From: Gemmatimonadales bacterium
GTDB taxonomy: Bacteria > Gemmatimonadota > Gemmatimonadetes > Gemmatimonadales > GWC2-71-9
Assembly: GCA_039917855.1 (NCBI GenBank)
Contig: JBDSIR010000146.1
Span: forward strand, 2,047 to 66,046
Direction of reading: 5' to 3'
Length of the DNA stretch: 64,000 nt
The translations under genes and the position numbers were made by a program. Under the pieces are notes generated by a model. It was given only the letters and a program-made list of their open reading frames with translations. It searched no databases and had not been told where the DNA came from. Positions 1-64,000 of this stretch are shown here, piece after piece; positions within the stretch are counted from its first letter, which is position 1, and every line of letters begins with the position of its first letter.

Positions 1-1064
1 CGGGCGGACCGCCCGTCGCGCCCGCCGCGACCCGCTTCCTGATAGTACGACTCCGGGGTCGGCGGCAGGGTCCAGTGCACCACGAGCCGGACGGTGGGCT
101 TGTCGATCCCCATCCCGAAGGCGCAGGTGGCCACGACGACCTCGACCTCATCCTCCAGGAAGCGGCGGAGCGTCGCCTTGCGATCCTTGGCGGGAAGGCC
201 TGCGTGGAACGGTGCGGCCGCGATGCCCCGGGCCGAGAGTCCGCGCGCGATCCCCTCCGCGAGTCCTCGGGTGGGGACATACACGAGCGTGGTGCGATCC
301 TCGGTCCGGAGGAGCGCGAGGAGGCGATCCCAGCGGTCGCGTTCCGAACGCACCGCGACCACGCCGAACCAGAGGTTGGGACGGTCGAAGGATCCAAGAT
401 GGAGATCCCACCTGCCGCGGGTGGCGCCCCACGCGCCGAGGCGTAGGGTGGCAGCGATGTCGTCCCGCACCTCCGGGGTGGCGCTGCCGGTCAGGGCAAC
501 GACCGGCGGACGGCCGAGCTTCCAGCGGAGGCGACCGAGCCGGCGGTAGGCGGGGCGAAAATCGTGCCCCCACTCGACGAGGCAGTGCGCCTCGTCCACG
601 GCCAAGAGCACTGGTCGGACCTTTGCCGCGGCGAGATCGGTGGACAGGCGCTCGAGACGCTCGGGCGAGACGTACAGAAGCTTCAGCTCTCCGGACTTCA
701 CCCGCTCCATCACCTCGGCCTGTTGGGGCGCCTTGAGCAGAGAGTTCAGGGCCGCGGCCGCTATGCCACGAGCTTGCAGCGCGTTCACCTGGTCCTGCAT
801 CAGGGCCAGCAGAGGCGACACCACCAGCGTGAGTCCATCGAGGACCAGCGCGGGGACCTGGAAGCAAAGGGACTTGCCTCCCCCAGTCGGGAGGATGGCG
901 AGCGTGTCACGTCCCGCGAGGATCGACTGGACCACCCGGCGCTGAGCGGGACGGAAGTCGGGAAACCCCCAGTGGCGGGCGAGAAGGGCGCGCGCCGTGT
1001 CCAGTCGCTCCGCCAGAGGGTGCGAAGTGCGAGGTGCGAAGTCCGGGGAGGTCGGAGCGGCCAT
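1..1064 (-). CDS. recQ: ATP-dependent DNA helicase RecQ, N-terminal part (continues beyond window start)
   Basis: Absent from the ORF track because it has no stop in the window. My minus-strand translation from ATG at 1064 gives MAAPTSPDFAPRTSHPLAERL..FRPAQRRVVQSILAGRDTLAILPTGGGKSLCFQVPAL..LLAVDEAHCLVEWGHDFRPAYR..LTGSATPEV..VVATCAFGMGIDKP..YYQEAGRGGRDG. The + ORF 564-1244 is its antisense shadow. Confidence 0.9.
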   Translation of the reverse strand, partial: MAAPTSPDFAPRTSHPLAERLDTARALLARHWGFPDFRPAQRRVVQSILAGRDTLAILPTGGGKSLCFQVPALVLDGLTLVVSPLLALMQDQVNALQARGIAAAALNSLLKAPQQAEVMERVKSGELKLLYVSPERLERLSTDLAAAKVRPVLLAVDEAHCLVEWGHDFRPAYRRLGRLRWKLGRPPVVALTGSATPEVRDDIAATLRLGAWGATRGRWDLHLGSFDRPNLWFGVVAVRSERDRWDRLLALLRTEDRTTLVYVPTRGLAEGIARGLSARGIAAAPFHAGLPAKDRKATLRRFLEDEVEVVVATCAFGMGIDKPTVRLVVHWTLPPTPESYYQEAGRGGRDGRSA

Positions 1065-1195
1065 GGCCCCAACGTACCGATTTGCGAAGAGCGCTCCGTC
1101 ACCAGAAAAGCGCGGGCCGACCCAAAAATCGCGAGCGGAGCCGACCCCCAGCCAGGGCACCCAGCACTTCGCACCTCGCACTTCGCACTTCGGAC
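1020..1195. repeat. Heptamer-array inverted repeat, GTGCGAA type, spanning the recQ start
   Basis: Left arm gtgcgaagtgcgaggtgcgaagtccggg (1020-1047) lies inside recQ codons. Right arm cacttcgcacctcgcacttcgcacttcggac is at 1165-1195. Confidence 0.9.
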
Positions 1196-1244
1196 CTTGC
1201 CGCGCCCCCCCCGACCGGTAGCTTCCCGAAGGGTCACCCCCACC

Positions 1245-3098
1245 ATGCCCGATACCGTCGCCGTTCGCTGTCCCGAATGCGGGACCTCGCTCCCGAATCT
1301 CGCTCGCGCCTGTCCCCACTGTGGGGCGGCGTCGCCGGTGGCGCGCACAGCGGAGGGGCTGCTCGCGAGCCCGGTGGAGCCCTCGGCGCCCCCCCCGCTC
1401 GATGACCCGGAGCAGATCCCCATCGTCGAGGAGCTCAAGGCGGAGCTCGAGCCACGACTCGTGCTCTTGAAGCCGTTGGCGAAGGGGGGGATGGGGCTGG
1501 TCTATCTGGCGCGCGACCCGGCACTGAAGCGACTGGTGGTGGTCAAGGTGCTGGCCCCGGCCCTGGCGCAGAACGACCGCGCCCGCGCCCGCTTCAAGCG
1601 GGAAGCGGAGTCGGCGGCTGCGGTGGCGCACCCCAACGTGGTGAGCATCTACGAGGTCGGTGAGCTGCCCCGCACCGGGACCTCGTACATGGTCATGCAG
1701 TTCGTCGAGGGTCCCACGCTCACGGAAGCCTTTCCGAACGGCACCGTCGCGGCCGAGGACCAAGCCCGCCGGATCCTGGGGGAAGTGGCGAGCGCGCTGG
1801 CGGCGGCCCACGCCCGCCGCCTGGTCCATCGCGACATCAAGCCGACCAACGTGATCCTCGAGCGGGAAACGGGCCGGGCCATCGTGCTCGACTTCGGCAT
1901 CAGCGCCGTGCTCACGCCGTCGAAGCCGCGGGGGTCGTCAGGTCGCATGGCGCGCCTGACCGGCCCGCAGACCATCGTCGATCACACCATCATGAGCGGC
2001 CTCACCAGTGAAGGTGTGGTGATCGGGACACCGTACTACATGAGCCCCGAGCAGGCCGCGACCGAACCGGTGACCCCGAAGAGCGATGTCTACTCGCTCG
2101 GCGTCCTGGCCTTCGAGCTGGTGACCGGAGGGCTTCCCTTCGTCGAACCGACGCCGACAGCGATGGCGGCGGCGCACCTCAACCAGATGCCGCGCCCGGT
2201 GATGGAGTTGCGGCACGATCTCGATCCCGAGTTCGCCGCCCTCATCGACCGCTGCCTGTCCAAGTTGCCGGCCGATCGTCCCTCGGCGGAGGCGATCGCC
2301 CGCGCCCTGATGCCGGACCAGGGCACCCAGATCGAATGGCCGCCCCCGGGGCTGGACCGCCTCACCGGTCGCGGATGGCGGGCGCTGTTGCGCGCGGGCG
2401 CGGCCGAGGTGCTGGCGTTGCTGTCGCTGGCGCTGGCGCCGTCGCTCCGCACGCTCGAACCGCATCAGGTGTCGGTGATCAGCGCGGCCGCCGCCGTGGT
2501 GGCGTTCGCCTTTCTGATGCTGATGGCGGGTGCGACCGCCTCCGACGCCATGACGGGGATGCTCCGCGGACTCAAGGCCGGCTACCCGCGGGACGTGCTG
2601 CTCGACGCGGCGCTCGACAAACGGCGCGATGCCGGGGATTTGGTGAACGGCGTCGGGGTGTTCGCGCTGGTGCAGGAGGCCCAGCGTCGAGCGATGCTCC
2701 GTGCCCGCCGCGCCGGCGCCGCGACTCTGCTTGCGGGCATCGCGGGGACCGGACTCCTTTCCGGCGCCCTGGGCGCGGGTCTCCTGGGCAACGACCAGAC
2801 CGGGATCGCCATCGCCGCGCTACCGCTCACCCTTGGCCTCCTGGTGCGCACGCTCATCACCGGCGCGGAACGCCGGGTGCGTATCCGAGCCACCCGCGAA
2901 GCGGGAGAGCCGGTCTTCTCCCGCACGCCGCCGATCCGAGCGGAGCTGGTGAAGGGGTGGCTCGAAGATGCCGGACGCAATGCGCCCCGCCCCGGGACTG
3001 CTCAGGACCGGCTCCGACTCGAAGCGCTGACGCTCCCGTGGCTCCTGTTGCTGGGGCCGCTGGTGGCGCTGGTGGGTGCGTTGTTGCTAGAGAGATAG
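1245..3098 (+). CDS. Ser/Thr protein kinase with N-terminal zinc ribbon and C-terminal membrane region
   Basis: ORF 564-3098 trimmed to the in-frame ATG at 1245. It has CPECG..CPHCG, kinase motifs GGMGLVYLA, VVVKVL, HRDIKPTN, DFGIS, YMSPEQ, and a hydrophobic C-terminal half. Confidence 0.9.
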   Translation: MPDTVAVRCPECGTSLPNLARACPHCGAASPVARTAEGLLASPVEPSAPPPLDDPEQIPIVEELKAELEPRLVLLKPLAKGGMGLVYLARDPALKRLVVVKVLAPALAQNDRARARFKREAESAAAVAHPNVVSIYEVGELPRTGTSYMVMQFVEGPTLTEAFPNGTVAAEDQARRILGEVASALAAAHARRLVHRDIKPTNVILERETGRAIVLDFGISAVLTPSKPRGSSGRMARLTGPQTIVDHTIMSGLTSEGVVIGTPYYMSPEQAATEPVTPKSDVYSLGVLAFELVTGGLPFVEPTPTAMAAAHLNQMPRPVMELRHDLDPEFAALIDRCLSKLPADRPSAEAIARALMPDQGTQIEWPPPGLDRLTGRGWRALLRAGAAEVLALLSLALAPSLRTLEPHQVSVISAAAAVVAFAFLMLMAGATASDAMTGMLRGLKAGYPRDVLLDAALDKRRDAGDLVNGVGVFALVQEAQRRAMLRARRAGAATLLAGIAGTGLLSGALGAGLLGNDQTGIAIAALPLTLGLLVRTLITGAERRVRIRATREAGEPVFSRTPPIRAELVKGWLEDAGRNAPRPGTAQDRLRLEALTLPWLLLLGPLVALVGALLLER

Positions 3099-3171
3099 CG
3101 CGAAGTGCGAAGTGCGGGGTGCAAATTGAAAGGCACAGCCTGTAGCCTGTTGGCTGTCGGCTGTCGGCTGG
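3099..3171. repeat. Solo GTGCGAA-type array followed by a GGCTGTC-type hairpin
   Basis: cgcgaagtgcgaagtgcggggtgcaaa (3099-3125) starts right after the kinase stop. It is followed by cacagcctgtagcctgt-tggctgtcggctgtcggctgg (3134-3171). Confidence 0.8.
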
Positions 3172-3217
3172 AGGCTTTGGGGACCGCGGTCAGGCCCCAG
3201 TTGATTTATTGGGGCGG

Positions 3218-4156
3218 CTAGGGGGTGGGGGCCGTCGGCGTCCAGAACGCCTCGAAGTTCTCCCTGCCGTTGCTCAGCACGACGTGGGGGTCGCTGTTAT
3301 CGGCGCCCGCAAGCCAGAGGTCCCCGGTGCCGTAGAGAAGCCGCGTGCCATCAGGGGACAAGGTGGGCGGACGGTTCCCTCGGGCACTTCCGAGGAGGTC
3401 ATACCGGGAGGTCGCAAGTTCCAACCGGCCTATCACCCAGTCGTTCCCGCTGACGTCGAGAAGGAACAATGACTGGCCGTCGGGAGACCAGGAGGGGAGG
3501 TACCCCGTAAAGCCCGCCGTGCTATCCACTACCACCGCCTCGTCGCCGGTGGCGAGCATCTTCGTCACGACCCAGCGGATCGCAGTGTGGTGGACGGGCT
3601 CATAGACCTGACGGATGAACGCGATCCGTTCGCCATCTGGAGACCAGTTTCCCCCCCAAGCACTGACCCCATCGGGGAAGGTCAGGCGTTGCAATCCTGA
3701 CCCGTTCGACCGGATGCGGTAGAGCTGCTTATCAGCCGAAGGCGTGGCCTGATAGTCAAATAGGATCCAGTCATCAGCCAGAGCCCATTTGGGATTCGTC
3801 GCGCGTACGCCAGCTGGGAGTACCACCTTCCTCAACCCCTCCCCCGAGGCATCGACCAGAAAGAGCTCCCACCAATCCTCGAAGACCACCGTCCGTCCGT
3901 CAGGCGAGACGGAGGGGCTCTCAGGCCAGTGCAAGTGACCGAGGAGGGGCCGCGGATCGGTGCCGTCCGTTGCCATGGTCCACAACGCCGCGCTTGCTGT
4001 GTAGTGGGAATCGGGATGGATGCTGGTGAAGATGATCCGATCGAACAATGGTGGTCCGGAATACCCGTCCGGACCCGTGGCTCCGCCCTCTCCACGGCAC
4101 CCGAGGGCGACGAGGATCGCGAGCGACACGGAGGTGAGGCGGATCACCAGTCTCAT
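3218..4156 (-). CDS. TolB-like WD40/PD40 beta-propeller lipoprotein
   Basis: ORF 3218-4219 trimmed to MRLVIRLTSVSLAILVALGC (lipobox-like). It has repeated SPDG motifs (SPDGRTVVF, SPDGERIAF, SPDGQSLFL, SPDGTRLLY). Confidence 0.75.
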   Translation of the reverse strand: MRLVIRLTSVSLAILVALGCRGEGGATGPDGYSGPPLFDRIIFTSIHPDSHYTASAALWTMATDGTDPRPLLGHLHWPESPSVSPDGRTVVFEDWWELFLVDASGEGLRKVVLPAGVRATNPKWALADDWILFDYQATPSADKQLYRIRSNGSGLQRLTFPDGVSAWGGNWSPDGERIAFIRQVYEPVHHTAIRWVVTKMLATGDEAVVVDSTAGFTGYLPSWSPDGQSLFLLDVSGNDWVIGRLELATSRYDLLGSARGNRPPTLSPDGTRLLYGTGDLWLAGADNSDPHVVLSNGRENFEAFWTPTAPTP

Positions 4157-4283
4157 TGGATGCCCAGAACGAGCGAGGGGTACTGCCCAAGGTGACGACC
4201 GGTGTCGCCCCCCTCGCACAACCGACCCTGATCTGAGTGCAAACGGGGGCCGGGGTCAGGCCCCCTGAGGTCGCGTTCGGAGA

Positions 4284-4514
4284 TCATTTCCGGAAGACTT
4301 CCGGCCACCGGCGGACACCGTACCACCGCTTTCCGTCCTTCGGCATCGACCAGACATTCGAGACTTCACGCAGTTCCGGGAGGACTTCCTTGCCCTTGCC
4401 GACCGCCACGCGCACCGCCTGCCGCCACGAGCCCTGGGCGCGCCGCTTGGCCCACTTGTCGGAGCCCGCGGTAGTGATGCCGGCAATAGGGGTATGTCGG
4501 ATGGAGCGGCTCAT
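4284..4514 (-). CDS. Hypothetical basic 76-aa protein, third cistron after the RelE-like toxin
   Basis: Its ATG at 4514 directly abuts the toxin stop (4515-4517). Mostly G/C-ending codons. I recognise no domain. Confidence 0.4.
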   Translation of the reverse strand: MSRSIRHTPIAGITTAGSDKWAKRRAQGSWRQAVRVAVGKGKEVLPELREVSNVWSMPKDGKRWYGVRRWPEVFRK

Positions 4515-4778
4515 TCAGCGATCCCAATAGGCATTCTTGCGGTCAGCGACCCGGACGACTACGACGAGCACCCGTTGGTCGTACACCTGATAGAGGATCC
4601 GAAAATCGCCTGAGCGGATCCGGTACTCGTTGCGGCTCCCCTTAAGCTTCTTCACCCCGTCAGGTCGGGGATCATCGGCCAACGCCTCGATCCGAGCACC
4701 GACCTGTCGTTGGATCTTCCGAGGTAGCTGCTCGAATTCCGATTCTGCATCTTCTGTGAACTCGATCCTGTAGGCCAC
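4515..4778 (-). CDS. RelE/ParE-family type II toxin
   Basis: 87 aa with GTG start: MAYRIEFTEDAESEFEQLPRKIQRQV..LKGSRNEYRIRSGDFRILYQV..VLVVVVRVADRKNAY, a typical RelE/StbE pattern. More A/T-ending codons than its neighbours. Confidence 0.85.
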   Translation of the reverse strand: MAYRIEFTEDAESEFEQLPRKIQRQVGARIEALADDPRPDGVKKLKGSRNEYRIRSGDFRILYQVYDQRVLVVVVRVADRKNAYWDR

Positions 4779-4821
4779 CTTGCTCCTCCCATCAGGTGCA
4801 GGGCGCCCTTCCGATCATCGC

Positions 4822-5076
4822 TCAGAGGTCGAGCCGCTTCTTGATCTGTTCCCAGGGAACGCGCTTGTCGCTCTTGGCGAGGACGCGGCGCATTTCCTCA
4901 AGATCGTAACGGTCTTCCAGAGCCTGAAGAAGGTCAAGGTCGGAGGCCGAGATCATTGCGGCAACACGCTTTCCGTGCCGCTCAAGGACGATCCGGTCTC
5001 CCCGCACCGAAACCTCATTCAGTAGATCGGATAGTCGCTCCCGAGCCGCGCTAGCGGATACACGTGTAACTGACAT
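4822..5076 (-). CDS. Phd/YefM-family antitoxin
   Basis: ORF 4822-5196 trimmed to MSVTRVSASAARERLSDLLNEVSVRGDRIVLERHGKRVAAMIS, preceded by AGGAG. Lies directly upstream of the toxin. Confidence 0.8.
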   Translation of the reverse strand: MSVTRVSASAARERLSDLLNEVSVRGDRIVLERHGKRVAAMISASDLDLLQALEDRYDLEEMRRVLAKSDKRVPWEQIKKRLDL

Positions 5077-5243
5077 CGTGAACTCCTGACCGGCACTGCA
5101 TCGTCGGCACCACCGACGGGCATGCGGTAAGGGCAGATCGACCCCTCTGGCGGCGGATGGGACAGCCAATCCCACCCAGGGGGTACGCGACGCCAATTAA
5201 TGCGCCACTTGATGGCAGGGCCCCACCCCACCATCCGAGACAA

Positions 5244-5272
5244 ATATTAGTACAATTTGTACGATTTGTCAA
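5244..5272 (-). promoter_or_regulatory. Sigma70-like promoter with palindromic operator candidate (TA cassette)
   Basis: AT-rich island in GC-rich DNA. The minus strand reads TTGACA-aatcgtacaaattgtac-TAATAT with 17-nt spacing. The spacer contains the palindrome GTACAAATTGTAC, flanked by tgtacg..cgtaca. Confidence 0.5.
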
Positions 5273-5307
5273 TAACGTACAAAACACCGTCGCCCCGGGG
5301 ACCGAGG

Positions 5308-5532
5308 TCAGGCCCCCTCTTTGTTTTTCGGCTTGGCGAACCGCAGGATCACCCCGATGATGGCAAAAATGAATGCGGCCAGGATCATCCGGTCATCGTG
5401 CTGCAGCATGCCGGTAAGGCCAAGAGTGAGCGCCGCCATGAGGATGCCGAGGCGGAGCATCTGATAGCTGGGCAGCCATCTGCGCCTGGGAACGGCCGGT
5501 TGGATCTCTTGGGGTCGTTGGTCGTTGGTCAT
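5308..5532 (-). CDS. Small membrane protein (hypothetical)
   Basis: Hydrophobic core LRLGILMAALTLGLTGML..ILAAFIFAIIGVILRF. The first 7 codons (MTNDQRP) lie in a repeat arm; alternative ATG at 5460. Confidence 0.4.
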   Translation of the reverse strand: MTNDQRPQEIQPAVPRRRWLPSYQMLRLGILMAALTLGLTGMLQHDDRMILAAFIFAIIGVILRFAKPKNKEGA

Positions 5533-5617
5533 TGGTCGTGAACGTGGGAGGGTCGGCGATCGCCATCACGGATCTACTGGACATGGGCCAACAACCAACG
5601 ACCAGCGACCAATGACC
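5513..5617. repeat. Heptamer-array hairpin, GGTCGTT type
   Basis: Left arm ggtcgttggtcgttggtcattggtcgtg (5513-5540). Right arm ccaacaaccaacgaccagcgaccaatgacc (5588-5617). Confidence 0.9.
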
Positions 5618-6366
5618 TATTTCTTGAGGAAGGCGCTGATCGCGGTCCGGAAATCGGGGGTCGCTCGGCTCATCGCGTTGATGCGGGCGCCGAGCCTGAT
5701 GGCGTCATCGAAGGGGAGCCCGTCCTGGGCGTAGCAGAGCTGCTTCGTCAGGGCGTACGCGGTGAGTGAGACGCCGGTCAGCTGGTTCACGAGGTGCGAA
5801 GTGCGAGGTGCGAAGTCCGGGGTGCGGATGACCTCGGTCACCAACCCAAGGGCCTGGGCCTCAGCCGCTGAGAGGAGGCGGCCGGTGGCGGTGAGCTCAA
5901 GCGCTCGCTTCTCGCCGACCTGGCGCACCAGCATCGCCATCACCATCGCGGGGACGAAGCCGCGCTGGATCTCGGGGTAGCCGAACTGGGCCGTGTCGGC
6001 GGCCAGCACGAGGTCACAGGCGGTGGCGAGGCCGCATCCGCCCGCGAGTGCCCTCCCCTGCACCACTGCGACGACCGGCTTGGGGAGCGCGCGGAGCCCC
6101 TGGAACAGGGCGCCCAACCGCAGCGCGCTCTGCTCGTTGTCGGCGGGATCCTTGTCGGCCGAGGCGAGGAGCTCGTCGAGGTCGGCGCCGGCGCAGAAGT
6201 CCTTCCCCGCCCCCTTGATGACCAGCACCCGAACGGCGGGGTCGTGGTCGGCGCGGGCGACGCCCTCGTGCAGCGCTTCGATGAGCGCCGACGACAGCGC
6301 GTTCCGCTTGTCGGGGCGGTTCAGAGTGAGCGTGAGAATGCCAGCGTTGAGATCGGTTTGAAGCAT
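5617..6366 (-). CDS. Enoyl-CoA hydratase/isomerase (crotonase) family, methylglutaconyl-/isohexenylglutaconyl-CoA hydratase-like
   Basis: ORF trimmed to MLQTDLNAGILTLTLNRPDKRNALS. Has VIKGAGKDFCAGADL and GYPEIQRGFVP. Contains the repeat-encoded PDFAPRTSH segment. Confidence 0.9.
   Translation of the reverse strand: MLQTDLNAGILTLTLNRPDKRNALSSALIEALHEGVARADHDPAVRVLVIKGAGKDFCAGADLDELLASADKDPADNEQSALRLGALFQGLRALPKPVVAVVQGRALAGGCGLATACDLVLAADTAQFGYPEIQRGFVPAMVMAMLVRQVGEKRALELTATGRLLSAAEAQALGLVTEVIRTPDFAPRTSHLVNQLTGVSLTAYALTKQLCYAQDGLPFDDAIRLGARINAMSRATPDFRTAISAFLKK
5794..5822. repeat. Solo GTGCGAA-type array inside the enoyl-CoA hydratase CDS
   Basis: A 29-mer gtgcgaagtgcgaggtgcgaagtccgggg, identical to 1020-1048. 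It encodes PDFAPRTSH on the minus strand. Confidence 0.9.
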
Positions 6367-6385
6367 CGGGTTCGTCGTGGTTCCC

Positions 6386-6441
6386 GGGTGAAGGGTCGAG
6401 GGTCGAGGGTGCATCACCCTCCACCCTCCACCCTTAACCCT
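6386..6441. repeat. Heptamer-array hairpin, GAGGGTC type
   Basis: gggtgaagggtcgagggtcgagggtg-ca-tcaccctccaccctccacccttaaccctt. A tight hairpin containing the TAA stop of the upstream gene. Confidence 0.9.
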
Positions 6442-6841
6442 TCGCCTGCTTGGCCTGGGTCGGGAGCGATCTCAAGATCGCCGCCGGGACGGGGATCCGC
6501 ATCCGGAGGAGGGCCGTGGAATAGACCTTTCCCTGCGCATCGGTCTTGAGCGAGATGGTGCCCCCACCATCGAGCGCGCCGTGGAGGAGGAAGTTGAGCG
6601 CCCACAGGTTGGGGAGCTCGAAGCGTTCCACTCCGCTCACCATCCCCTTGAAATGCGCCTTCACGCGCGCCAGCGTGACTTCCTTCCGGATGAGCTCGTA
6701 CCACTCCGGCTGGAGCGCGATCAGCCCGACATTGGCGGTGTCGCCCTTGTCTCCGCTCCGGGCATGGGCAAGCCACCGAAGCTGCACCTGGCGGGCCTGT
6801 GGGCCAGTGGGCCGGTGGGCCTTCTTCCGAGCGCTAGGCAT
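6434..6841 (-). CDS. AtuA C-terminal-domain-like small protein (partner of DUF1446/AtuA)
   Basis: Has [32 protein letters not shown], as in the C-terminal region of long AtuA proteins. The ATG at 6841 overlaps the AtuA stop. The start is uncertain because the track ORF begins at 6862. Confidence 0.65.
6793..6822. repeat. Octamer array GGGCCNGT inside a CDS (AtuA small partner N-terminus)
   Basis: gggcctgtgggccagtgggccggtgggcc. It encodes AHRPTGPQA on the minus strand. Confidence 0.8.
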
Positions 6842-8207
6842 TGAGAACCTCGACGTGGACATGAGGTTCCACCACGGTCCGGTCGATCAATGCCGGCCAG
6901 TACGCCACGATCTCCTCTACCGCCGGGCGGCCACCGGCAAACCCGGTCACGCTCGGCGGGCCTGTGAGGACCAGGGGTGCGATCTCCCGGCTGAACCGCT
7001 CCACCGCCTTCTTGTCGTTGCTCCGCACCCCCACCCTCAGCTGCACCTCCGCTTCGCGGCCAGTGGGCCGGTCGGCCAGCGGGCCATGCGTCGCGTTCAC
7101 GCCGACAAATTCCGTCAGGATGGTCTCGAACTCGAGCCCGAGGTCCTTGAGCCGCTGGCGAAGGATCTTGTCCGCGGCTTTCGCCTTGTCGTACGCTTCG
7201 GGCCAGCTGTACACCAGCGTCCCGACCGCCTTCCAGCCATAGTGATAGGCGATCGAGACCTTGAGCTTGTCGGTGCGCGGCCCCCCGCGGATGCCGGAGA
7301 CGGCCACCCGGTCCTTCCCCGCCTGCTTGAGCCGGATCGAGGTGAAGTCGGCGACGCCGTCGGGAGTGATGTAGTTGTGGGGGTCGCCCATCTCGTACAC
7401 CAGCTGTTCGCTCACCGAGGCCACACTCACCACGCCGCCGGTGTTCGAGTGCTTGGTGACCACGAAGCTCCCGTCGGGTGCGACCTCGACGATCGGAAAG
7501 CCGGGGTCGGCCAGCCCTTTCACCTTCCGCCAGTCCTTCAGGAGGTTGCCCCCCGAGGCCTGGGCGCCGCACTCGATGATATGCCCGGCGATCGTCCCGG
7601 CGGCCATCTTGTCCCAGTCGTCCCTCCCCCAACCGTGCTCGTGCACGAGGGGACCCAGCGTGAGGCCGGTATCGGTGACTCGGCCTGTGATGACCAGATC
7701 GGCGCCGCGGCCCAAGGCCTCGACCACCGGCGCCATCCCGATATAGGCGTTGGCCGAGACCACCTGGTCACGGATGTCGCTCAGAGGACGGCCGGTATCC
7801 ATGTCGCGCATCTCGTGGCCGGCGGCCAGGAGTTCGTCGAGCCGCGGCAGGATGTCGTCCCCGGAGACGAGAGCGACCTTGACCTGCGCCGAGAGGCCGA
7901 GCTTCCGCGCCGCCCCGATGACCGCCTCGGCGCAGGCGCGTGGATTGACCCCGCCGGCGTTCGAGATGACCCGGAACCGCTGCGACGCGAGATCGGGGAG
8001 GATCCGTTCCATCAGCGGCACGAAGTCGCGCGCATAGCCGTGATCCGGGTCGCGCGACTTCTGCTTCTGCATGATGGACATGGTCACCTCGGCGAGGTAG
8101 TCCATCATCAGGTAATCGATCGGGCCGCCCCGGACCTGACGGACCGGCGCTTCGAGCCAGTCCCCCCAGAATCCCTGCCCGGCGGCGATGCGGACGGTCT
8201 TGGACAT
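6834..8207 (-). CDS. Acyclic terpene utilisation AtuA-family protein (DUF1446)
   Basis: 457 aa: [42 protein letters not shown], the pattern I recognise as AtuA/DUF1446. Its ATG overlaps the peptidase stop (ATGA). Confidence 0.85.
7057..7088. repeat. Octamer array (C/G)GGCCNGN inside the AtuA CDS
   Basis: cggccagtgggccggtcggccagcgggccatg. It encodes [10 protein letters not shown] on the minus strand. Confidence 0.75.
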
Positions 8208-11062
8208 CAGCGCATCAGCGGCGTCGGGGCCCGGGCGAGCGGGGCCTCGAGGGTCCAGGGCTCGGTGCCCCCGACCGCGGCGCTCCAGCGTACCAGCGCC
8301 ACGAAGCCGGTCGGGAGCGCCCAGGGTCCCGCGGCCGTGGCATAGCGCACCCCTTCGGGTGTTCCCGGCGCGAGTGTGATCGTCACGGCGCCGGCGGGTG
8401 CGAGCGCGACCCCCACGGTGTCATCGCCATAGAGACGGATCCGCGCGGTGACGGTCCAGCGCTGACCCGGGGTAGCGCTGGCCCAGCCCGGATAGAGCCG
8501 GAGGTTCGCGGTCGCGCCTCTGATTTGGCGGGAGATACCGGCGGAAAGGCGTCCGAAGGCGTAGTTGAGCGGGGCCTTCTCGATCTGGCGGCCCTCGGCG
8601 TCCTCGAGGGTCACGCCGAAGTCGGTGAAACGGGACCAGTCACCGCGGGGCATCTCGATATCGATCTCCACCCGCTTGACCCACTTCGGTAGGTCGATCG
8701 CGAGGCGGCCGGTATCCGCGCCGACGCCGCTCAGCGTCTCTTCCCGCGCCCCACCGATGATCGTGCCCGAGGTGGTGACTGTCACCGGAGCACCGGTCAG
8801 GTTCCGGAGGGCCAGGATGGCGGCGTCCCCACGGAGATCGGCGATCATCGTGAAGGGAGCCTGGGTCAGGTGGACGCCAGCGGTGCTGGAGGAGATCGGG
8901 GGCGCGACCGCGATCACTTCGTAGGTGCCCGTGCTCACGTCACGCGCGTCGACGCGGAACATCGGCGCCGCACTCCCGCTCGAGCCCTCTTCTTTGTGCC
9001 CACCCCGGTACGGTTGACCGCCGGGTTCGTGGAGATAGGCGCGGATCACATCCTTGCTCGCGCCGGAAGCCACCATCACCGCGAAGGGCCGTCCCGCCTC
9101 GGCGCCGAAGCTCCATCGCCGCTCGAGGCCGGGGCCGAGTGCCACGGGGATGACGTCGACGTCGGCTCCAGAGGGCGAGGGCACCACGATCGTGTTGACC
9201 AGTCGGGCCACCGGCCCCGCCATCGTGTCGGCGCCCCAGAGGGTGACCGTGCCGATGTAGGTCCCGGGGACCTTGAGCGCAGTGGCATCGTAGGAAACAA
9301 GCATCTCGCCGGTCCCGCGAGGAAAGCGGACTCGCGGTGCCACGTGGAGCCAGCGCGCATCGGTGCGGGTCGTGAGATCGAGCGGACTGGCTGCCCCACT
9401 GCCGGCCCATTCAATGCCGAAGCGCTGGAGCGTGTCGCCCGGCGCGAGTCCCGCGCCCCTGAACGCCGCCCCGGTGCGCTCGCCGGAACGCCCGATCGCG
9501 AACGCGGTGAGCGCCGACCAGTTGTAGTTCCCCGCGAGCCAGCTCCACGCGCGCCCGACATTCGGGAGTCCGGCGCCTTGGTCGATGATCGAGAGACCAT
9601 CGAGGGGTTGGGCGGTGGTGACGAGCGCCTGCCGCACCCGCGCCGCCACGACCGGCTTGCCGGTCTGTACCAGCGCCGAGGCCAGGAGGGCGGCAAGGCC
9701 GGCAGCGTGGGGCGAGGCCATCGAGGTACCCCCCTTCACTTCGTCGCCCTGGTTCCAGCGCGGCACTGTGGAGTAGGCGACGCCGGGGGTCACGATGTCG
9801 GGTCGGGCCAATTCGCCGCCGCGCGAGCTGAAGTAGGCAATGGGGTCGGGGCCGACGCCCGGGTCGCGCATCAGGAAGGCGCGCGGGAAGGTGGCGCCGA
9901 CCGAGATCACGCGGGAGGCCGAGCCGGGGAAGCCGACGGTGGAGTGGCCGGGGCCATCGTTGCCGGCGCTGATGGTGAAGATGATGTCGGGATGCGCCGC
10001 GAGGACGGAATCGAAGAGGTGGTCGATCCGCGCCCTTCCTTCCTCCTCGTTGCCCACCCCGAAGCTCATGTTGAGCACCAGGGGACGGCGGCGCTCCGCG
10101 GCCACCCGGAGGGCGTAGTCGAGGGCGGCCATCATCGACCCGGTGGTGGAGATCCCCCCCTGGGCGTCGTTCGCGATCTTGAGCCCGAGCAGCTCGGCGC
10201 CCGGGGCGACGCCATCGAAGCCGGCGACGCCGTACATCTCATTTCCCGCGGCGATGCCGGCGACGTGGGTGCCGTGGGCACTGTTGTCGAAGTAGAGGTC
10301 GAGCGCGGGTTCGCCCCCCTGCTCCGTGAAGTTGGCGGCGAAGCCGAGCGAGGGCGCCCTGCCGGCGGGGGCCCAGCCGAAGCTCTCGCGCGCCACGAGG
10401 TAATCATGGATCGGCCTCTCGTTGCTGAGCGAGCCATCCCCGTCGAGGTCGGCGAGAAGCACCCAGCCGTCGGTCGCACGGGTGACGAGGATCGGGAGGG
10501 TATCGCCGACCACGTTGTTCCAATTGACGTCGGAGGCAGGGACCTCCCCCAGCGGGATCTCACGGAGCACGCCGGCGTACCAGGGGCCCGTGGCGTTGAG
10601 ACCGAGGAGCCGACCGAACCCTGTCAGTGAATGGCCAGCGACGCTCACCGCGTCCCCTTGGGGGGTGATGCGGGTGAGCGCGATACGGCCTTCGCCTGAG
10701 AAATCCCGGAGGTCGACGAGTTTGGGGGCGCCGGTGCTGGTGGTCTTGAGTCCGTCGGTGTTCGGATCGATGCCGGAGTCGAGGATGGCGATCAGGACCC
10801 CGCGGCCATCCCACTCGGGGTGCGTCTGCAACCAGGCCGGCACTCCGGTCGGTGCCAGCGGCATCCAGTTGCGCTCGTACGCCGTCGTCGGCGGCTGCAG
10901 ATGGGTCGCGTCCGCGCGCGCGCGCGGCGTGGTGGCCGGGGGCAGCGCCGGCGCGACTGGTGTGGGCGACGTCTGCACGGAGGGGCCGCAGGCGGCGACC
11001 AGCAGAGCGAGAGCGAGGCCTGTCCTGAGGGACAGCGAAGGAAGTGGGGAGCGAGAAGACAT
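8207..11062 (-). CDS. Secreted/lipoprotein subtilisin-like S8 peptidase with long C-terminal extension
   Basis: ORF trimmed to [26 protein letters not shown]. Catalytic triad contexts are [30 protein letters not shown]. Confidence 0.9.
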
Positions 11063-11075
11063 TGGTTCCGTTGGC

Positions 11076-12695
11076 CTAGCGCAGGTCGAAGGGTCCGAGG
11101 TGCGACCCGGTGTTCCGTGAGACGACATCGAGCAGGAACGCGAGGGTATCGCGCGTCTCCTCGGCGGTGATGATGGCATCGACGTGACCGCGGGCAGCCG
11201 CGGACTTGGCGTCGAGCTGGTGCTCGTAATCGGCGCGCATCGATTCGATGGCGGCTTGCACGTCTGGAGAGAGGGCCGTCCCGGCAGTCCGTGCCCGTTC
11301 GAGGGTGGGGCCGTGGACGGCGCCCACCGCGCTCTCCCCCTCCATGACCGCCATCCGCCCAGTCGGCCAGCTCACGATGAAGTCGGGGTCGAATCCCTGC
11401 CCCGCCATGGCGTAGTACCCGGCCCCGGAGGCGTGATTGACCGTCAGCACGAGCTTCGGCACCGAGGCCGTCGCCATCGCCTCGACGAAGCGGGCACCGG
11501 CGCGGATGATCCCGGAATGCTCCGCCTCGGGACCGACCATGAATCCGCTCACGTCCTGCACGAAGAGGATCGGGAGACCCTCCCGGGCGGCGGTCTCGAT
11601 GAAATACGCCGACTTCTCCGCGCTCTCGGTGTAGAGGATCCCGCCGAAGCGCGGGGCCGTACCGGGACGCCCCTTGATGACGCCGCGCTGGTTGGCGAGG
11701 ATCGCGACCGGGCGTCCCCCGATGCGGGCGTGGCCGCAGAGCATCTCCCCGCCGACCGCGGGCTGGAACTCGTCCAGCCGACCCCCGTCGAGGATGCAGG
11801 CCAGGATGTCGCCCATGTCGTACGACATGCGATGATCCTTGGGCAGGATCTTCTCGAGGTCGGCGGCGGGTCGGGACGCCGGGGCCTCAGGCCTCAGGCC
11901 CCGGGCTTCGGGAGGCTTGGGGAGTCGCGCGAGGTACTCGCGGATCATCGTGAGGCAGGCGCGGTCGTCCTTGGCGGTGTAGTGCGCCACCGCGCTGATG
12001 CTGGTGTGGGTGCTGGCCCCACCGAGGAATTCCCCGTCGACGGTCTGGCCGGTGGCGCCCTTTACGAGGTTCGGGCCGCCGAGGCCCATGAAACTGGTCC
12101 CCTCGACCATGTAGATGACGTCGGAGAGGGCTGGGAGATACGCCCCGCCCGCCACGCAGCTCCCCATCACCGCGGCGATCTGCGGGACCTTGAGGTAGCG
12201 GCGCATCAGCGAGTTGTAATAAAAGATGCGGGCCGCGCCGTACTGCCCCGGGAAGACCCCTCCCTGATAGGGAAGATTCACGCCGGCCGAGTCGACCAGG
12301 TAGACGATCGGGATCCGCTCCCGCATCGCCACCTCCTGCGCGCGGAGGATCTTGGTGATGGTCTCCGGCCACCAGCTCCCCGCCTTCACCGTGGCGTCGT
12401 TGGACACCACGACGACCTCGCGCCCCTCCACCCGCCCGATGCCGGTGATGACGCCGGCCGACGGCGCCTGCCCGTCATAGCGGTCGTACGCCACCAGAAG
12501 GCCGAGCTCGAACCAGGGACTCTTGGGGTCGAGCAGGCCTTCGACCCGCTCGCGCGGGGTGAGCTGCCCCTTGGCATGTATCTTCTTGGCACGCTCCGGC
12601 CCTCCCCCCTGCCGCAGCTTGGCGGCGAGGGCGAGGTACTCCTTCGTCAGGCTGGAAAGCCGCTCGCTCAATCCTTGAGGTGGGTCGCCGCCCAC
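11076..12695 (-). CDS. Acyl-CoA carboxylase carboxyltransferase (beta) subunit, methylcrotonyl-/geranyl-CoA carboxylase-like
   Basis: 539 aa: [54 protein letters not shown]. An alternative TTG start at 12671 overlaps the upstream stop. Confidence 0.9.
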
Positions 12696-13117
12696 TCCTT
12701 GATATACGCGATCAGGTCCGTCGTCGGGGTCCCGGGGCCGAAGAGCTTGCCGATCCCCAGTTTCTCGAGGGCGTCGGCGTCGTCCTTGGGGATGATCCCC
12801 CCGCCGGTGACCAGCATGTCGGCGCGACCATCCTTGACCAGGAGCTCACGCACCCGGGGAAAGAGCGTCATGTGCGCGCCCGAGAGGATCGAAAGACCCA
12901 CCACATCGACGTCCTCCTGCACCGCGGCGGCGGCGATCATCTCCGGCGTCTGATGCAGGCCGGTATAGATGACCTCCATCCCGGCGTCACGGAGGGCGGC
13001 CGCCACCACCTTGGCGCCGCGATCGTGTCCATCGAGACCGGGCTTGGCGACGAGCACCCGCACGGGGCGGCCGGGGGCCGGGCGCACGGTCGGGGCGTTC
13101 TTCACGGCCATCATCAT
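12668..13117 (-). CDS. Acyl-CoA mutase small subunit, cobalamin-binding domain
   Basis: ORF 12668-13990 trimmed to MMMAVKN. Has [18 protein letters not shown] (the DxHxxG B12 motif) and [11 protein letters not shown]. The upstream 290 codons are a GC-shadow overlapping the HAD and baeRF genes. Confidence 0.9.
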
Positions 13118-13800
13118 ATCAAGGCTCCAGTGCCGAGCAGTCGGTCGACCACCGCCGCCACATCCGGGGCGGTGGGCACATCGCGCGAGGCGTGGAGCCC
13201 CGCCGGGTCGAGGAGCACCGCGGCCATCCCGGCGCGGCGCGCACCGACCACATCCACTTCGTACAGGTCTCCCACGTACAGCGATTCCGCAGGACCCACC
13301 TCCAGCGCTTCGAGCGCCGGCAGGAAGATACGCGGATCGGGCTTTTCGAACCCCGCCAGCTTCGAATCGACCACCACCGTGAAGTACTCCGCCAGCCCGA
13401 CCGCTTCCAGCGCCTCGGCCACGCGGCCGTCGCTGTTGGAGACCACCCCAAGGCCGATCCTCGCGTCTCGAAGGCGCCCGAGTGCCGGCGCGGTACCGGG
13501 ATCGACGCCAGTCCACAGGTGCCGGTCGGCATGCAGGGCCCAGAGGACCCGCTGGACCTCTGCCATCTGCGCCCCCGGCACCCCCACCTCCGCGAACAGC
13601 AGCTCGATATAGCGCAGTGCGCGCTCCTGGTCGGTCCCCTTTCCCTCTTCCATCGCGAGGGCTGCCTTGGGCGAGGCGGCGCGGAGCATCGGTGCGGTGA
13701 GCGGCAGTCCCAGCGCGCTCGCGACTGCCGGCGCGATGCGCTCGTGATCGAGCCCGACGAGGGTATTGCCCGCGTCGAACAGGACCGCGCGATACTTCAC
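13114..13800 (-). CDS. HAD-superfamily hydrolase
   Basis: GTG start: [15 protein letters not shown] (DxD-type motif I), [24 protein letters not shown]. Its start overlaps the upstream stop (GTGA). Confidence 0.8.
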
Positions 13801-14951
13801 TTGAATCGCAGCAGGGCGGCGAGCCCGTCGACCGCCTTGGCCGCGGCCGCATCGTAGAGCACGTTGATGTCAAGTCGCTGGCGGAGCGCCTCTTCGAGCG
13901 CCTCGTCGACCACGTCGGTGACCGGCTCCGGATCGCCTTCCCCCTTCCACGCGGCATTCTCGCCCGGCACCACCAGCCGGCCGGAGCCACGGAGCCGGAA
14001 CCCCGGACGGCTCGTCTCCCCGTGCACGAGGAGGGTGCGCACCTTGCCGTGCGCGAGCGCCGTGAGGGTATCGGCGACGCCGTTCACGGCCCAGCCGCGC
14101 CCGACCCCCTCCTTCATCTCGGCCACCACCGCCGCTTCGCGTTGATGTTCGTAGTTGGCGCGCACGTCGATCGCCGCCTCGCGCACGATCGCGGCCGTGG
14201 CCTCCTTGGGTCCCAGCGTCCCGACACCGAGGAGGCGCTCGAAGACGTACTGATGGAGAAAGGCCGCCACCGCTTCGGGGGTGCTGCCGGGGCCGAGGAG
14301 GATGACGCCCTGGAACGGCTCACGGCGGGCCAGGTCGAAGAGCCGAGCCGCCACGTTCTCGAGGTGGCGCTGCTGGGCGTTCCGGATCCGGTTGTGATAG
14401 GTGTGCTCCCCCATCCCGGCGCCCGCTTTGCGACCCAGGCGCGGCCGCTCCTCGTTGCCGAGGGTGACGAGCTCGGTCCCGAGCTCGGTGGCGTCGAAGG
14501 CGGTGACGCGGAAGAACCGGGCGTGGGTCCGGTCGACCACGCCGACGAGGAGACGACCGACTTCGTCCTCGATGCCGGCCAGCTCACGCACCAGCGGCGC
14601 GCGCGATACCGTCAGGCGCGAGCGGTGTACCGTCGGGAGCTCGAACACTTCCCAGAGACGCCGCGCCTTCGACGCGAAGAGCGCCAGCCCCTGGCCGTGC
14701 GGGAGCTGGCCCGGATGGGCGAGGTGTTCCTGGATCCGCTTCAGATCGGCGGTGATCGCGTCGCGCTCCGCACGGTCGAAGTCCATCTTCTCGACCGCCC
14801 GCTCCGCCGCCTTGATCAGGTTCTTCAGCTTGATGAGGAACTTCCCCCGCTCACGGTCACGGGGTTCGAGTTTGAGATAGAGGGACACGACCGGTGCGCC
14901 AGTACGCTCCTTGGCGAGGCGGTCGAGCTGCTTGTTGTTGGGAGTGGGCAT
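13797..14951 (-). CDS. eRF1/Pelota-like (baeRF / Vms1-like / host-attachment clan) protein, function unknown
   Basis: 384 aa. N-terminal [18 protein letters not shown], central [29 protein letters not shown]-terminal [12 protein letters not shown]. The layout resembles bacterial archaeo-eukaryotic release-factor-like proteins as I recall them. The CDS is solid; the family call is tentative. Confidence 0.55.
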
Positions 14952-14987
14952 TACTGCTCCCTTCGTTGAGTACGAGTGACGATCGTC

Positions 14988-15258
14988 GACCCGCGAAGCG
15001 GCGGACCCTCTCCGCGGTCTGTCATCCTGAGGGCGCTTCAGCGCCCGAAGGATCTCCGCCGTCCTTGCCGAGATATGGCATGGCGTCGTGCTTCATCCCA
15101 AACTCGCGCGGGTCGATCCACTGCTTCCAGTGAGGCATCGCAATACTTGTCCTGCGCAGGCCCCGTGAGGATCCCGGCAGAACTTGCCGGAGATCCTTCG
15201 GCCCCTGAAGGGGCCTCAGGATGACAGGGCGCGGGGTTCGTCCGCCGCTTCGCGGGTC
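14988..15258. mobile_element. MITE-like element, GTCATCCTGAGG family, copy 1
   Basis: Inverted ends of about 70 bp: gacccgcgaagcggcgga..ctgtcatcctgagggcgcttcagcgcccgaaggatctcc at 14988-15058 and its reverse complement at 15187-15258. No ORF of note inside. Confidence 0.75.
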
Positions 15259-15276
15259 ACGACGTACCACACACCC

Positions 15277-16959
15277 CTAGAAGAACACCGGCTCCCGATA
15301 CGCTCCCCACACCCCTTCCAGCGTGTGGCGGATCTCGTAGAGGGTGCAATAGGCACGGGCGCAGTCGAGCATCGCCGGGATGACGTTCTGGTCCTCGGTC
15401 GCCGCCAACTGGAGGGCGGCGAGCCGCTGTTCCACCAGCGCACCGTCACGCTCGGCGCGGAGCTTGGCCATTCGGATCCGCTGGGTCCGCTCGGCGGCGT
15501 CGGAGACCTTGAGGATGTCGACGTCGGGCTCGTTGTGTTCGAGAAAGCGATTGACCCCGACCACCGCCTTGTGGTCGGACTCGACCTCGGCCTGGAAGCG
15601 CGAAGCGCTCGACGCGATCTGGCGCTGGAACCATCCCGACTCGATCCCCGCCACCACCCCGCCCTGCGCCTCGATCTCGGCGAAGAGCCCTTCGGCCTCG
15701 CGCTCGAGCCGGTCGGTCAACGCCTCGATGAACCAGGACCCGCCGAGGGGATCCTGGACGTTGGGGACCCCGGTCTCGTAGGCGAGGATCTGCTGGGTCC
15801 GGAGCGCGATCCGCACCGAGTCCTCGGTCGGTAACGCCAAAGTCTCATCGAAGGCGTTGGTATGGAGCGACTGGGTGCCGCCCAGCACGGCGGCGAGCGC
15901 CTGATAGGCCACCCGCACCACGTTGTTGTATGGCTGCTGCGCCGTGAGCGAGACCCCGGCGGTCTGGCTATGGAAGCGCATCTTCCAGCTGCGGTCGTCG
16001 GTGGCGCCGTATTTGTCGCGGAGACGCCGGGCCCAGATGCGCCGGGCGGCGCGGAGCTTGGCGATCTCCTCGAAGAAATCATTGTGGATGTCCCAGAAGA
16101 ATGAGAGCCGCGGGCCGAAGGCGTCGACCTTGAGCCCCCGCGCCATTCCGCGCTCCACATAGGTGAAGCCGTTGGCGAGCGTGAAGGCGAGTTCCTGCGC
16201 CGCCGTGGCCCCCGCCTCGCGGATGTGGTAGCCGCTGATGGAGATGGTATTCCATTTAGGCGCGTGGGTGCTGCCCCATTCGAACATGTCGACGATGAGC
16301 TTGAGCGCCGGCTCGACCGGATAGACCCATGCGTGCTGGGCCATGTACTCCTTGAGGATGTCGTTCTGGACCGTGCCCTGCAGCTTGGCCGACGGCACCC
16401 CCTGTTTCTCGGCGGCGGCGATGAAGAAGCACCAGAGCATCGCCGCGGGTCCGTTGATCGTCATCGACACGGAGACCTGGTCGAGCGGGATCCCGTCGAA
16501 GAGCGTCTCCATGTCGGCCAGCGAGCTGATCGCCACGCCGCACTTCCCGACCTCGCCCTCGGAGCGGACGTGATCGGAGTCGTAGCCCATCAGGGTCGGA
16601 AAATCGAACGCCACGGAAAGTCCGGTCTGGCCGCGCGCCAGCAGGAACTTGTACCGGGCGTTGGTGTCCTCGGCGGTACCGAAGCCGGCGAACTGGCGCA
16701 TCGTCCAGAGCTTGCCCCGGTACCCCGACGGGTGGATGCCCCGGGTGTAGGGGAACTGCCCCGGGAGTTCCGCCGCGGGCATCGTGTCGAGCGGGGTATA
16801 CACCGGCTCAAGCTCGAGGCCGGAGATGGTGTTGAAGTCGGTATCATCGCGGAGCGGCTGCTTGGCATAGAGCGCCCGCCACTTGGCGATCTCGGCGCGG
16901 AGCGTGGCCAGTTCCCGCTCCTGGGCGGCCAGGCGTTCGTCGACACGGGTCGTGGTCAT
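15277..16959 (-). CDS. Acyl-CoA mutase large (catalytic) subunit, methylmalonyl-/isobutyryl-CoA mutase family
   Basis: 560 aa: [64 protein letters not shown] lies upstream of the ATG. Confidence 0.92.
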
Positions 16960-16975
16960 CGGTCCCCTCCGGTGG

Positions 16976-18019
16976 TCAGGCGCGGGCGCCCTGGCGCAGG
17001 TGGTCGAGCACTTCCGCAGCCACCTCGTACGGGCTCACCCTCCCCGCCGCGATGTCGTCCAGCCGCTCGGCGATCCGCCGCTCGGTGTCGGTCTCTTCCT
17101 TGAGCCACGCCAAGGCGTGGCGGGTCACCACCTCGCGGGTCCGTTCGCGCAGCCGCTCCCGGCGACGGTGGGCGAGGTCGCCCGTCCGTTCGAGCCAGCG
17201 GTGATGGGCGTCGAGCGCGACCATCAGCTCGTCGATCCCTTCGCCCTTGACCGCGCTGGTGCCGAGCACCGGTGGAAGCCAGACCGCCGCGTCGGGATCG
17301 CCGGCATGCAGCACCGCCTTCCGTTCGGTCGACTTGAGCGCGCCGTGGTGCGCCGGGACATTGCGATAGGCGTGGCCGGTCCGGATGCCGAGGGTGATCT
17401 CGATCTCCTGCCGGAGCCGGTCGGCGCCGGGCCGGTCGGCCTTGTTCACCGTGTACAGATCGGCCGCTTCCATCACGCCGCTTTTGAGCGCCTGGATCCC
17501 ATCCCCCGATTCGGGCACCAGCACAAGGAGGGTGGTGTCGGCGGTGCGGGTCACGTCGAGCTCCGACTGTCCTACCCCTACGGTCTCGACCAGGATCCGG
17601 TCGAACCCCGCCGCGTCGAGCACGTCGCAGACCTCCCGCGTCGTGGTGGCGAGCCCGCCGAGGGAGCCGCGGGTGGCCATCGAGCGGATGTAGACGTCCT
17701 TGTCGAGGGCGATCGCCTCCATCCGGATCCGGTCGCCGAGGAGGGCGCCACCGGTAAAGGGGCTGGTCGGGTCGACCGCGACCACGGCGACGCGGAGCCC
17801 CTCGGCCCGGAGGGCGAGGACCAGACGCTCCGTGAGGGTCGATTTCCCTGCCCCCGGAGGCCCCGTGATCCCGATCCGCCGGGCGTGCCCCTGGCGGGGG
17901 TGGATGGAGGCCAGCAGCTGCTCGAAGCCCGAGCGGCCATTCTCTACAATAGAGATGGCGCGGGCGAGCGCGGCGGGGCGCCCCTGGGCGAGCTCGGCGA
18001 GGATGTGGTCAAGATGCAT
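16976..18019 (-). CDS. meaB: Methylmalonyl-CoA mutase-associated GTPase MeaB/ArgK
   Basis: ORF trimmed to MHLDHILAELAQG because the upstream codons lie in a MITE-like element. Has GITGPPGAGKST, VAVDPTSPFTGGALLGDR, NKAD. Confidence 0.9.
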   Translation of the reverse strand: MHLDHILAELAQGRPAALARAISIVENGRSGFEQLLASIHPRQGHARRIGITGPPGAGKSTLTERLVLALRAEGLRVAVVAVDPTSPFTGGALLGDRIRMEAIALDKDVYIRSMATRGSLGGLATTTREVCDVLDAAGFDRILVETVGVGQSELDVTRTADTTLLVLVPESGDGIQALKSGVMEAADLYTVNKADRPGADRLRQEIEITLGIRTGHAYRNVPAHHGALKSTERKAVLHAGDPDAAVWLPPVLGTSAVKGEGIDELMVALDAHHRWLERTGDLAHRRRERLRERTREVVTRHALAWLKEETDTERRIAERLDDIAAGRVSPYEVAAEVLDHLRQGARA

Positions 18020-18074
18020 CGGCTGGAAAATCACCGTCTTAGGCGACTGGGGCAAGTTCGCTGGCTGTGCCATC

Positions 18075-18300
18075 GGCCCGCGAAGCGGCAGCGACACTAC
18101 GCCTGCTGTCATCCTGAGGGCGCTTCAGCGCCAGAAGGATCTCCGGGTCGCTTGTCGTGGTACTTCGAGGCCGTGATGCTGATCGGCAGCGATTCCAAGC
18201 ATGGGCTCCGCGATCACCGCTCCGAACCAGCACGACGATCCTGGCATCCCAATCATGCCGGCCGGAGATCCTTCGGGGCCTGAAGGCCCCTCAGGATGAC
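18075..18300. mobile_element. MITE-like element, GTCATCCTGAGG family, copy 2
   Basis: ggcccgcgaagcggcagcgac..gtcatcctgagggcgcttcagcgccagaaggatctcc on the left and ggagatccttcggggcctgaaggcccctcaggatgac on the right (ends at 18300). Confidence 0.7.
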
Positions 18301-18342
18301 AGCGCGCGTGATGGGTACGGCCGCCCGGGACGGGCGGCCCTA

Positions 18343-19980
18343 CTACCTCCGCAGGCTCCTCGCCTTGAACCGCAACGGATTCTGGAACAGATGGCTCGGC
18401 AGCAGGAACACCACCACGAACATCCCGAAGCTGATCATCAGCCCGAGCACCAGCACCTCGAGCCGGCGGCTGGCGAGATACACGATCGAGGTGATCATCC
18501 CGACCGTGAAGGCGAAGACCGCCAGCAGCAGCCGCCGCACCTGGGTGCCGATGAAGCGCTGCAGCTCGCCGACGTCCCGCGGATGCCAGCGGACCTTGAG
18601 TTCCTCGCGTTCCACCCGGCGGATCAGGTCGCGCAGGGAGCGGACCCCCTGGGTCACTTCCTTGGCCCAGTCGCCCAGTCCGGCCTGCGGCTCCTGCCCC
18701 AGGAGTGCGGCCATCAACTTCGGCCGCCATCGGTCGAGGACGGGCTTGAGCTCCTGCGCCACGTTCACGTTCGGGTCGTACCGAAGCGCCAACCCTTCCA
18801 CCAGCGCCGAGGCCCGCCCGAAGTAGACGAGGTCGCTCGGCAGCATCAGCGGCCAGTCGTAGAACGAGTGGACCAGTTCGTCCACCAGCTTGCCGATCTG
18901 CCGGACGCTCGCCCCCCGCTGGCCCGCCAGTTCGACCACTCGCCGGGCAGCGTCCTGCACCGCCCCGCGATCAGCGTCGGGATCCAGGATGCCGAGTTCA
19001 TAGAAACCGTTGATGACGCCGTCGGGGTCGCCCTGGGCGGCGGCCAGGACCAGGCGCGCCAATTTGGTCCGGAGCTCCCGTTCGACCGGGATGACCATTC
19101 CGAAGTCGAGGAGCACCACCCGCCCCCGGGGATCGACGAGGAGGTTGCCCGGGTGGGGGTCGGCGTGGAACAGCCCGTCGACCAGCATCATCTGCAGATA
19201 AAGCTCACCGACGGTCCGGACCAGGTGACGGACGTCGATCTCGCCGCTGGCGATCCGGTCGTGCAGCCGATCGATGCGGGTCCCCTCGATGTACTCGAGC
19301 ACCAGGACCCGGCGGGTCACCAGGGCCGTCACGACCTCGGGGACCACCACCTGCGGGAAGGGGGCCAGGTTCTGCCGAATGAGCTGCGCCTGACGCGCTT
19401 CCTCGCGGAAATCGAGTTCCCCACCGATCCGCTTGGCGAACTCGCTGACGATGGCGCCAAGGGCCCGGGTGTGATGGTTCGGGAAGAGGACCTGGACGAC
19501 GAGGAGGAACCGGAAGGCGATGTCCAGGTCGTCGTGCACCAGCTCGACGACACCGGGGCGGAGGACCTTCACGGCCACCTCGCGCCCGTGCCAGGTCGCG
19601 CGGTGCACCTGCCCGAGCGACGCGGCCGCCAGAGGCACCGTATCCCACTGCTCGAACAGCTCTGCCACCGGCGCGCCGAGCTCGGTCCGCACCACCGACT
19701 CCGCGACACCCGGTGCCAGCGGCGGCACCTGGTCGGAGAGCGTCGCGAGGGTCGAGAGATAGGGCTCGGGGAGGATGTCGGCGCGGACGCCGAGGACCTG
19801 GGCCAGTTTGATGAACGTGGGACCCAGCTCCGCGAGGGTGCGGGTCAGGCGCTGGGCGCGGCGGCCGTGGAAGTCCTCGCTGCGGTGGGGGGTCCCGCCG
19901 AACACGATGAACCGGCGCCGGTCGCGGAGGAAGCCGACGAGGAACGGCAAAAGCGCGAAGAGGACGCGGAGGGCCCGCAT
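18343..19980 (-). CDS. ABC1/UbiB-family atypical kinase
   Basis: ORF trimmed to MRALRVLF, whose ATG overlaps the mgtE stop. Has GPTFIKLAQVLGVRADILP, AAASLGQVHRA, VAVKVLRPG, HADPHPGNLLV, and C-terminal TM helices. Confidence 0.9.
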   Translation of the reverse strand: MRALRVLFALLPFLVGFLRDRRRFIVFGGTPHRSEDFHGRRAQRLTRTLAELGPTFIKLAQVLGVRADILPEPYLSTLATLSDQVPPLAPGVAESVVRTELGAPVAELFEQWDTVPLAAASLGQVHRATWHGREVAVKVLRPGVVELVHDDLDIAFRFLLVVQVLFPNHHTRALGAIVSEFAKRIGGELDFREEARQAQLIRQNLAPFPQVVVPEVVTALVTRRVLVLEYIEGTRIDRLHDRIASGEIDVRHLVRTVGELYLQMMLVDGLFHADPHPGNLLVDPRGRVVLLDFGMVIPVERELRTKLARLVLAAAQGDPDGVINGFYELGILDPDADRGAVQDAARRVVELAGQRGASVRQIGKLVDELVHSFYDWPLMLPSDLVYFGRASALVEGLALRYDPNVNVAQELKPVLDRWRPKLMAALLGQEPQAGLGDWAKEVTQGVRSLRDLIRRVEREELKVRWHPRDVGELQRFIGTQVRRLLLAVFAFTVGMITSIVYLASRRLEVLVLGLMISFGMFVVVFLLPSHLFQNPLRFKARSLRR

Positions 19981-21320
19981 CAGAGCAGGAACTTCGTCGC
20001 GAGACCGAGGAGCAGGAAGAACCCGATCATGTCGGTAAAGGTCGTCACGAAGATCGACGACGCGACGGCGGGGTCGACCTTGAACTTCTCCAGCAGGATC
20101 GGAACGAACGCGCCTGCGAACCCCGCCACCATCAGATTGCAGGTCATCGCGAGGAAGACGATCACGCCGAAGCGGATCCCCAGACCGAACACCATCGCGA
20201 CGAGCATCACCACCAGGCCGTTGCCGACGCCGTTGATGAGCCCGACCACGACCTCCTTGGCCACGACGCGCATCCCCTGCCCCTTCGGCACCAGGCCGAG
20301 GGCCAGGCGTCGCACCGTCACGGCGAGCGCCTGGGTGCCGGCGTTGCCCCCCATCCCGGCGATCACCGGCATCCAGAGCGCCAGCACCGTGAGCCGGGCG
20401 ATGGTGTTCTGGAAGATCCCGACGACGGACGCGGCCATGAACGCCGTGATCAGGTTCACATAGAGCCACGGGAGGCGGCTCCGCACCGCCGCGGTCCACC
20501 GGGCCGCGATGTCCTCGTCGGCCGAGACGCCGCCGAACTTGAGCAGGTCTTCCGTCGCTTCGGCCTCGACCACGTCGATGACGTCGTCGAAGGTGACTCG
20601 GCCAAGGAGCCGCCCGTTGCCGTCGACCACCGGCACCTCGAGCAGGTTGTAGCGCGACATCAGGTCGGCCACATGCTCCTGGCCCTCCTCCGGATGCACC
20701 CGGATATCGGCATCCTCCATGAACTCGCGCACCGGCCGCTCCGGCGGACTCGTCACCAGCCCCTTGAGCGGCACGATGCCCTGCAAATGACTGTCCCGAT
20801 CGGTCACGTAGACCTGGATGAAGCCTTCGGCCTCTTCCGATTGCCGACGGATCGCCTCGATCGCTTCCGCCGCCGTGACGTTGTCGGGCACGGTCACGAG
20901 GCGGGTGGTCATCAGTCCGCCGGCCGACTCCTCGTCGTAGCGCAGCAGCTTCTCGACGTCGGCACGCTCGGGCGCCTCGACCTCCGCGAGGATCCGCTCG
21001 GCGGTGTGCTCGTCCATCTGGCCGAGGAGGTCGGCCGCGTCGTCGTCGGCGAGTTCCCCGACGATCTCGGCGGCCCGCCCCGGGTGCATCGCCGCGAGGG
21101 TGTCCTCGGCGTGATCCTCCTCGGGCATCTCGGCGAGCGCTTCACCCGAGAGCTCGGGCGGGAGGGCGGAGACCGCGACGAGCCGTTCGGTATCGTCCAG
21201 GGAGGAAAGGACTTCCCCCAGGTCGGCCGCTTCGAGCTCGTGCGCCGCCGACACGAAGGCGTCGATATGACCGGTGCGGACGAGCTCCGCGATGACCTGC
21301 AGCCGCGAGGGCTTTCTCAC
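19980..21320 (-). CDS. mgtE: Magnesium transporter MgtE
   Basis: 446 aa with an N-terminal MgtE_N region, CBS pair and C-terminal TM domain ending DPAVASSIFVTTFTDMIGFF. Confidence 0.92.
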   Translation of the reverse strand: MRKPSRLQVIAELVRTGHIDAFVSAAHELEAADLGEVLSSLDDTERLVAVSALPPELSGEALAEMPEEDHAEDTLAAMHPGRAAEIVGELADDDAADLLGQMDEHTAERILAEVEAPERADVEKLLRYDEESAGGLMTTRLVTVPDNVTAAEAIEAIRRQSEEAEGFIQVYVTDRDSHLQGIVPLKGLVTSPPERPVREFMEDADIRVHPEEGQEHVADLMSRYNLLEVPVVDGNGRLLGRVTFDDVIDVVEAEATEDLLKFGGVSADEDIAARWTAAVRSRLPWLYVNLITAFMAASVVGIFQNTIARLTVLALWMPVIAGMGGNAGTQALAVTVRRLALGLVPKGQGMRVVAKEVVVGLINGVGNGLVVMLVAMVFGLGIRFGVIVFLAMTCNLMVAGFAGAFVPILLEKFKVDPAVASSIFVTTFTDMIGFFLLLGLATKFLL

Positions 21321-22504
21321 GTGGTCCCCCGGTCGAGGGTGAGGATGGGCACGGGCCCGGGGCGCACCAGCACCCGTTCGACGCGGGCGGGAGACGCCTG
21401 GATGACATCGAATTCGAGTCCGCGGACGGCGAGGCGCTCTCCGGCCTGCGGGATCCGCCCGGCCAGCTCGGTGAGGAGCCCCGCCACGGTCGCGGCACTC
21501 GTGTCCGGCAGGCGGACGCCGAAGCGCGTCGCGAGCGCGTCGAGCGGGGTCGAGCCGTCGGTCTCGAACACCTCGGTCGGCGTCGCGGCGGGCGCCGACA
21601 CTCCCGCGCCGTCGTCCTCATCGAAGATCTCACCGACGAGTGCGGTGAGGAGGTCTTCGAGCGTCACGATGCCCGCGGTGCCACCGTACTCGTCAAGGAC
21701 GACGGCGAGATGGCGCCGCTCCCGCTGCATCGCGAGGAGGAGATCGCCGCAGCTCCGGGTCTCGGGCGTGTGGGTGACGGGATGCCGTGGCAGCTCGGTG
21801 TCGCCCTGGGTGAAGAGGTCGAAGGCAAGGAAGACGCCGATGATCTCGTCGAGCGAACCCCGGTACACCGGCACCCGACTGAACCCGCTCTGGGCAAAGA
21901 CCAGAAGCAGGTCGTCCCGGCTCGCGTCCTCGGGCACCGCCACCACCTCGGTGCGAGGGGTCATCACCTCGCGCACCGGTCGTTCGGCAAAGGTCATCAC
22001 CCCGCCGGCCAGTGCAAGTTCCCGATCGACGGCCACGCCGGCGGCCATCGCCTCGCGCACGAGCGCGGCGGCGTCGTGGCCGTGACGGCCGGCAGGAAGC
22101 ACGGGACCGAGGATCCGGGTCAGCGGCGCGATCACGGGGAGCGTCAGCTCCGCGGTCCTGCCCCCCGCCGCTCGCGCCACCCAGCGGGGCGCGAGATAGC
22201 CGACGAGCAGCAGCACCGGCACGCCACCGAACACGAGCACCGCCGCGAGCGCCGCGCCGGCGAAGCCGGTCACCACCGCGGGGAACGCGGAGCCCAGCAG
22301 CACGACCCCGAGGGCGGTCAACGCGCGGGCCGTGCCGAGGTAGACCTCGGCTTCCGCCAGCCAGGGCGCGGGGCGTTCTCCGCCCCGGAGCCGGCGGTTG
22401 GCCGCGCGCGCGAGCTCACGCCGCCCTTCGGCGACGAGCGCCGCGCCGGCGGTGGCGCCACCGATGGTGAGGATCAGCCCGAGTACAAGCAGGAGCGCGC
22501 TCAC
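21317..22504 (-). CDS. CNNM/CorC-type hemolysin-family protein (DUF21-CBS-CorC_HlyC)
   Basis: 395 aa with N-terminal TM region, VREVMTPRTEVV, a CBS pair, and LDEYGGTAGIVTLEDLL. Confidence 0.85.
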   Translation of the reverse strand: MSALLLVLGLILTIGGATAGAALVAEGRRELARAANRRLRGGERPAPWLAEAEVYLGTARALTALGVVLLGSAFPAVVTGFAGAALAAVLVFGGVPVLLLVGYLAPRWVARAAGGRTAELTLPVIAPLTRILGPVLPAGRHGHDAAALVREAMAAGVAVDRELALAGGVMTFAERPVREVMTPRTEVVAVPEDASRDDLLLVFAQSGFSRVPVYRGSLDEIIGVFLAFDLFTQGDTELPRHPVTHTPETRSCGDLLLAMQRERRHLAVVLDEYGGTAGIVTLEDLLTALVGEIFDEDDGAGVSAPAATPTEVFETDGSTPLDALATRFGVRLPDTSAATVAGLLTELAGRIPQAGERLAVRGLEFDVIQASPARVERVLVRPGPVPILTLDRGTT

Positions 22505-23715
22505 AACTCCTCCTCGTACGAGAGCTCGGCGTCAGGCTCCGATTCCGTCACGATCCGCTCGAAATGCACCCGTTTGATGCGGCGGCGCGTCATCTGCTCG
22601 ACCACCACCCGGAAGCCGTCCACTTCGATGGCCTCGCCCGGGCGCGGCACCCGTCCGAAGAGCGCGAACACCAGACCGCCGACGGTGCTGACGTCGTCGC
22701 GGCCGAAGGAGTGGCCCAGCGCTTCCTCAAGCTCGTGCACCGAGACCGCACCCTGCACCCAGAAGCGCCCTTCACCCTCGCGCATGATCGGGGGCGCGTC
22801 GGCCGCCTCCTCGTCGTCGCGTTCGTCGCGGATCTCGCCTACCACCTGTTCGAGGATGTCTTCGAGGGTGATGAGTCCGGCGGTGCCGCCGAACTCGTCC
22901 ACCACCACGGCGATGTGGCTCGGGCCTTTTTGGAAATCCTTCAGCTGCCGGTCGAGGGTCTTCCCTTCCGGGACGTATTGCCCGGGCCGGATCAGCGTCT
23001 GCCACGCCTCGGCATCCCCGCCGGTGGCCTCCTGGGCGAGGAGGTCCTTGGCATAGATCACTCCCACGACGCTGTCGGGATGGCCGTCGAAGACCACGAG
23101 ACGCGCATGTTCCCACCGGCGGAGTGCTTCGATGGCCTCGTGCCGCTCGGCGCTCCGGTCCACCGAGCGGATGTCGATGCGCGGCGTCATCACCTCGGCG
23201 ACGGTCGTGTCGGCCAGGGCGAAGACGCCGAAGAACATGTCGCGCGGCCCCGGACCCGCCGGGGGGCGATGGAGCGCGGCCACCTCGCGGCGTCCCAACC
23301 GATCGGCGCGGCCCACGAGGGCGAGGAGCGGCGCAAAGGCGCGGAGCGTGCCGGCCGCGCGCCGACGCGCCACCCGCGGAAGGTCGGGGGCGCTCGCCGC
23401 GAGGAGCCGCGGCAGCAGGTCGCCAACGGTCCAGACCAGCGCCACGGCGAGAAGGAGCCGGAACACCGCCGCTCCCCACTGCCAGATCCACCAGTCGAGC
23501 GCCAGCGCCGCACTCGCGGCCGCGAGGCCCAGGAAGGCGAGGTGCATCACCTGGAAGGCGCGCGGAAGGGGGAGCCCTCCCCGCGGCGACTCCGACTCCG
23601 CCAGCAACTGGCCCAGATCGGCTTCCGCCGACGCGGCGAGCCCGTACCATCCGGCGGCCGCCGTGAGGAACGCGGCCAGGAGCGCGGTCAGCAGGAGGGA
23701 GAGTTCCGCGCTCAC
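22501..23715 (-). CDS. CNNM/CorC-type hemolysin-family protein, tandem paralogue
   Basis: Has VAEVMTPRIDI and VDEFGGTAGLITLEDILEQVVGEI. Start set to the GTG at 23715, which overlaps the ybeY stop (GTGA); the track start at 23751 is also possible. Confidence 0.85.
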   Translation of the reverse strand: MSAELSLLLTALLAAFLTAAAGWYGLAASAEADLGQLLAESESPRGGLPLPRAFQVMHLAFLGLAAASAALALDWWIWQWGAAVFRLLLAVALVWTVGDLLPRLLAASAPDLPRVARRRAAGTLRAFAPLLALVGRADRLGRREVAALHRPPAGPGPRDMFFGVFALADTTVAEVMTPRIDIRSVDRSAERHEAIEALRRWEHARLVVFDGHPDSVVGVIYAKDLLAQEATGGDAEAWQTLIRPGQYVPEGKTLDRQLKDFQKGPSHIAVVVDEFGGTAGLITLEDILEQVVGEIRDERDDEEAADAPPIMREGEGRFWVQGAVSVHELEEALGHSFGRDDVSTVGGLVFALFGRVPRPGEAIEVDGFRVVVEQMTRRRIKRVHFERIVTESEPDAELSYEEEL

Positions 23716-24101
23716 GCCAGCTTCCGCACGTAGCGTTCCTGGCGCAGCCACATCGGCGAACGGGTGCGCGCCCCACCCTCGGGGTGCTCATATCCGAGCA
23801 CGTGGAGAGTACCGTGCACCACCAGACGGATCAGTTCCTGCCGCACCGGCACCCGGTGGGTCCGGGCCTGGGTCGCCGCGACCGAGCGGCAGATATAGAT
23901 GTCCCCGACCAGGCGGCCATCCGGCGTGGGCAGGGCGAAGCTGATGACGTCGGTGGGACGATCATGTCCGAGGTGCTCGCGGTTGAGCGCGCGCATCCGG
24001 GTGAGGCCGAGGAAGGTCACCAACAGATGCGCCCTGCGGCGCTCGCCCTTGAGCACGGCACTGGTGATCCGGTCGATCGCGGGCCCGGACAGTGTGATCA
24101 T
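23712..24101 (-). CDS. ybeY: rRNA maturation endoribonuclease YbeY
   Basis: 129 aa with the HGTLHVLGYEH zinc motif. Its start overlaps the upstream stop. Confidence 0.9.
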   Translation of the reverse strand: MITLSGPAIDRITSAVLKGERRRAHLLVTFLGLTRMRALNREHLGHDRPTDVISFALPTPDGRLVGDIYICRSVAATQARTHRVPVRQELIRLVVHGTLHVLGYEHPEGGARTRSPMWLRQERYVRKLA

Positions 24102-25516
24102 CGCTTCCCCGGCGGCGTCGGTACCGCCGGCGTCTCGCCCGCGATCCCCCCCGCGGAGAGGGGATACTGGATCCGCTGATGGTGCATTCCGCCGAGGATC
24201 CGGACGAATTCCCCCTTGATCCGCGCGAGATCGCGCAGGGTCAGCGGCGCGTCGTCGAGCTGTCCGCTGGAGATCTTCCTGGCCACCAGAGTGTCGACGG
24301 CGACCTGGACCGCCTCGGGGGTCGGCTCATCCAGCACCCGGACCGCTGCCTCGGCCGAGTCGGCCAGCATGGCGATGGCGGTCTCGGCACGGCGCGGACT
24401 CGGCCCGGGGTAGGTGTAGACCCGCAGGTCGGGATCTTCCCCGCTCTTTCGGGCGCGGTCGAGGAAATATTCCACCCGGGTGGTGCCGTGGTGCTCGCGG
24501 ATGAAGTCGAGGACCACCTCGGGCAGGCCGTATTGGCGCGCAAGAGCGACGCCGGCCTCGACGTGCCGGGTGATGATGCGCGCCGATTCGGCGGGCGGAA
24601 GCAGGTCGTGCGGATTGCCCGCGCGGTGCTGGTTCTCCACGAAGTGCCCCGGCGACACGAGCTTGCCGACGTCGTGGTAATAGCACCCCACCCGCGCCAG
24701 CAGCCCGTTAGCACCGATCGCTTCGCATGCCGATTCGCAGAGATTGGCCATTGCCAGTGAATGGGCCCAGGTCCCCGGCGCCTCGGTGGCCAGACGACGC
24801 AACAGCGGGCGCGACGGGTCGGCGAGCTCGAGGAGGGTCAGGTCGGTGGTGACCCGCACGCCTTGTTCGAGCAGCGGCAGGACGAGCAGCGCCACGGCGG
24901 CACTCCCGATCGCGATCAGGGCGCCGTACCCCATGCTCTCCAGCACGTCGCCGACGGGCCAGCCACGCAGCACACCGAAGGCAAGCGCCCCGAGGAGGTA
25001 GCCGCCGACGGTGAGCGTCACGGCGAGGTACATCGACTTCCGCCGCCGCAGCACCCGGATGCCGAGGGCGCCCGCAGTCCCCCCGAGGAGGCCGAAGACG
25101 AGCGCCTGATCGTCGGGGAAGGTCCACTGCGTGCCGATGAGGAGCGCCAGCACGGTCGCCGCGGAGACCGCGAGGCGTCCGTTCCAGAGCATCGTCACGA
25201 GCATCGCGGCGAGCGGCACCGGCGTGAGTTCGGGGCGGTCGGGCACCAACCGGTGGATCAGCGCTGCCCCCACGACGGTGACCACGATGATGCCGACCAG
25301 CGCGATCACCTGGCGCAGGTCGGCGTACGTCTCCCGGCGATAGAAGGCGATGAGGAGCCAGAGCGGCGAGAGGAGGAGGAGGTCCAGCAGGATGGCACGG
25401 ATCGGCGTGCCGCCGGTCTCGGGAAACGCGAGGGCGGTCACCCCGGCCGCGGCGGCGAGAAGCGCCCACCGGACGAGGTGCCCCCGCGCGTCGACCACCG
25501 GCCGCTGTGGACTCAC
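24098..25516 (-). CDS. Membrane HD-domain phosphohydrolase (7TM-HD, PgpH-like)
   Basis: 472 aa with multiple TM helices followed by HSLAMANL..YYHDVGK..HH. No large N-terminal extracellular domain. Confidence 0.85.
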   Translation of the reverse strand: MSPQRPVVDARGHLVRWALLAAAAGVTALAFPETGGTPIRAILLDLLLLSPLWLLIAFYRRETYADLRQVIALVGIIVVTVVGAALIHRLVPDRPELTPVPLAAMLVTMLWNGRLAVSAATVLALLIGTQWTFPDDQALVFGLLGGTAGALGIRVLRRRKSMYLAVTLTVGGYLLGALAFGVLRGWPVGDVLESMGYGALIAIGSAAVALLVLPLLEQGVRVTTDLTLLELADPSRPLLRRLATEAPGTWAHSLAMANLCESACEAIGANGLLARVGCYYHDVGKLVSPGHFVENQHRAGNPHDLLPPAESARIITRHVEAGVALARQYGLPEVVLDFIREHHGTTRVEYFLDRARKSGEDPDLRVYTYPGPSPRRAETAIAMLADSAEAAVRVLDEPTPEAVQVAVDTLVARKISSGQLDDAPLTLRDLARIKGEFVRILGGMHHQRIQYPLSAGGIAGETPAVPTPPGKR

Positions 25517-26469
25517 CCGCTCTGATCCTCCGCGTAGGCCTTGATGATCTCGCGCACCAGGCGGTGCCGCACCACGTCCAGCTCGGTGAGGTACATGAAC
25601 CCGATCCCGTCGATGCCGGGAAGGATCCGTTCGACCTGCACCAGGCCCGAGTCCTCCCGCTTGGGGAGGTCGATCTGGGTCTTGTCCCCCGTCACCACCA
25701 CCTTGCTGTTCACGCCCAGGCGGGTGAGGAACATCTTCATCTGGGCACCGGTGGCGTTCTGCGCCTCATCGAGGATGATGAAGGCATCGTTGAGCGTTCG
25801 TCCGCGCATGTAGGCAAGGGGCGCGATCTCGATGACCCGGGTCTCGAGCGCCTTCTGCACCCGGTCCGGCGGCATCATGTCCTCCAGCGCGTCGTACAGC
25901 GGCCGCAGATAGGGATCGACCTTGGCCTGGATGTCCCCGGGGAGGAACCCCAGGGACTCGCCCGCCTCGACCGCGGGACGCGCGAGGATGATCCGCTTCA
26001 CGCGCTTGCGGGCCAGGGCCTCGACCGCCTTGGCGACGGCCAAGTAGGTCTTCCCGGTGCCGGCCGGACCGATCCCCACCACGATGTCGTGCTGGGCGAT
26101 TACCCGCAGGTACTCGCGCTGGCCCGGGGTCTTGGCGTTGATGGCGCGCCGGAGCCCCGGCAGGACGATCCGCTCGTCATTGCTGTTCGCCATCGCCTCG
26201 GCGGCGGCGGGGCCGTCACTGGCGAAGCGGGCGACGTCGTCCGGGCCGACCGTCTCCCCCATCCGCGCCAGGTCGACCATCGCCTGCACCACCGGCGTGG
26301 CGCGTTCGATCTGCTCGAGCGTGCCGTGCAGGGAGATGTTGTCCCCCCGGATCAAGGCGCGCACGCCGGTGGCCCGCTGGAGTTCCAGCAGGTTCTGGTC
26401 GTTGACACCGGCCACGAGCAGCTGGTCGGCGCCCTCGGTACTGACGCGGTGGGTGATGTCGTCGGTCAA
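25513..26469 (-). CDS. phoH: PhoH-family ATPase (YbeZ-like)
   Basis: 318 aa, TTG start after AGGAG. Has GPAGTGKTYLAV and ILDEAQN. Confidence 0.92.
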   Translation of the reverse strand: MTDDITHRVSTEGADQLLVAGVNDQNLLELQRATGVRALIRGDNISLHGTLEQIERATPVVQAMVDLARMGETVGPDDVARFASDGPAAAEAMANSNDERIVLPGLRRAINAKTPGQREYLRVIAQHDIVVGIGPAGTGKTYLAVAKAVEALARKRVKRIILARPAVEAGESLGFLPGDIQAKVDPYLRPLYDALEDMMPPDRVQKALETRVIEIAPLAYMRGRTLNDAFIILDEAQNATGAQMKMFLTRLGVNSKVVVTGDKTQIDLPKREDSGLVQVERILPGIDGIGFMYLTELDVVRHRLVREIIKAYAEDQSG

Positions 26470-26485
26470 TCGGTGCTCCTGATCT

Positions 26486-26555
26486 GGTGACCAGTGACCA
26501 GTGACCCGTGACCGGGCCGACTGGTGCGATCTTCCCTCATAGGCCCGGTCACCGG

Positions 26556-26573
<18 letters not shown>
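26486..26573. repeat. Heptamer-array hairpin, GTGACCR type
   Basis: Left arm ggtgaccagtgaccagtgacccgtgaccgggcc, 24-nt spacer, right arm ggcccggtcaccggttaccggtcaccggtcac. The right arm holds the last aspS codons and its TAA stop. Confidence 0.9.
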
Positions 26574-28343
<1,770 letters not shown>

Positions 28344-28345
28344 GT

Positions 28346-28801
28346 TCAGCGCGATTCGGCGTCGACGAGGGTCTGAATGAACGCTTCGGGAGTGGTGGCG
28401 GCGAGGAGGCGCTGGCGGACCTCGTCGCGGCGCACGACGCGCGCGATGCGGCTCAGCGCCTTGACGTGCTCGCCGGCGGCGGACTCGGGGCCCAGGAGGA
28501 GGAAAAAGAGCCGACACGCCTCGCCGTCGAGGGCATCGAAGTCGATCCCCGCCGTCGAGGTACCGCACACCATCTCGAGGCGCTGGACCACGGAACTCTT
28601 GCCGTGCGGCACCGCGACGCCAAGCCCGATCCCCGTGCTCAGCACCGCTTCGCGTTCCTCGACCGCCTGCAGCACATCCTCGACCCCGACCCCCGCACGC
28701 GCGGCGAGGAGCGTGGAGAGCTCCTTCAACACACCGGCCTTGTCGGCGGCATGGATGGGGACGCGGACACGGTCGGGATGAAGCAGGTCGGTGAGCTGCA
28801 C
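28346..28801 (-). CDS. ptsN: PTS IIA(Ntr)-type nitrogen regulatory protein
   Basis: 151 aa, GTG start. Has REAVLSTGIGLGVAVPHG and LFFLLLGPE. Confidence 0.85.
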   Translation of the reverse strand: MQLTDLLHPDRVRVPIHAADKAGVLKELSTLLAARAGVGVEDVLQAVEEREAVLSTGIGLGVAVPHGKSSVVQRLEMVCGTSTAGIDFDALDGEACRLFFLLLGPESAAGEHVKALSRIARVVRRDEVRQRLLAATTPEAFIQTLVDAESR

Positions 28802-28890
28802 GAGGGTAACGTAACCGGAGCGCGGAGGGGCGGCAACTAAAGTGGTGTCAATGAGTTACGGCGTAGGTGATGGCGGCTCCCTCTCCCTTT

Positions 28891-28949
28891 CCGCCTAACC
28901 CCCTGACCCCCTCTCCGCAAAGCGGAGAGGGGGGACCTCAGGGGGTGAG
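28891..28949. repeat. Palindromic element, CCTCACCCCCTGA..CCCCTCTCCGC family
   Basis: ccgcctaaccccctgaccccctctccgc aaa gcggagaggggggacctcagggggtgag forms a near-perfect hairpin just upstream of rlmN. Confidence 0.85.
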
Positions 28950-28965
28950 TTATCTTGCCTCCAGA

Positions 28966-30054
28966 ATGGCCACTGCACCCGTGAAGTCCGGCGCCACGCC
29001 GTCGAATATCCTCGATCTGACCCCCGCCGCCGCAAAGGAACGCCTGGCGAACTGGGGCAAGGGTCGCGGCCTGCCACGCTATCGCGTCGATCAGATCTTT
29101 CCGCGGCTCTGGCAGCGACCCATCGCCAGCTGGGCCGAGGCGAGCGACCTCCCGAAGGAACTGCGGGACGCATTGCAGGCCGATCATCCCCTGCCGAGCC
29201 TGCATCTCGACGTGCAGCAGACCTCGCAGGACGGCACCAAGAAGTTCCTCTGGCGCCTGCCGGACGGCGAAGCGATCGAATCCGTGCTCATCCCCTCCGG
29301 CACACGCCGGACGTTGTGCATCTCGTCGCAATGCGGCTGCGCGCTCGGCTGCGTCTTCTGCGCCACCGGGACGATGGGGTTCCGGCGGAACCTCACCCCC
29401 TTCGAGATCAGCGGGCAGGTGCGCGAGATCGTGCTCCGCAACGAGACCGACAAGCCGACCAACATCGTGTTCATGGGGATGGGGGAGCCGCTCCTCAACT
29501 GGCCCGCGGTCGACGTGACCCTCACCACCCTCAATTCCCCCGAGGGGATGGGGATCGGCGCGCGACATATCGTGGTCAGCACCGTCGGGATCATCCCGGG
29601 GATGGAAAAGCTCGCCCGGCGCCCGGAACAGTTCCGCTTGGCGATCAGTCTCCACGCCCCGACCGCCGAGCGGCGCCTCGCCATCATGCCGGTGGAGAAG
29701 AAGTACTCCCTCGCCGACGTCCTGAAGGCCGCAGAAGTATTCGAGAAGCGGATCACCTTCGAGTACGTCCTCATCGGCGGGAAGAACGATTCGGATGCGG
29801 ATGCGGATGCGTTGGTGAAGCTGGCCAGAAAGATGCATGCGCACGTGAACCTCCTCCCCCTTCACCCGGGTGGGGCGCCCGACCTGACACCGACGCCGCC
29901 GAACCGGATCCGCGCCTTCGCCGACCGCCTGGGGAATCAGGGGGTCGAGGCGACGGTGCGACGGAGCCGAGGACTCGATATCGCGGCCGCGTGCGGGCAG
30001 CTCAAGGTCGAAGTCGAAGCCAAGCGGCGCAAAGACGCAGCTCCGGCGACATAG
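28966..30054 (+). CDS. rlmN: 23S rRNA (adenine2503-C2)/tRNA methyltransferase RlmN (radical SAM)
   Basis: ORF trimmed to MATAPVKSG. Has YRVDQIFPRLW, CISSQCGCALGCVFCATG, MGMGEPLLN. Confidence 0.92.
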   Translation: MATAPVKSGATPSNILDLTPAAAKERLANWGKGRGLPRYRVDQIFPRLWQRPIASWAEASDLPKELRDALQADHPLPSLHLDVQQTSQDGTKKFLWRLPDGEAIESVLIPSGTRRTLCISSQCGCALGCVFCATGTMGFRRNLTPFEISGQVREIVLRNETDKPTNIVFMGMGEPLLNWPAVDVTLTTLNSPEGMGIGARHIVVSTVGIIPGMEKLARRPEQFRLAISLHAPTAERRLAIMPVEKKYSLADVLKAAEVFEKRITFEYVLIGGKNDSDADADALVKLARKMHAHVNLLPLHPGGAPDLTPTPPNRIRAFADRLGNQGVEATVRRSRGLDIAAACGQLKVEVEAKRRKDAAPAT

Positions 30055-30063
30055 CAGGCGGTA

Positions 30064-30202
30064 TTCACCACGGAGTACACGGAGGGACACGGAGACCCAC
30101 GGAGAACTACAATTGTTGTGGTTGCTTGAGCGGGGCTCCTCTTGAGACCACAAAGTCATCCCTCCGTGACTCTCCGTGTCCCTCCGTGTTCTCCGTGGTG
30201 AA
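30064..30202. repeat. Array hairpin, CACGGAG type
   Basis: Left arm ttcaccacggagtacacggagggacacggagacccacggagaac. The right arm reverse-complements to ttcaccacggagaacacggagggacacggagagtcacggag. 50-nt spacer. Confidence 0.9.
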
Positions 30203-30274
30203 AAAGTCATCCTCGGGAACCGGAAGGCGTTCTAGCAGGTAGCCGCACAACACCAACCCTGACCTGAAACGACC

Positions 30275-31204
30275 ATGCCCGGCGTACACGGCTTGCACCA
30301 CGTCACCTGCATCGCGGGGGATGCCCAGGAGAACCTCGACTTCTACACCAAGGTGATGGGCCTCCGCCTGGTGAAGAAGAGCATCAACCAGGACGCCCCC
30401 GACACCTACCACCTCTTCTTCGCCGACGCGGCGGGAAGCCCGGGGACCGATCTGACCTTCTTTCCCTGGCCCGGCATGGGCCCGGGGCGGCTCGGCCACG
30501 GCCTCACCAACGAAGTCTCGTTCGCCGTGGCAAAGGGGTCGCTCGACTGGTGGAAGGAATGGCTCCCCACGAAGGGGGTCACGCTGAGCCCTGAGACCAC
30601 CCGCTTCGGCGAGCGTACCCTTCCCTTCACCGACCCCCACGGACTCTCGCTCGCGCTGGTCGAGGTCGACAAGCCTCGCACCGTGGTGCCGTGGGAGAAG
30701 AGCCCCGTCCCCGCCCAGCACCAGCTCCGTGGCTTCCACACCGTGCGCACCTGGGAACGGGACATCGCGCCGACCGCGGCACTCCTCACCGGCCCGATGG
30801 GACTCACCAATGTCGGAGAAGAAGGGGGCTGGGATCGGTATGGCGTGAACGGCGGATCCGGAACGCTCATAGACCTCAAGGCGTTCCCGGACGAGCACCG
30901 CGGCTCGTGGGGCGTCGGCTCGATCCACCACGTGGCGTGGCGGGTGACGGACAGCGCCCACGAGCTCGAGGTGCGCGAAGCGGTACGGCAGCACGGCACC
31001 CACACCACCGAACAGATCGACCGGTTCTGGTTCACCTCGGTGTACTTCAAGGAGCCGGGAGGCGCGTTGTTCGAGCTCGCCACCGACGGACCCGGGTTCG
31101 GGCGCGATGAAGACCCGGCGCACCTGGGCGAGATGCTGGTGCTGCCACCCTGGTTCGAGCCGAAACGGGCAGAAATTGAAGCGGGGCTGCCGAAACTCAA
31201 GTAA
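30275..31204 (+). CDS. VOC/glyoxalase-family ring-cleaving dioxygenase
   Basis: 309 aa: HHVTCIAGDAQENLDFYTKVMGLRLVKKSINQDAPDTYHLFF, then a second VOC repeat with HHVAWRV. Confidence 0.85.
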   Translation: MPGVHGLHHVTCIAGDAQENLDFYTKVMGLRLVKKSINQDAPDTYHLFFADAAGSPGTDLTFFPWPGMGPGRLGHGLTNEVSFAVAKGSLDWWKEWLPTKGVTLSPETTRFGERTLPFTDPHGLSLALVEVDKPRTVVPWEKSPVPAQHQLRGFHTVRTWERDIAPTAALLTGPMGLTNVGEEGGWDRYGVNGGSGTLIDLKAFPDEHRGSWGVGSIHHVAWRVTDSAHELEVREAVRQHGTHTTEQIDRFWFTSVYFKEPGGALFELATDGPGFGRDEDPAHLGEMLVLPPWFEPKRAEIEAGLPKLK

Positions 31205-31208
31205 CACC

Positions 31209-31279
31209 GCATGCAGAAGGGCAAAAGAGGCAGAACGCTCCCCGCATGGGACGTTCTACCTCTTCGGCTTTTCTGCATG
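31209..31279. terminator. Long imperfect hairpin between convergent genes (bidirectional terminator candidate)
   Basis: gcatgcagaagggcaaaagaggcagaacg, 14-nt loop, cgttctacctcttcggcttttctgcatg. Lower GC than the surroundings, with T-runs on both strands. Confidence 0.6.
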
Positions 31280-31287
31280 ACTAGTTC

Positions 31288-32280
31288 CTATGTCACCGGA
31301 TCGAGCAAGGTCCCCCCCGCGAAGAACGCGTCCAGGTTCTCGATCGCTCGCATCCCCATCGCGGCCCTTGTCTCCGTCGTGGCGCTACCGAGATGCGGCA
31401 GCGTGACGACATTCTCCAGCGCCAGCAATTCGGCAGAGACCTTCGGCTCCCCCACGTAGACATCCAGTCCCGCCCCGGCCAGTCGTCCTGACTTGAGCGC
31501 CTCGATCAGCGCCGGCTCATCGACCAGGTTCCCTCGCGCGGTGTTGATCAGGTAGCTCCCCTTCTTCATCAGCCCCAGCCGCTCAGCCCCGAGCATTCCA
31601 AAGGTCTCGGAGTTCGCGGGGGCGTGCAGCGAGATCACATCGCTCGTGCCGAGGAGCTCGGCGAGTCCCACCGCCTTGGCGTCGATCTCCTGCGAGGCTG
31701 CCCCCGAGGTCCGAGATCTGACGGGTACCCCCACCTCATTCCGCCCGGCGTAGATGATGTTCATCCCGAAGCCGAAATGCGCCCGCCGCGCGGTGGCCTG
31801 CCCGATCCTCCCGAATCCGATGATGCCGAGGATCTTCCCCTGGATCGAGTTGCCCAGGAGATGGGTCGGCCGCCATCCGGTCCACTTCCCGGCGCGCACT
31901 TCCCGTTCCCCTTCGCCCAGACGCCGCGTGGCCATCAGGATCAGCGCCATCGCCAGGTCGGCGGTGGCCTCGGTGAGGGCACCCGGGGTGTTGGTCACCA
32001 CGAGCCCCGAGGCCTGTGCCGCCGCGAGATCGATATGGTCGGTCCCCGCGCCGAAGTTGGCGAGGATCCGGGTACGCCACGGCCCGCCGCCCAGCACACC
32101 GGCGCTCAGCGGGTCACCCAGCGTACAGATGATCCCGTCCGCCGAGCGGAGGGCATCCTCCATCTCGGCGACGGTGAAGCGACGGTCGTCCATATTGTGG
32201 CGCACCTCGAATCGCTCATCGGCGGCGCGTACCACCGCATCCGGGAGTCGGCGGGTGAGGACCACGATCGGTTTCGTCAT
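31288..32280 (-). CDS. D-isomer-specific 2-hydroxyacid dehydrogenase (glycerate dehydrogenase/hydroxypyruvate reductase-like)
   Basis: ORF trimmed to MTKPIVVLTR. Has GIIGFGRIGQATARR, LINTARG, LDVY..EP, TLPHLGSAT. Confidence 0.9.
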   Translation of the reverse strand: MTKPIVVLTRRLPDAVVRAADERFEVRHNMDDRRFTVAEMEDALRSADGIICTLGDPLSAGVLGGGPWRTRILANFGAGTDHIDLAAAQASGLVVTNTPGALTEATADLAMALILMATRRLGEGEREVRAGKWTGWRPTHLLGNSIQGKILGIIGFGRIGQATARRAHFGFGMNIIYAGRNEVGVPVRSRTSGAASQEIDAKAVGLAELLGTSDVISLHAPANSETFGMLGAERLGLMKKGSYLINTARGNLVDEPALIEALKSGRLAGAGLDVYVGEPKVSAELLALENVVTLPHLGSATTETRAAMGMRAIENLDAFFAGGTLLDPVT

Positions 32281-32309
32281 GGGGTTAGAGTATAGATAAC
32301 TTCCTCCCG

Positions 32310-33614
32310 ATGAAAGGCCCCGACCAGGACCTCCCGACCCTTCTCCGCGCTCTGCACGCGGCGGCCTTGGCCGCCGTCGAGCCAGGTGCGGTGCTGACCG
32401 CTGCCCTGGATCGGGCTGCGCTCCCTGCCCGCGCACCGCACATCCTGGCCCTCGGCAAGGCGGCGCCGGCAATGGCGCACGCCGCCACGAACTGGCTCGT
32501 CAAGCGGAATCTTGCCCCCGCGGGCGGGCTGATCATCGGCGCGGCCCCGTCCGCCACGCCTCACCCTGCCCTCCGCACCCACCACGGTGATCACCCCGTG
32601 CCCCATCAGCACTCGGGCGCCTCCGCCAAACTCGTCGCCGAGGCGTGCGCGGCGATCAGGCCGGGGGACCTCGTCTGGGTCCTGCTCTCCGGCGGCGCTT
32701 CGAGTCTGCTCGGCGCCCCCGTCGACGGGATGACCGACCTCGACTATCAGGAGCTCTGCCGGATCCTCCTCGGGAGCGGCCTCCCGATCATCGAAGTGAA
32801 CCGGATCCGGAAGCGCTTCTCGCGCTGGGGCGCTGGGCGTCTCGCCGCCGCGCTCGAAGGCGCCGAGGTGTCGGCGCTGGTGCTCTCGGATGTGATGGGA
32901 GACGATTTCGCCTCCATCGCCTCCGGTCCCTGCGTGGGCGACCCGTCGACCGCCGAAGTGGTGCGGAATGACCTGATCGGCACCAGCATCGGGGGGATGA
33001 TGCCACCCGCGTTGCTGATCCACCTCGAAGACGTGGCCTCCGGACGGCTCCCGGAAACGCCGAAGCCGCCGGCAGCCTGTTTCCGGCGGGTGACGCATCA
33101 GGTGATCGCCGGGAATCGGATGGCGGTCCAGGCAGCCGCGGCCAAGGCGGAGTCGCTCGGCTTCAGGACGACGGCCCCCGTGCGCCCGATGGTGGGCGAG
33201 GCGGCGGCGGTCGGTCGGCAGATCGGTGAGACGGTGATGAAGCGCACGCCGGATGGACCGTGGTGCGTGGTGTGGGGAGGGGAGGCGACGGTGGCGATCG
33301 GGTCCGATCCGGGGACCGGGGGCCGCTGCCAGGAGATCGCGCTGGCGGCGGCGGAGCGCTTCGCCCAGCTAGGCACACCTCGCCGCCTCGCGCTGTTGGC
33401 GGTAGGCACCGACGGCCGAGACGGCCCTACCGACGCCGCCGGAGCGCTGGTCACACCGGCGACCTGGGGTGCCATCATCGCCGGGGGGCGTGACCCGGCC
33501 GGCGATCTCAAGCGCCACGACGCCTACCCTGCCCTCGATTCGGTGGGCGCGCTGGTGCGGACCGGACTCAGCGGGACCAACGTGAATGACCTGGTGATCG
33601 CGCTGGAGCTCTGA
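32310..33614 (+). CDS. Glycerate 2-kinase (DUF4147/MOFRL family)
   Basis: 434 aa: LALGKAAPAMA, VLLSGGASSLL, CVVWGGEATV, LLAVGTDGRDGPTDAAGA. Confidence 0.85.
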   Translation: MKGPDQDLPTLLRALHAAALAAVEPGAVLTAALDRAALPARAPHILALGKAAPAMAHAATNWLVKRNLAPAGGLIIGAAPSATPHPALRTHHGDHPVPHQHSGASAKLVAEACAAIRPGDLVWVLLSGGASSLLGAPVDGMTDLDYQELCRILLGSGLPIIEVNRIRKRFSRWGAGRLAAALEGAEVSALVLSDVMGDDFASIASGPCVGDPSTAEVVRNDLIGTSIGGMMPPALLIHLEDVASGRLPETPKPPAACFRRVTHQVIAGNRMAVQAAAAKAESLGFRTTAPVRPMVGEAAAVGRQIGETVMKRTPDGPWCVVWGGEATVAIGSDPGTGGRCQEIALAAAERFAQLGTPRRLALLAVGTDGRDGPTDAAGALVTPATWGAIIAGGRDPAGDLKRHDAYPALDSVGALVRTGLSGTNVNDLVIALEL

Positions 33615-33770
33615 AGAGTCTAGAGTCTAGAGACTAGAGTTCTGAGGGGTGCAAGGGAGGATCTCGCCCCTGCACCCCTGAAGAGTCTAGAGTTTGGAGT
33701 TTAGAGGGGTGCCGGGGAGAAACTCGCCCCAGCACCCCTCTAGACTCTAGACTCTGAACTCTCGACTCTT
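33614..33770. repeat. Composite array element, GAGTCTA type, with two internal hairpins
   Basis: gaagagtctagagtctagagactagag, hairpin aggggtgc-N18-gcacccct, a second gagtctagag array, a second hairpin aggggtgc-N19-gcacccct, then the inverted array ctagactctagactctgaactc. Confidence 0.9.
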
Positions 33771-34365
33771 ACAGCCCCAGCACCCACACCAAGCTCCCCA
33801 ACCAGCTCCCCGCCCCGGTCATCGCCTTGCCGAGGAGGGGTCCCGGCGCGACGAGAAGGATCACCACGCCCAGCACCACCCCGGTGATCAGCATATCCCG
33901 CCGAATGGCGGGGAAATCCAGCGCGTGGTCCTCGGCGCGGGCCTTGATCAGCAGGGGGGCGACGAGGCCGATGGCGAGGCCGGCGGCGCCAGCACAGATC
34001 TTCCAGACCCATCGCAGTTCGGTCGCGACCAGCAGGGTGTTGCCCGGCCCGATGCCGAGCACCCCTCCGATGAGGAGAAGGGTCGCAGCGATGGTGGCGC
34101 CGGCGATGCCGAAGGCGACGTTGAATCGGGTGGGTGGGAGGTTGAGGGCGAGGATCGAGAAGATGGTCCCGGCAATGACCGGGCTCCAGACGAGGAGACG
34201 GTACCCCGCAAGGGAGACCGTCATCTGGTCGAAGAGGACCCCGCTCGAGACGAGACGGAGCGGGACCGCACCCACGCCGAGGCCGACACCGACGGGAACC
34301 AGGTAGAGCATCAGCGCCCATCCGGTCAGGACGGCGAGCGACGTCTGCACGGACGGCTTCGTCAT
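33769..34365 (-). CDS. Hypothetical polytopic membrane protein
   Basis: ORF trimmed to MTKPSVQTSLAVLTGWALML. About 6 hydrophobic segments; no recognisable family. Confidence 0.55.
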   Translation of the reverse strand: MTKPSVQTSLAVLTGWALMLYLVPVGVGLGVGAVPLRLVSSGVLFDQMTVSLAGYRLLVWSPVIAGTIFSILALNLPPTRFNVAFGIAGATIAATLLLIGGVLGIGPGNTLLVATELRWVWKICAGAAGLAIGLVAPLLIKARAEDHALDFPAIRRDMLITGVVLGVVILLVAPGPLLGKAMTGAGSWLGSLVWVLGL

Positions 34366-34366
34366 G

Positions 34367-34469
34367 CGCGCGAACCCAAGATGGACCGAACCCACGAGGG
34401 TCCGGTCACGGGTGGGACTCCACATCCGTTGGGAACATCATGGGTTCGGACTTTCCTGGGTTCGCGCGC
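34367..34469. repeat. Inverted repeat element, CGAACCCA type
   Basis: gcgcgcgaacccaagatggaccgaaccca at 34367-34394. The reverse complement of 34441-34469 reads gcgcgcgaacccaggaaagtccgaaccca. Confidence 0.85.
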
Positions 34470-34484
34470 TGGAGGAGCTTCGGT

Positions 34485-34931
34485 TCAGCGACGCAACTCC
34501 CACAATACGTTCACAATGACCCACCGGCCATTCCACTTGGCCACTTGCAGGTAGTCTACCCAGGTCCCGGCATCGATGCGGACGCTGGCGGCGTTCTGGA
34601 AGATATCGAGGATCTTCACATCTTCCCGCTTCTGGGCCGCGGGGGTGTCCTTCCCACCGCCGGCGCGGGTCCCCTGCACCAGCGCCATCGCGCTCATCTG
34701 GCCCAGGCGGGAGCGGCCCTGGGCATCGGAGGTGACGATGCGCTTGGCGAGGTCGGGATGGAGGGCGCGTTCCATGCGGGCCGCGTCGCCGGTGTAGTAG
34801 CCGTCGATGTAGTCGAGGGCGGTGGCGCGGATGTCGGCGGAATCGGCCGGGGTCTGGGCGGCCAGTGGGCCGGTGGGCCAGTGTGCCAGGACCCCCAGCG
34901 CGAGCGCAGTGAGTGAAAGTCGGAGTCGCAT
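34485..34931 (-). CDS. Secreted NTF2-like / putative lumazine-binding family protein
   Basis: 148 aa with a signal peptide and DYIDGYYTGDAARMERALHPDLAKR. Signal-peptide codons [10 protein letters not shown] are encoded by a GGGCCNGT repeat arm. Confidence 0.7.
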   Translation of the reverse strand: MRLRLSLTALALGVLAHWPTGPLAAQTPADSADIRATALDYIDGYYTGDAARMERALHPDLAKRIVTSDAQGRSRLGQMSAMALVQGTRAGGGKDTPAAQKREDVKILDIFQNAASVRIDAGTWVDYLQVAKWNGRWVIVNVLWELRR

Positions 34932-35036
34932 GGGGTGTCCGTTGGGTGTGTCTTGGGAAGGAAGTTCGGGGACACTCTAACTATGGTCGCCGTCTCACTT
35001 CGGTTTCAGCTTTTGGCCCACTGGCCTCCTGGCCCC
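34857..35036. repeat. Octamer-array inverted repeat, GGGCCNGT type, spanning a start codon
   Basis: Left arm ggccagtgggccggtgggccagtgtgccagg (34857-34890) lies inside the CDS. Right arm tggcccactggcctcctggcccc (35014-35036) lies upstream of the ATG at 34931. Confidence 0.75.
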
Positions 35037-35071
35037 CTATTCGTACCGGATGGCCTCGATCGGAGGCGGGA

Positions 35072-35935
35072 TCATCCGAGACCCTTCACCACCGCATCCG
35101 CGAACCGTTCCGCCGCCTGCGGGTGGTACGGGAAGAAGAGTTGCGGCTCCAGCACCTCGAACTCCATCAGCTGGAACTCATCCCCCACCACCACCCCATC
35201 GACCCGGGCGTAGAGCAGCTCATCCCCGCGCAGATCGATGATCTGCTGCGCCGCCAGGAGCACTGCCGGGCTCGGCGTCGCCGGCTCGACGGTACCGCCG
35301 TGGTCGGCCTGCACCCGGAAGTCCCCGTCGGCCGGACGCTTCCGTACCGCATGCGAGTACTTCCCGCCGTAGAAGAGGAGCGAGATCTCCCCCTCGGTCA
35401 CGATCTCGGCCAGGAAAGGCTGGATCATCAGACCGCAGCGCTCGAGGATGGGGTGGATCCGCGCCTCATCGGAGGCGGCCCGCGCCGGAGTGGTGATCCA
35501 GGTGTCGGCCGCGCTGGCGGAGACGGTGGGCTTCACTACGGCCCGGGCCCAGCCCCGGCGGGCGAGGACGGCGGCGAGATCCACGGGCTGCCCCCGCTCG
35601 ATCCACTCGGTGGGCACGATGGATCCACCCCGCTCCTCGATCCAGCGGAGGTAGACCTTGTCGAGATTCCAGCGCAGAACCGAGGTCGGGTTGTGGACCG
35701 GCACGCCGGCGCGATCAAGCGTGGTGAACCACCGGAGGAACGCTTCGCCGTGCTGGGGGTAGTCCCAGGGCGAGCGGACGATGACCTGGTCGAACGACTC
35801 CCAGTTCACCTTGGGATCGTTCCAGACCGCCGGGACGACGGTGACCCCCCGCCGCTTGAGGGGCTCGACAGCCGACCGGTCATCGTCGGTCAGGTCCTTG
35901 AGGGCCAGCGAGGTGGCGAACGCGATGCGAGGCAT
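35072..35935 (-). CDS. ATP-grasp domain protein (RimK/glutathione-synthetase-like)
   Basis: ORF 35072-37291 trimmed to MPRIAFATS. Has VVKPTVSASA, LMIQPFLAEI, EGEISLLFYGGKYSHAVRK, ARVDGV..LMEFEVLEP. The remainder of the long ORF is antisense to the Big_2 gene. Confidence 0.8.
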   Translation of the reverse strand: MPRIAFATSLALKDLTDDDRSAVEPLKRRGVTVVPAVWNDPKVNWESFDQVIVRSPWDYPQHGEAFLRWFTTLDRAGVPVHNPTSVLRWNLDKVYLRWIEERGGSIVPTEWIERGQPVDLAAVLARRGWARAVVKPTVSASAADTWITTPARAASDEARIHPILERCGLMIQPFLAEIVTEGEISLLFYGGKYSHAVRKRPADGDFRVQADHGGTVEPATPSPAVLLAAQQIIDLRGDELLYARVDGVVVGDEFQLMEFEVLEPQLFFPYHPQAAERFADAVVKGLG

Positions 35936-36074
35936 CGCGAAAAATATACCATTCCCTCCCCACACCGGAGGCGGCGCTGCCGCGCTCGTTCTTCGGAACG
36001 GTGCGCTACATCTGGTAGGCCGAGGGCGCGCCGGGGGTTTAGCTTTGACGGGTCCCCGACCTCCATCCGGATCG

Positions 36075-37922
36075 ATGCCCAAGCCGCCCCAGCGTCGTGC
36101 CCTCTTCAGTCTGGCATTCAAGATCACCGCGGGCGCCATCTCGGGGCTCGCGGCGCTGGTTTCGATCCTCACCTTCGCACGCCAGGAAGGGGTGATCGGT
36201 CCGCTCGCCATGATCGGCACCAATGTCGCGCGGATCAGGCTCACGCCGAGCAGCGACACGGCGTGGGCCTTGGGGGATACGCTGAGCTTTGCGGCGCTCG
36301 CCACCGACACCAACGGGCTGGTGCTGAGCGCTCCGGCCCTGACTTGGTCGATCACGAATACCAAGGTGGCCGAGGCACGCTCCGACGGTTCTGCCATCGC
36401 GACCGGGGCCGGTGAGACCACCATCCTGGTCACTGCCGGCACCGCTTCGGCGCGTGCCCGTGTGGTGGTCCATCCCCGGGCGGTGGAGCTCAAGCCGAGC
36501 GCGGATACCATCTTCCTGTCCGAAGGGTCGTCGACCTCGCTGATCGCCGTACCCCTCGATCTGCACGGCCGGATGATCCGCGGAACGATGGCCCGTTGGC
36601 GCTCCTTCGATACCACGATCGTCTCGGTGGACTCCCTCGGCCTCGCCACAGGGATCCGACCTGGCCTCGCGGCCACTGAAGCACGGCTCGACGGGGTCAA
36701 TGCCAAGCTCCTGGTCCGAGTCACTCCGGTGCTCGGTGCCCTCGCCACTGGAGGCGGCGATGACCAGCACGCTCCCGCGAGCACTCCCCTCCCCGCTTCG
36801 GTCGTGGTCCGCACCCTGTCGCGGCAGCGCCAGCCGATCGCCGGGATCCTGGTCCGCGCCGCAGTCGACGGCGGAAGCCTCGAGAGCGATACCGTACGGA
36901 GCAACAGCGAAGGTCTCACGCGGTTCCGGTGGACCCTCGGCGACCGCCCCGGTCCGCAGCACCTGACCGCGCGGGCCGACGAGATCGACTCGACCGTGAC
37001 GATCACCGCCGAGGCGGATCCGGTGGACGGGAACACGAACTTCGTGCTCCTCGATTCGCTAGCGAGCGCGCGCGCCGGTGCCGCACTTCCCGCCCCGATA
37101 GTCATCAGGGTCACCGACACTCTCGGACAGGTGCTCGGCGGGGTCCCGGTGCGCTGGTTCGGATTTGACGGATCGCGGATCGTCGGGACGGCCGACCGGA
37201 CCGATTCGCTCGGACTCGCCACCGCGACCTGGACGTTGGGTCCCAAGGTCGGGATGAACCGCGCACGGCTGATCGTGGGGCCCAGGAACACCCCATTCTA
37301 CGCGCTCACCACCCGGTCGCTCGCGGGCGCCCCAGCGCGAATCGTCGTGGTGCGCGGCGCTGATCAGCGCGGCACTGTCGGTTCGGCGCTTCCACACCCG
37401 GTGAAGGTCCGGGTGACCGATGCGGCGGGGAACCCGGTCGAAGGGGCCACGGTGAACCTTGCCGGATCGAATATCGACACCAACAACCCGATCGAGCGGA
37501 CCGATGCGGCAGGCCATGCGTCCCTCCGGTGGAGCTTTGGTCCGATCGCTGGCACCCAACGCGCCATCTTGTCCGTCCAAGATGCTGACGACGTGGAAGT
37601 GGTGGTGACCTCGACCGCCCTCCCTGCCCCGGCCGCCAAGGTCGACATCGTGGCGCCGAGCATCTCGATCGTGAGCTCGGCGACGATCAGGGTCGTGTCG
37701 CTGGTGACAGACTCCCTCGGCAATCCGATCACCGGGACCGTCGTGCAGCCGCGGGTGACGGCCGGGAGCGTATCTCCGCTCCGGGCCACCACCAACGCAC
37801 AGGGACGCGCCACATTCACCTGGACCCTCGCCCGGCGCCAGGGAGACCAGGCGATCACGGTGCATGCGGCAGGGGTGCGGACCGACGCCACGAAGACGGT
37901 GCGGAGACCGACGAGCAGGTAG
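36075..37922 (+). CDS. Membrane-anchored surface protein with bacterial Ig-like (Big_2 / invasin-like) repeats
   Basis: ORF trimmed to MPKPPQRRALFSLAFKITAGAISGLAALVSIL (TM anchor). Repeated beta-rich modules: LTWSITNTKVAEARSDGSAIATGAGETTILVTAG, and several VRVTD..GNPV..A.V modules. Confidence 0.8.
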   Translation: MPKPPQRRALFSLAFKITAGAISGLAALVSILTFARQEGVIGPLAMIGTNVARIRLTPSSDTAWALGDTLSFAALATDTNGLVLSAPALTWSITNTKVAEARSDGSAIATGAGETTILVTAGTASARARVVVHPRAVELKPSADTIFLSEGSSTSLIAVPLDLHGRMIRGTMARWRSFDTTIVSVDSLGLATGIRPGLAATEARLDGVNAKLLVRVTPVLGALATGGGDDQHAPASTPLPASVVVRTLSRQRQPIAGILVRAAVDGGSLESDTVRSNSEGLTRFRWTLGDRPGPQHLTARADEIDSTVTITAEADPVDGNTNFVLLDSLASARAGAALPAPIVIRVTDTLGQVLGGVPVRWFGFDGSRIVGTADRTDSLGLATATWTLGPKVGMNRARLIVGPRNTPFYALTTRSLAGAPARIVVVRGADQRGTVGSALPHPVKVRVTDAAGNPVEGATVNLAGSNIDTNNPIERTDAAGHASLRWSFGPIAGTQRAILSVQDADDVEVVVTSTALPAPAAKVDIVAPSISIVSSATIRVVSLVTDSLGNPITGTVVQPRVTAGSVSPLRATTNAQGRATFTWTLARRQGDQAITVHAAGVRTDATKTVRRPTSR

Positions 37923-37940
37923 GAAGGGCCGGCCCCGTGT

Positions 37941-38223
37941 CCGCCTCACCCCCCAGCCCCCTCTCGGCACGTGCGCCCTGACGGGCGCTGACCCCGTCCG
38001 GGTTCAGGACTGCGCTCCAATTTCGCCACCTCCCATCGAACCCCGCAGCTTCATGATGGTGCGGCGGTGTTTCGCTCACGGGCTTTATCCCCACTACTGC
38101 ACGGGACCACGGGCCGTAAGGCCCGACGAGCCGAGTGGGGGCGTAAGCCCCCGAAATCGTTGGACCCACAGACAACGTCCCCCTCTCCGCGCGTCAGCGG
38201 GAAGGGGGGGTCAGGGGGTGAGG
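37941..38223 (+). ncRNA. Structured intergenic element (candidate ncRNA or MITE cargo) bounded by CCTCACCCCC / GGGGGTGAGG ends
   Basis: The outer ends pair (cctcaccccccag at 37945; tcagggggtgagg at 38211). The interior has hairpins gcgccc-tgac-gggcgc, gggcc-GTAA-ggccc (38111-38124) and gggggc-GTAA-gccccc (38137-38152). The GNRA-type loops read correctly only on the + strand. Confidence 0.35.
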
Positions 38224-39843
<1,620 letters not shown>

Positions 39844-39859
39844 CGCCCGGGCGGAAAGC

Positions 39860-39896
39860 GGAGATCCTTCGAGGCCTGAAGGCCTCTCAGGACGAG
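39860..39896. repeat. Solo end of the GTCATCCTGAGG family abutting the tRNA 3' end
   Basis: ggagatccttcgaggcctgaaggcctctcaggacgag, immediately adjacent to the tRNA discriminator base. No partner end nearby. Confidence 0.7.
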
Positions 39897-39970
39897 TAGC
39901 AGGGGCGGGACTCGAACCCGCGACCCCGGCATTATGAGTGCCGTGCTCTAACCAGCTGAGCTACCCTGCC
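39897..39970 (-). tRNA. tRNA with CAU anticodon (elongator Met; tRNA-Ile2 not excluded)
   Basis: The reverse complement folds as a cloverleaf: GGCAGGG-UA-GCUC-AGCUGGUUA-GAGC-A-CGGCA-CUCAUAA-UGCCG-GGGUC-GCGGG-UUCGAGU-CCCGC-CCCUGCU-A. Has a G1-U72 wobble; CCA is not encoded. Confidence 0.85.
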
Positions 39971-40103
39971 GTGACGGCCCGTGAGAAGTGACCGGTGACC
40001 CGTGACCGGGCCCTGAACGCACGTCGCCGCGAGGTGGCAAAACTAGTGGCGGCACCACCCTATCGCAACCGAGCCAACATCAGGCCCGGTCACCACTTAC
40101 CGG

Positions 40104-40114
<11 letters not shown>
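39971..40114. repeat. Heptamer-array hairpin, GTGACCR type
   Basis: Left arm gtgacggcccgtgagaagtgaccggtgacccgtgaccgggcc, 69-nt spacer, right arm ggcccggtcaccacttaccggtcaccggtcac. The right arm contains the ftsB stop. Confidence 0.9.
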
Positions 40115-41795
<1,681 letters not shown>

Positions 41796-41809
41796 GGGAT
41801 GCCGCAATC

Positions 41810-42565
41810 CTAGTGGTGGGCGGCGGCAGAATCAACGCGGACCGCGGGGGAATCTCCTGCCAGGGCCACGATCGCTCCCCGGACCTGCTCCATCAGCGCT
41901 TCGCGCGCTTCATAGTCCAGCCCCGCGGTCGGCACCGGGGCGCCGAACTTGAGGGTGACGACGCCGGGCTTCACATACCACTGCCCCTTGGGGAGTGCCG
42001 CGAACGCTCCGTCGATCCAGACCGGGATCACCGGGACCTGCGCGGCGATCGCCAGGACGAGCGGACCCTTCTTGAAGGGGTGGAGCCTCCCGTCGAGGCT
42101 CCGGGTCCCTTCGGCAAAAACGATCGCGGAGATCCCGGAACGGATCGATGCGCCAGCCTTCTCATACGCTCCGAACGCCGCCTGCAGGTTCTTCCGGTCG
42201 ATCCGGATGTGGCGGGCGGCGCGGAGCGCGTGTCCGAAGAGCGGGACGCTGAACAACTCCTTTTTGGCTACGAACCGGACCGAATCGGGGAGTACCGCGA
42301 GGAGGACCCAGATGTCGGAGAAGGAGAAGTGATTCACGATGAAGACGTAGGGCCGATCGCTCGGGATGGCATCGAGTCCCTCGACCCGGAGGGTGAGCCC
42401 GTTGAGCGAGGAAAGCCAACTTCCCCACCAGCGCGCCGCGTTGTCGTACAGCCCCCCCTTCCGGTACCGCACCCCGACCAGGCTGCCAAGCACGCAGGCC
42501 GCCGAGCAATAGACGGTCACCACGAAGAGCGTGAGCCAGTACCAAAGCGCGCGGAAGAGGTTCAT
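41810..42565 (-). CDS. plsC: 1-acyl-sn-glycerol-3-phosphate acyltransferase
   Basis: 251 aa: VNHFSFSDIW (HX4D-type motif region), FAEGTRS. Confidence 0.88.
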   Translation of the reverse strand: MNLFRALWYWLTLFVVTVYCSAACVLGSLVGVRYRKGGLYDNAARWWGSWLSSLNGLTLRVEGLDAIPSDRPYVFIVNHFSFSDIWVLLAVLPDSVRFVAKKELFSVPLFGHALRAARHIRIDRKNLQAAFGAYEKAGASIRSGISAIVFAEGTRSLDGRLHPFKKGPLVLAIAAQVPVIPVWIDGAFAALPKGQWYVKPGVVTLKFGAPVPTAGLDYEAREALMEQVRGAIVALAGDSPAVRVDSAAAHH

Positions 42566-43506
42566 CGGAAGTGCTGGAAGCCGGTCAACATGACGGGTGC
42601 TGCGTGCTGCGTGAATTTCACCGCGTCGCCGGCAACGAGGCGACCGATCGGGGTCAGCTTCACGTCGAGGAGCGGCGGGGCGGCATCGGCAGGGAGGGCC
42701 ACCAACAATTCATAATCTTCTCCCCCCTCCGCGGCATACGCCTCCGGTGTCTTCCCCGCTCTCGCCGCCTCGGCCGTCACGCCGGTACCGATCGGCAGAC
42801 CATCCAGCTCGATCTCGGCCCCACAATTCGAAGCTGCGGCAAGGTGATGGATGTCGGACGCCAGCCCGTCGCTCAGGTCGAGCATCGCGGTCGCGGTCCG
42901 CGCCAGCACGCGCCCTGCGGCGATCCGCGGGACCGGGGTGGCGAACCGATGCCGCGCCCCCTCGTCGGGTCTCCGTCCATCAAGCCAGGCATCGAGCGCC
43001 GCCCGGGCTGACCCGAGTTCGCCGGTGACGTAGAGGATATCTCCCGGCCGTCCTCCACCCCGCGTCACCGGCCGTGACGCCTCACCGATCACGGTGACGA
43101 CAACGGTCCACGTCGGGGCGCTGGAGAGATCGCCCCCCAGGATCTTGGTCCCCGCTTCTTCGGCCGCGAGCCCGGCCCCGCGCATCAACGTCGCCGCCTC
43201 CTTGTCGCTCCCGGCCTTGGGGACCCCGAGGGCGACGAGGACGCCGAGCGGGTTCGCTCCCTCGGCGGCGAGGTCGGACAGGGCCGCCGCGGTGGCGCGC
43301 CAGCCGATCTCTTCGTAGTTCAGCCACTCGGTGCGGAAATGCACTCCTTCGACCGAGACGTCGGTGCTGAGCGCGAGCATATGACCGCCGACCGGCAACA
43401 GGGCGGCGTCATCGCCCGACGGCGCGCCGCGTTCACCCAGCGCGGCAAGGATGGCGCGGACACGATCGAACTCGGGGCCGGGCCCCAGCTGCTGGTGAGC
43501 GCTCAC
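42562..43506 (-). CDS. thiL: Thiamine-monophosphate kinase
   Basis: ORF trimmed to the GTG at 43506, which overlaps the upstream stop. Has GDDAALL, LSTDVSVEGVHF, AAALSDLAAEGA, GGDLS. Confidence 0.88.
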   Translation of the reverse strand: MSAHQQLGPGPEFDRVRAILAALGERGAPSGDDAALLPVGGHMLALSTDVSVEGVHFRTEWLNYEEIGWRATAAALSDLAAEGANPLGVLVALGVPKAGSDKEAATLMRGAGLAAEEAGTKILGGDLSSAPTWTVVVTVIGEASRPVTRGGGRPGDILYVTGELGSARAALDAWLDGRRPDEGARHRFATPVPRIAAGRVLARTATAMLDLSDGLASDIHHLAAASNCGAEIELDGLPIGTGVTAEAARAGKTPEAYAAEGGEDYELLVALPADAAPPLLDVKLTPIGRLVAGDAVKFTQHAAPVMLTGFQHFR

Positions 43507-45128
43507 GGTTCCACGGCCCCGCGGCGAAAGCGCACCAGCCCGCGCGAGGTAGCGACCCAGAGCCAGTCGGCCTCCACACTCACGTCCCACGCCTCGCCCG
43601 GAAGCGCGTCACCCACGGCGAGGATCCGCTGCACGGGGCCACCAAGGCGGGCAAAGCCGACACCGCGCGATCCGGCGATCCAGACCCCCTCGCGACCGTC
43701 GGCGAGGGCACGCCCTCGTCCCAGTTGGTCCGAAGGATCGGGGCCTGCCGTCCAGGCACCGGTGCGGGGATCTCGCCAGAGGAGCGAGTGGTCGGTGAGA
43801 GCGACAAGGGTGTCGCCGTGCCAGAGCAGCGCCGGGACCGGTGAGCGCAGCACGCCGAGGGCCTCCCACCCGGGGGCCTGGCGGAGATCGATCGCGCCGG
43901 GGAGGGCGGCGAAAAGTCCGGTGGGCGTGCCGACCCAGGTGGTATCTCCGGCGATCGCGAGCGAGTATGCCGGCGCCGCGTAGCCGGGAGCGATGCGGAC
44001 CACGCCGCTGTCGGTGAGCTCGGCGACCCCCGCGGCGGTGCCGAAGATGAGCCGTCCCCGCCGCGCTGCGATCGCGAGGATCCGGCGATCGGCGAGACCA
44101 TCCTGTTCGGTGAGCCAGCGGACCCGCTCACCGGTGCGGGTGAGCGCGAGCACGCCCTGATCGGTGCCGAGCCAGAGAAGCGAATCGACCACGCGCAGGG
44201 CACGCACCTGGCGGAAGGGCTGACCGAAGACCTGGTCACCGAAGTACCACTTCGTTCCGTCGATCCCATCGGGCACCTCGACCAGTGCGGCCCCACCGGC
44301 GAAGGAGCGGTCGGTGACCGCCCACGCTCCGCCGGGGACGGCGAAGACCGCGCCGACCTCTTCGCCGGGAAGTCCCCAAGGGCGGGGTTCGGGAGAAACG
44401 CTGCCAAATGGCAGCCACAACAGCCCCGACCCGTCGGTGCCGAGCCACCAGCCGCTCTGATCGGACGCGGGGGCGGCGGCGCGGAGCCGCACGGCACGGA
44501 GCCCCGGCCCCATCAGTGTCCCCGAGATCGCGCCGCCGAGCTGGGGGTTGGCGCGTGCGGCATCCTCGACCGTGGTGGCGCGGATGAGGTCGGACCCCCG
44601 GGGCGGCTCGGTGGCCGGGATCGCGATCCCCATTCCCCGGGTGGCCACGACCCACCCACTCGGCGTCCGCAAGTAGAGTCCATCCGCAGGGCGGCTCCGA
44701 TCGACCGCCGCCACGAGGACCGCGCCCCCCGCGGATCCTTGATCCCAGAGGTCGAGCACCGGGTCGTACCGGAGCCATCCGGAGCCGGTCACGATCCAGA
44801 GCGACTGGTCGAGCGGATCGACCAGCGAGCCGCGCGCCTGCTCCAGGGCGCCCTGCCCCGGTGCGTCGAACGGTCCTTGCCACTCGCGCCGGACCTGATC
44901 GCGGACGAGGACCTGGCCGGCGCTCACGACGTAGAGGCGTTCGAAGCTGGAGGCGACGGCGTAGATGTGAAGCATCTCGCGTAGGACGACGCGGTCCTCG
45001 GTGCGCCAACGTGTTTGGGCGCGCACAGGAGGAGGGACGAGAAGCCAACACACGAGGGTCATCCCGAGCAGAGCGAGGGATCTACCCAGCGCTGATCGAC
45101 GACGGATCCCACGATCCGATCGATGCAT
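43503..45128 (-). CDS. Secreted beta-propeller protein (two-component-regulator-propeller-like repeats)
   Basis: Repeats WIVTGSGWLRY, WWLGTDGSGLLWL, LWLGTDQGVLAL, TWVGTPTGLFA, VWIAGSRGVGFA, LWVATSRGLVRF. The first 24 codons lie in a 100-bp TIR element; alternative ATG at 45062. Confidence 0.7.
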   Translation of the reverse strand: MHRSDRGIRRRSALGRSLALLGMTLVCWLLVPPPVRAQTRWRTEDRVVLREMLHIYAVASSFERLYVVSAGQVLVRDQVRREWQGPFDAPGQGALEQARGSLVDPLDQSLWIVTGSGWLRYDPVLDLWDQGSAGGAVLVAAVDRSRPADGLYLRTPSGWVVATRGMGIAIPATEPPRGSDLIRATTVEDAARANPQLGGAISGTLMGPGLRAVRLRAAAPASDQSGWWLGTDGSGLLWLPFGSVSPEPRPWGLPGEEVGAVFAVPGGAWAVTDRSFAGGAALVEVPDGIDGTKWYFGDQVFGQPFRQVRALRVVDSLLWLGTDQGVLALTRTGERVRWLTEQDGLADRRILAIAARRGRLIFGTAAGVAELTDSGVVRIAPGYAAPAYSLAIAGDTTWVGTPTGLFAALPGAIDLRQAPGWEALGVLRSPVPALLWHGDTLVALTDHSLLWRDPRTGAWTAGPDPSDQLGRGRALADGREGVWIAGSRGVGFARLGGPVQRILAVGDALPGEAWDVSVEADWLWVATSRGLVRFRRGAVEP

Positions 45129-45157
45129 GCTAGATCCCTCGCTCCGCTCGGGATGAC
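45058..45157. mobile_element. 100-bp MITE-like element, GTCATCCCGAGC family
   Basis: Ends gtcatcccgagcagagcgagggatcta (45058-45084) and ctagatccctcgctccgctcgggatgac (45130-45157). Confidence 0.8.
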
Positions 45158-45170
45158 AATTGCGCGCTCA

Positions 45171-46736
45171 TCAACTTGCCTTGGGGCGTTCCAAGTCGAC
45201 CAGCACCGGGGCGCGCGGAATGGGCCGTGCGGCACCCCGCAGCTCCCACGCCCGCCAGAGATCGGGAAAGGCCGCGACGACGTCCATCGGCCGGATGGTC
45301 CGCGCGCTGGTCCGGCGGGCCGCGAGATCAGCCGCGCGACCCAGCGCCTGCGCGCCGAGTGCGGCCGCATGGACCGGATCGAGTCCCGCGGCAAGGGCCG
45401 CGCCCACCAGACCGCTCAGCACGTCCCCGCTTCCACCGGTGGCGAGTCCGGGGTTCCCCGCCGCGATGCTCCACGGTGCTCCACCCGCCGGAGCCGCGAC
45501 GACCGTGGGCACCCCCTTCAACAGCACCACGACCCCGGACGCGACCGCGGCCCCTGAAGCCGCACCCCAGGGATCCTGCTCCGCCGCGCCGGCCTGGTCG
45601 GGAAAGAGCGAGCGGAATTCACCGAGGTGGGGGGTGAGGACGGCGCGACGACCAGCGAGAAGGGACTCGAGTTCCGGCAATGCGCCGACGAATGCGATCA
45701 ATCCGTCCGCATCGAGCACGACGGAAGCGGATGGGGATGCGGAGGCGACCAGCGCCTTGATCCCCTCCCGCACGCCGGTCCCCCGCCCCAAGCCGGGCCC
45801 GATGACCAACACGTCGGCCTTCTCCAGCACCCCTCGCAACTCCTCACTCACAGCTCCCCCCTCCCAGACCCGTGCCTGCACATCGGGTTCCGCCTCCGCA
45901 AGTAGCTCGGCCGTTCCGGCCGAGGAAGCAGTGAAGAGCAGACCCGCGCCGGCAGCGAAGGCCGAGCGCGCGGTGAGGCGAAGGGCGCCGCTCATCCCTG
46001 GCGCGCCTCCGACACAGACAACGCGCCCACGCTCACCCTTGTGTGCCTTCGCACGGAGCCGCGGCAGCCATTCGGCGGCCTGATCATCGGTGACGAGGGT
46101 GGGCCACGCCGGATCGGGGCTGGGGTGCCCGATGTCGATCACCACGACGTCACCCACCTCGTCGCGTGCGAGGAGGTGGCCCCGGCGAAGCCCGCCGAAC
46201 GTCACCGAGCAGGTGGCCTTGGGAGCGCCATGCAGGAGACCGGTGCCCAGATCGACGCCGGTCGGACCGTCGAGGGCAAGTATGGGGAGGGGGAGGTCGT
46301 GCAGGCGATCGAGGAGGGCGCCGACCGCGCCTTTCGGCGCTCCGGCCGCACCGGTGCCGAGCAGCGCATCGACGAGAATCCCGACCTGTGGCCAGGGACC
46401 GTCCGGCGCCACTTCGCGGACCCCGGCCGCGCGAGCGCGCACCGCGACCTTGGAGGTGAGGGGGGCCGACTCCCCCGCCGACGCGACCCAGACCGGGAGG
46501 CCGAGGGCGTGGAGCGCGCGGGCGAGGACCCAGCCATCGCCGCCGTTATGGCCGGGACCGGCGGCGATCAGCACCCCTTTCCGCGCGGCGTGGCCGAAGC
46601 GGTCGAGCAGCACGATGGCCGCCCCTCGCCCCGCCCCTTCCATCAACGTTTCGAGCGCCATCCCCTCCCCTTCGGCACGCTTGTCCCACGCCGCGGACTC
46701 GGCGGGCGAGAGGACGGGGATGGTGGGGGCGGGCAT
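45171..46736 (-). CDS. nnr: Bifunctional NAD(P)H-hydrate repair enzyme (epimerase/dehydratase)
   Basis: ORF trimmed to MPAPTIPVLSP. Has GPGHNGGDG in the N-domain, and HKGERGRVVCVGG and GSGDVLSG in the C-domain. Confidence 0.9.
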   Translation of the reverse strand: MPAPTIPVLSPAESAAWDKRAEGEGMALETLMEGAGRGAAIVLLDRFGHAARKGVLIAAGPGHNGGDGWVLARALHALGLPVWVASAGESAPLTSKVAVRARAAGVREVAPDGPWPQVGILVDALLGTGAAGAPKGAVGALLDRLHDLPLPILALDGPTGVDLGTGLLHGAPKATCSVTFGGLRRGHLLARDEVGDVVVIDIGHPSPDPAWPTLVTDDQAAEWLPRLRAKAHKGERGRVVCVGGAPGMSGALRLTARSAFAAGAGLLFTASSAGTAELLAEAEPDVQARVWEGGAVSEELRGVLEKADVLVIGPGLGRGTGVREGIKALVASASPSASVVLDADGLIAFVGALPELESLLAGRRAVLTPHLGEFRSLFPDQAGAAEQDPWGAASGAAVASGVVVLLKGVPTVVAAPAGGAPWSIAAGNPGLATGGSGDVLSGLVGAALAAGLDPVHAAALGAQALGRAADLAARRTSARTIRPMDVVAAFPDLWRAWELRGAARPIPRAPVLVDLERPKAS

Positions 46737-46744
46737 GTTGGAAA

Positions 46745-46859
46745 GGTAAGCGGTGAGCGGTAAGAGGTGAGCGGGCCGTGCGGTCGAGGTGGTGCCTGGT
46801 GAATAGGCGGGGGACCCGACTTCAGGCCCCCCGCTCACCGCTTACCGCTCACCGCTCAC
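46745..46859. repeat. Heptamer-array hairpin, GGTRAGC type
   Basis: Left arm ggtaagcggtgagcggtaagaggtgagcgggcc, 47-nt spacer, right arm ggccccccgctcaccgcttaccgctcaccgctcac. The right arm contains the stop of the zinc-ribbon ORF. Confidence 0.9.
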
Positions 46860-47050
46860 GCAGGTGTAGTACCAGCGATCTTCCCATAGGAGACCTCCCC
46901 CTTGTGGATCCGCATATGGAATCCGCAGGCGGGATTGGTGCAGGCCCACGCCTTGAACTTGAGCGAAGAGCCTTCGGGGCCGTAGTCCGACAGCGGCACC
47001 AGCACTCCGTCCTCACACTTCACGCACTCCGGGAACTCGCGATTATCCAT
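46856..47050 (-). CDS. Small zinc-ribbon protein (hypothetical)
   Basis: 64 aa: CVKC..(27 aa)..CTNPAC, four Cys in two pairs. Strong GGAGGGGGG lies upstream of the ATG. Confidence 0.6.
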   Translation of the reverse strand: MDNREFPECVKCEDGVLVPLSDYGPEGSSLKFKAWACTNPACGFHMRIHKGEVSYGKIAGTTPA

Positions 47051-47065
47051 CCCCCCTCCTCTGCC

Positions 47066-47476
47066 TCAGGGTTCGAGGCGGTCCGGGTCCTTCGTGAATG
47101 CGACGCGGGCCCAGACCCGATCAGGGCCCAGCGCATCAGGGAACTCGTACACACCTTCGAAATCCTCCACCCGGTCGCCCGGCTGGGTGCTCAACAGGCT
47201 CACGTCGACCAGCGCGAAAACGATGTGGCCGATGTCCTTGGTGGTGGTGATCCCCCAATGGGTCAGCACGGTGCGCGCGAGCAGCCCATACTGCTGCAAC
47301 GCGAGGTCGCGACAGGCCCAGGCGAGCTCGCTCCCGGTCACGTGCCGGCGTTGGGGGAGCTTCTCCTGCAGGAATTCGATCGCCGCGAGCACGAACAGGA
47401 ACCCGCGCTCGTGATAGCGCCGCTCGCGTCGGCGGATGCGGGCGAGGACCTCCTCGGCGAACTGGACGTCGCTCAC
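47066..47476 (-). CDS. Conserved hypothetical protein (possibly Minf_1886/TIGR04138-like)
   Basis: 136 aa: [66 protein letters not shown]. The family assignment is from memory only. Its start overlaps the glyA stop. Confidence 0.55.
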
Positions 47477-48738
47477 CGACGCCCCTTGGGGGTGACGTAG
47501 AGGGGGAATCCATCGGTCAGCTGCCCCACTTCGCGGTGCACCCGCGTCACCGTCGCGTCGTCCTTCCGGGTGATCACCTCGTCGATGAGCCCCGCGATCC
47601 GCTCCATCTCCCGTTCCTTCATTCCCCGCGTCGTCAGGGCCGGCGTGCCAAGTCGGATGCCGCTGGTGACGAACGGAGACTGGGGGTCGTCAGGGATCGT
47701 GTTCTTGTTGACCGTGATGCCGGCCCGATCCAGCAGCTTCTCGGCGTCCTTGCCGGTCATCCCCTTCGGCCGGAGGTCGACCAGCATCAAGTGGGTGTCG
47801 GTGCCGCCGGAGACGATGGCGAAGCCCCGGTCCATCAGCGCTGCGGCCAGGGTGCGCGCGTTGGCCACCACCTGGTGGGCGTAGACCTTGAAGTCCTCGG
47901 TGAGGCACTCGCCGAAGGCCACCGCCTTGGCGGCGATGACGTGCATCAAGGGCCCCCCCTGCGTGCCGGGGAAGACCGACTTGTCGACCGCCTTGGCCCG
48001 TTCGGCGTCGGAGAGGATCAGGCCACCGCGCGGTCCGCGGAGGGTCTTATGGGTGGTGCTGGTGACCACCTGGGCGTGCGGCACCGGCGACGGGTGGGCG
48101 CCCCCCGCGACCAGTCCGGCGAAGTGCGCCATGTCGATCAGCAGGATCGCGCCGACCTCGTCGGCGATGGAGCGGAGCGCCGCGAAGTCGAGGATCCGGG
48201 CGTAGGCGCTGCCGCCGGCCACGATCATCTTCGGATTCTCGGCGTGTGCCTGGGTGCGGAGCCGGTCGTAATCGATCCGACCGGTGGCCGGATCCACACC
48301 GTAGTGCACCGCCTGCCAGATCACACCGCTGTGGTTGACCGACGCACCGTGCGAGAGGTGCCCCCCGTGGGGGAGCGACATCGCCAGGAACTTCTCCCCC
48401 GGCTTCAGGACCGCCATGAACGCGGCGAAGTTGGCGGTGGCACCCGAATGGGGCTGCACGTTCGCGTGGGCCGCGCCGAAGAGGCGCTTCACCCGTTCGA
48501 TGGCGAGCGACTCGACCTGATCGACCACCTCGCAGCCCCCGTAGTACCGCTTCCCGGGATACCCCTCGGCGTATTTGTTGGTGAGCGGAGTTCCCATCGC
48601 ATCGATGACGGCGCGAGAAGCGAAGTTCTCGCTGGCGATCAGCTCGAGGCCGTGTCGCTCGCGCGCCAGCTCGTCGTCAACGATGCGCGCCACGTCGGGA
48701 TCGGCGGCGCGCAGGGAGGCCGTGGGGTCGAGCGTCAC
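47473..48738 (-). CDS. glyA: Serine hydroxymethyltransferase
   Basis: ORF trimmed to the GTG at 48738, which overlaps the rpiB stop. Has [35 protein letters not shown]. Confidence 0.95.
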
Positions 48739-49178
48739 GGGGTGTCGGTCTCGATCTTGGCGACGCGGCGGGAATGACGCCCCCCTTCGAACGGGGTGTC
48801 GAGCCACGCCTTGAGGATGGCCACCCCCTCGTCGTCGCTCAGGCAGCGCGCCGGGAGGACCAGGATGTTGGCGTCATTATGGGCCCGGGCCAGGTGAGCG
48901 ATCTCCGGATTCCACGCCACCGCGGCGCGGACCCCGTGATGCCGGTTCGCGGCGTAGGCCATCCCGAGCCCGGTGCCGCAGAGGAGCACCCCGCGCTTCG
49001 CCTCTCCCACCTCGACCTGATGGGCGACGGGATGGGCGTAGTCGGGGTAGTCGGTGCTGTCGAGGGAGTTGGTGCCGACGTCGATGGGATCGTAGCCGAG
49101 CTGCTTGAGCTCGGCGACCAGCCGTTGCTTGAGCGGGAAGCCGGCGTGGTCGGCCCCGATGGGGATGCGTTCGGGCAT
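48735..49178 (-). CDS. rpiB: Ribose-5-phosphate isomerase B
   Basis: ORF trimmed to [18 protein letters not shown]. Has [15 protein letters not shown]. Confidence 0.92.
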
Positions 49179-49192
49179 GGTTGAATCTAGAC

Positions 49193-49220
49193 GGCTAGGC
49201 GGTAAGGCGGTAAGGTGGCC
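49193..49220. repeat. Solo octamer array (ggctaggc ggtaaggc ggtaaggt ggcc)
   Basis: Tandem 8-mers upstream of the rpiB start. No inverted partner found nearby. Confidence 0.7.
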
Positions 49221-49268
49221 AACTGGCAAGGAACCGTCCCGTACCCACTCTGCCCCGCAGTTCGCCGG

Positions 49269-50327
49269 CTACGCGATATACAACTTCCGAAGGGGCTTGA
49301 TCGCTTCGATCCGCTCTTCCGCCAGGCGGTCGGCCGCGGCGTAGCTCGGGATCTTGTGCTCCGCGGCGATGGCGTAGACCCGGAGCGTGGTTTCGTAGAT
49401 GTCCCCCGCCTTCCGCCTGGCGCGCTCGAGCGCCCAGCCCTGCAGCTCCCCGTACACATTGATGAGCCCGCCACCGTTCACGACGTAGTCCGGCGCGTAG
49501 ACCATCCCCTGCTTTTCGAGCTGGGCACCGTGGCGCTCCTCGGCGAGCTGATTGTTGGCCCCGCCGCAAATGACCTCGACCTTGAGTTGCTTCAAGGTCT
49601 CATCGTTGATCGTGGCGCCCAGCGCGTTGGGCGAGTAGATGTCGGCCTTCTGGGAATAGATCTCGTCGGGCTTCACCGCCGTGGCGCCGGTCGCGTCGAC
49701 CATCGCCTTGACCTTGGCGGTGTCGATGTCGGTCACGATGAGCTTGGCCCCCTCGGCGTGGAGCAGGCCGCAGAGATGCTTGGCCACGTTGCCGCACCCC
49801 TGGACGGCGATGGTCTTGCCGGTCAGGACGTCGGAGCCCCAGCGGGTCTTGGCGGCGGCCTTCATCCCCATGTAGACGCCGTAGGCGGTCACCGGCGACG
49901 GGTCGCCCGACTTGCCGTGGAGCCCCACGACGTGCGGGGTCTCGGAGTGGATGTACTCCATGTCCGCGGGGCTCGTCCCCACGTCCTCGGCGGTAATGTA
50001 GCGCCCGCCGAGCGACTGCACGAAGCGGCCGTGGGCGCGGAACATCGCCTCGCGGTCCTTCCGCTTGTTGTCGCCCACGATGACGGATTTGCCACCGCCG
50101 AGGTTGACGCCGGCCACCGCGGCCTTGTAGGTCATCCCGCGGGCGAGCCGGAGCGCGTCGGTGATGGCATCGTCCGTGCTGGCATACTGCCAGAATCGGG
50201 TGCCTCCGAGTGCCGGGCCGAGCGTGGTATCGTGGATCGCGATGATGCCGAAGTAGCCGGAACTCGGCTCATGGCTGAGCAAGACCTGCTCGTGGTTGTA
50301 CTGGGCCATCGCCTTCTGGAGGTCCAT
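49269..50327 (-). CDS. Leucine (Leu/Phe/Val) dehydrogenase
   Basis: ORF trimmed to [10 protein letters not shown]. Has [37 protein letters not shown]. Confidence 0.9.
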
Positions 50328-50356
50328 GGATGCGTCCTGCTGCGGAAGTGTGTCAG

Positions 50357-50443
50357 GGTGACCAGTGACCGGTGACCAGTGACCGGGCCTCAAGAGAGGA
50401 GCTCACCAACAGGCCCGGTCACTGGTTACTGGTTACTGCTCAC
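50357..50443. repeat. Heptamer-array hairpin, GTGACCR type
   Basis: Left arm ggtgaccagtgaccggtgaccagtgaccgggcc, 22-nt spacer, right arm ggcccggtcactggttactggttactgctcac. The right arm edge holds the hbd stop. Confidence 0.9.
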
Positions 50444-51303
50444 TTCGAATATTCGTAAAAGCCCCGCCCCGTCTTCCGTCCCAGCTGCCCCGCCGCGACC
50501 ATCCGGCGGAGGAGCGGACAGGGACGGTACTTGTCGTCGCCCAATCCCTTGTGCAGCACTTCGAGGATCGCGAGGCAGACGTCGAGCCCGATCAGGTCGG
50601 CCAGCGCCAGCGGGCCCATCGGATGGGCCATCCCCAGCTTCATCACCGTATCGATCGACTCGGCGGTGGCCACGCCTTCCATCAGGCAGTATACCGCCTC
50701 GTTGACCATCGGCATCAGGATCCGATTGGCCACGAAGCCGGGGTAGTCGTTCACCTCGACCGGCGTCTTGCCCAATGCCTTGCACCACTCCATCACCTTG
50801 GCCGTCGTGGCATCGCTGGTGCGCTGGCCGCGGATGATCTCCACCAGCTGCATGACCGGGACCGGATTCATGAAATGCATCCCGATCACCAGCTCGGGCC
50901 GCTTGGTCCTGGCGGCGATCTCGGTGATCGAGATCGAGCTGGTGTTGGTCGCGAGTATCGTCCCCGGCGGGCAGATCGCGTCCAGACCCTCGAAGACCTT
51001 GAACTTCACGAGCGGGTTCTCGCTCGCCGCCTCGACCACCAGCGCCGCGTCCTTCACCGCCGTGAGGTCGGTCCCGGCAGTGACGCGCTTCAGCGTCGCC
51101 GCAGCGTCGGCCTCGGAGAGGGTCCCCTTCTTCACCACCCGGGCGAGCGACACCTTGATGGCCTCGAGCCCCTTGTGGAGTGCGGCCTGTTGCACGTCGA
51201 CGAGCAGGACGTCGTTCCCCTGGGCCGCGAAGACCTGGGCGATCCCGTTGCCCATTGTCCCTGCACCAATGACCGCGATTCGAGTCATCATCTGTCCTTG
51301 CAA
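50440..51303 (-). CDS. hbd: 3-hydroxybutyryl-CoA dehydrogenase
   Basis: 287 aa: [40 protein letters not shown]. Confidence 0.92.
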
Positions 51304-51309
51304 TTGAAT

Positions 51310-51568
51310 GGCTGCTGGCTACTGGCTATTGGCTGCTTCATCCTGCGAACTGGCACTGGCGCGATCGGCCAGAAGCCAGGAGCCAGGAGCCTTCGAGTTC
51401 GATGTCCACCGGAACAGCAGCACCGCCTTGCGAGTATCACGGTTGCAAAGGGCTGCCGGCTACTGGCTGTTGACTGCTCCGTGCTGCGGACTGGCACTGT
51501 CGCGATCGGCCAGAAGCCAGGAGCCAGGGGCTTTCGGGTTCGATGTCCACCGGAACAGCAGCACCGCC
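51310..51568. repeat. Two tandem copies (period about 140 bp) of a GGCTACT-type array hairpin plus tail
   Basis: Copy 1 at 51310-51427 and copy 2 at 51450-51568. Each is ggctgctggctactggct.. / ..ggccagaagccaggagccagg, followed by ttcg.gttcgatgtccaccggaacagcagcaccgcc. Confidence 0.9.
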
Positions 51569-52392
51569 GATGCACCTACGATGATCGTCGCGATGGCCCC
51601 GCCCTCTGGACCGAAGGCGCTGCCGGTGAGCCAGGTCGGTCCACCAGTGGCGTAGTCCAGCATCGGCAATGTGAACGCCAGTCCGCTCACCGGGGCGCCG
51701 AGTGCCGCAAGGGTAAGGTTCCAGCCGAGGTGCACACCGGTGGCGGCCCAGATCCCGCCCGGCAGCCAGAGCGCCGCGCTCAGGAACACCCCGGCCAGTG
51801 CCACGTTGGCGACGGCGAGGCCGGTCACGTTCGGGTTGCCCAGGTGCGCCGCCCCGAAGAGGATCGAAAGCACCAGCGCCGGCCCCAGCCGCCCGAATGC
51901 CCGCGACAACGCCACATACCCCACCCCGCGGAAGAGCAGCTCTTCGCTGAAGGCCGCAGGGAGCATGATCAACGCGAGCGGCCCCACCGCTTTCAACCAA
52001 TCGATCGCAGACCCCCCATCGAGCGACCACGCCGCGCCGCCGGCCGGGATGGCGATCGCGAGCGCCAGGAGCGCCGGGACCATGCCGATCACAAACCCGA
52101 CCCCGAATCCCTTCGCCGGATCCCCCGTTCCGCGCCAGCGTAGGTCGGCGAGATCCCACTTCAGCGCAACGCGGCCGATGAGCCACGTCGCCAGGCCAAA
52201 GCCCGCAATCTGGGCGACGACCCCCAACCACAATCCGGAGATCGGCGCCCCTGAGCGCTTCAGGATGAGCCCGGTCGCGATCGCCGCCACGATGCCGGAC
52301 GCGAAGAAGGCGACCGTCCACCCGATCGCCTTCCACCGGGACATTCCGGTCGCCGTCACTGCCTCACAGGACTCGACGGACTCGGCCGCCAA
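51460..52392 (-). CDS. CPBP-family intramembrane glutamic endopeptidase (CAAX protease-like)
   Basis: Has AAFSEELLFRG and FGAAH. Alternative start MSRWK at 52344. The last 35 or so codons are encoded by repeat copy 2. Confidence 0.8.
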   Translation of the reverse strand: MAAESVESCEAVTATGMSRWKAIGWTVAFFASGIVAAIATGLILKRSGAPISGLWLGVVAQIAGFGLATWLIGRVALKWDLADLRWRGTGDPAKGFGVGFVIGMVPALLALAIAIPAGGAAWSLDGGSAIDWLKAVGPLALIMLPAAFSEELLFRGVGYVALSRAFGRLGPALVLSILFGAAHLGNPNVTGLAVANVALAGVFLSAALWLPGGIWAATGVHLGWNLTLAALGAPVSGLAFTLPMLDYATGGPTWLTGSAFGPEGGAIATIIVGASAVLLFRWTSNPKAPGSWLLADRDSASPQHGAVNSQ

Positions 52393-52945
52393 GACCGAGC
52401 CCCAGACCCGATGCCAGCGCGACTTCGGCCATATCGGTCAGGCCGAAGGGAATCACACCCATCGCGAGGGCCGCGCCGGGGTTCCCGGTCACGATGGTGA
52501 GCCAGGCCCAGCCGCCGAGGTGCACCACCGCCATCCCGGCAATTGCCCCGAGAAGGTAGCGCAGCGGAGTGATGATTCGCGTGGCGTGCAACGCGACCCA
52601 GCCGGCCACGAACGCGCCGAACGGGAAGGCGATGAGATACCCACCGGTCGGGCCGATGATCTTGAGGAATCCGAAGCCGCCGCCGGCGAAGACCGGGAGC
52701 CCCGCCATCCCCGCCACGAGGTAGGTCACCAGCGCCGCCGCGCCGAGCCGGGGCCCGAGCACGAGGCCGACCAGCAGAAGCGCGCCGCCCTGCAGCGTCT
52801 CCGGCACCGGGCTGAAGGGGACCGGGAACTCGAACTGTGCCACGACGGCCACGAACGCGGCGCCGAGTGCCACGGCGATGACCCGGCGTACGGTGTGGAC
52901 GCGGGTGGCGGGAACGGCGCCTGCGAGGGTCTCGGTCGTCATCAA
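52364..52945 (-). CDS. bioY: Biotin transporter BioY
   Basis: 193 aa: PVPETLQGGALLLVGLVLGP, GPTGGYLIAFP. Confidence 0.88.
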   Translation of the reverse strand: MMTTETLAGAVPATRVHTVRRVIAVALGAAFVAVVAQFEFPVPFSPVPETLQGGALLLVGLVLGPRLGAAALVTYLVAGMAGLPVFAGGGFGFLKIIGPTGGYLIAFPFGAFVAGWVALHATRIITPLRYLLGAIAGMAVVHLGGWAWLTIVTGNPGAALAMGVIPFGLTDMAEVALASGLGLGLGGRVRRVL

Positions 52946-54126
52946 GCCTTCTCCACGCTGAGGGCCACGGCGTTACCGCCGCCGAGGCAAAGGGTCGCGA
53001 GGCCGGTCGAGACCTTCCGGTCGGCCATCGCGTACAGAAGCGTCGTCAGCACGCGCGCGCCGCTGGCCCCGATGGGGTGCCCCAGCGCGACGGCGCCGCC
53101 ATTCACGTTCACCTTGTCGAAATCCCAGCCGAGGGCGCGGCCGTCGGCGATGGCCTGGACTGCGAACGCCTCGTTGGCCTCGATGAGGCCGTAGTCGGAG
53201 ATCTTGGTCCCCATCTTCTTCATCAGGTTCTGCACCGCGAGGATCGGGGCGAAGAAGAGCTCCTTCGGCTCGCCGCCGCCGGTGGCGTACCCCGTCACCG
53301 TCGCGAGGATGGTGAGACCGTGCGCCTTGGCGTATGCCTTGGACGTGACGACCAGTGCACTGGCGCCGTCGTTGAGCCCGGGAGCGTTGCCGGCCGTCAC
53401 CCGACCATCCTTGCGGAAGGTCGGCTTGAGCTTTGCCAGCGCCTCGATCGACGTGTCCTTGCGGGGACCCTCGTCCTTGCTCACGACCACCGGGGTCTTC
53501 CCCGCCACCGTCACCGGGAGGATCTCGGCGGTGAACTTGCCGTTCTCCTGCGCCGCGATGGCCTTCTGGTGGCTCTTGAAGGCGAACTCGTCCATCTCGG
53601 CGCGCGTCACGCCGCTCTTGTCGGCGGTGTACTCGGCGTATTCACCCATATGCACGTTGCCGAACGAGTCCCAGAGCCCGTCGCGGATCATCCCATCGAC
53701 CAGGGTCTGGTCCCCCGCCTTGATCCCGCCGCGCATCCCGTAGACGTAATGGGGCGAGGAGGACATCGCTTCCTGCCCGCCGGCGACGATCACCTGCGCG
53801 TCGCCCGCCTTGATCGCCTGTGAGGCGAGCATCACCGCCTTCAAACCGGAGCCGCACACCTTGTTGATGGTGAGCGCGGGCACGACGCTGGGGATCCCGG
53901 CATGGATCAGCGCCTGACGGGCGGGAGCCTGACCCGAACCCCCCTGCAGCACCTGGCCGAAGATCACCTCGTCCACCACGGCGCCGTCGAGCTTGGCGCG
54001 GACCAGCGCTTCCCTGATGGCGAGGGCGCCGAGCTGGGGAGCGGAAAAGCTGGAGAGCCCCCCGAGGTAACGACCGATGGGGGTGCGGACGGCGGAAACG
54101 ATGACCGGCGTGGTGCTATCGGACAC
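52942..54126 (-). CDS. Acetyl-CoA C-acetyltransferase (thiolase II)
   Basis: 394 aa: INKVCGSGLKAV, NVNGGAVALGHPIGASGAR, CLGGGNAVAL. Confidence 0.93.
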   Translation of the reverse strand: MSDSTTPVIVSAVRTPIGRYLGGLSSFSAPQLGALAIREALVRAKLDGAVVDEVIFGQVLQGGSGQAPARQALIHAGIPSVVPALTINKVCGSGLKAVMLASQAIKAGDAQVIVAGGQEAMSSSPHYVYGMRGGIKAGDQTLVDGMIRDGLWDSFGNVHMGEYAEYTADKSGVTRAEMDEFAFKSHQKAIAAQENGKFTAEILPVTVAGKTPVVVSKDEGPRKDTSIEALAKLKPTFRKDGRVTAGNAPGLNDGASALVVTSKAYAKAHGLTILATVTGYATGGGEPKELFFAPILAVQNLMKKMGTKISDYGLIEANEAFAVQAIADGRALGWDFDKVNVNGGAVALGHPIGASGARVLTTLLYAMADRKVSTGLATLCLGGGNAVALSVEKA

Positions 54127-54160
54127 GGGAGTCCCGGGCTGAGTTCAGGCCGGGAAAATA

Positions 54161-54196
54161 GCGGGTAGGCGGGTGGGCGGGTAGGCGGGTAGGCGG
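54161..54196. repeat. Solo octamer array, GCGGGTAG type (G-quadruplex-capable)
   Basis: gcgggtaggcgggtgggcgggtaggcgggtaggcgg lies upstream of the thiolase start. It has five GGG runs. Confidence 0.85.
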
Positions 54197-54197
54197 T

Positions 54198-54295
54198 CGC
54201 CGAGGGCGGGGCGCCCCCGCCCCGCCGATGGGTCGAGGCAGAGCTCCGTCAACGGCGGCGCGAGGTAGCGCCGCCCTCGGCCGGCATCCCAACAA
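54198..54295. repeat. 98-bp direct repeat, copy A
   Basis: cgccgagggcggggcgcccccgccccgccgatgggtcgaggcagagctccgtcaacggcggcgcgaggtagcgccgccctcggccggcatcccaacaa. 97/98 identical to 55467-55564. Confidence 0.9.
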
Positions 54296-54297
54296 CA

Positions 54298-54321
54298 GGG
54301 CCCGCAATGAAATCGCGGGCC
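54298..54321 (-). terminator. Hairpin downstream of the orphan gene
   Basis: gggcccgc-aatgaaat-cgcgggcc lies 14 nt after the stop. On the minus strand it is followed by ctgttgttggg. Confidence 0.45.
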
Positions 54322-54334
54322 GTTCGTCCTCGCC

Positions 54335-55375
54335 CTATCGACACCTTCCAAGGCAGGTGAACCGAACGAACGCCACCTCCCCAGCCCAGCGCACGCTGGC
54401 ACGCAGATGACGAGATCCGACCGTTGTAATGCCGTCACCTGGCCGCAGTTGCCACCGCTGCCGCCGCCCGACCGGTCGAGCCTGATCCCGAGATCGGGTT
54501 CCCCCATCGACCGATCGCCGCTCGATGCGAAGTCCCTCACCGTAGATCGCCTCGACGATCCACCGTTCTGCATCTCCCGCCGGCGGCGAGGTCCAGCCGT
54601 AGACCGGCGAAGCCGCAACACAGGTCAAGTCACCGCATTCATCGAATCCAGTCGGGATCGTGAGGGTCGAATCCAGGGGGAGCGCCTCGACGGGGTCATC
54701 GGAAATGCGTGCCCCGATCTCGGCATCAAGATGCCATTGGCCGTCGCGACCTCGGAACAGCACGTCATCGGGCAAGGCCAGGACCGCTGGAAGCGCTGCG
54801 ACCAGGAGCTCCTCACGGAGCGCGCTGGAATCTCTGGGCAAGGAGATCAATACCACCTGATGCACGACTGCGCTGTCACCGGGCCTGCGTGCCACATAGT
54901 CAAGCGGGATCCGCTGCGGAGATCCTCGTCGACCGACGATCGCGACGACCAGCGCTGCCACCTGGGAGGAATCGTCTTTCCCGCCATAGATCCAGCGTTG
55001 AGTGTCCGCCGCAAGGACGGCACGGGAGAGGATCGCAGAATCCGGAGTCCCTGGCTCGATGATCAGCCAAGGTGCCAGGAAAAGGGCATAGCACTCGCCG
55101 TACCAGCGGATCTCCCGCTGAAGAAAGTGCTCGGTCGTCTGGCAACTGCTCCTGGCGTATTCGATCCGCTCGCGCTCCGGCGTCGGGTCTCCCGCGGAGA
55201 GTGCCCGCCAGAGCACCTCGGTCGAGTAGGGGGGTGTGCCGATGCTTACCGGGATGACCACGGGCGTGCGCAAGACGGCTCGCGGGGACTGCGCGTGAGC
55301 GTCCTCGGCGAGGCTGCTGACGAGCAGCACGACAGCGGCGACCATCGCAAGAATGACTGTTTTGGAAAACTTCAT
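54335..55375 (-). CDS. Orphan secreted protein, no recognisable domain
   Basis: Signal peptide MKFSKTVILAMVAAVVLLVSSLAEDAHA. Many A/T-ending codons (aaa ttt aca att ctt gat tct), unlike the neighbours. The last 60 or so codons are low-complexity and may be degraded. Confidence 0.6.
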   Translation of the reverse strand: MKFSKTVILAMVAAVVLLVSSLAEDAHAQSPRAVLRTPVVIPVSIGTPPYSTEVLWRALSAGDPTPERERIEYARSSCQTTEHFLQREIRWYGECYALFLAPWLIIEPGTPDSAILSRAVLAADTQRWIYGGKDDSSQVAALVVAIVGRRGSPQRIPLDYVARRPGDSAVVHQVVLISLPRDSSALREELLVAALPAVLALPDDVLFRGRDGQWHLDAEIGARISDDPVEALPLDSTLTIPTGFDECGDLTCVAASPVYGWTSPPAGDAERWIVEAIYGEGLRIERRSVDGGTRSRDQARPVGRRQRWQLRPGDGITTVGSRHLRASVRWAGEVAFVRFTCLGRCR

Positions 55376-55466
55376 GGGTGGTCAGGTTCGAGTACTCCGG
55401 AGATGCCCTTGCGCCTGAAATCAGCACACACCCGCGGCGCAGCCGCGGCGGGTGTTGCTGCGGACC

Positions 55467-55564
55467 CGCCGAGGGCGGGGCGCCCCCGCCCCGCCGATGG
55501 GTCGAGGCAGAGCTCCGTCAACGGCGGCGCGAGGTCGCGCCGCCCTCGGCCGGCATCCCAACAA
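55467..55564. repeat. 98-bp direct repeat, copy B
   Basis: One mismatch (gaggtCgcg versus gaggtAgcg) relative to copy A. Confidence 0.9.
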
Positions 55565-55588
55565 AGCCCCGCGATTTCATCGCGGGCT
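55565..55588 (-). terminator. Hairpin overlapping the thrS stop
   Basis: agccccgcga-tttca-tcgcgggct. On the minus strand it is followed by ttgttggg. Its loop is the reverse complement of the loop at 54298-54321. Confidence 0.5.
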
Positions 55589-57509
55589 ACGGCATCAACG
55601 CCCTGCTCTTCTCCTCACCCGCCACCTTCGCCACGAACTCCGCCACCGGCATCACCGTCTGCTTGGTCCCCGCCCCGCGCACCCTGACCGCCACCGCACC
55701 CGAGTCGGCCTCGCGCTGTCCCACCACCGCCATGTACGGCACTTTCAGGACTTCGCCATCGCGGATCCGGTAGTTGAGGGTCTCGTTCGAGTCATCGACC
55801 GTGACCCGGAGCCCCGCATCGCGCAGTTGCTTGGCCACCGCATGCGCCGCCGCGGCCTGCGCGTCGCTGATCGGGAGCACCCGTACCTGCTCGGGCGCGA
55901 GCCAGACCGGGAACGCCCCGGCGAAGTGCTCGATCAGGATCGCGATGAAGCGCTCGAACGAGCCGCTCACCGCCCGATGGATGACGACCGGCCGGTGGGG
56001 ATGGTTGTCCTCCCCCACATACGTCAGGGCGAACCGCTCCGGCGCGTTGAAGTCGAGCTGGATGGTGCCGAGTTGCCAGGCTCGCCCGATCGCGTCGTAG
56101 ACGTCGAAGTCGATCTTGGGGCCGTAGAACGCCCCGTCTCCCGGCTTGAGTTCGTATGGCAGCCCGGTCGCCTCGAGCGCAGCCTTCAAGCTCGCCTCGG
56201 CACGATCCCAGAGCGCGTCATCACCGATACGGACCTCCGGCCGGGTGGCGAACTTGAGCTTCGCCTCCAGCCCAAAGGTCTTGTAGTACGCCAGGATGAA
56301 GTCGGCGATCCGCTTCACCTCGGCGGGGATCTGCGACTCCATCAGGTAGATATGACAGTCGTCCTGGGAGAACTGCCGCACGCGCGTGAGGCCCGAGAGC
56401 GCCCCGCTCACCTCGTTCCGATGCAGCACATCGTAGGTGCTGTAGCGGGTCGGGAGCTCGCGGTAGCTGTGCCGCCGCGACGCGAAAAAGAGGTGGTGCG
56501 ACGGGCAGTTCATCGGCTTCAGGGACATGTCGTGCTCCCCGGTCTCCTTGTCGAGGACGAGGAACATGTTCTCCTGGTACTTCCCCCAATGCCCTGACTG
56601 CTCCCAGAGCGCTTTGTGGTACAGCAGCGGGGTCCGGACCTCCTGATACCCTTCGCGCTCCAGCTCGCGCAGATAGGCGTTGATGGTGTTGTAGATCGCC
56701 GTGCCGCGCGCGGTCCAGAAGGCGGCCCCCGGCGCCACCGGGAAGAAGTGGAAGAGATCGAGTTCCTTCCCCACCCGGCGATGGTCCCTCTTCTTCGACT
56801 CCTCGAGGCGGTGGGTATACGCCTCCAGGTCCTCCTTCTTGAACCACGCCGTACCATAGATGCGCTGCAGCATCTGCCGCCGAGAATCCCCCCGCCAGTA
56901 CGCCCCCGCGATGCTCAGCAGCTTGAAATGCTTCAGCCGCGACGTGCTCGGCACATGCGGTCCCCGGCAGAGGTCGACGAACGGGCCGTCGGTGTAGACA
57001 GTGATGGTCTCGTCGGCGCCGAGGTCGTCGATCCGCTCGAGCTTGAGGGGATCGTCCTTGAAACGCTTCTTTGCCTCCGCCCGATCCACCACCTCGCGCG
57101 TGAACGGGTAGTCCGCCTTGGCCACCTCGACCATTTTCGCCTCGATCTGTGCGAGATCCTCAGGCGTGAAGGGGCGATCGAGCTGGAAGTCGTAGTAGAA
57201 CCCGTCCTCGATCGGCGGCCCGAATCCGATGCCGGCATTGGGGAAGAGCTCGCGCACGGCCGTGGCCAGGATATGGGCGGCGGAGTGGCGGAGCACCTCG
57301 AGAGCGTCGGGGTCGCGGTCGGTCAGCAGCGATACGGTGGCGCCATCCTCGAGCTCGCGGCCGAGGTCGCGGATCTGGCCGTTGACGCGGGCGGCGAGCG
57401 CTGCCTTGGCGAGGCCGGGCCCGATGGCCTGGGCCAGGTCGCGGGCGGTGCTGCCAGCGGGAAGTTCGCGGACACTCCCGTCGGGGAGGGTGATGCGGAG
57501 CTGGCTCAC
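55587..57509 (-). CDS. thrS: Threonyl-tRNA synthetase
   Basis: 640 aa, GTG start. Has a TGS domain (ITLPDGSVRE), HSAAHILA, FRDE-type class II motifs, and a C-terminal anticodon-binding domain. Confidence 0.95.
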   Translation of the reverse strand: MSQLRITLPDGSVRELPAGSTARDLAQAIGPGLAKAALAARVNGQIRDLGRELEDGATVSLLTDRDPDALEVLRHSAAHILATAVRELFPNAGIGFGPPIEDGFYYDFQLDRPFTPEDLAQIEAKMVEVAKADYPFTREVVDRAEAKKRFKDDPLKLERIDDLGADETITVYTDGPFVDLCRGPHVPSTSRLKHFKLLSIAGAYWRGDSRRQMLQRIYGTAWFKKEDLEAYTHRLEESKKRDHRRVGKELDLFHFFPVAPGAAFWTARGTAIYNTINAYLRELEREGYQEVRTPLLYHKALWEQSGHWGKYQENMFLVLDKETGEHDMSLKPMNCPSHHLFFASRRHSYRELPTRYSTYDVLHRNEVSGALSGLTRVRQFSQDDCHIYLMESQIPAEVKRIADFILAYYKTFGLEAKLKFATRPEVRIGDDALWDRAEASLKAALEATGLPYELKPGDGAFYGPKIDFDVYDAIGRAWQLGTIQLDFNAPERFALTYVGEDNHPHRPVVIHRAVSGSFERFIAILIEHFAGAFPVWLAPEQVRVLPISDAQAAAAHAVAKQLRDAGLRVTVDDSNETLNYRIRDGEVLKVPYMAVVGQREADSGAVAVRVRGAGTKQTVMPVAEFVAKVAGEEKSRALMP

Positions 57510-57658
57510 GGGGTCGGCAGCGCTCCACCGATGGCGGCGGCCGCGTCGGCGTAGAGAAAGTAGAACACGACACCGAGCGCCACGATGGCGGTCGGAAGCG
57601 ACCAGCGGACGAGGTCGAAGAAGGTGACGTACTCGCGTTCGTCGCTCATCGGGGTCAT
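57506..57658 (-). CDS. Small membrane protein (50 aa) translationally coupled to thrS
   Basis: Below the ORF-track size cutoff. My translation is MTPMSDEREYVTFFDLVRWSLPTAIVALGVVFYFLYADAAAAIGGALPTP. Almost all codons end in G/C. Its TGA overlaps the thrS GTG (GTGA). Confidence 0.5.
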   Translation of the reverse strand: MTPMSDEREYVTFFDLVRWSLPTAIVALGVVFYFLYADAAAAIGGALPTP

Positions 57659-57754
57659 GCGCTCGAGTCGTGGAGAATGGTGCCTGCGCCGTGCGGCAGG
57701 CTCATGTTAACTTAATCGCAATCTTGCACTTTCGGCATTTCTGAGGAGCGTACG

Positions 57755-58177
57755 GTGCGTCGAACGGAACGGCAGGGCGAGTTGGCGGTCTGGGCCGCGA
57801 TGGGGCTCGGGGTCGGGCTTGTGGCGGGGTTCGCCCTGGCCGAGGCAGTCGGCGCGGTGGACCTGAAGCGCCTGGCGCGCGCCGTGGCACGGATCGGCGC
57901 CGACCACAGCCCGGCCACGCTGACGCCGGATCAGGCGGCGCGCGCCGCGGCGCTGGCCCTCGGCCAGACCCCCGGGCTCGCCGGTCTGGAGCTCGAGACC
58001 CGGGCCCTCGGCCCCGGTCGGGTGGAGCTGCTCGGGTGGGTTCCCGACCGACGCAGCCGGGCGCTGGCCGAACGCACCGTGGCGGGACTCGACGGGATCA
58101 CCGCCGTGGTCAACCGGCTCCTGGTGGAGCGGGAAGACAGCAACGCGCCGCTCACCCTCGCGGACCAGTCGGCATGA
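57755..58177 (+). CDS. BON-domain membrane protein
   Basis: 140 aa, GTG start after GAGGAG. Has a TM helix and VELLGWVPDRRSRALAERTVAGLDGITAVVNRL. Its stop overlaps the valS ATG (ATGA). Confidence 0.75.
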   Translation: MRRTERQGELAVWAAMGLGVGLVAGFALAEAVGAVDLKRLARAVARIGADHSPATLTPDQAARAAALALGQTPGLAGLELETRALGPGRVELLGWVPDRRSRALAERTVAGLDGITAVVNRLLVEREDSNAPLTLADQSA

Positions 58178-60909
58178 GCGACGAACTGAGCCCGACCTAC
58201 TCCCCCGCCGGCCTCGAAGTCGGCATCTACCGGCAGTGGGAGAAGGCCGGGGTCTTCGCGCCCTCGGGTCATGGGTCGAGGGTCATGGGTCGTGGGGCTT
58301 TGGAGGGTCGCAACGCCTCCCACGACTCACGACCCACGACCCAAGACCCGTTCGTGACCATGATGCCCCCGCCGAACGTGACGGCGAGCCTCCACATGGG
58401 GCACGGGCTCAACAATACTCTCCAGGACGTCCTCACCCGCTGGGCCCGGATGCGGGGGCGCCCGGCGCTCTGGCTCCCCGGCACCGACCACGCCGGCATC
58501 GCCACGCAGAACGTGGTCGAGCGGCTGGTGGCCAAGGAGGGCCAGACCCGCTTCGATCTTGGGCGCGGGCCCTTCCTCGAGCGGATGCACGCCTACGTCG
58601 ACGTGACCAAGGAGACCATCCTCGGCCAGCTTCGGAGCATCGGCTCGAGCGCCGACTGGAGCCGCACGTACTACACCTTCGACGAGCACTACTCCGAGGC
58701 CGTGCGCGAGGTGTTCGTGCGGCTGTACGAGAAGGGCCTCATCTACCGCGGCAAGTACATCATCAACTGGTGCCCCCGCTGCCTCACCGCCCTTTCTAAT
58801 GAAGAGGCGGAAAAGGAGGAGCGGGACGGGAAGATCTGGCACCTGCGCTATCCCCTGGCCGATGGCTCAGGGTCGCTGGTCGTGGCCACCACTCGGCCGG
58901 AGACGATGCTGGGCGACACCGGCGTGGCGGTGCATCCTGAGGACGAGCGCTACCAGGCGCTCATCGGGAAGATGCTGGCGCTGCCGCTCACCGACCGGCG
59001 GATCCCCATCGTCGGCGACGAGGCGGTCGATCCGGAGTTCGGGAGCGGCGCGGTGAAGGTCACGCCGGCGCATGACCAGACCGACTTCGAGATCGGCAAG
59101 CGGCACGACCTGGCCCAGATCGACGTGATGACCCCGGAGGCGCGGATGGCGGAGACCGTGCCGCTGCGCTTCCAGGGCCTGGACCGGTTCGACGCGCGAA
59201 AGAAGGTCGTGGCGGAGTTCGAGGCGCTGGGACTCCTGGTCAAGATCGATGACCACCGCCACGCCGTGGGCCACTGTTACCGCTGCGGCACCGTGGTGGA
59301 ACCGCGCCTGTCGGATCAGTGGTTCGTGAAGATGGCGCCCCTCGCCAAGCCGGCGCTCAAGGCGTATGCCGACAAGAAGGTGAAGTTCGTCCCGGAACGC
59401 TGGGGCGACATCTATACCCAGTGGCTGGAGGGGATCCGCGACTGGTGCATCAGCCGCCAGCTCTGGTGGGGGCATCGCATCCCGGTCTGGTACTGCGATG
59501 CGTGTGGTTCGAAGCACGCCAGCCGCACCGACCTGGTCACCTGCCCCAAGTGCCGCGGCCTGTTGCGTCAGGACGAGGACGTGCTCGACACCTGGTTCTC
59601 CAGCTGGCTCGTGCCGATGGCCTCCCTCGGCTGGCCCGAGGAGACCGAGGACCTCAAGCGGTTCTATCCCGGCACGGTGCTCATCACCGCCCCCGAGATC
59701 CTGTTCTTCTGGGTGGCGCGGATGATCATGGCGGGGCTCGAGTTCCGCGGGAAGGTGCCGTTCCACACCGTGTATCTGCACGGCACCGTGCGCGACACCC
59801 AGCATCGCAAGATGTCGAAGTCTTTGGGCAACGGGATCGATCCGCTCGACGTGATCGAGAAGTACGGCGCCGACGCGCTGCGCTACACGGTGATCTCGGG
59901 GATGGCGGTCGGGACCGACCTGATCCTCGATCCGAAGGATCTGGAGATCTCGTTCGCGCCGGGGCGGAACTTCGCCAACAAGCTCTGGAATGCCGCGCGC
60001 TTCCTGTTGAGCAACCTGCACGGCGCTCCCCGTCCCTTGGCCGGCGCGTATCGAGAAGTGATCCGGAGGGAGGAACTCACCCTCGCCGACCGGTGGATCA
60101 TCGCCCGGTGCGATGCCGCGGTGCGCGAGTCGGCCGACGCGCTGGAGAAGTTCCGCCTCAACGATGCGGCGAGTGCGGCCTATCACTTCATCTGGAGCGA
60201 CTTCGCCGACTGGTACGTCGAGGCGATCAAGCCCCGGCTCTACGGCGACGTGCCCGGGGGTAGCATCGCGCGCGCGGTGGCCTACCGGGTCTTCGACACC
60301 GCCCTCCGGCTGTTGCACCCGGTGATGCCCTTCATCACCGAGGCGATCTGGCAGAAGCTCCCCGGGCGCACCGAGGGGGAGCTTCTCGCGCGCGCGCGCT
60401 GGCCCGAAGCCGATCAGCGTGCCAGTGACGACGGCGCCCTCGCAGAATTCGCCCTGGTGCAGGAGGTCGTGACGGCGCTCCGGCAGATCCGCGCCGAGAA
60501 TGGCGTGGAGCCCGGGAAACAGATCGACGCGACCGTCGTCGCCGCCACGCCGGCGATGCGCTCCGCGCTCACCCTCGAGGATGCCACGGTGCGCAGGCTC
60601 GCCAAAGTGGCGAAGCTTACCGTCGGGCCTGCTCCGACCGGGGCCGCCGCGAGCGCGGTCCTCTCCGACGGCTCAACGGTGATCGTTCCCCTCGGCGGGA
60701 TGGTCGACTTGGCCAAGGAATGCGCCAAGCTCGCCGCCGAACGCGACCGGCTGGCGGGGATGGTCGCGAACCAGGAGAAGAAGCTCAGCAATGAGCAGTT
60801 CGTGGCGCGCGCCCCGGCCGCCGTGATCGAAGGGGAACGGAAGAAGCTCGCGGAGTGGACGGAACATGTGAGCAAGTTGAATGATCGAAGGCGGGCGCTC
60901 GGGTGCTGA
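58174..60909 (+). CDS. valS: Valyl-tRNA synthetase
   Basis: ORF trimmed to MSDELSPTYSP. Has PPPNVTASLHMGH, KMSKSLGN, and a C-terminal coiled coil. Contains an 84-bp repeat insertion. Confidence 0.95.
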   Translation: MSDELSPTYSPAGLEVGIYRQWEKAGVFAPSGHGSRVMGRGALEGRNASHDSRPTTQDPFVTMMPPPNVTASLHMGHGLNNTLQDVLTRWARMRGRPALWLPGTDHAGIATQNVVERLVAKEGQTRFDLGRGPFLERMHAYVDVTKETILGQLRSIGSSADWSRTYYTFDEHYSEAVREVFVRLYEKGLIYRGKYIINWCPRCLTALSNEEAEKEERDGKIWHLRYPLADGSGSLVVATTRPETMLGDTGVAVHPEDERYQALIGKMLALPLTDRRIPIVGDEAVDPEFGSGAVKVTPAHDQTDFEIGKRHDLAQIDVMTPEARMAETVPLRFQGLDRFDARKKVVAEFEALGLLVKIDDHRHAVGHCYRCGTVVEPRLSDQWFVKMAPLAKPALKAYADKKVKFVPERWGDIYTQWLEGIRDWCISRQLWWGHRIPVWYCDACGSKHASRTDLVTCPKCRGLLRQDEDVLDTWFSSWLVPMASLGWPEETEDLKRFYPGTVLITAPEILFFWVARMIMAGLEFRGKVPFHTVYLHGTVRDTQHRKMSKSLGNGIDPLDVIEKYGADALRYTVISGMAVGTDLILDPKDLEISFAPGRNFANKLWNAARFLLSNLHGAPRPLAGAYREVIRREELTLADRWIIARCDAAVRESADALEKFRLNDAASAAYHFIWSDFADWYVEAIKPRLYGDVPGGSIARAVAYRVFDTALRLLHPVMPFITEAIWQKLPGRTEGELLARARWPEADQRASDDGALAEFALVQEVVTALRQIRAENGVEPGKQIDATVVAATPAMRSALTLEDATVRRLAKVAKLTVGPAPTGAAASAVLSDGSTVIVPLGGMVDLAKECAKLAAERDRLAGMVANQEKKLSNEQFVARAPAAVIEGERKKLAEWTEHVSKLNDRRRALGC
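58266..58349. repeat. Heptamer-array hairpin, GGGTCRT type, in frame inside valS
   Basis: Left arm gggtcatgggtcgagggtcatgggtcgtgggg, 21-nt spacer, right arm cccacgactcacgacccacgacccaagaccc. Total 84 bp, which is 28 codons. Confidence 0.9.
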
Positions 60910-60910
60910 G

Positions 60911-61110
60911 CCCTCTCCCCCCGACCCCCTCTCACTGTCGGGAGAGGGGGAGCGCCACGGAACAGCTCCCCTCCCCCGACAAGGGGAACACCACGGTTCA
61001 ACTCTCCTCCCCCGACAGGGGGAACACCACGGTTCAACTCCCCTCCCCCGACAGGGGGAACACCACGAAACAGCTTCCCTCCCCCGACAGGGGGAGGGGC
61101 CGGGGGAGGG
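60911..61110. repeat. Tandem array, 36-bp period, about 4.5 units, of the CCCCTC..GAGGGG hairpin family
   Basis: Units at 60966-61001, 61002-61037 and 61038-61073 (ctcccctcccccgacagggggaacaccacggttcaa), flanked by partial and divergent units. Confidence 0.9.
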
Positions 61111-61130
61111 GGCTGAGCGTCCGGGCGTCC

Positions 61131-62417
61131 GTGCTCGGTGGCCTCGCCGTGCTCGCCGCCTGCGCCAAGTTCGGTCCTCCGCCGGGCGGCCCTCCCGACG
61201 CGATCGCGCCCGTGCTCGTCGCGACCCGCCCCGACTCCCTCGGCACCTTTCCCGATTTCCGTGGGGACGCGGAATTCATCTTCGATGAGACCATCTCGGA
61301 GGGAGGCTCGCCGAACTTCGGCTACGGGACCGGTGACCTCGAACGGATGGTGGTCCTCTCGCCCAGCGACGAGGTACCGCGGGTGAAATGGGAGCGGAGC
61401 CGCATCGCCGTGCATCCGCGCGAAGGGTGGCGGCCCAACACCGTCTACCGGATCGAGCTCCTCCCGGGGATCACCGACCTGCGGCGCAATCGCAGCCGCA
61501 GCGGCCAGATCATCACCTTCTCCACCGGTGCGCCCCTCCCGACCGATTCGCTGAGCGGGATCGTGATCGACTGGACCACCCGTCAGCCGGCCCGGCTCGC
61601 CGCGATCGAGGCGCTCCTCCTCCCCGATTCGCTGGTCTATCGCACGCAGAGCGACTCAACGGGCCGCTTCATCCTCGCACCGATCCCGCACGGGGCGTAT
61701 CTGCTTCGCGGCTTCCTTGACCAGAATCGGGATCGGCGGATCAACGGCAAGGAGAACTGGGACTCCGTCGGCGTGGCGCCGGCCCCGGCGGCTACGGCAG
61801 TGCTCTGGCTCGCGCCCCACGACACCCTCGCGCCGCGCGTGATGCAGGTGACCTGGCGCGACTCCCTGACCGTCGAAATCCAGCTCACCCAACCGATCGA
61901 CCCGTATCAGGTGCTCGACACATCGAACATCGTCGTGCTGCAACTCCCAGACTCCGTCCCGATGGTGGCGCGCACCTTCCGGACCAAACCGCTCGACGAC
62001 TCCCTCGTGGCCCGCGCCAGAGTGGAGGCCGACAGCCTTCGTGCCGACTCGCTCAAGCGGGCGCGGCCCGATACGGGCCAGCGGCCGGGACTACCCGGTC
62101 GCATCGTGGCTCCCCCGGCCCCTGCGCCGACCCCGATCCTGCGTCGGCGTGCGGGGGTACCGATCGACAGCACCGTCATCAAGCTGGCGCAGACCCGTCC
62201 CGCTTTGGGCGACCGGTTGGTCCTCCGGTTGGCTGCCCCGATGCCGCCTGAATCGAGGTATGTGCTCGAGGTGCGCGGGATCCGGAATGTGAATGGGGTG
62301 GCGGGGAACGCGGCCGGCGGATTCGCGGCCCCCAGGCAGCCACCGCCGCCGCCGCCGAAGGCCGCTGCCGACAGCACCCGTCAGGACAGTACCGCCGTCC
62401 CGCCGAGGCGACCCTGA
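61131..62417 (+). CDS. Lipoprotein with SbsA-type Ig-like domain
   Basis: Track ORF 60903-62417. Lipobox LAVLAAC at about 61140. Has PPDAIAPVLVATRPD and WRPNTVYRIELLPGITDL. The start is uncertain: the GTG at 61131 gives a short signal peptide, while the upstream part is the tandem repeat. Confidence 0.7.
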   Translation: MLGGLAVLAACAKFGPPPGGPPDAIAPVLVATRPDSLGTFPDFRGDAEFIFDETISEGGSPNFGYGTGDLERMVVLSPSDEVPRVKWERSRIAVHPREGWRPNTVYRIELLPGITDLRRNRSRSGQIITFSTGAPLPTDSLSGIVIDWTTRQPARLAAIEALLLPDSLVYRTQSDSTGRFILAPIPHGAYLLRGFLDQNRDRRINGKENWDSVGVAPAPAATAVLWLAPHDTLAPRVMQVTWRDSLTVEIQLTQPIDPYQVLDTSNIVVLQLPDSVPMVARTFRTKPLDDSLVARARVEADSLRADSLKRARPDTGQRPGLPGRIVAPPAPAPTPILRRRAGVPIDSTVIKLAQTRPALGDRLVLRLAAPMPPESRYVLEVRGIRNVNGVAGNAAGGFAAPRQPPPPPPKAAADSTRQDSTAVPPRRP

Positions 62418-62992
62418 TGGCCCAGCGAGCGGGGGTGCCGCCACTGCCGGGGGCGCGTCCAGCCGCGTTCTTGGACCGCGACGGGACCATCATCGAGGAT
62501 CCCGGCTACCTCGACCACCCCGAACAGGTCCAGCTCATCCCCGATGCAGCCTCCGCCATCCGTCGGCTCAATGAAGCGGGGTGGGTCGTCGTCGTCATCA
62601 CCAACCAGAGCGGCATCGCCCGCGGCTATTACACCGAGGCCGACTACGAGACGGTGCGCGCGCACGTCGACGAACTCCTGTCGCGCCAAGGGGCGCGCGT
62701 CGACGCGCACTATCACTGCCCCCATCATCCCAGCGTTTCGGCCTGCGAGTGCCGCAAGCCCGGGCTCAAGCACTTCCTCCACGCCATCGGCCGGTTCGGG
62801 ATCGATCCCGCGAAGAGCTGGTGCGTCGGCGACAAGGTGGGCGACGTCACTCCAGCGATCCGACTCGGCGCCCACGGCCTCCTGGTCCGCACCGGCGAAG
62901 GGGTCGCCAATCGGGTCGAGGCCGAACTGGCGGGGTTCGGCTCGGTGCCCGACCTCGCCGCCGCGGTGAGTCGGATGCTGGGGGGCGGGTAG
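62417..62992 (+). CDS. gmhB: D-glycero-beta-D-manno-heptose-1,7-bisphosphate 7-phosphatase (HAD-IIIA)
   Basis: 191 aa: FLDRDGTII, VVVITNQSGIARG, CPHHP..C.CRKP, VGDK. The stop TAG lies in the first unit of an octamer array. Confidence 0.85.
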   Translation: MAQRAGVPPLPGARPAAFLDRDGTIIEDPGYLDHPEQVQLIPDAASAIRRLNEAGWVVVVITNQSGIARGYYTEADYETVRAHVDELLSRQGARVDAHYHCPHHPSVSACECRKPGLKHFLHAIGRFGIDPAKSWCVGDKVGDVTPAIRLGAHGLLVRTGEGVANRVEAELAGFGSVPDLAAAVSRMLGGG

Positions 62993-63200
62993 GCGGGTAG
63001 GCGGGTAGGCGGGGGGAATGTCGATTCGGGATCAGGCCATAAGAGGTGTCATCCCGAGCAGAGCGAGGGATCTAGCTCGCTTCGACCGGGGCCTGGACGC
63101 ACCCTCAACGCTTCGCCGGGTAGATCCCTCGCTCTGCTCGGGATGACATTGGTCGCCCCCCGCTGGATGCCCACTCTACCCGCCTGACCGCCTTCCCCCC
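62984..63200. repeat. GCGGGTAG-type octamer array with a partial inverted copy, enclosing a 100-bp TIR element
   Basis: ggcgggtaggcgggtaggcgggtaggcgggggg at 62984-63015. The inverted ctacccgcctgaccgccttcccccc is at 63176-63200. Confidence 0.7.
63048..63147. mobile_element. 100-bp MITE-like element, GTCATCCCGAGC family
   Basis: Ends gtcatcccgagcagagcgagggatct (63048-63073) and tagatccctcgctctgctcgggatgac (63121-63147). Same length and ends as 45058-45157, but a different interior. Confidence 0.8.
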
Positions 63201-63211
63201 TATTTTCACGG

Positions 63212-63805
63212 ATGCGCATCGCGGTAGCGGTCTCGGGGGGAGGCTCCAATCTGCAGGCCCTCCTCGACACCCTGCCCCCGGGCGGACCGACCCACGTCGC
63301 GCTGGTGCTGAGTAATTCGACCAAGGCGGGCGCTCTGGAGCGCGCGCGGGCCCACGGGGTCCCGACCGCGGTCCTCGTCGACCACGGCTCGACGGACGAA
63401 TGGCTCGCGCTGCTGCGACACCACCGGATCGATCTCCTCGTCCTGGCCGGGTACCTCAAGCTGGTGCCCCCCGGAGTGATCGCCGCGTATCGCGGGCGGA
63501 TCCTCAACGTGCACCCCGCCCTGCTCCCTGCCTTCGGCGGACCCGGGATGTACGGCAAGCGGGTGCACCAGGCGGTGCTCGACGCCGGCGCCACCGAGAG
63601 CGGCTGCACCGTGCATCTGGTGGATGAGCTCTTCGACCAGGGCGAGATCCTGGCCCAGGCCCGGGTGCCGGTCTTGCCGGGCGACACCGCGGAGAGCCTC
63701 GCCGCCCGCGTGTTGACCGCCGAACATCAGTTGCTGCCGAGAGTCGTGCTGGCCATCGCGGCCGCCGGACACCCTGTCCCTCTCGCTGACCGCCCGACCG
63801 CCTGA
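63212..63805 (+). CDS. purN: Phosphoribosylglycinamide formyltransferase
   Basis: 197 aa: [45 protein letters not shown]. Confidence 0.93.
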
Positions 63806-63819
63806 CCGCCGGACCGCCC

Positions 63820-64000
63820 ATGCCACGCGCCCTGATCTCGGTGAGCGACAAGCGAGGGATCGTCCCGTTCGCCCAGGGCCTCGTGCGCCAGGGGTGGGAG
63901 ATCATCTCCACCGGCGGCACCGCCGCGGCGCTGCAGGCCGCGGGGGTCCCGGTCGTCCCGGTCGACCAGGTCACCGGATTTCCCGAGATCCTCGACGGGC
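63820..64000 (+). CDS. purH: Bifunctional AICAR transformylase/IMP cyclohydrolase, N-terminal fragment (runs off window)
   Basis: My translation from the ATG at 63820 is [60 protein letters not shown], the canonical PurH N-terminus. Confidence 0.9.

Follow-up and report, generated by a model that had tools for sequence, protein, structure and literature searches.

Xanthomonas genomes carry arrays of the heptamer GGGAATC arranged as 70 to 75 convergent inverted pairs per genome, typically of four units and near the end of the upstream ORF (PMC4692102). Moreover, heptamers are the commonest of the long simple-sequence repeats (SSRs) of bacteria according to Mrazek 2007, as summarised in PMC4679880. 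The Xanthomonas pairs and the cyanobacterial STRR and long SSR heptamers are the closest precedents for the elements studied here, hairpins whose arms are tandem arrays of 7- or 8-mers, within a window of 64,000 nucleotides from a MAG of a soil Gemmatimonadota. The original prediction knew of no description of such a class; with these precedents, the Gemmatimonadota elements are a multi-sequence version of known repeat types and not a wholly new kind of element. The window was compared with syntenic contigs from related Gemmatimonadales (L001 to L010 and L132 to L136).

Arrays were detected with Tandem Repeats Finder and a separate period-7/8 scan of the window. The window contained 16 period-7 arrays versus a mean of 0.1 and a maximum of 1 in 20 dinucleotide shuffles, and 6 period-8 arrays versus 0.2, confirming enrichment over shuffled controls. 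Other periods from 4 to 16 gave about 0 to 1 array, with the exception of period 14 (3 arrays), which reflects a two-unit super-period of the period-7 arrays. At about 16 loci an array was paired with its reverse-complement array at a separation of 2 to 125 nt, the predicted hairpin energies were −40 to −140 kcal/mol, and 8 elements examined against 200 shuffles each gave z scores of −3.0 to −11.7. These repeats frequently interrupt metagenome assemblies, and arrays with some 7.5 to 14 units form the ends of three contigs (L001, L004, and L006), but the hairpin at 50357-50443 is base-for-base identical in L010, an independent assembly from a different sample, which rules out an assembly artefact. 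Array-armed hairpins were also present in NCBI, JGI, and ENA assemblies alike. Chance or misassembly, to which we attach a negligible probability, is refuted by the shuffles and the independent assemblies.

Both detection methods recovered the predicted array coordinates, apart from a few corrections. The element at 30064-30202, described as a CACGGAG 7-mer array, has that core four times per arm around an inner hairpin, but its period is 9 to 10 (z = −11.7). At 34367-34469, taken for a tandem array, each arm holds two CGAACCCA copies spaced 17 nt apart. The array assigned to GGTRAGC at 49193-49220 consists of the 8-mer AGGCGGTA and lies at 49187-49220, and the supposed member at 7057-7088 is a weak array within a CDS that was not seen in orthologues. 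Two loci had been missed, a GCAGAAGN hairpin of period 8 to 9 between convergent genes (31205-31287) and an array at 63786-63819.

Gene starts in the window are rough, from a crude GC3-based caller, and database calls at syntenic loci concur with them. Arrays occurred in about 19 of the 25 non-divergent gaps of at least 50 bp and in none of the 3 divergent gaps, and elements extended from −18 to +35 nt from the upstream stop to 0 to 33 nt from the downstream start, which confirms the predicted placement at gene boundaries. Stop and start codons often lay within or adjoining the arms. Three GTGACCR hairpins contain TGA stops, that of AspRS within the 5′ arm at 26486-26573 (z = −8.6), that of DivIC in an arm at 39988-40114, ahead of tRNA-Met, and that of 3-hydroxybutyryl-CoA dehydrogenase in the first unit at 50357-50443 (z = −7.2). 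The GAGGGTC (GGAGGGT) hairpin at 6386-6442, with a 3-nt loop, includes the upstream stop codon (z = −7.4), as do the first units of the GCGGGTAG hairpin at 62984-63200 (TAG), which has a degenerate 3′ arm and a loop with a nested 30-bp inverted repeat of a different family. The 5′ arm of the GGTCGTT hairpin at 5513-5617 (sense being the minus strand) adjoins the enoyl-CoA hydratase stop codon (z = −4.9), and a GAGTCTA double hairpin at 33614-33770, built of 2.2 copies of a 60-bp unit, contacts both stop codons of convergent genes. Toward gene starts, the 8-mer GGCGGATN hairpin at 41676-41795 fills the acyltransferase-enolase gap with its 3′ arm adjoining the enolase ATG (z = −3.0), and the 3′ arm of the GGGCCNGT hairpin at 34857-35038 supplies signal-peptide codons of a lumazine-binding-domain gene whose start codon is in the loop. 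A GTGCGAA hairpin with 3 to 4 units per arm and a loop of about 124 nt (1020-1195) lies upstream of a gene for a Ser/Thr kinase, the start of which is probably the ATG at 1245. A GGTRAGC hairpin with inner junction GTGAGCGGGCC separates a 64-aa gene from YjeF (46745-46859; z = −9.4), two tandem 141-bp copies, each a GGCTCCT/AGCCAGT hairpin, occupy an Rce1-like/3HCDH junction (51309-51568), and a period-7 AGCCTGT/GGCTGTC array at 3134-3176 folds on itself.

Elements were polar with respect to genes. The 5′ arm was G-rich in 19 of 21 pairs, and the element at 34367-34469, whose 5′ arm is C-rich when read on the sense strand, was the only one of reversed polarity. Four arrays predicted to be paired proved to be solo, without a partner arm, and solo arrays obeyed the polarity too, being G-rich past stops and C-rich ahead of starts. 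The G-rich GTGCGAA array at 3099-3125 (plus strand) begins 1 nt past the kinase stop codon. On the minus strand, C-rich arrays on the sense strand are the 8-mer GGGCCNGT at 6793-6822, lying between the AtuA stop and the start of the AtuA-ferredoxin gene, whose Pfam domain starts directly past it; AGGCGGTA at 49187-49220, 8 nt ahead of the RpiB start; and 4.5 copies of GCGGGTAG at 54161-54196, 34 nt ahead of the thiolase start. The newly found C-rich 8-mer GACCGCCY array at 63786-63819 (plus strand) is likewise solo and ends 1 nt ahead of the next start codon. Units containing stop codons were confined to gene ends, and stop-free units (GTGCGAA and GGGTCRT) were found within CDSs. In line with the predicted occasional in-frame placement, a GGGTCRT hairpin at 58266-58349 (plus strand) lies in frame in the essential gene of valyl-tRNA synthetase (ValRS), where it encodes a 28-aa linker ahead of the PPPNVT..HMGH motif (z = −8.2); in relatives the linker is 11 to 22 aa and carries either different units or just a plain hairpin. 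A GTGCGAR array, stop-free in all frames, lies within the enoyl-CoA hydratase CDS (5788-5826).

One way in which position and polarity could arise is if the elements were selected mRNA structures that bring the upstream stop and downstream start together, for translational coupling or start masking, or that protect or process operon transcripts. Shine-Dalgarno sequences were not enriched (20% versus 18% background), and in a genome that hardly uses them, repeat arms might allow the strength of the stem to be tuned and to withstand slippage. Consistent with selection on RNA, several elements were kept across about 75 to 89% protein identity, complementarity was kept through changes of unit, and the array-free contig L132 had plain short hairpins past stops at the same junctions. 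However, no excess of G-U pairs was found on the sense strand, antisense folds being slightly better (23 of 34; G-U 131 versus 100), and GTAACC variants give A-C mismatches in sense RNA. Moreover, the same architecture occurs in the coding sequence of ValRS, in which ribosomes have to unwind the hairpin, and elements were dispensable at orthologous sites in L007, L008, and L132. No T-tract was found in a search at the elements, and Rfam returned no match to them. An origin as mRNA structures seems to us unlikely.

The units had been described as unrelated from locus to locus. Instead, units recurred at non-orthologous loci and across genomes above chance; the GCAGAAGN family, for example, was also found at another site in L136, and sister units differed by 1 to 2 nt (GTGACC/GTGAGC and GGCGG plus NNN). 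The unit set is limited and common to different loci and genomes. The three GTGACCR elements align over their whole length and have in common 4+4 units, an inner GGGCC/GGCCC stem, the first part of the loop, and the variant GTAACC. Within elements, arms matched at the level of unit consensus only, with about one mismatch per unit, the seventh base was arm specific, and many arrays had an ABAB super-period of 14 or 16 nt. Non-complementary array pairs occurred as well as solo arrays. Template switching between arms had been proposed, but a mirrored order of variants fit no better than a direct order.

Comparison of orthologous sites, a check suggested with the original prediction, revealed both presence/absence differences and whole-array changes of unit. 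The architecture recurs at the same gene junctions in related Gemmatimonadales, and some elements persist over deep divergence. The array at 3099-3125 has an orthologue at L002 15678-15696, the hairpin at 5513-5617 at L002 15373-15463 (with the same unit, in the form GGTCATT), and the GCGGGTAG arrays at 54161-54196 and 62984-63200 have orthologues in L006, the latter at 111-139. Other elements turn over fast. Both arms changed in concert at the 26486 site, from GTGACC/GGTCAC in the window and L134 to GTGAGC/GCTCAC in L135 and L136 (GTGAGCR), and among GGCGG units ending in ATN, GTA, or TCN at orthologous sites. At the 6386 site, GGAGTTT occupies both arms in L001 and L002 versus GGAGGGT in the window, and L003 to L005 have no array. 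The 6793 site carries different 8-mers in L002 (GGCGCTNG) and L003 (AGGCGGCG), the 41676 site GGCGGGTA/GGCGGTCA in L007 and L008 and GGCGGTCN in L009, and the 46745 site GGTRAGC in L007, GGGGTRA in L008, and GTGCGAA in L009. At the 34367 site, L136 has a full hairpin and L134 and L135 only a solo array of two GAACCCC copies. The 39988 element has 4 units versus 2 in L134, which retains a homologous loop, and the 49187 array has 2 full units versus 4 in the same-species contig L010. The 50357 element is present in the window, L006, L009, and L010 and absent from L007 and L008, and in L010 the 51309 region is wholly replaced by unrelated arrays, the contigs being about 96% protein identical.

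Recurring units and filled and empty sites could indicate non-autonomous mobile hairpins (REP/REPIN- or MITE-like), in unit-defined families mobilised by a trans-acting enzyme encoded elsewhere, with tandem arms secondary. The likeness of the GTGACCR copies, together with the sister GTGAGCGGGCC element, is consistent with mobility, as are one site holding different families by genome, the wholesale replacement between near-identical strains, and the fact that L133 has a repertoire of its own, with GGATTGAN at two sites. REPs likewise supply stop codons and occur within ORFs (PMC3733652). Nevertheless, the arms surround ancestral spacer or inner hairpins rather than bringing a loop of their own, the filled 50357 site, set against the empty one, showed neither a target-site duplication nor a clean boundary of insertion, and no transposase was found among the scanned window genes. 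There is no common terminal tag, families reach at most 3 to 4 copies in 64 kb, and the solo and non-complementary arrays do not fit. Moreover, the GTGACCR copies are all old, with orthologues in L134 and L009, and thus no recent transposition was seen. We regard mobility as possible but doubtful; the elements are, as originally predicted, not a single transposing sequence family.

At the 1020-1195 site the spacer core in the loop is conserved in L002 and L003, without arrays in L003, and L002 has GGGTGCT arms with GTGCGA remnants inside these newer arms. The 30064 element has its inner hairpin and loop in L134 with different outer arms, the 33614 element shares an inner hairpin (GAGGGGTGC..GCACCCCTC) and innermost GGAGTTT units with L135, and in the ValRS linker the place of the window's (GGGTCRT)4 arms is taken in L008 by a plain GGTCGCCC/GGGCGACC hairpin. 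The plain hairpins of L132 point the same way. Conservation of inner hairpins and ancestral spacer inside loops argues that arms grow outward in place. Ancestral loops, strain differences in copy number, and ABAB super-periods thus back the slippage-type generation that had been suggested.

We give about an even chance to the elements being lineage-specific, SSR-armed hairpins that arise when slippage lengthens the arms of hairpins already present between genes, subject to a selective filter and with some spread between loci. The seeds would be small GC-rich hairpins, normally lying in spacers just past stop codons but once within a protein linker. Replication slippage would tandemly duplicate the outermost 7 to 8 bp of each arm, and loops of 7 to 8 nt would be expected to escape mismatch repair. 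From two copies on, each arm would act as a short SSR, expanding, contracting, and homogenising independently, and the stem would therefore lengthen away from the old hairpin and spacer that it encloses. Complementarity would be held at the level of unit consensus while units change on both arms, either by selection for pairing or by preferential survival of paired versions. Selection would restrict elements to stop-to-start gaps or tolerant in-frame linkers and might also set the polarity. A genome-specific unit set would follow if seed hairpins formed small dispersed families, if similar arrays were exchanged between loci, or both. Several points count against slippage growth. Units recur above chance at non-orthologous loci, and the whole-element similarity of the GTGACCR hairpins looks like copying of entire elements. 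Metagenome contigs of 36 to 72% GC also carry GTGACCR arrays, which random local seeds would not readily produce. The wholesale replacement at 51309 in L010 is a more sudden change than slippage by single steps would give, and neither the symmetric growth of both arms nor the polarity is explained.

The arrays could instead be built by a dedicated lineage-specific enzyme that adds 7- to 8-nt units at hairpin bases, candidates being a structure-specific nuclease or polymerase, an activity like that of telomerase, or a reverse transcriptase partnered by an Avd-like protein. The window has no candidate gene, and the many different units would require many templates. Such an enzyme is highly improbable in our estimation, although period preference is sharp, polarity is constant, and L133 is array-rich and L132 array-free at similar divergence. 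A PF05635 (Avd/23S-IVS-type) gene does lie between inverted arrays in L002. However, both the present searches and the summary in PMC4679880 show an excess of heptamers across many unrelated bacteria, which favours a general property of replication.

The window belongs to a 72.6-kb contig of a Gemmatimonadota metagenome-assembled genome, to a protein of which one window protein is 100% identical. It has a G+C content of 65 to 71% and contains mostly housekeeping genes in long co-directional runs. Our own scan found 16 period-7 arrays in it, compared to a mean of 0.1 in 20 dinucleotide-preserving shuffles, and 6 period-8 arrays, compared to a mean of 0.2 in 20 such shuffles, an enrichment on which the original prediction of a class of arrayed hairpins had depended. 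The remaining periods from 4 to 16 were near background except for period 14, a super-period that spans two units of the same arrays; an ABAB super-period of 14 or 16 nt was present in many arrays. Tandem Repeats Finder listed period-7 or period-8 arrays at essentially all of the predicted loci, and at least 14 units were counted in the 64 kb, as predicted, with 8-mers besides. The predicted architecture, in which an array is followed by a spacer and then by its reverse-complement array, was found at approximately 16 loci with spacers of 3 to approximately 125 nt; paired loci had predicted folding energies of −40 to −140 kcal/mol, with z scores of −3.0 to −11.7 for the eight hairpins compared to 200 shuffles each. 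Five loci were solo arrays that lack a partner arm. Most of the predicted list stood, with amendments: 30064-30202 has a CACGGAG core with a period of 9 to 10, 34367-34469 is a hairpin with two spaced rather than tandem copies per arm, the array at 49187-49220 has the 8-mer unit AGGCGGTA, 7057-7088 is weak, and the loci at 31205-31287 (GCAGAAGN) and 63786-63819 had been overlooked. Head-to-tail copies of short units outnumbered those expected by chance, chiefly at period 7, as in the heptanucleotide long simple-sequence repeats and the cyanobacterial short tandemly repeated repetitive sequences (STRRs). We conclude that the repeat excess is period specific and that heptamer long simple-sequence repeats, including the STRRs, are the parent class of the elements.

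As predicted, arrays were concentrated at gene boundaries. Gene starts in the window were assigned by a crude GC3-based caller and cross-checked with database gene calls on syntenic loci. An array was carried by approximately 19 of the 25 non-divergent intergenic gaps of at least 50 bp and by none of the three divergent gaps, and the array-free gaps mostly contained other hairpin repeats. Paired elements extended from between −18 and +35 nt of the upstream stop codon to between 0 and 33 nt of the downstream start codon. Units with stop codons (GTGACC, GGTRAGC, GCGGGTAG, and GAGTCTA) provided or adjoined the stop, and the stop-free units GTGCGAA and GGGTCRT were found in coding sequences. The unit GGGCCNGT was not counted as a coding case, as the solo array that it forms at 6793-6822 lies between genes and just one copy, in the 3′ arm of the hairpin at 34857-35038, extends into coding sequence, where it overlaps signal-peptide codons. 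Of 21 pairs in 194 kb, 19 had a G-rich 5′ arm and a C-rich 3′ arm, two were neutral, and none was reversed, a count in which orthologous elements are not independent and behind which lie about a dozen independent sites; the sole reversed case found, 34367-34469, lies outside that set. Because a hairpin reads alike on both strands, G-first polarity amounts to arrays being G-rich after stops and C-rich before starts. Solo arrays obeyed the same rule, with that at 3099 after a stop and those at 6793, 49187, 54161, and 63786 before starts, and we conclude that polarity is set relative to genes. Shine-Dalgarno or leader composition was rejected as the cause, as array-free gaps showed little G depletion. 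We note that several start codons directly adjoin C-rich arrays.

Occasional in-frame placement inside genes, also predicted, was borne out by the GGGTCRT hairpin at 58266-58349, which lies in frame within ValRS and accounts for 28 residues between AGVFAP and PFVTMMPPPNVT..HMGH. The linker was shorter in syntenic contigs of related Gemmatimonadales: 22 residues with other arrays in L006, 16 residues with a solo array in L009, and 11 residues with a plain 8-bp hairpin in L008, the last having GGTCG in common with the window unit. Rickettsia palindromic elements likewise form hairpins in frame within protein genes, and are sequence families of approximately 100 to 150 bp without tandem-repeat arms. 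The ValRS linker resembles them in its in-frame insertion; here, however, location in a coding sequence is exceptional, and different genomes have different units.

The original prediction held that units at different loci were unrelated, which the counts contradict. Ten pairs of 7-mer units in the window differed by at most one mismatch, compared to 2.8 expected (P = 0.0045), and two pairs of 8-mer units were identical, compared to 0.014 expected. Moreover, GTGCGAA, GTGACCR/GTGAGCR, GGCGG+NNN, GGTCRTT, GGCGCTNG, GGAGTTT, and GCAGAAGN recurred at non-orthologous sites in several genomes. The three GTGACCR elements at 26486, 39988, and 50357 aligned over their whole length, with 4+4 units, an inner GGGCC stem, and a loop beginning TGWTG, and a search of the window for single-unit copies of their seed hairpin GTGACCGGGCC found exact copies only inside these three elements. 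A metagenome scan for (GTGACCN)3 returned at least 120 stretches in contigs of 36 to 72% GC. Among the matches listed, only approximately 14% of the first 80 loci were paired and period 7 was again dominant, with 148 arrays compared to at most 16 for any other period; some arrays in these contigs graded into TAACTGA-type or TGACCAA-type units. We conclude from its broad occurrence that the GTGACCR heptamer is one of a pool of heptamer repeats that are spread widely.

Like the STRRs, the STRR heptamers reportedly having been described by Mazel in 1990, and like long simple-sequence repeats generally, the arrays have period 7, are mostly intergenic, include several unit types per genome, and vary in copy number. 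Units also overlap, in that GTGACCR arrays occur in many unrelated contigs, and GGTCATT is a rotation of the STRR2 unit TTGGTCA. Members of the parent class are described as direct arrays, whereas hairpin pairing with fixed polarity is the rule here; in Nostoc, paired inverted arrays are reported to be rare. Slippage has been proposed as the cause of long simple-sequence repeats, and a connection has been drawn between a length of 7 nt and the contact of polymerase with DNA (Mrazek 2007, as cited in PMC4679880). The TAACTGA repeats of Beggiatoaceae, cyanobacteria, and Bacteroidetes are intergenic arrays of 2 to 6 copies of a single AT-rich heptamer that recurs across phyla, a few nucleotides from start codons, and 169 of 170 sets were direct and one indirect (inverted) (PMC4679880). 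In some metagenome contigs, GTGACCA arrays grade into AGTTATC units, which correspond to TAACTGA.

The known system closest to the elements is the GGGAATC repeat of Xanthomonas. This is a tandem heptamer of mostly approximately 4 units in a high-GC genome, approximately 90% intergenic, near or overlapping the upstream ORF end, and conserved in position between species; 70 to 75 cases per genome are convergent arrays on opposite strands that could form stem-loops, and detailed literature on heptamer repeats is remarked to be unavailable (Rehm et al. 2015, PMC4692102). The paired elements here likewise consist of same-unit arrays that are on opposite strands, convergent, G-rich first, and close together. 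Xanthomonas has one genome-wide unit with G-tracts, studied as G-quadruplexes, whereas the 64 kb here hold at least 14 unit types plus 8-mers, most without G-tracts (G3 runs occur only in GGGTCRT, GAGGGTC, GCGGGTAG, and GGGCCNGT). Concerted unit change in two arms, hairpins within coding sequences, nested growth around older hairpins, and strain-level replacement are apparently not described for Xanthomonas. In a literature search of incomplete coverage, we found no earlier description of the coexistence of many units, 8-mers among them, of unit turnover that proceeds jointly in both arms at a fixed site, of outward growth in nested layers, of a polarity relative to genes that solo arrays obey as well, of a hairpin with arrayed arms in ValRS, or of an on/off distribution among Gemmatimonadales. 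The search also found nothing specific on such elements in Gemmatimonadota, which at that coverage is absence of evidence only. The original prediction was aware of no description of such a class; the convergent Xanthomonas pairs are a near precedent. We conclude that heptamer arrays and convergent heptamer pairs were known already and that what is new is a multi-unit variant of that kind.

Comparison with relatives, part of approximately 0.7 Mb examined overall as contigs only, used L001 to L005 for window positions 1 to 22 kb, L134 to L136 for approximately 22 to 44 kb, and L006 to L011, L132, and L133 for approximately 40 to 61 kb. The GTGACCR elements at 26486, 39988, and 50357 were present at the same sites in the genome of L009 and L134, and that at 50357 also in L006, genomes whose compared proteins are approximately 80 to 89% identical to those of the window. 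At 50357 and 39988, the orthologous elements have homologous loops; for 26486, L134 has unit and site in common with the window. The GGTCGTT element was common to the window and L002. Both arms had changed together at the AspRS-PhoH junction (GTGACC/GGTCAC in the window and L134 vs GTGAGC/GCTCAC in L135 and L136) and at 6386 (GGAGGGT vs GGAGTTT between orthologues), and the acyltransferase-enolase junction, with conserved flanks, had GGCGG+ATN, GGCGG+GTA/TCA, or GGCGG+TCN among orthologues. At the GTGCGAA hairpin at 1020-1195, the loop encloses a spacer core that is conserved in L002 and in the array-free L003, and in L002 the newer GGGTGCT arms surround degenerate GTGCGA units. Inner hairpins were conserved at 30064 and 33614, with outer arms that differed; the innermost GGAGTTT units at 33614 were common to L135, and the outer units of the window had drifted to AGAGTCT. 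We conclude that arms are positioned in situ around older hairpins and spacers.

Elements mobilised as REP-like or MITE-like families are the main rival explanation, which we consider unlikely. Such families would account for the recurrence of units, and also for presence or absence at one site: the 3HCDH-GluDH junction carries an element in the window, L006, L009, and L010 and a plain 30- to 39-bp spacer in L007 and L008. They would likewise account for wholesale junction replacement, as in L010, which is approximately 96% identical to the window in the 3HCDH protein and yet has a wholly different Rce1-3HCDH junction, a (GATGCG)n run followed by (GACCAAY)5 that includes the Rce1 stop and the 3HCDH start. 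Mobility does not account for arms that flank ancestral sequence, for solo and heterologous arrays, or for the missing target duplication; between filled and empty 3HCDH-GluDH junctions there was no target-site duplication, and 6 to 13 nt of spacer had been replaced. A classical MITE was rejected for the lack of target-site duplication and because arms straddle ancestral sequence at 1020-1195. REP, BIME, and REPIN elements, which are mobilised by RAYT (Y1) transposases, resemble the elements here as operon-internal intergenic hairpins with several families per genome, single or paired, and REP termini can supply stop codons, with some copies within ORFs (PMC3733652). REPs, however, are fixed palindromes of 20 to 40 nt with a GTAG or CGTC tag and hundreds of near-identical copies. 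By definition, the elements here fall outside the REP/REPIN class: they have no fixed palindrome and no shared tag, and their arms are variable-number arrays of different units. Neither transposase nor RAYT domains were found in the approximately 45 window proteins scanned or among the Pfam domains marked on syntenic loci. Accumulated transposon footprints or target-site duplications were rejected, as they would yield direct rather than inverted flanking repeats, as was CRISPR, for which there was no spacer array; iterons were considered and set aside. In the window, only tRNA-Met matched Rfam at the gathering threshold.

Copy number was in flux between close relatives, as the array upstream of RpiB has 2 units in the window and 4 in L010, and the 39988 element has 4 units compared to 2 in an orthologue. 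An assembly artefact was rejected, as the 50357-type hairpin is identical in L010 and independent assemblies agree. Arms were 2 to 5 units long in assembled sequence, and contigs of relatives terminated inside arrays of approximately 7.5 to 14 units (L001, 10795-10891; L004, 7356-7431; L006, 14499-14552), which indicates that longer arrays exist and break assemblies. Contigs bearing homologues were mostly just 1 to 3 kb, and the arrays probably fragment Gemmatimonadota assemblies and conceal true array lengths. The elements were also lineage specific: in L133, at 75% protein identity, the same junctions carried hairpins with arrayed arms, built from units peculiar to that contig (GGGAGCG, GGGGAAGG, and, at two sites, GGATTGAN), and L132, at 74%, had no arrayed hairpins and short plain GC hairpins directly after stops.

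The two arms matched each other in the consensus of their units, as reverse complements, with approximately one mismatch per unit and, frequently, a periodically repeating pattern of a 6-bp helix and one mismatch. Variants specific to one arm were homogenised within that arm, and mirror and direct orders of unit variants between arms were indistinguishable. The predicted template switching between arms thus went unsupported, the mirror order of variants fitting no better than the direct order. Quasipalindrome template-switch mutagenesis is replication based, acts at imperfect inverted repeats, and predicts arms that are perfect mirror copies; here, by contrast, each arm retains variants of its own, and their order does not favour mirror copying. 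We conclude that each arm is homogenised independently while complementarity is maintained. The most likely mechanism, to which we give about an even chance, is slippage-driven growth of arms on pre-existing hairpins. In hairpins already present after stop codons, replication slippage would duplicate the outer 7 to 8 bp of the stem, and 7- to 8-nt loops should escape mismatch repair. Each arm would then act as a short repeat array, with matched growth lengthening the stem. Selection would restrict elements to the stop-to-start space or tolerant linkers and set their polarity, and the limited repertoire could stem from dispersed seed hairpins, sequence exchange between similar arrays, or both.

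A primarily functional role in mRNA, for example in coupling or stabilisation, would fit the bridging of stop and start codons, the compensatory whole-array unit changes between orthologues, and the lack of Shine-Dalgarno use, as Shine-Dalgarno-like motifs were not enriched upstream of predicted starts (11 of 54, or 20%, vs a background of 18%). The elements have no strand signature, however, and are dispensable at orthologous sites, and we regard such a role as improbable. In 34 elements, the antisense strand folded slightly better in 23 (mean, 2.2 kcal/mol; P = 0.057), and G-U counts were 131 for antisense and 100 for sense; with no sense-strand preference, the claim of a selected sense RNA was dropped. 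GTAACC variants give A-C mismatches in sense RNA, and compensatory pairs were absent within the GTGACCR family. Intrinsic terminators were rejected, as the elements lack T-tracts and the 8 terminator-like sites at 46 to 64 kb, vs 5.7 expected, include no arrayed hairpin; the tails, read directly from sequence, were not T-rich.

Slippage growth, mobile families, and an mRNA role are compatible rather than mutually exclusive. A bolder reading, which we regard as a long shot, is that in certain lineages the hairpins extend themselves: a stable stem would stall replication and trigger duplications of 7 to 8 nt at its own base, in both arms, in a positive feedback switched on by a lineage-specific peculiarity of replication or repair or by a dedicated enzyme. 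Operon junctions, and even protein linkers, would then be continually remodelled in a genome without Shine-Dalgarno sites, bridging hairpins might be co-opted for translational coupling, and G-first polarity might reflect avoidance of Rho loading. The elements offer a case of co-evolution between short tandem repeats and hairpins that is tractable by experiment and computation. With "on" (L133) and "off" (L132) lineages at similar divergence, the reason why heptamer repeats accumulate in some bacteria becomes testable through gene content and strain series. The elements also distort gene calling, by stops and starts inside arrays and by the 28-aa insert in ValRS, and are hypervariable strain markers. 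Stop-to-start bridging and strict polarity may matter for operon expression without Shine-Dalgarno use.

Other repeats were found in the same region. A MITE-like element of 250 to 330 bp has two copies (14951-15277 and 18097-18343) with terminal inverted repeats of approximately 45 bp (CTGTCATCCTGAGGsCCCTTCAGGsGCCGAAGGATCTCCGG). In place of the first copy, L001 and L002 have at the orthologous site a hairpin with heptamer arms, CCTAGCG/CGCTAGG. Where the second copy lies in the window, L002 has at the orthologous site a minus-strand gene (2558-2983) for a 141-aa four-helix-bundle protein of the 23S-rRNA-intervening-sequence/Avd type (PF05635, E = 1.7e-37), between inverted 14-mer arrays GGGGCCTGGGGAGA ... 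CCTCCCCAGGCCC (approximately 2585-2615 and 3085-3112). A second inverted-repeat family, GGTCATCCCGAGCAGAGCGAGGGATCT ... AGATCCCTCGCTCnGCTCGGGATGAC, occurs at 45050-45165, in the loop of 62984-63200 (approximately 63045-63160), and in L010 at approximately 2555-2625. The L010 copy, a related inverted repeat of 60 bp, is extra in that the window lacks it at this place, and it fits precisely between two direct repeats of CGGG, reflecting either slippage deletion across the hairpin or insertion. A third intergenic type, with hairpins CCCCCTCTCCGC...GCGGAGAGGGGG, lies at 28890-28945 and 37935-38223, with a similar one in the GluDH-RpiB gap of L008.

A segment of approximately 2.3 kb (3122-5407), absent from L002 and L003 and lower in G+C, is flanked by the arrays at 3099-3176 and 5513-5617 and encodes on the minus strand a PD40/TolB-like beta-propeller protein (3218-4219) and a ParE toxin/Phd-YefM antitoxin pair (4515-4778 and 4822-5196). 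Direct repeats of approximately 130 bp, approximately 97% identical over the first 100 nt (54198-54330 and 55466-55600), each with a hairpin and a T-tailed terminator-like stem, flank a 1.14-kb insert between ThrRS and thiolase that has no Pfam-recognisable ORF. Different genes occupy this spot in L008 and L009, one of 138 aa and one of 448 aa that matches DUF4379 faintly, which points to an insertion hot spot. A 36-bp tandem repeat, AGGGGGAACACCACGGAACAACTCCCCTCCCCCGAC, is present in 4.2 copies at 60945-61095, near the 5′ end of a Big_5-domain gene (60903-62417), and, its length being a multiple of three, may encode a 12-residue protein repeat. A minus-strand tRNA-Met (CAT) gene (39896-39970) lies immediately downstream of the 39988-40114 hairpin and is followed by two plain hairpins conserved in L134. 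Finally, a minus-strand gene with an archaeo-eukaryotic release-factor-like baeRF domain (baeRF family 10/family 2) lies at 13797-14951 within a run of methylmalonyl-CoA pathway genes.

Follow-up and report, generated by a model that had tools for sequence, protein, structure and literature searches.

The window analysed here, a 64,000-nucleotide stretch of DNA from a Gemmatimonadales bacterium, carries repeat DNA in frame in three genes, namely recQ, an enoyl-CoA hydratase gene and valS, and we think it probable that these are copies of heptamer arrays lodged in genes, the hydratase copy being an old one altered by copying from arrays of the same family and the recQ copies being younger products of recent local copying. 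The initial annotation had reported an identical 29-mer in two unrelated genes; the match is indeed exact and extends to 30 nt (1019-1048 and 5793-5822). The features concerned are the following.

1..1064, minus strand: 5′ part of recQ, the gene running off the window; assigned from its translation, from RecQ-family helicase homologues with PF00270/PF00271 and from synteny with recQ of contigs L108 and L109.
1019..1048, minus strand: left arm, recQ codons 6-16; in sense CCCCGGA CTTCGCA CCTCGCA CTTCGCA CC, encoding (S)PDFAPRTSH(P).
1062..1064, minus strand: recQ start codon ATG, within the 111-nt spacer between the arms; an invariant column against six array-less orthologous loci.
1131..1197, plus strand: right arm plus about 30 nt; the arm, 1157-1197, reads CCCAGCA CTTCGCA CCTCGCA CTTCGCA CTTCGGA CC.
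1246..3098, plus strand: Ser/Thr protein kinase gene, assigned from its ORF and from synteny with the Pkinase genes of L108 and L109; stop codon TAG at 3096-3098.
3099..3125, plus strand: degenerate array of the (GTGCGAR)n type, adjoining the end of the kinase gene, GCGCGAA GTGCGAA GTGCGGG GTGCAAA.
5617..6366, minus strand: enoyl-CoA hydratase/methylglutaconyl-CoA hydratase-like gene, 249 aa; PF00378/PF16113 homologues, PDB crotonases to E=2.7e-46, AlphaFold2 pLDDT 90.9.
5788..5822, minus strand: in-frame array in the hydratase gene; in sense CCCCGGA CTTCGCA CCTCGCA CTTCGCA CCTCGTG, with PDFAPRTSH at 5820-5794.
58266..58349, plus strand: complete heptamer hairpin of 84 nt in frame in valS; (GGGTCRT)n, a 22-nt loop and (CCACGAC)n.

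The sequence GTGCGAAGTGCGAGGTGCGAAGTCCGGGG occurs exactly at 1020-1048 and 5794-5822, against 0.00 matches expected from dinucleotide shuffles, and again at 1160-1188 as an inverted copy with two mismatches. Both exact copies lie antisense to minus-strand ORFs in identical codon phase, and each encodes PDFAPRTSH in frame, as had been proposed, in RecQ at codons 7-15 (1046-1020) and in the hydratase at codons 183-191, which read within ...IRTPDFAPRTSHLVNQ...; both copies are presumably read as protein. The common reading frame is unremarkable by itself, as two identical copies in the same orientation share a phase with a probability of 1/3, and the coincidence was rejected as meaningful on that account. 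The shared 29/30-mer spans four or five repeats of the unit in a (GTGCGAR)n array, which reads (CYTCGCA)n in the sense of the genes, and TRF returned a period of 7 at 1020-1042, 1164-1192, 3100-3116 and 5790-5816. With at most one mismatch, (GTGCGAR)2 is present at only four sites in the 64 kb (9 overlapping matches as compared to 0.23 expected). The unit is stop-free in six of six frames, so that copies of this family are able to persist within genes, and since 7 is coprime to 3 a strand gives an identical cyclic peptide whichever of its frames is read. The initial annotation spoke of an element, a word that suggests a discrete mobile unit; what the copies have in common is a run of 7-nt units whose family is found throughout this genome and across many phyla. 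A CRISPR array (24-48-nt repeats with unique spacers of similar length) was rejected, as the units here are 7 nt long and contiguous, and an assembly artefact was rejected because the independent metagenomes L110 and L112 have the identical hydratase array.

Arrays of 7-nt units with many different sequences fill this Gemmatimonadales genome, their usual form being the intergenic inverted pair. In the 64 kb sampled there are 24 arrays of period 7, as compared to none of period 5, three of period 6, seven of period 8, three of period 9 and one of period 10, and in three of the 24 the frame is open and GC3-rich on both sides, the hydratase copy being among the three. With their head-to-tail 7-nt units, this period-7 excess (64 kb) and mostly intergenic positions, the window arrays are heptameric SSRs of the STRR kind, and the heptamer pairs fold into hairpins with z-scores of -4.7 to -6.5. 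A REP-type motif (a 20-40-nt palindrome with a 5′ GTAG-type tetranucleotide) is absent from the arms. A 22-mer of the array turned up in over 107 stretches, whose sources include Gemmatimonadota, Bacteroidota, Planctomycetota, Acidobacteriota, Actinomycetota, Chloroflexota and cyanobacteria, among others. A metagenome scan with the 29-mer returned one contig, L111, from another metagenome, where the exact sequence makes up the left-hand arm of a hairpin between genes at a locus unrelated to those in the window. The lower-GC stretch at 3100-5600 contains a thrice-repeated hairpin which is a terminator-like stem; gene duplication in this stretch was rejected, since tblastn with its 333-aa ORF found no second copy.

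The hydratase passes as a full-length crotonase (ECH fold) that is undisrupted at the array. Its length of 249 aa recurs in almost every one of the closest homologues listed and in every orthologue compared at the DNA level, and the segment matches, gap-free, the beginning of the helix in 1UIY (E=2.7e-46, residues 10-249) and 5ZAI; as no indel was found in any orthologue or solved PDB crotonase at this position, the segment was rejected as an inserted element. The structural model places it within helix 182-196. Helix-coding DNA has here been overwritten at unchanged length, and the overwrite predates the split of several lineages. The suspected lineage specificity of PDFAPRTSH held for both proteins, the exact peptide being confined to hydratase orthologues that share 90% identity or more (variants of it extend to about 80%) and occurring in 0/120 relatives of RecQ. 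Predicted tryptic peptides from the hydratase segment are TPDFAPR and TSHLVNQLTGVSLTAYALTK, the predicted N-terminal peptide of RecQ is (M)AAPTSPDFAPR, and the hydratase array uses the rare codons GCA (6.6%), CCT (10.7%) and ACT (5.8%).

The hydratase segment changes in units and in patches. The window, L112 and L110 read CTTCGCA CCTCGCA CTTCGCA where L113 reads CTTCGGA CCTCGGA CTTCGGA, including a synonymous CGC>CGG change, and three of the four differences between L113 and the window are the same change at the same unit position (P ~0.004 in a post hoc test). L109 and L115 differ at 15/42 nt in the segment as compared to 4.0% outside it (p=6e-10), and patches have likewise been replaced between L114 and L118 (p=1e-6) and between L117 and L116 (p=4e-4). 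Moreover, the unit variants in the hydratase gene match those of nearby arrays in the same genome, being of the GCA type in the window, of the GGA type in L114 (7679-7694) and mixed in L108. The state of the array is patchy on the hydratase gene tree, a neighbour-joining tree of ~690 nt from metagenomic contigs, and this patchiness could partly come from tree error or from interspecies homologous recombination. The concerted unit change and the patch replacement point to copying from other arrays; the cause would be non-reciprocal copying, through templated repair or ectopic gene conversion, with other same-family arrays of the genome as the source, and both gene conversion as the mechanism and the direction of the copying are our inference. 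In this reading the hydratase copy is old and evolves as an array, not in the manner of ordinary coding DNA; it occupies, at unchanged length, the DNA that encodes the initial half of a surface helix. No donor array was found for the inferred conversion events in the 7-20 kb covered per relative. When the window is compared with its closest relatives, divergence in the segment does not exceed that of the remaining gene, hence there is no sign of ongoing conversion in that lineage; against L110 the segment has 0/10 synonymous changes as compared to 32% elsewhere in the gene, a weak result, (0.68)^10 ~0.02, from one pair.

An independent origin of each array in place, by replication slippage on GC-rich proto-repeats and with the 30-nt identity arising by convergence in place of copying, appears unlikely to us. 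Slippage in 7-nt steps would shift the frame, whereas the hydratase length is invariant, and although (GTGCGAR)n arrays recur across unrelated phyla, so that convergence on the unit does occur, the identity in the window also takes in the end unit CCCCGGA, which is non-canonical, and the succession T/C/T of the variants, and the identical 29-mer is met again in L111. The weak 7-nt periodicity at the hydratase site of L116, a more distant orthologue, leaves room for a gradual in-place origin from GC-rich helix-coding DNA, the right arm at recQ adjoins the conserved and unit-like GGTCCGCG, and a preference of slippage for units of 7 nt is a published proposal (Mrazek 2007, as cited in PMC4692102); a patch replaced between 96%-identical relatives is, however, unlike the outcome of point mutation and slippage.

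At recQ the repeat is one arm of an inverted pair, as annotated at the outset, the 1157-1197 arm being inverted relative to 1020-1048, 93% complementary to it and 111 nt apart. The left arm is missing from the recQ N-termini of L108, L109 and L114-L118 and from 120 RecQ homologues. Some 57 nt (roughly 1131-1187) are inserted in the kinase-recQ intergenic region, where all six orthologues aligned have a gap, and this region measures 181 nt in the window as compared to 96-118 nt in the orthologues. The recQ ATG and about 55 nt upstream of it are orthologous to array-less relatives, the block TTCGGGTGACGG..TACCGTGGGGC-ATG being common to six orthologues without arrays and the conserved sequence also including TACCGT. 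It follows that the start codon was not donated by the repeat, contrary to the initial annotation; the recQ ATG is ancestral, and as the window and L117 lack an internal Met present in the other orthologues, the ATG at 1062..1064 is needed. The recQ copies would be the younger ones. One arm lies in a poorly conserved N-terminal extension, the other accompanies the 57-nt insertion, and between them stand the ancestral 5′ leader and ATG of recQ; that 30 nt are identical to the hydratase copy would then stem from recent copying among the four arrays of this family that cluster here. The RecQ homologue search was performed with a partial query and yielded mostly fragments (best full-query match 69% identity; fragment P0128 82% over 73%), and contigs L110 and L112 end before recQ, the arms thus being dated without the closest relatives. 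The copy at 3099-3125, described initially as a third and solo one, is present, albeit degenerate, and is not solo, as the kinase gene is bracketed by the 28-nt arms 1165-1192 and 3101-3128, which are 89% complementary.

Such complementarity could reflect selection at the RNA level, whereby arrays in the recQ leader, at the 5′ and 3′ ends of the kinase gene and in the hydratase mRNA would pair in cis or in trans, creating RNase III sites or occluding starts and thereby coupling the expression of neighbours, an explanation to which we assign a low probability. The recQ arms are predicted to form a stem of ~28 bp enclosing the leader and ATG, but this fold barely exceeds shuffled sequences (z=-1.96, a marginal value), and orthologues regulate the same genes without these arms. 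Arms co-vary in orthologous hairpins (GGGTGGA/CCCTCGA in the window as compared to GGGCTGA/AGCCCC in L112), the IVS stems of related S23p elements are RNase III substrates (PMC4990558) and the rare codons of the hydratase array are conserved; the hydratase array, however, has no partner within 4.6 kb, and no Rfam family matched either the arrays or the conserved recQ leader.

The hairpin in valS is a complete one, and here residues have been gained: the distance from Y..W to PPPNVT in ValRS is 46 aa in the window as compared to 23-33 aa in 79 of the 80 orthologues with both motifs and 36 aa in P0284, and NASHDSRPTTQDPF... is an example of a predicted peptide from the insert. Arrays of this kind were also found around genes of the PF05635 (23S-rRNA-IVS/Avd-like) family. 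All 17 such genes examined, from five phyla, have short-unit tandem arrays on both sides, inverted in 15 and on the same strand in two; one of the 17 is a true 23S IVS, from Azospirillum (L121). This links heptamer repeats to selfish elements of the IVS type, a link which is concrete and testable and for which no report was found in the literature searched, with regard to PF05635 or four-helix-bundle genes, beyond the Coxiella case (PMC4990558). The profile search for PF05635 converged, on 7 genes, with domain-trimmed seeds and a coverage filter; an iterated HMM on stop-to-stop ORFs was discarded, having drifted to translated arrays with 105 false hits by round 4. In the window tblastn with two PF05635 proteins detected no PF05635 ORF, and the 1048-1157 loop holds the recQ leader; the recQ arms have the short-unit inverted repeats and long stem of an IVS-type element and do not enclose a PF05635 ORF. 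Tentatively, heptamer (STRR-type) arrays may serve as terminal repeats to a selfish hairpin element that is widespread and whose autonomous form carries the PF05635 gene, with gene-less hairpins and solo arms as derivatives; an active templated process tied to this element might then homogenise arrays, replace coding DNA in frame (the hydratase case) and lodge hairpins in essential genes such as valS.

A simpler form of mobility, in which a discrete MITE-like hairpin inserted into recQ and the hydratase gene and brought both the codons and the recQ start, we hold to be quite improbable, even though the window and L110 have, downstream of the hydratase, an array pair that L108 and L109 lack, L108 and L115 contain inserted PF05635 genes bounded by arrays, and insertions are evident beside recQ (57 nt) and in valS (84 nt, in frame). 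For the recQ start codon and the hydratase this reading is refuted by the orthologous leader and by the zero indel, respectively; furthermore, the window RecQ N-terminus is no longer than that of its orthologues, and the recQ arms stand on opposite sides of conserved DNA and hence are not a single inserted unit. The recQ and hydratase arrays therefore fall outside the definition of MITEs, the arms flanking orthologous DNA, the hydratase lacking an indel and no target-site duplication being seen, while other hairpins in the window may be MITE candidates. Selection on PDFAPRTSH as a functional peptide, for example as a phosphorylation site for the intervening kinase, is highly improbable: R-T-S is part of the peptide and a Ser/Thr kinase gene lies between the two genes, but the identity reaches all synonymous positions with three rare codons used, orthologue peptides vary non-conservatively along the lines of the array units, the hydratase peptide lies inside a modelled helix, and none of the 120 RecQ relatives has it.

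The preferred explanation, copying among same-family arrays, has as its consequence an array long resident in a conserved enzyme which, at unchanged length, evolves unit-wise and patch-wise, so that repeat dynamics rewrite protein sequence and do not merely add tails. For annotation this is a warning, as the peptides that arrays contribute to RecQ, the hydratase and ValRS genuinely belong to their ORFs and are not frameshift or assembly errors. The Rickettsia palindromic elements, reportedly described by Ogata and co-workers in 2000, are said to be of 100-150 bp and fixed sequence, to lie in frame in protein genes and to add residues. They resemble the valS hairpin and the recQ arm in being palindromic repeat DNA that lasts in frame inside conserved genes and is translated, whereas the hydratase array adds no residues and consists of homogenised 7-nt units. 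The 23S rRNA IVS of Coxiella and Leptospira carry an S23p/PF05635 ORF and are regarded as selfish elements, with a small four-helix-bundle gene between stem-forming inverted repeats and, beside the ORF, two to three copies of the heptamer GACAGAT whose number varies between strains (PMC4990558); the window arrays, in contrast, have no PF05635 gene by tblastn and are not in rRNA.

Parallels are also found among tandem heptamers. TAACTGA direct repeats occur in Beggiatoaceae, cyanobacteria and Bacteroidetes (MacGregor 2015, PMC4679880) and, as in the window, a single heptamer array is found in distant phyla, mostly beside start or stop codons and occasionally in ORFs. Intragenic copies of TAACTGA are direct repeats at the protein periphery, the forward orientation having stops in all frames (PMC4679880), whereas in the window one array is found, with no effect on length, at residue 183 in an enzyme of 249 aa, and valS holds an entire hairpin. 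Heptameric repeats were, according to the account in PMC4692102, first reported in Calothrix, as STRR of the Nostocales (Calothrix PCC 7601, its ref. 39); over-representation of 7-nt SSRs was noted by Mrazek 2007 (cited in PMC4692102), the heptamers GGGAATC and GGGGA(C/T)T are known from Xanthomonas and Nostoc, respectively, and bacterial heptameric SSRs have no accepted function (PMC4692102). Like the window arrays these consist of 2 to ~6 tandem 7-nt units, are mostly intergenic and often in inverted pairs, and differ in length and sequence between close relatives at one intergenic site (PMC4692102). The window arrays differ from them in that they occur in a high-GC Gemmatimonadales genome with many unit families together, in that the (GTGCGAR)n unit is not G4-forming and in that copies reside within conserved coding sequence and evolve in concert there.

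The 29-mer GTGCGAAGTGCGAGGTGCGAAGTCCGGGG is matched exactly at 1020-1048 and 5794-5822, where dinucleotide shuffles predict no match, and the full exact identity extends to 30 nt (1019-1048 = 5793-5822). The initial annotation was correct in placing one sequence in both recQ and an enoyl-CoA hydratase gene, and in proposing that repeat DNA is read as protein, in the same frame, in two unrelated genes; the two copies share the minus-strand sequence C CCG GAC TTC GCA CCT CGC ACT TCG CAC C in identical codon phase:

1046-1020, minus strand, RecQ copy of the 29-mer, codons 7-15
5820-5794, minus strand, hydratase copy of the 29-mer, codons 183-191 of a 249-aa enoyl-CoA hydratase

The region is a tandem array of 7-nt units, as determined by TRF, and the (GTGCGAR)n unit lacks stop codons in all frames. 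Since 7 and 3 are coprime, all frames of one strand give the same cyclic peptide, and the phase match of two copies in the same orientation is thus a 1-in-3 chance and uninformative. An inverted copy with 2 mismatches is located at 1160-1188, while a degenerate copy, GCGCGAA GTGCGAA GTGCGGG GTGCAAA, begins at 3099, just past the stop codon of the Ser/Thr kinase gene. With up to one mismatch allowed, (GTGCGAR)2 gave 9 overlapping matches as compared to 0.23 expected, confined to these four sites in 64 kb.

The idea that the hydratase copy is an inserted element was rejected. A length of 249 aa is shared by nearly all of the closest hydratase homologues, which are from Gemmatimonadales and range in identity from 96% to below 70%. 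At the array segment no indel is seen in any of 25 aligned sequences, and in solved crotonases the segment matches, gap-free, the first part of the helix behind the GLV..V strand (PPGKALEEAK in 1UIY, LANLEQETR in 5ZAI). Coupled with an AlphaFold2 model (pLDDT 90.9) in which residues 182-196 form one helix, this shows that the hydratase array is not an insertion. The exact peptide is lineage-restricted, in agreement with the annotation. The DNA of twelve fetched orthologues (L-numbered loci) was read in heptamer register:

Window, L112 and L110: CTTCGCA CCTCGCA CTTCGCA CCTCGTG
L108: CTTCGCG CTTCGCA CTTCGGA CCTTGTG
L129: CTTCGCA CGACGCA CTTCGCA CGTTATC
L113: CTTCGGA CCTCGGA CTTCGGA CATCGTG
L114: CTTCGGA CCTCGGA CCTCGGG
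L109: CTTCGCA CCTCGCA CGTCGGA
L115: TCTCGGA CCTCGGG CCTCGGA
L116 and L118 (79-80% identity): periodicity slight or none; the usual ELAPRAAEL / ELEARAAAL encoded instead

From this distribution the array has been at its site since before the split of lineages now 15-18% apart in DNA, and it stays in frame as three units equal seven codons. Between the window and L113 an identical C>G change is found in three successive units, one of them synonymous (CGC>CGG); three of the four differences fall at one unit position (P=0.033, or ~0.004 when the same substitution is required, both post hoc). Within the segment, 15 of 42 sites are different between L109 and L115, as compared to 4.0% of those outside (Fisher p=6e-10), with similar patch replacement in L114/L118 (p=1e-6) and L117/L116 (p=4e-4), and the array state is patchy on a simple neighbour-joining gene tree of metagenomic contigs from which the segment was left out. 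Segment divergence between the window and its closest relatives is not unusual; against L110, synonymous codon differences number 0 of 10 in the segment versus 32% elsewhere. The array uses three codons that are rare in their families (GCA 6.6%, CCT 10.7%, ACT 5.8%), and these are kept in most relatives. The in-gene variants also agree with nearby arrays of their own genome, being GCA-type in the window (as at 1020, 1160 and 3099), GGA-type in L114 (as at 7679-7694) and mixed in L108 (as at 5303-5326 and 18537/19001). We conclude from these comparisons that the segment probably follows the evolution of a family of dispersed arrays to which it belongs, which may most simply be ascribed to non-reciprocal copying from other arrays that would overwrite the coding DNA; no donor array was identified among the metagenomic loci compared.

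The flanks of the hydratase gene carry arrays of their own. The gap separating the AtuA-ferredoxin stop from the hydratase ATG holds a hairpin that occupies the same site in three relatives with different units, both arms changing together and the upstream stop codon lying within the first unit; in L109 and L110 this site holds an unrelated repeat pair.

Window 6372-6450: GGGTGGA/CCCTCGA
L108 9920-10000: GGGTCAA/CCCTCAA
L112 1850-1947: GGGCTGA/AGCCCC

Directly 3′ of the hydratase stop, a (GGTCRTT)n/(CGACCAA)n pair with a 52-nt loop is present in the window (5505-5625) and L110 (6690-6810) and missing from L108 and L109, indicating an insertion of ~110 nt.

For recQ, the proposal that the element donated the translation start did not survive alignment of the window with six orthologous kinase-recQ loci. 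The ATG (1064-1062) is an invariant column, and the leader CCGCG..TTCGGGTGACGG-N20-24-TACCGTGGGGC-ATG (window 1065-1125), which matches no Rfam family, is common to all seven Gemmatimonadales loci, while neither arm is found in any of the orthologues. An internal Met 11 residues before HWGF, present in other orthologues, is missing from the window and L117, and third positions in the orthologues' N-terminal extensions are coding-like, which together identify the upstream ATG as the real, ancestral start. Relatives share the gene order hydratase, small ORF, kinase, recQ. Between kinase and recQ lie 181 nt of intergenic DNA in the window versus 96-118 nt in the six orthologues; an insertion of ~57 nt (roughly 1131-1187), following a conserved GGCAAGG(G)TCCG, carries most of the right arm. 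The arms can form a stem of ~28 bp around leader and ATG; the whole-region fold (z=-1.96) is only marginally better than shuffles. The copy after the kinase stop, annotated as a solo element, is indeed present (+), but it is degenerate and 89% complementary to the recQ right arm, so that the kinase gene is bracketed by arms. The RecQ N-terminus ahead of PLAER(M/L) varies in sequence and length (11-22 residues), and PDFAPRTSH is lineage-restricted, occurring in 0 of 120 RecQ relatives. In L108, RecQ has at the same place an array of another unit, (CAGTCCG)n (14629-14647, read AQSAVRSAQ), which shows that this variable region took up arrays more than once.

Heptamer arrays are abundant throughout the window (G+C ~69%), with 24 of period 7 as compared to 0, 3, 7, 3 and 1 of periods 5, 6, 8, 9 and 10, respectively. 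The majority are paired in inverted orientation across spacers of 4-110 nt, with units varying by site, and the pairs form long hairpins (z-scores -4.7 to -6.5) in which each unit often contributes 6 base pairs and 1 mismatch, giving a helix mismatched at every seventh position. Such folding is exemplified by window 6372-6450 and 5505-5625 and by L111 185-290.

5513/5588, 6392/6415, 26487/26545, 39988/40086, 46745/46831, 50358/50417, 51309/51368, 58266/58319: inverted array pairs
26487-26573, 39981-40114, 50358-50443, and L118 9182-9260: (GTGACCR)n-GGGCC ... GGCCC-(YGGTCAC)n hairpin family
41676-41794, 54161-54196, 62984-63013, 63788-63818: octamer arrays
14988-15258, 18077-18309; 45058-45157, 63047-63148; L109 1090-1290, 16150-16340: two other inverted-repeat families, GTCATCCTGAGGGCGCTTCAGCGCC.GAAGGATC and TGTCATCCCGAGCAGAGCGAGGGATCTA

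The three window copies of the (GTGACCR)n-GGGCC family have conserved arms and unrelated loops (20-70 nt), and the copy at 40.0 kb sits just 5′ of a minus-strand tRNA gene (39897-39970). The octamer arrays (ATGGGCGG, GCGGGTAG/GGCGGGTA, GACCGCCC) in some cases overlap stop codons. Longer tandem repeats comprise 36 nt x 4.2 (60945-61095, directly after valS), 141 nt x 1.8 (51310-51568) and 60 nt x 2.2 (33622-33751), the latter two containing heptamer arrays. A terminator-like hairpin, GGGGNCCG.GGTCAGGCCCC, occurs three times at ~1.05 kb spacing (3178-3200, 4244-4266, 5296-5318) in a stretch of lower GC (62.5%) that is extra relative to most orthologous loci, and in which the 333-aa PD40/Tricorn-like ORF (3218-4219) has no paralogue.

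Beyond the window, the 22-mer GTGCGAAGTGCGAGGTGCGAAG was found in >107 stretches (contigs, one genome per species) from Gemmatimonadota (Longimicrobiaceae with many copies), Bacteroidota, Planctomycetota, Acidobacteriota, Acidimicrobiia, Anaerolineales, Nitrospiraceae, Methylomirabilota, Verrucomicrobiota and cyanobacteria, in nearly all cases within a longer (GTGCGAR)n array. The exact 29-mer occurred once in JGI metagenomes, where it makes up the left arm of a hairpin that is intergenic and ends at a metallophosphoesterase ATG.

Three of the 24 arrays (that of the hydratase, a short one at 11883 and one at 58321) passed a coding-array screen demanding an open frame and GC3-rich sequence on both sides. 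The last belongs to a complete hairpin in valS:

58174-60909, plus strand, valS
58266-58296 and 58319-58349, (GGGTCRT)n and (CCACGAC)n arms with a 22-nt loop; 84 nt, in frame

It encodes GHGSRVMGRGALEGRNASHDSRPTTQD between a conserved N-terminal helix and PPPNVT. The spacing from Y..W to PPPNVT is 46 aa in the window. Both motifs could be located in 80 orthologues, 79 of which have a spacing of 23-33 aa; the remaining one, the most similar fragment (P0284, 87% identity over 73% of the query), has 36 aa, and its extra residues look array-derived. Judged by this spacing, the valS hairpin, unlike the hydratase array, is a true insertion.

Arrays were also found beside PF05635 genes (23S_rRNA_IVP; the family of the DGR protein Avd). 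In L108 such a gene, flanked by inverted (GTCCGAA)n and (CYTCGGA)n, is an insertion between an acyl-CoA dehydrogenase stop and a MOSC ATG. In L115 another, likewise with an array at each end, stands in place of a different repeat element of the near-identical L109. The GTCATCCTGAGGGCGCTTCAGCGCC.GAAGGATC element fills, in L109, the intergenic sites of the PF05635 elements of L115 and L108. A domain-trimmed HMM search over all fetched loci yielded seven genes (Gemmatimonadota, Anaerolineales, Acidimicrobiia and three Bacteroidota), every one of which lies between inverted heptamer arrays, the units differing in two of the seven from the unit used to fetch the locus. In an independent sample, tblastn against plasmids returned 33 records, chiefly from Nostocales and other cyanobacteria; ten were fetched, and each 'four helix bundle / S23 ribosomal protein' gene has an array of 7-8-nt units on either side, the two being inverted in eight cases. 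In total, all 17 PF05635 genes examined, from five phyla, lie between tandem arrays of 7-8-nt units, with inverted orientation in 15.

PF05635 loci: L108 18537-19044; L115 760-1250; L011 4990-5450; L006 3150-3700; L016 2200-2800; L055 640-1300; L088 4650-5200; plasmid loci L119-L128

Of these, the Azospirillum locus (L121) is a genuine 23S rRNA intervening sequence, and several are situated between cas genes; the Gemmatirosa gene (L122) has octamers on its flanks. No PF05635 gene was found in the window, whose hairpins would thus be gene-less relatives at best, and PF05635 genes as the source of the arrays should be regarded as a lead rather than a demonstrated origin. That heptamer arrays are the termini of an IVS/PF05635-type selfish element able to overwrite coding DNA is a tentative and rather doubtful proposition.

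Several of these features have precedents. For heptameric SSRs of bacteria, the excess, intergenic position, inverted pairing and turnover between relatives are known (PMC4692102, citing Mrazek 2007 and the Calothrix STRR work). It is also known that a single heptamer can occur in distant phyla, some copies being intragenic and located at the protein periphery (PMC4679880). What is new is a length-neutral array deep in a conserved enzyme, the hydratase, evolving unit-wise and patch-wise, a whole hairpin in frame in valS, and the association of arrays with PF05635 genes, a general link for which our literature search found no paper. For the Coxiella IVS, excision by RNase III and variable-copy heptameric repeats adjoining the S23p ORF are reported (PMC4990558).

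Follow-up and report, generated by a model that had tools for sequence, protein, structure and literature searches.

A Balon-like aeRF1-fold gene conserved between the subunit genes of a B12-dependent acyl-CoA mutase in Gemmatimonadales

What is a protein with the fold of a translation release factor doing between the genes for the two halves of a split, B12-dependent acyl-CoA mutase? The question is posed by a 64-kb stretch of DNA from a Gemmatimonadales bacterium (64,000 nucleotides, analysed as a whole and hereafter called the window), in which a gene for a 384-aa protein occupies this position. The preliminary description of this DNA considered the protein family poorly characterised, an assessment that is out of date, since its members Balon, Msmeg1130 and Rv2629 were shown in 2024 to be hibernation factors that bind, with EF-Tu, in the ribosomal A site (PMC10901736). 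Here we examine the operon, its conservation across the order and the relationship of the 384-aa protein to these factors.

Organisation of the mutase operon

The ORF listing, combined with strand reading, gives the minus-strand order meaB, mutase large subunit, palindromic repeat, 384-aa aeRF1-fold gene, HAD hydrolase and B12-binding small subunit. The features of the locus are as follows.

11076-12695, minus strand: acyl-CoA carboxyltransferase (MCCase/GCCase beta-like), the next gene of the array (PF01039, 435 bits)
12668-13117, minus strand: B12-binding small subunit of the acyl-CoA mutase (PF02310, 95 bits; TIGR00640, 172 bits)
13114-13800, minus strand: HAD-IA hydrolase, REG-2/HDHD3-like (Pfam Hydrolase, 72.9 bits)
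13797-14951, minus strand: 384-aa three-domain aeRF1-fold protein, baeRF-1/Balon-like (PF18854, NCBIfam, AF2 model, Foldseek)
13935-14003, minus strand: beta-hairpin insertion in the C-terminal domain, residues 317-339 (two short strands in the AF2 model)
14364-14417, minus strand: degenerate GGQ-equivalent loop and Arg-rich start of a long helix, residues 179-196 (alignment, conservation in 79 members)
14853-14867, minus strand: EPRDR, residues 29-33, near-invariant, in the loop following the first strand of the N-terminal domain
14983-15262, no strand assigned: palindromic MITE/REP-like repeat, inverted arms of ~76 bp with 86% identity
15277-16959, minus strand: acyl-CoA mutase large (substrate-binding) subunit with an ICM-type signature (PF01642, MM_CoA_mutase, 741 bits)
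16976-18019, minus strand: MeaB, the mutase G-protein chaperone (PF03308, 306 bits; TIGR00750, 330 bits)
18073-18325, no strand assigned: second copy of the repeat, upstream of meaB (blastn of the element against the 64-kb window)

Pfam and NCBIfam profile scores agree with all gene assignments in the operon and bear out the gene order of the preliminary description, in which an aeRF1-fold gene and a HAD gene lie between the split mutase subunits, accompanied by MeaB. The start/stop overlaps that it placed here are likewise found on reading the strand: the reverse complement of 13797-13800 is GTGA, where the GTG start of the HAD gene overlaps the TGA that ends the 384-aa gene, and that of 13114-13117 is ATGA, where the ATG of the small subunit lies over the TGA stop of the HAD gene. 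A good Shine-Dalgarno sequence, GAAGGGAG, is located 5 nt ahead of the ATG of the 384-aa gene. From the junction sequence, the carboxyltransferase may actually begin at a TTG (12671) that overlaps the small-subunit stop codon. The longest open reading frame for MeaB extends to 18112, and its 347-aa length is the same as that of the orthologue in locus L001, an 88%-identical relative. In an Rfam scan the operon gave neither a riboswitch nor any other RNA, the sole match being a tRNA at 39897-39970, and promoter and terminator scans gave no signal exceeding the shuffled background.

The MITE-like element reported between the large subunit and the 384-aa gene was recovered as the palindromic repeat at 14983-15262, which fills the 325-bp gap between these two genes. 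A repeat arm is also found at the equivalent site in L001.

The best PDB match of the large subunit is HcmA (4r3u, 546 bits), followed by MCM at 525 bits. Its motifs are RQFAGF, SVAFD and YMAQHAW, compared with RQYAGF and FMVRNTY in MCM and RQIAGF, STDFD and YMAQKEY in HcmA. Where MCM has Tyr89 and Arg207 it therefore carries Phe and Gln, a combination that we take to be the ICM signature. Methylmalonyl-CoA mutase was rejected as the host enzyme because Phe/Gln replaces the Tyr/Arg signature and, judged by these residues, the host mutase is ICM-type.

The HAD hydrolase scores 101.6 bits with TIGR02252, which is under the cutoff of that model, and its best PDB match is HDHD3 (3k1z). Motif I reads DAGNT here and in 54 of 62 orthologues, the others having DVGNT or DAGGT, so that the second Asp of the classical HAD DxDxT motif (Asp+2, the general acid/base) is not present.

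Conservation of the gene neighbourhood

Gene neighbourhoods were surveyed in 80 Gemmatimonadales species genomes, with counts taken over the loci whose flank was readable. The mutase large subunit is directly upstream of the aeRF1-fold gene in 76/76 species loci and the B12 small subunit is downstream in 71/72, while MeaB is present in all 63 loci that reach that far and the carboxyltransferase in 61 of 64. A further 42 metagenome loci, retrieved in a scan run with an alignment of 8 sequences, agree with this arrangement, and in total considerably more than a hundred related loci of the Gemmatimonadales have the gene between mutase subunit genes. This recurrence is far beyond what chance placement would produce, and the possibility raised in the preliminary description that the neighbourhood is unique to one genome gives way to conservation across the order.

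The spacing of the genes is also tight. The median gap between the large subunit and the aeRF1-fold gene in other species, at the position taken by the repeat in the window, is 76 bp or less. The HAD gene is found in 53/72 species loci and absent from 19/72, and is thus the dispensable member of the trio formed by the aeRF1-fold, HAD and small-subunit genes; a start codon overlaps a stop in 37 of 57 loci with the HAD gene, and 17 of the 19 loci that lack it have a gap of no more than 39 bp. The genes usually found beyond the carboxyltransferase encode an S8 peptidase, AtuA and enoyl-CoA hydratase, and in locus L002 the array begins at meaB, after a divergently oriented gene. Flanking genes (HAD, S8 and those upstream of meaB) come and go between loci, and in L096 and L097 an ICM-like large subunit is not upstream, with linkage to the small subunit retained. 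The aeRF1-fold protein evolves faster than the mutase subunits, with a median identity of 50% versus 78-82%.

Reported neighbours of Balon genes are stress genes encoding RaiA, chaperones, Usp and efflux functions (PMC10901736). No HPF/RaiA, Usp or chaperone gene was found in the operon or the 64-kb window, and no second baeRF and no HPF-CSD, DUF4342 or Usp homologue was found in the window or the mutase loci. The usual stress context of Balon, beside RaiA/HPF or stress genes, is therefore missing at the mutase locus, both in the window and in the 80 species loci.

Family, fold and motifs of the 384-aa protein

The identification of the protein as eRF1/Pelota-like (baeRF-type) in the preliminary description is upheld by profile and structure. 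The 384-aa protein, which is 100% identical to a Gemmatimonadota MAG protein, passes Pfam PF18854 (baeRF_family10) with 40.4 bits over residues 119-261 (gathering score 27.1) and, marginally, Pfam baeRF family 2 (28.3 vs 26.9). All three NCBIfam Balon models are matched over the full length but weakly (E 8e-16 to 7e-14): scores of 53.6, 58.0 and 51.8 bits for NF052287, NF052288 and NF052289 do not reach the cutoffs of 330, 480 and 320, although these are narrow equivalog models that the HPF-adjacent relatives fail too. The aRF1 model TIGR03676 gives a partial alignment at 21.3 bits (cutoff 234.7, E 1e-4). In sequence, the protein resembles Msmeg1130 no more than it does aRF1 (26.6 vs 26.3 bits). 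The validated Balons differ from one another as much as they differ from the 384-aa protein: with Msmeg1130 as query, a PDB sequence search did not recover Rv2629 or P. urativorans Balon at E<=1.

The AF2 model (pLDDT 84.2) has as its top Foldseek matches the Balon Msmeg1130 structures 8v9j_z and 8v9l_z (E 7e-23, TM 0.67-0.72), followed by 8rd8_B and 8v9k_z, with P. urativorans Balon at TM 0.59-0.67. In comparison, aRF1/eRF1 give TM values of ~0.47 or less (aRF1 4af1, E 3e-20) and Pelota an E-value of ~1e-10. The protein thus has the aeRF1/Balon fold, and the unrelated fold that could have overturned its first identification was not what the search returned.

The clade to which the protein belongs, all members of which come from uncultured MAGs, has lost the release motifs. 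NIKS occurs in none of 79 clade members and GGQ in a single one, incidentally; the 384-aa protein has neither, and residues 179-196 contain no GGQ, in agreement with the earlier observation that the central segment has no obvious one. When GGWSQARY of GGWSQ-type relatives is set against AGMGEHTY residue by residue, E182 aligns with the Gln. In 75/79 members of the clade this catalytic-Gln column holds Glu, and among 93 wider representatives there are 67 with Glu and 10 with Gln, so that the well-conserved catalytic-loop Gln described for baeRF family 10 is not a feature of this clade. Among the 79 members, the first Gly of the GGQ-equivalent loop is variable and the preceding Gly-Gly is degenerate, and N187, R188, R190, R195 and H196 show no or almost no variation. 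Non-catalytic baeRF families have poorly conserved loops (PMC6514570); the GxGE-H-x-Y-H-N-R-I-R loop is far more conserved than these, which leaves room for a chemical role.

Two further elements are conserved. In the EPRDR loop, E is present in 77/79, P in 78/79 and R, D and R each in 79/79 members, and the HMMER alignment pairs it with 'ADPTQ' of Msmeg1130; EPRDR is a candidate decoding-centre contact. In the hairpin insertion, G317, R319, G324 and G339 are invariant in the 79 clade members, and positions 320 and 335 covary perfectly (59 with Cys at both, 20 with Cys at neither). The alignment places a comparably long insertion of Rv2629 at this position. In the model, the hairpin by its presence alone fits the conserved beta-hairpin insertion of Balon, and contact with EF-Tu is putative.

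The HP motif and bL27 trap of Balon, for which PMC10901736 gives no residue numbers, could not be located in the 384-aa protein. Only candidates can be named for them, namely the EPRDR loop and the loop 166-180, which lies just ahead of residues 179-196 and is disordered in the AF2 model.

The nearest relatives outside the mutase-linked clade form a sister clade (e.g. P0124, P0126, P0133 and P0136) with 40-45% identity, which rises to 49% when the main Gemmatimonadales clade is compared, and an identical motif set (CYxRLEPxDR, PGWGE.xYHNRI, GFRC...C.G.G, EEALRQ and LLRFR). Sister-clade genes are never beside mutase genes: they adjoin HPF(S30AE)-CSD in L089, L093, L095, L107 and L110, Usp in L094 and L105, and DUF4342/FtsH in L086 and L099. 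Since these are contexts reported for Balon, they favour a Balon-type reading. A defence-system function was dropped from consideration because PADLOC models gave no matches for the aeRF1-fold protein or the HAD hydrolase.

A possible link between acyl-CoA catabolism and ribosome hibernation

We consider that the 384-aa protein is probably, with modest confidence, a non-catalytic Balon-type A-site hibernation factor that is expressed together with an operon for branched-chain acyl-CoA catabolism. The aeRF1-shaped protein would insert itself into the A site of ribosomes that are idle or stalling, with the EPRDR loop of the N-domain facing the decoding centre, the GxGE loop together with the Arg-rich helix facing the peptidyl-transferase centre and the C-domain hairpin facing EF-Tu, and would block translation without releasing the peptide. 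Since the gene has become fixed inside a compact, co-directional operon in the Gemmatimonadales, the factor would be made whenever branched-chain acyl-CoA (starvation-type) catabolism is switched on. The fold, the family placement, the missing release motifs, the order-wide operon and the hibernation or stress settings of the nearest relatives are observed here, whereas binding to the ribosome, lack of catalytic activity, joint transcription and the physiological rationale for the coupling are inferred. We put forward only tentatively, and regard as rather unlikely, the stronger proposal that this is a lineage-specific Balon paralogue hard-wired, by co-transcription and start/stop overlap, into the B12-dependent operon, such that hibernation is triggered by a starvation-catabolism switch rather than by a general stress regulon, possibly with a response to acyl-CoA or B12 status via the HAD hydrolase and MeaB.

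An ordinary Balon-type factor might instead have been caught in this position by a frozen accident in the Gemmatimonadales ancestor and kept there because breaking the operon is costly, with no regulatory or functional tie to acyl-CoA metabolism. This is possible though unlikely. The array does contain other functionally unrelated genes (the S8 peptidase between carboxyltransferase and AtuA, and the optional HAD), the aeRF1-fold protein diverges faster than its neighbours, the repeat element parts the gene from the large subunit here and in L001, and the large subunit is not upstream in L096 and L097. However, retention is essentially absolute although the flanks vary, overlaps and very short gaps are kept at ~50% protein identity, and linkage to the small subunit outlasts relocation of the large subunit.

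Two alternatives concern the molecular function itself. Burroughs and Aravind proposed that baeRF family 10, which keeps the catalytic Gln, acts as a ribosome-rescue peptidyl-tRNA hydrolase (PMC6514570), and an active enzyme of this kind, rather than a passive hibernation factor, would suit the best Pfam match and a loop region conserved more strongly than in typical inactive families. It is nevertheless quite improbable given the Glu in the Gln column and the degenerate Gly-Gly before it, the more aRF1-like character of the true GGWSQ-type relatives, a structure nearest to Balon and sister-clade genes that adjoin HPF genes. Exaptation of the aeRF1 fold for a non-ribosomal task at the mutase, such as bridging MeaB and the separate large and small subunits or taking part with the HAD hydrolase in loading the cofactor, is highly improbable, although the gene lies exactly between the two subunit genes, near meaB, in well over a hundred loci, and C-terminal domains of the aeRF1 family are GTPase-binding modules (PMC10901736). 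Against it, the sister clade shows no change in EPRDR, GWGE...NRIR...RH, the GFRC...C hairpin, EEALRQ and LLRF, and invariant motifs common to HPF- and Usp-adjacent proteins that have no mutase beside them argue for an unchanged molecular target. Moreover, MeaB is a G3E/SIMIBI GTPase and not a translational GTPase, and the split ICM/HCM mutases of other phyla work without such a protein.

The kind of protein to which Balon belongs is already known (Nature 2024), but its conserved metabolic-operon context appears to be unreported. That an environmentally abundant, largely uncultured order keeps a Balon-like gene between its B12 mutase subunit genes hints that ribosome shut-down and starvation metabolism are turned on in concert. 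Provided that the coupling is functional, it would supply a concrete link from a catabolic switch to ribosome shut-down and widen the regulatory contexts of hibernation factors. In all public records inspected the gene is labelled only 'hypothetical protein' or 'eRF1', and our results offer an annotation for hundreds of database entries, together with a defined clade for structure-function work on the Glu-for-Gln replacement at the catalytic position and the covarying Cys/Cys versus Leu/Trp pair.

With respect to known systems, the host operon resembles IcmA/IcmB and HcmA/HcmB in having separate large and small subunits with a MeaB-type chaperone. We know of no icm or hcm cluster in the literature that places a gene of translation-factor fold between its subunit genes. 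Neither a mutase-linked baeRF or Balon nor an icm/hcm cluster with such a gene came up in our literature search, and the portion of the Balon paper supplements that was accessible (PMC10901736) has no Gemmatimonadota or mutase entries. With aRF1/eRF1 and Pelota/Dom34 the 384-aa protein has the superfamily and domain order in common, with weak sequence matches to both, but it has no GGQ, NIKS or Zn-ribbon/mini-domain. The GGxSQ-type baeRF family-10/VLRF-1-like proteins (PMC6514570) match the same Pfam family, whereas the GGWSQ-type relatives retain the Gln, reach 76 bits on the aRF1 model (21 bits for the 384-aa protein) and touch the acVLRF1 model. The closest structural likeness is to Balon, which also has neither GGQ nor NIKS and carries a conserved EF-Tu-binding beta-hairpin (PMC10901736): the structures 8rd8, 8v9j, 8v9k and 8v9l share the three-domain aeRF1 fold at whole-chain TM values of 0.58-0.72, and the GxG[DE] loop of the clade resembles GYGD of Rv2629. 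The clade differs from Balon in scores that fall far short of the curated cutoffs, at 15-20% identity, and in its setting, where a B12-mutase/branched-chain acyl-CoA operon replaces the RaiA/chaperone/Usp context.

The catabolic array and its mutase

The 384-aa protein is encoded in an array of minus-strand genes within a window of ~70% G+C. The genes, taken from the ORF listing with Pfam and NCBIfam assignments, and two repeat elements are as follows.

Features of the array, in descending coordinates
21317-22504, minus strand, CorC-like protein
19980-21320, minus strand, MgtE
18343-20499, minus strand, ABC1 kinase
18073-18325, repeat element between the ABC1 kinase and MeaB genes
16976-18019, minus strand, MeaB
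15277-16959, minus strand, acyl-CoA mutase large subunit
14983-15262, repeat element between the mutase large-subunit gene and the 384-aa gene
13797-14951, minus strand, 384-aa aeRF1-fold protein
13114-13800, minus strand, HAD hydrolase
12668-13117, minus strand, B12-binding small subunit
11076-12695, minus strand, carboxyltransferase
8207-11179, minus strand, S8 peptidase
6834-8207, minus strand, AtuA
6434-6862, minus strand, AtuA-ferredoxin
5617-6417, minus strand, enoyl-CoA hydratase

This listing agrees with the gene order from meaB to the B12 small subunit given in the preliminary description, and direct reading of the minus strand located the GTGA and ATGA start/stop overlaps at 13797-13800 and 13114-13117, as had been claimed. 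The 384-aa gene is preceded by a good Shine-Dalgarno sequence, and a protein 100% identical to its product is found in a Gemmatimonadota MAG. The two repeat copies, which bracket the meaB/mutase large-subunit pair, represent a palindromic MITE/REP-like element with ~76-bp inverted arms (86% identity) and an internal GC hairpin in each arm; a further fragment (39858-39895) abuts a tRNA gene (39897-39970). At the locus of the closest relative (L001, 88% identical), repeat arms at 4489-4712 and 7860-7946 occupy the same two intergenic sites, and no arms were present at these sites in more distant species. The 325-bp gap between the large-subunit gene and the 384-aa gene in the window is due to insertion of the repeat.

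The closest PDB matches of the large subunit are the 2-hydroxyisobutyryl-CoA mutase HcmA (546 bits) and methylmalonyl-CoA mutase (MCM, 525 bits). Its substrate-defining positions are occupied by Phe and Gln (RQFAGF, YMAQHAW), which we take to be the published signature of isobutyryl-CoA mutase (ICM), and it has neither the Tyr and Arg of MCM nor the Ile and Asp of HcmA; by this signature, the enzyme is assigned to the ICM type. Candidate substrates in this Atu/Liu-like cluster are isobutyryl-, isovaleryl- or pivalyl-CoA. With an ICM-type mutase, a carboxyltransferase of the methylcrotonyl/geranyl-CoA type, AtuA and an enoyl-CoA hydratase side by side, branched-chain acyl-CoA catabolism appears to be what the array serves. 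The HAD protein is HDHD3/REG-2-like, with human HDHD3 as its closest solved relative. Its motif I (near 13760-13780) reads DAGNT, in which Gly replaces the general acid/base Asp+2; DAGNT is found in 54 of 62 orthologues and DVGNT or DAGGT in the remainder. The protein may not be a classical phosphatase.

Fold, loop and C-terminal hairpin of the 384-aa protein

The middle domain of the protein matches Pfam baeRF_family10 (40.4 bits, gathering score 27.1). NCBIfam 'ribosome hibernation factor' models give weak full-length alignments (MSMEG_1130, 58 bits; AOC03_06830, the Balon of P. urativorans, 54 bits; Rv2629, 52 bits), all far below the equivalog cutoffs, and the aRF1 model matches only partially (E 1e-4). 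The AlphaFold2 model, for which 79 homologues were used, has three domains (mean pLDDT 84, loop 166-180 disordered), and in a Foldseek search of the PDB its top match was the ribosome-bound Balon Msmeg1130 (E 7e-23, TM 0.67-0.72), followed by aRF1 (TM 0.47), P. urativorans Balon (TM 0.59-0.67) and Rv2629, with Pelota much lower. The eRF1/Pelota-like fold first proposed from the sequence is thus upheld by both structure and family searches. By sequence, the profile of the mutase-linked clade (79 relatives, alignment A2) is equally weak against Msmeg1130 and aRF1 (~26 bits each). Low identity is normal within the Balon family, because the Msmeg1130 sequence itself misses both remaining validated Balons at E<=1.

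The segment previously noted to lack an obvious GGQ comprises residues 179-196, and both a motif count and alignment of the loop support that observation: GGQ occurs, incidentally, in a single clade member of 79, and NIKS in none of the 79. When 92 representatives are aligned, the A-G-M-G-E-H-T-Y of the window protein matches the G-G-W-S-Q-A-R-Y of a more aRF1-like subgroup, so that E182 stands where the GGxSQ motif treated by Burroughs and Aravind (PMC6514570) has its putative catalytic Gln. In this column 75/79 clade members have Glu; among the 93 sequences of the wider alignment, including the window protein, 67 have Glu and 10 have Gln. A GGWSQ protein reaches 76 bits with the aRF1 model, on which the window protein reaches 21 bits, and it also touches the acVLRF1 hydrolase model.

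Residues 317-339 form a hairpin insertion in the C-terminal domain with invariant Gly and Arg residues. Positions 320 and 335 (within 13935-14003) covary perfectly in alignment A2: both are Cys in 59 members and neither is in 20, which carry Leu/Trp (the pair of the window protein) or Ala/Leu. The pattern suggests a disulfide, or what is left of a metal site, at the hairpin base, apparently replaced by a hydrophobic pair within the window's subclade. An insertion of comparable length occupies the corresponding site in Rv2629, and a conserved EF-Tu-binding beta-hairpin has been described in Balon (PMC10901736). The positions of Balon's HP motif and bL27 trap could not be matched to residues of the 384-aa protein.

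Conservation of the placement and neighbourhoods of relatives

Scanning a single genome for each GTDB species yielded 317 relatives, the best 80 of which, all from Gemmatimonadales or Gemmatimonadota except two MAGs, were used for neighbourhood counts by tblastn with the window's proteins, the denominators being loci that reach far enough. An ICM-like large-subunit gene lies directly upstream of the aeRF1-fold gene in 76/76 loci and MeaB upstream in 63/63, while the B12 small subunit lies downstream in 71/72, the exception (L065) having unrelated genes there on the opposite strand. The linkage is thus not unique to this genome, and the placement of the gene in the mutase operon is more than chance. 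Further downstream, the carboxyltransferase is found in 61/64 loci; HAD is found in only 53/72 and is dispensable for the linkage. The upstream gap has a median of at most 76 bp, a start codon overlaps the stop in 37 of the 57 loci with HAD, and the small-subunit start is <=39 bp away in 17 of the 19 without it. The mutase subunits have median identities of 78% and 82%, the aeRF1-fold protein one of 50%. The two exceptional MAGs, labelled Acidimicrobiia (L019) and Bacillota (L056), carry a full Gemmatimonadales-type array at the same level of identity as true Gemmatimonadales, and their contigs are probably mis-binned.

A separate metagenome scan added 42 mutase-linked loci, with protein identity down to 38%. 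Two of these, L096 and L097, retain the B12 small subunit after the aeRF1-fold gene, L096 the carboxyltransferase as well; upstream lies a MeaB/mutase pair in L096 and an oppositely oriented mutase gene in L097, both mutases being paralogues (37-43% identity) rather than the ICM-like large subunit. The gene can thus stay linked to the small subunit even where an ICM-like large subunit is lacking.

The S8 subtilase is a second non-metabolic gene fixed within the catabolic array. It encodes a large protein with an apparent lipoprotein signal (…LLVAACG…) and is kept between the carboxyltransferase and AtuA genes in 43/50 species loci.

A profile search of 1.84 billion representatives recovered 3,460 relatives, and in a crude neighbour-joining tree all mutase-linked sequences fall in one clade. 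The sister clade has the same motif set; its proteins are 40-45% identical to that of the window and reach 49% against the main Gemmatimonadales clade. Its genes adjoin HPF(S30AE)-CSD chimeric genes (L089, L093, L095, L107, L110), Usp (L094, L105), DUF4342 with FtsH (L086, L099) or a two-component system (L088), and no mutase genes were found near them. Mutase genes are likewise missing from sixteen more distant loci. Neighbourhoods of these kinds are the ones reported for Balon (PMC10901736) and for baeRF-1 generally (PMC6514570; bioRxiv 2025.11.04.686544).

The small DUF4342 protein, for which a hydrophobic stretch is predicted, is encoded beside sister-clade genes repeatedly, in L086 (8502-8840), L093 (2422-2754) and L099. 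FtsH comes next in L086 and L099, and the L093 cluster additionally includes HPF-CSD and a gene of the inositol-monophosphatase family. A partnership of DUF4342 with Balon-like factors, so far unrecognised, is possible. In the HPF-linked locus L093, an MgtE (Mg2+ channel) gene (4018-5040) overlaps the baeRF stop. The window and many mutase-linked loci also have MgtE, ~5 kb upstream and in the same orientation. This may be left over from an older association of baeRF with MgtE, or it may reflect a connection between Mg2+ and the ribosome.

A putative hibernation factor in a mutase operon

A Balon-type A-site hibernation factor with no catalytic role is the most likely identity of the 384-aa protein, which would bind the ribosome and EF-Tu. 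If it is co-transcribed with the mutase genes, a hibernation factor would be produced together with a starvation-type catabolic operon, and ribosome parking would thereby accompany the metabolic switch. The comparative-genomic pattern is solid and leads to a testable hypothesis. The analysis itself establishes the fold, the family assignment, the lost motifs, the conserved operon and the hibernation contexts of the sister clade, from which ribosome and EF-Tu binding, lack of hydrolase activity, co-transcription and a physiological reason for the coupling are inferred.

The conserved position might instead be neutral, the gene being 'frozen' in the operon, which we regard as unlikely yet worth bearing in mind; this would leave the protein's own role unchanged. 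An active rescue hydrolase is very improbable: the loop carries Glu at the place of the putative catalytic Gln. Exaptation into the mutase system would fit the position between the mutase subunit genes; it is disfavoured because the invariant motifs are common to the HPF-linked sister clade, and we give it hardly any credence.

For the favoured reading as a Balon-type hibernation factor, the kind of protein is already known (Balon, 2024; baeRF-1, 2019), and the 384-aa protein is therefore a new but divergent member of it; the system as such is not of a new kind. Every database record that we inspected is labelled 'hypothetical protein' or 'eRF1', and our literature search found no report of a baeRF/Balon gene between B12-mutase subunit genes. 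What is new relative to the known Balon and baeRF-1 systems is that, across the order, such a gene sits embedded between the genes for the two parts of a B12 mutase.
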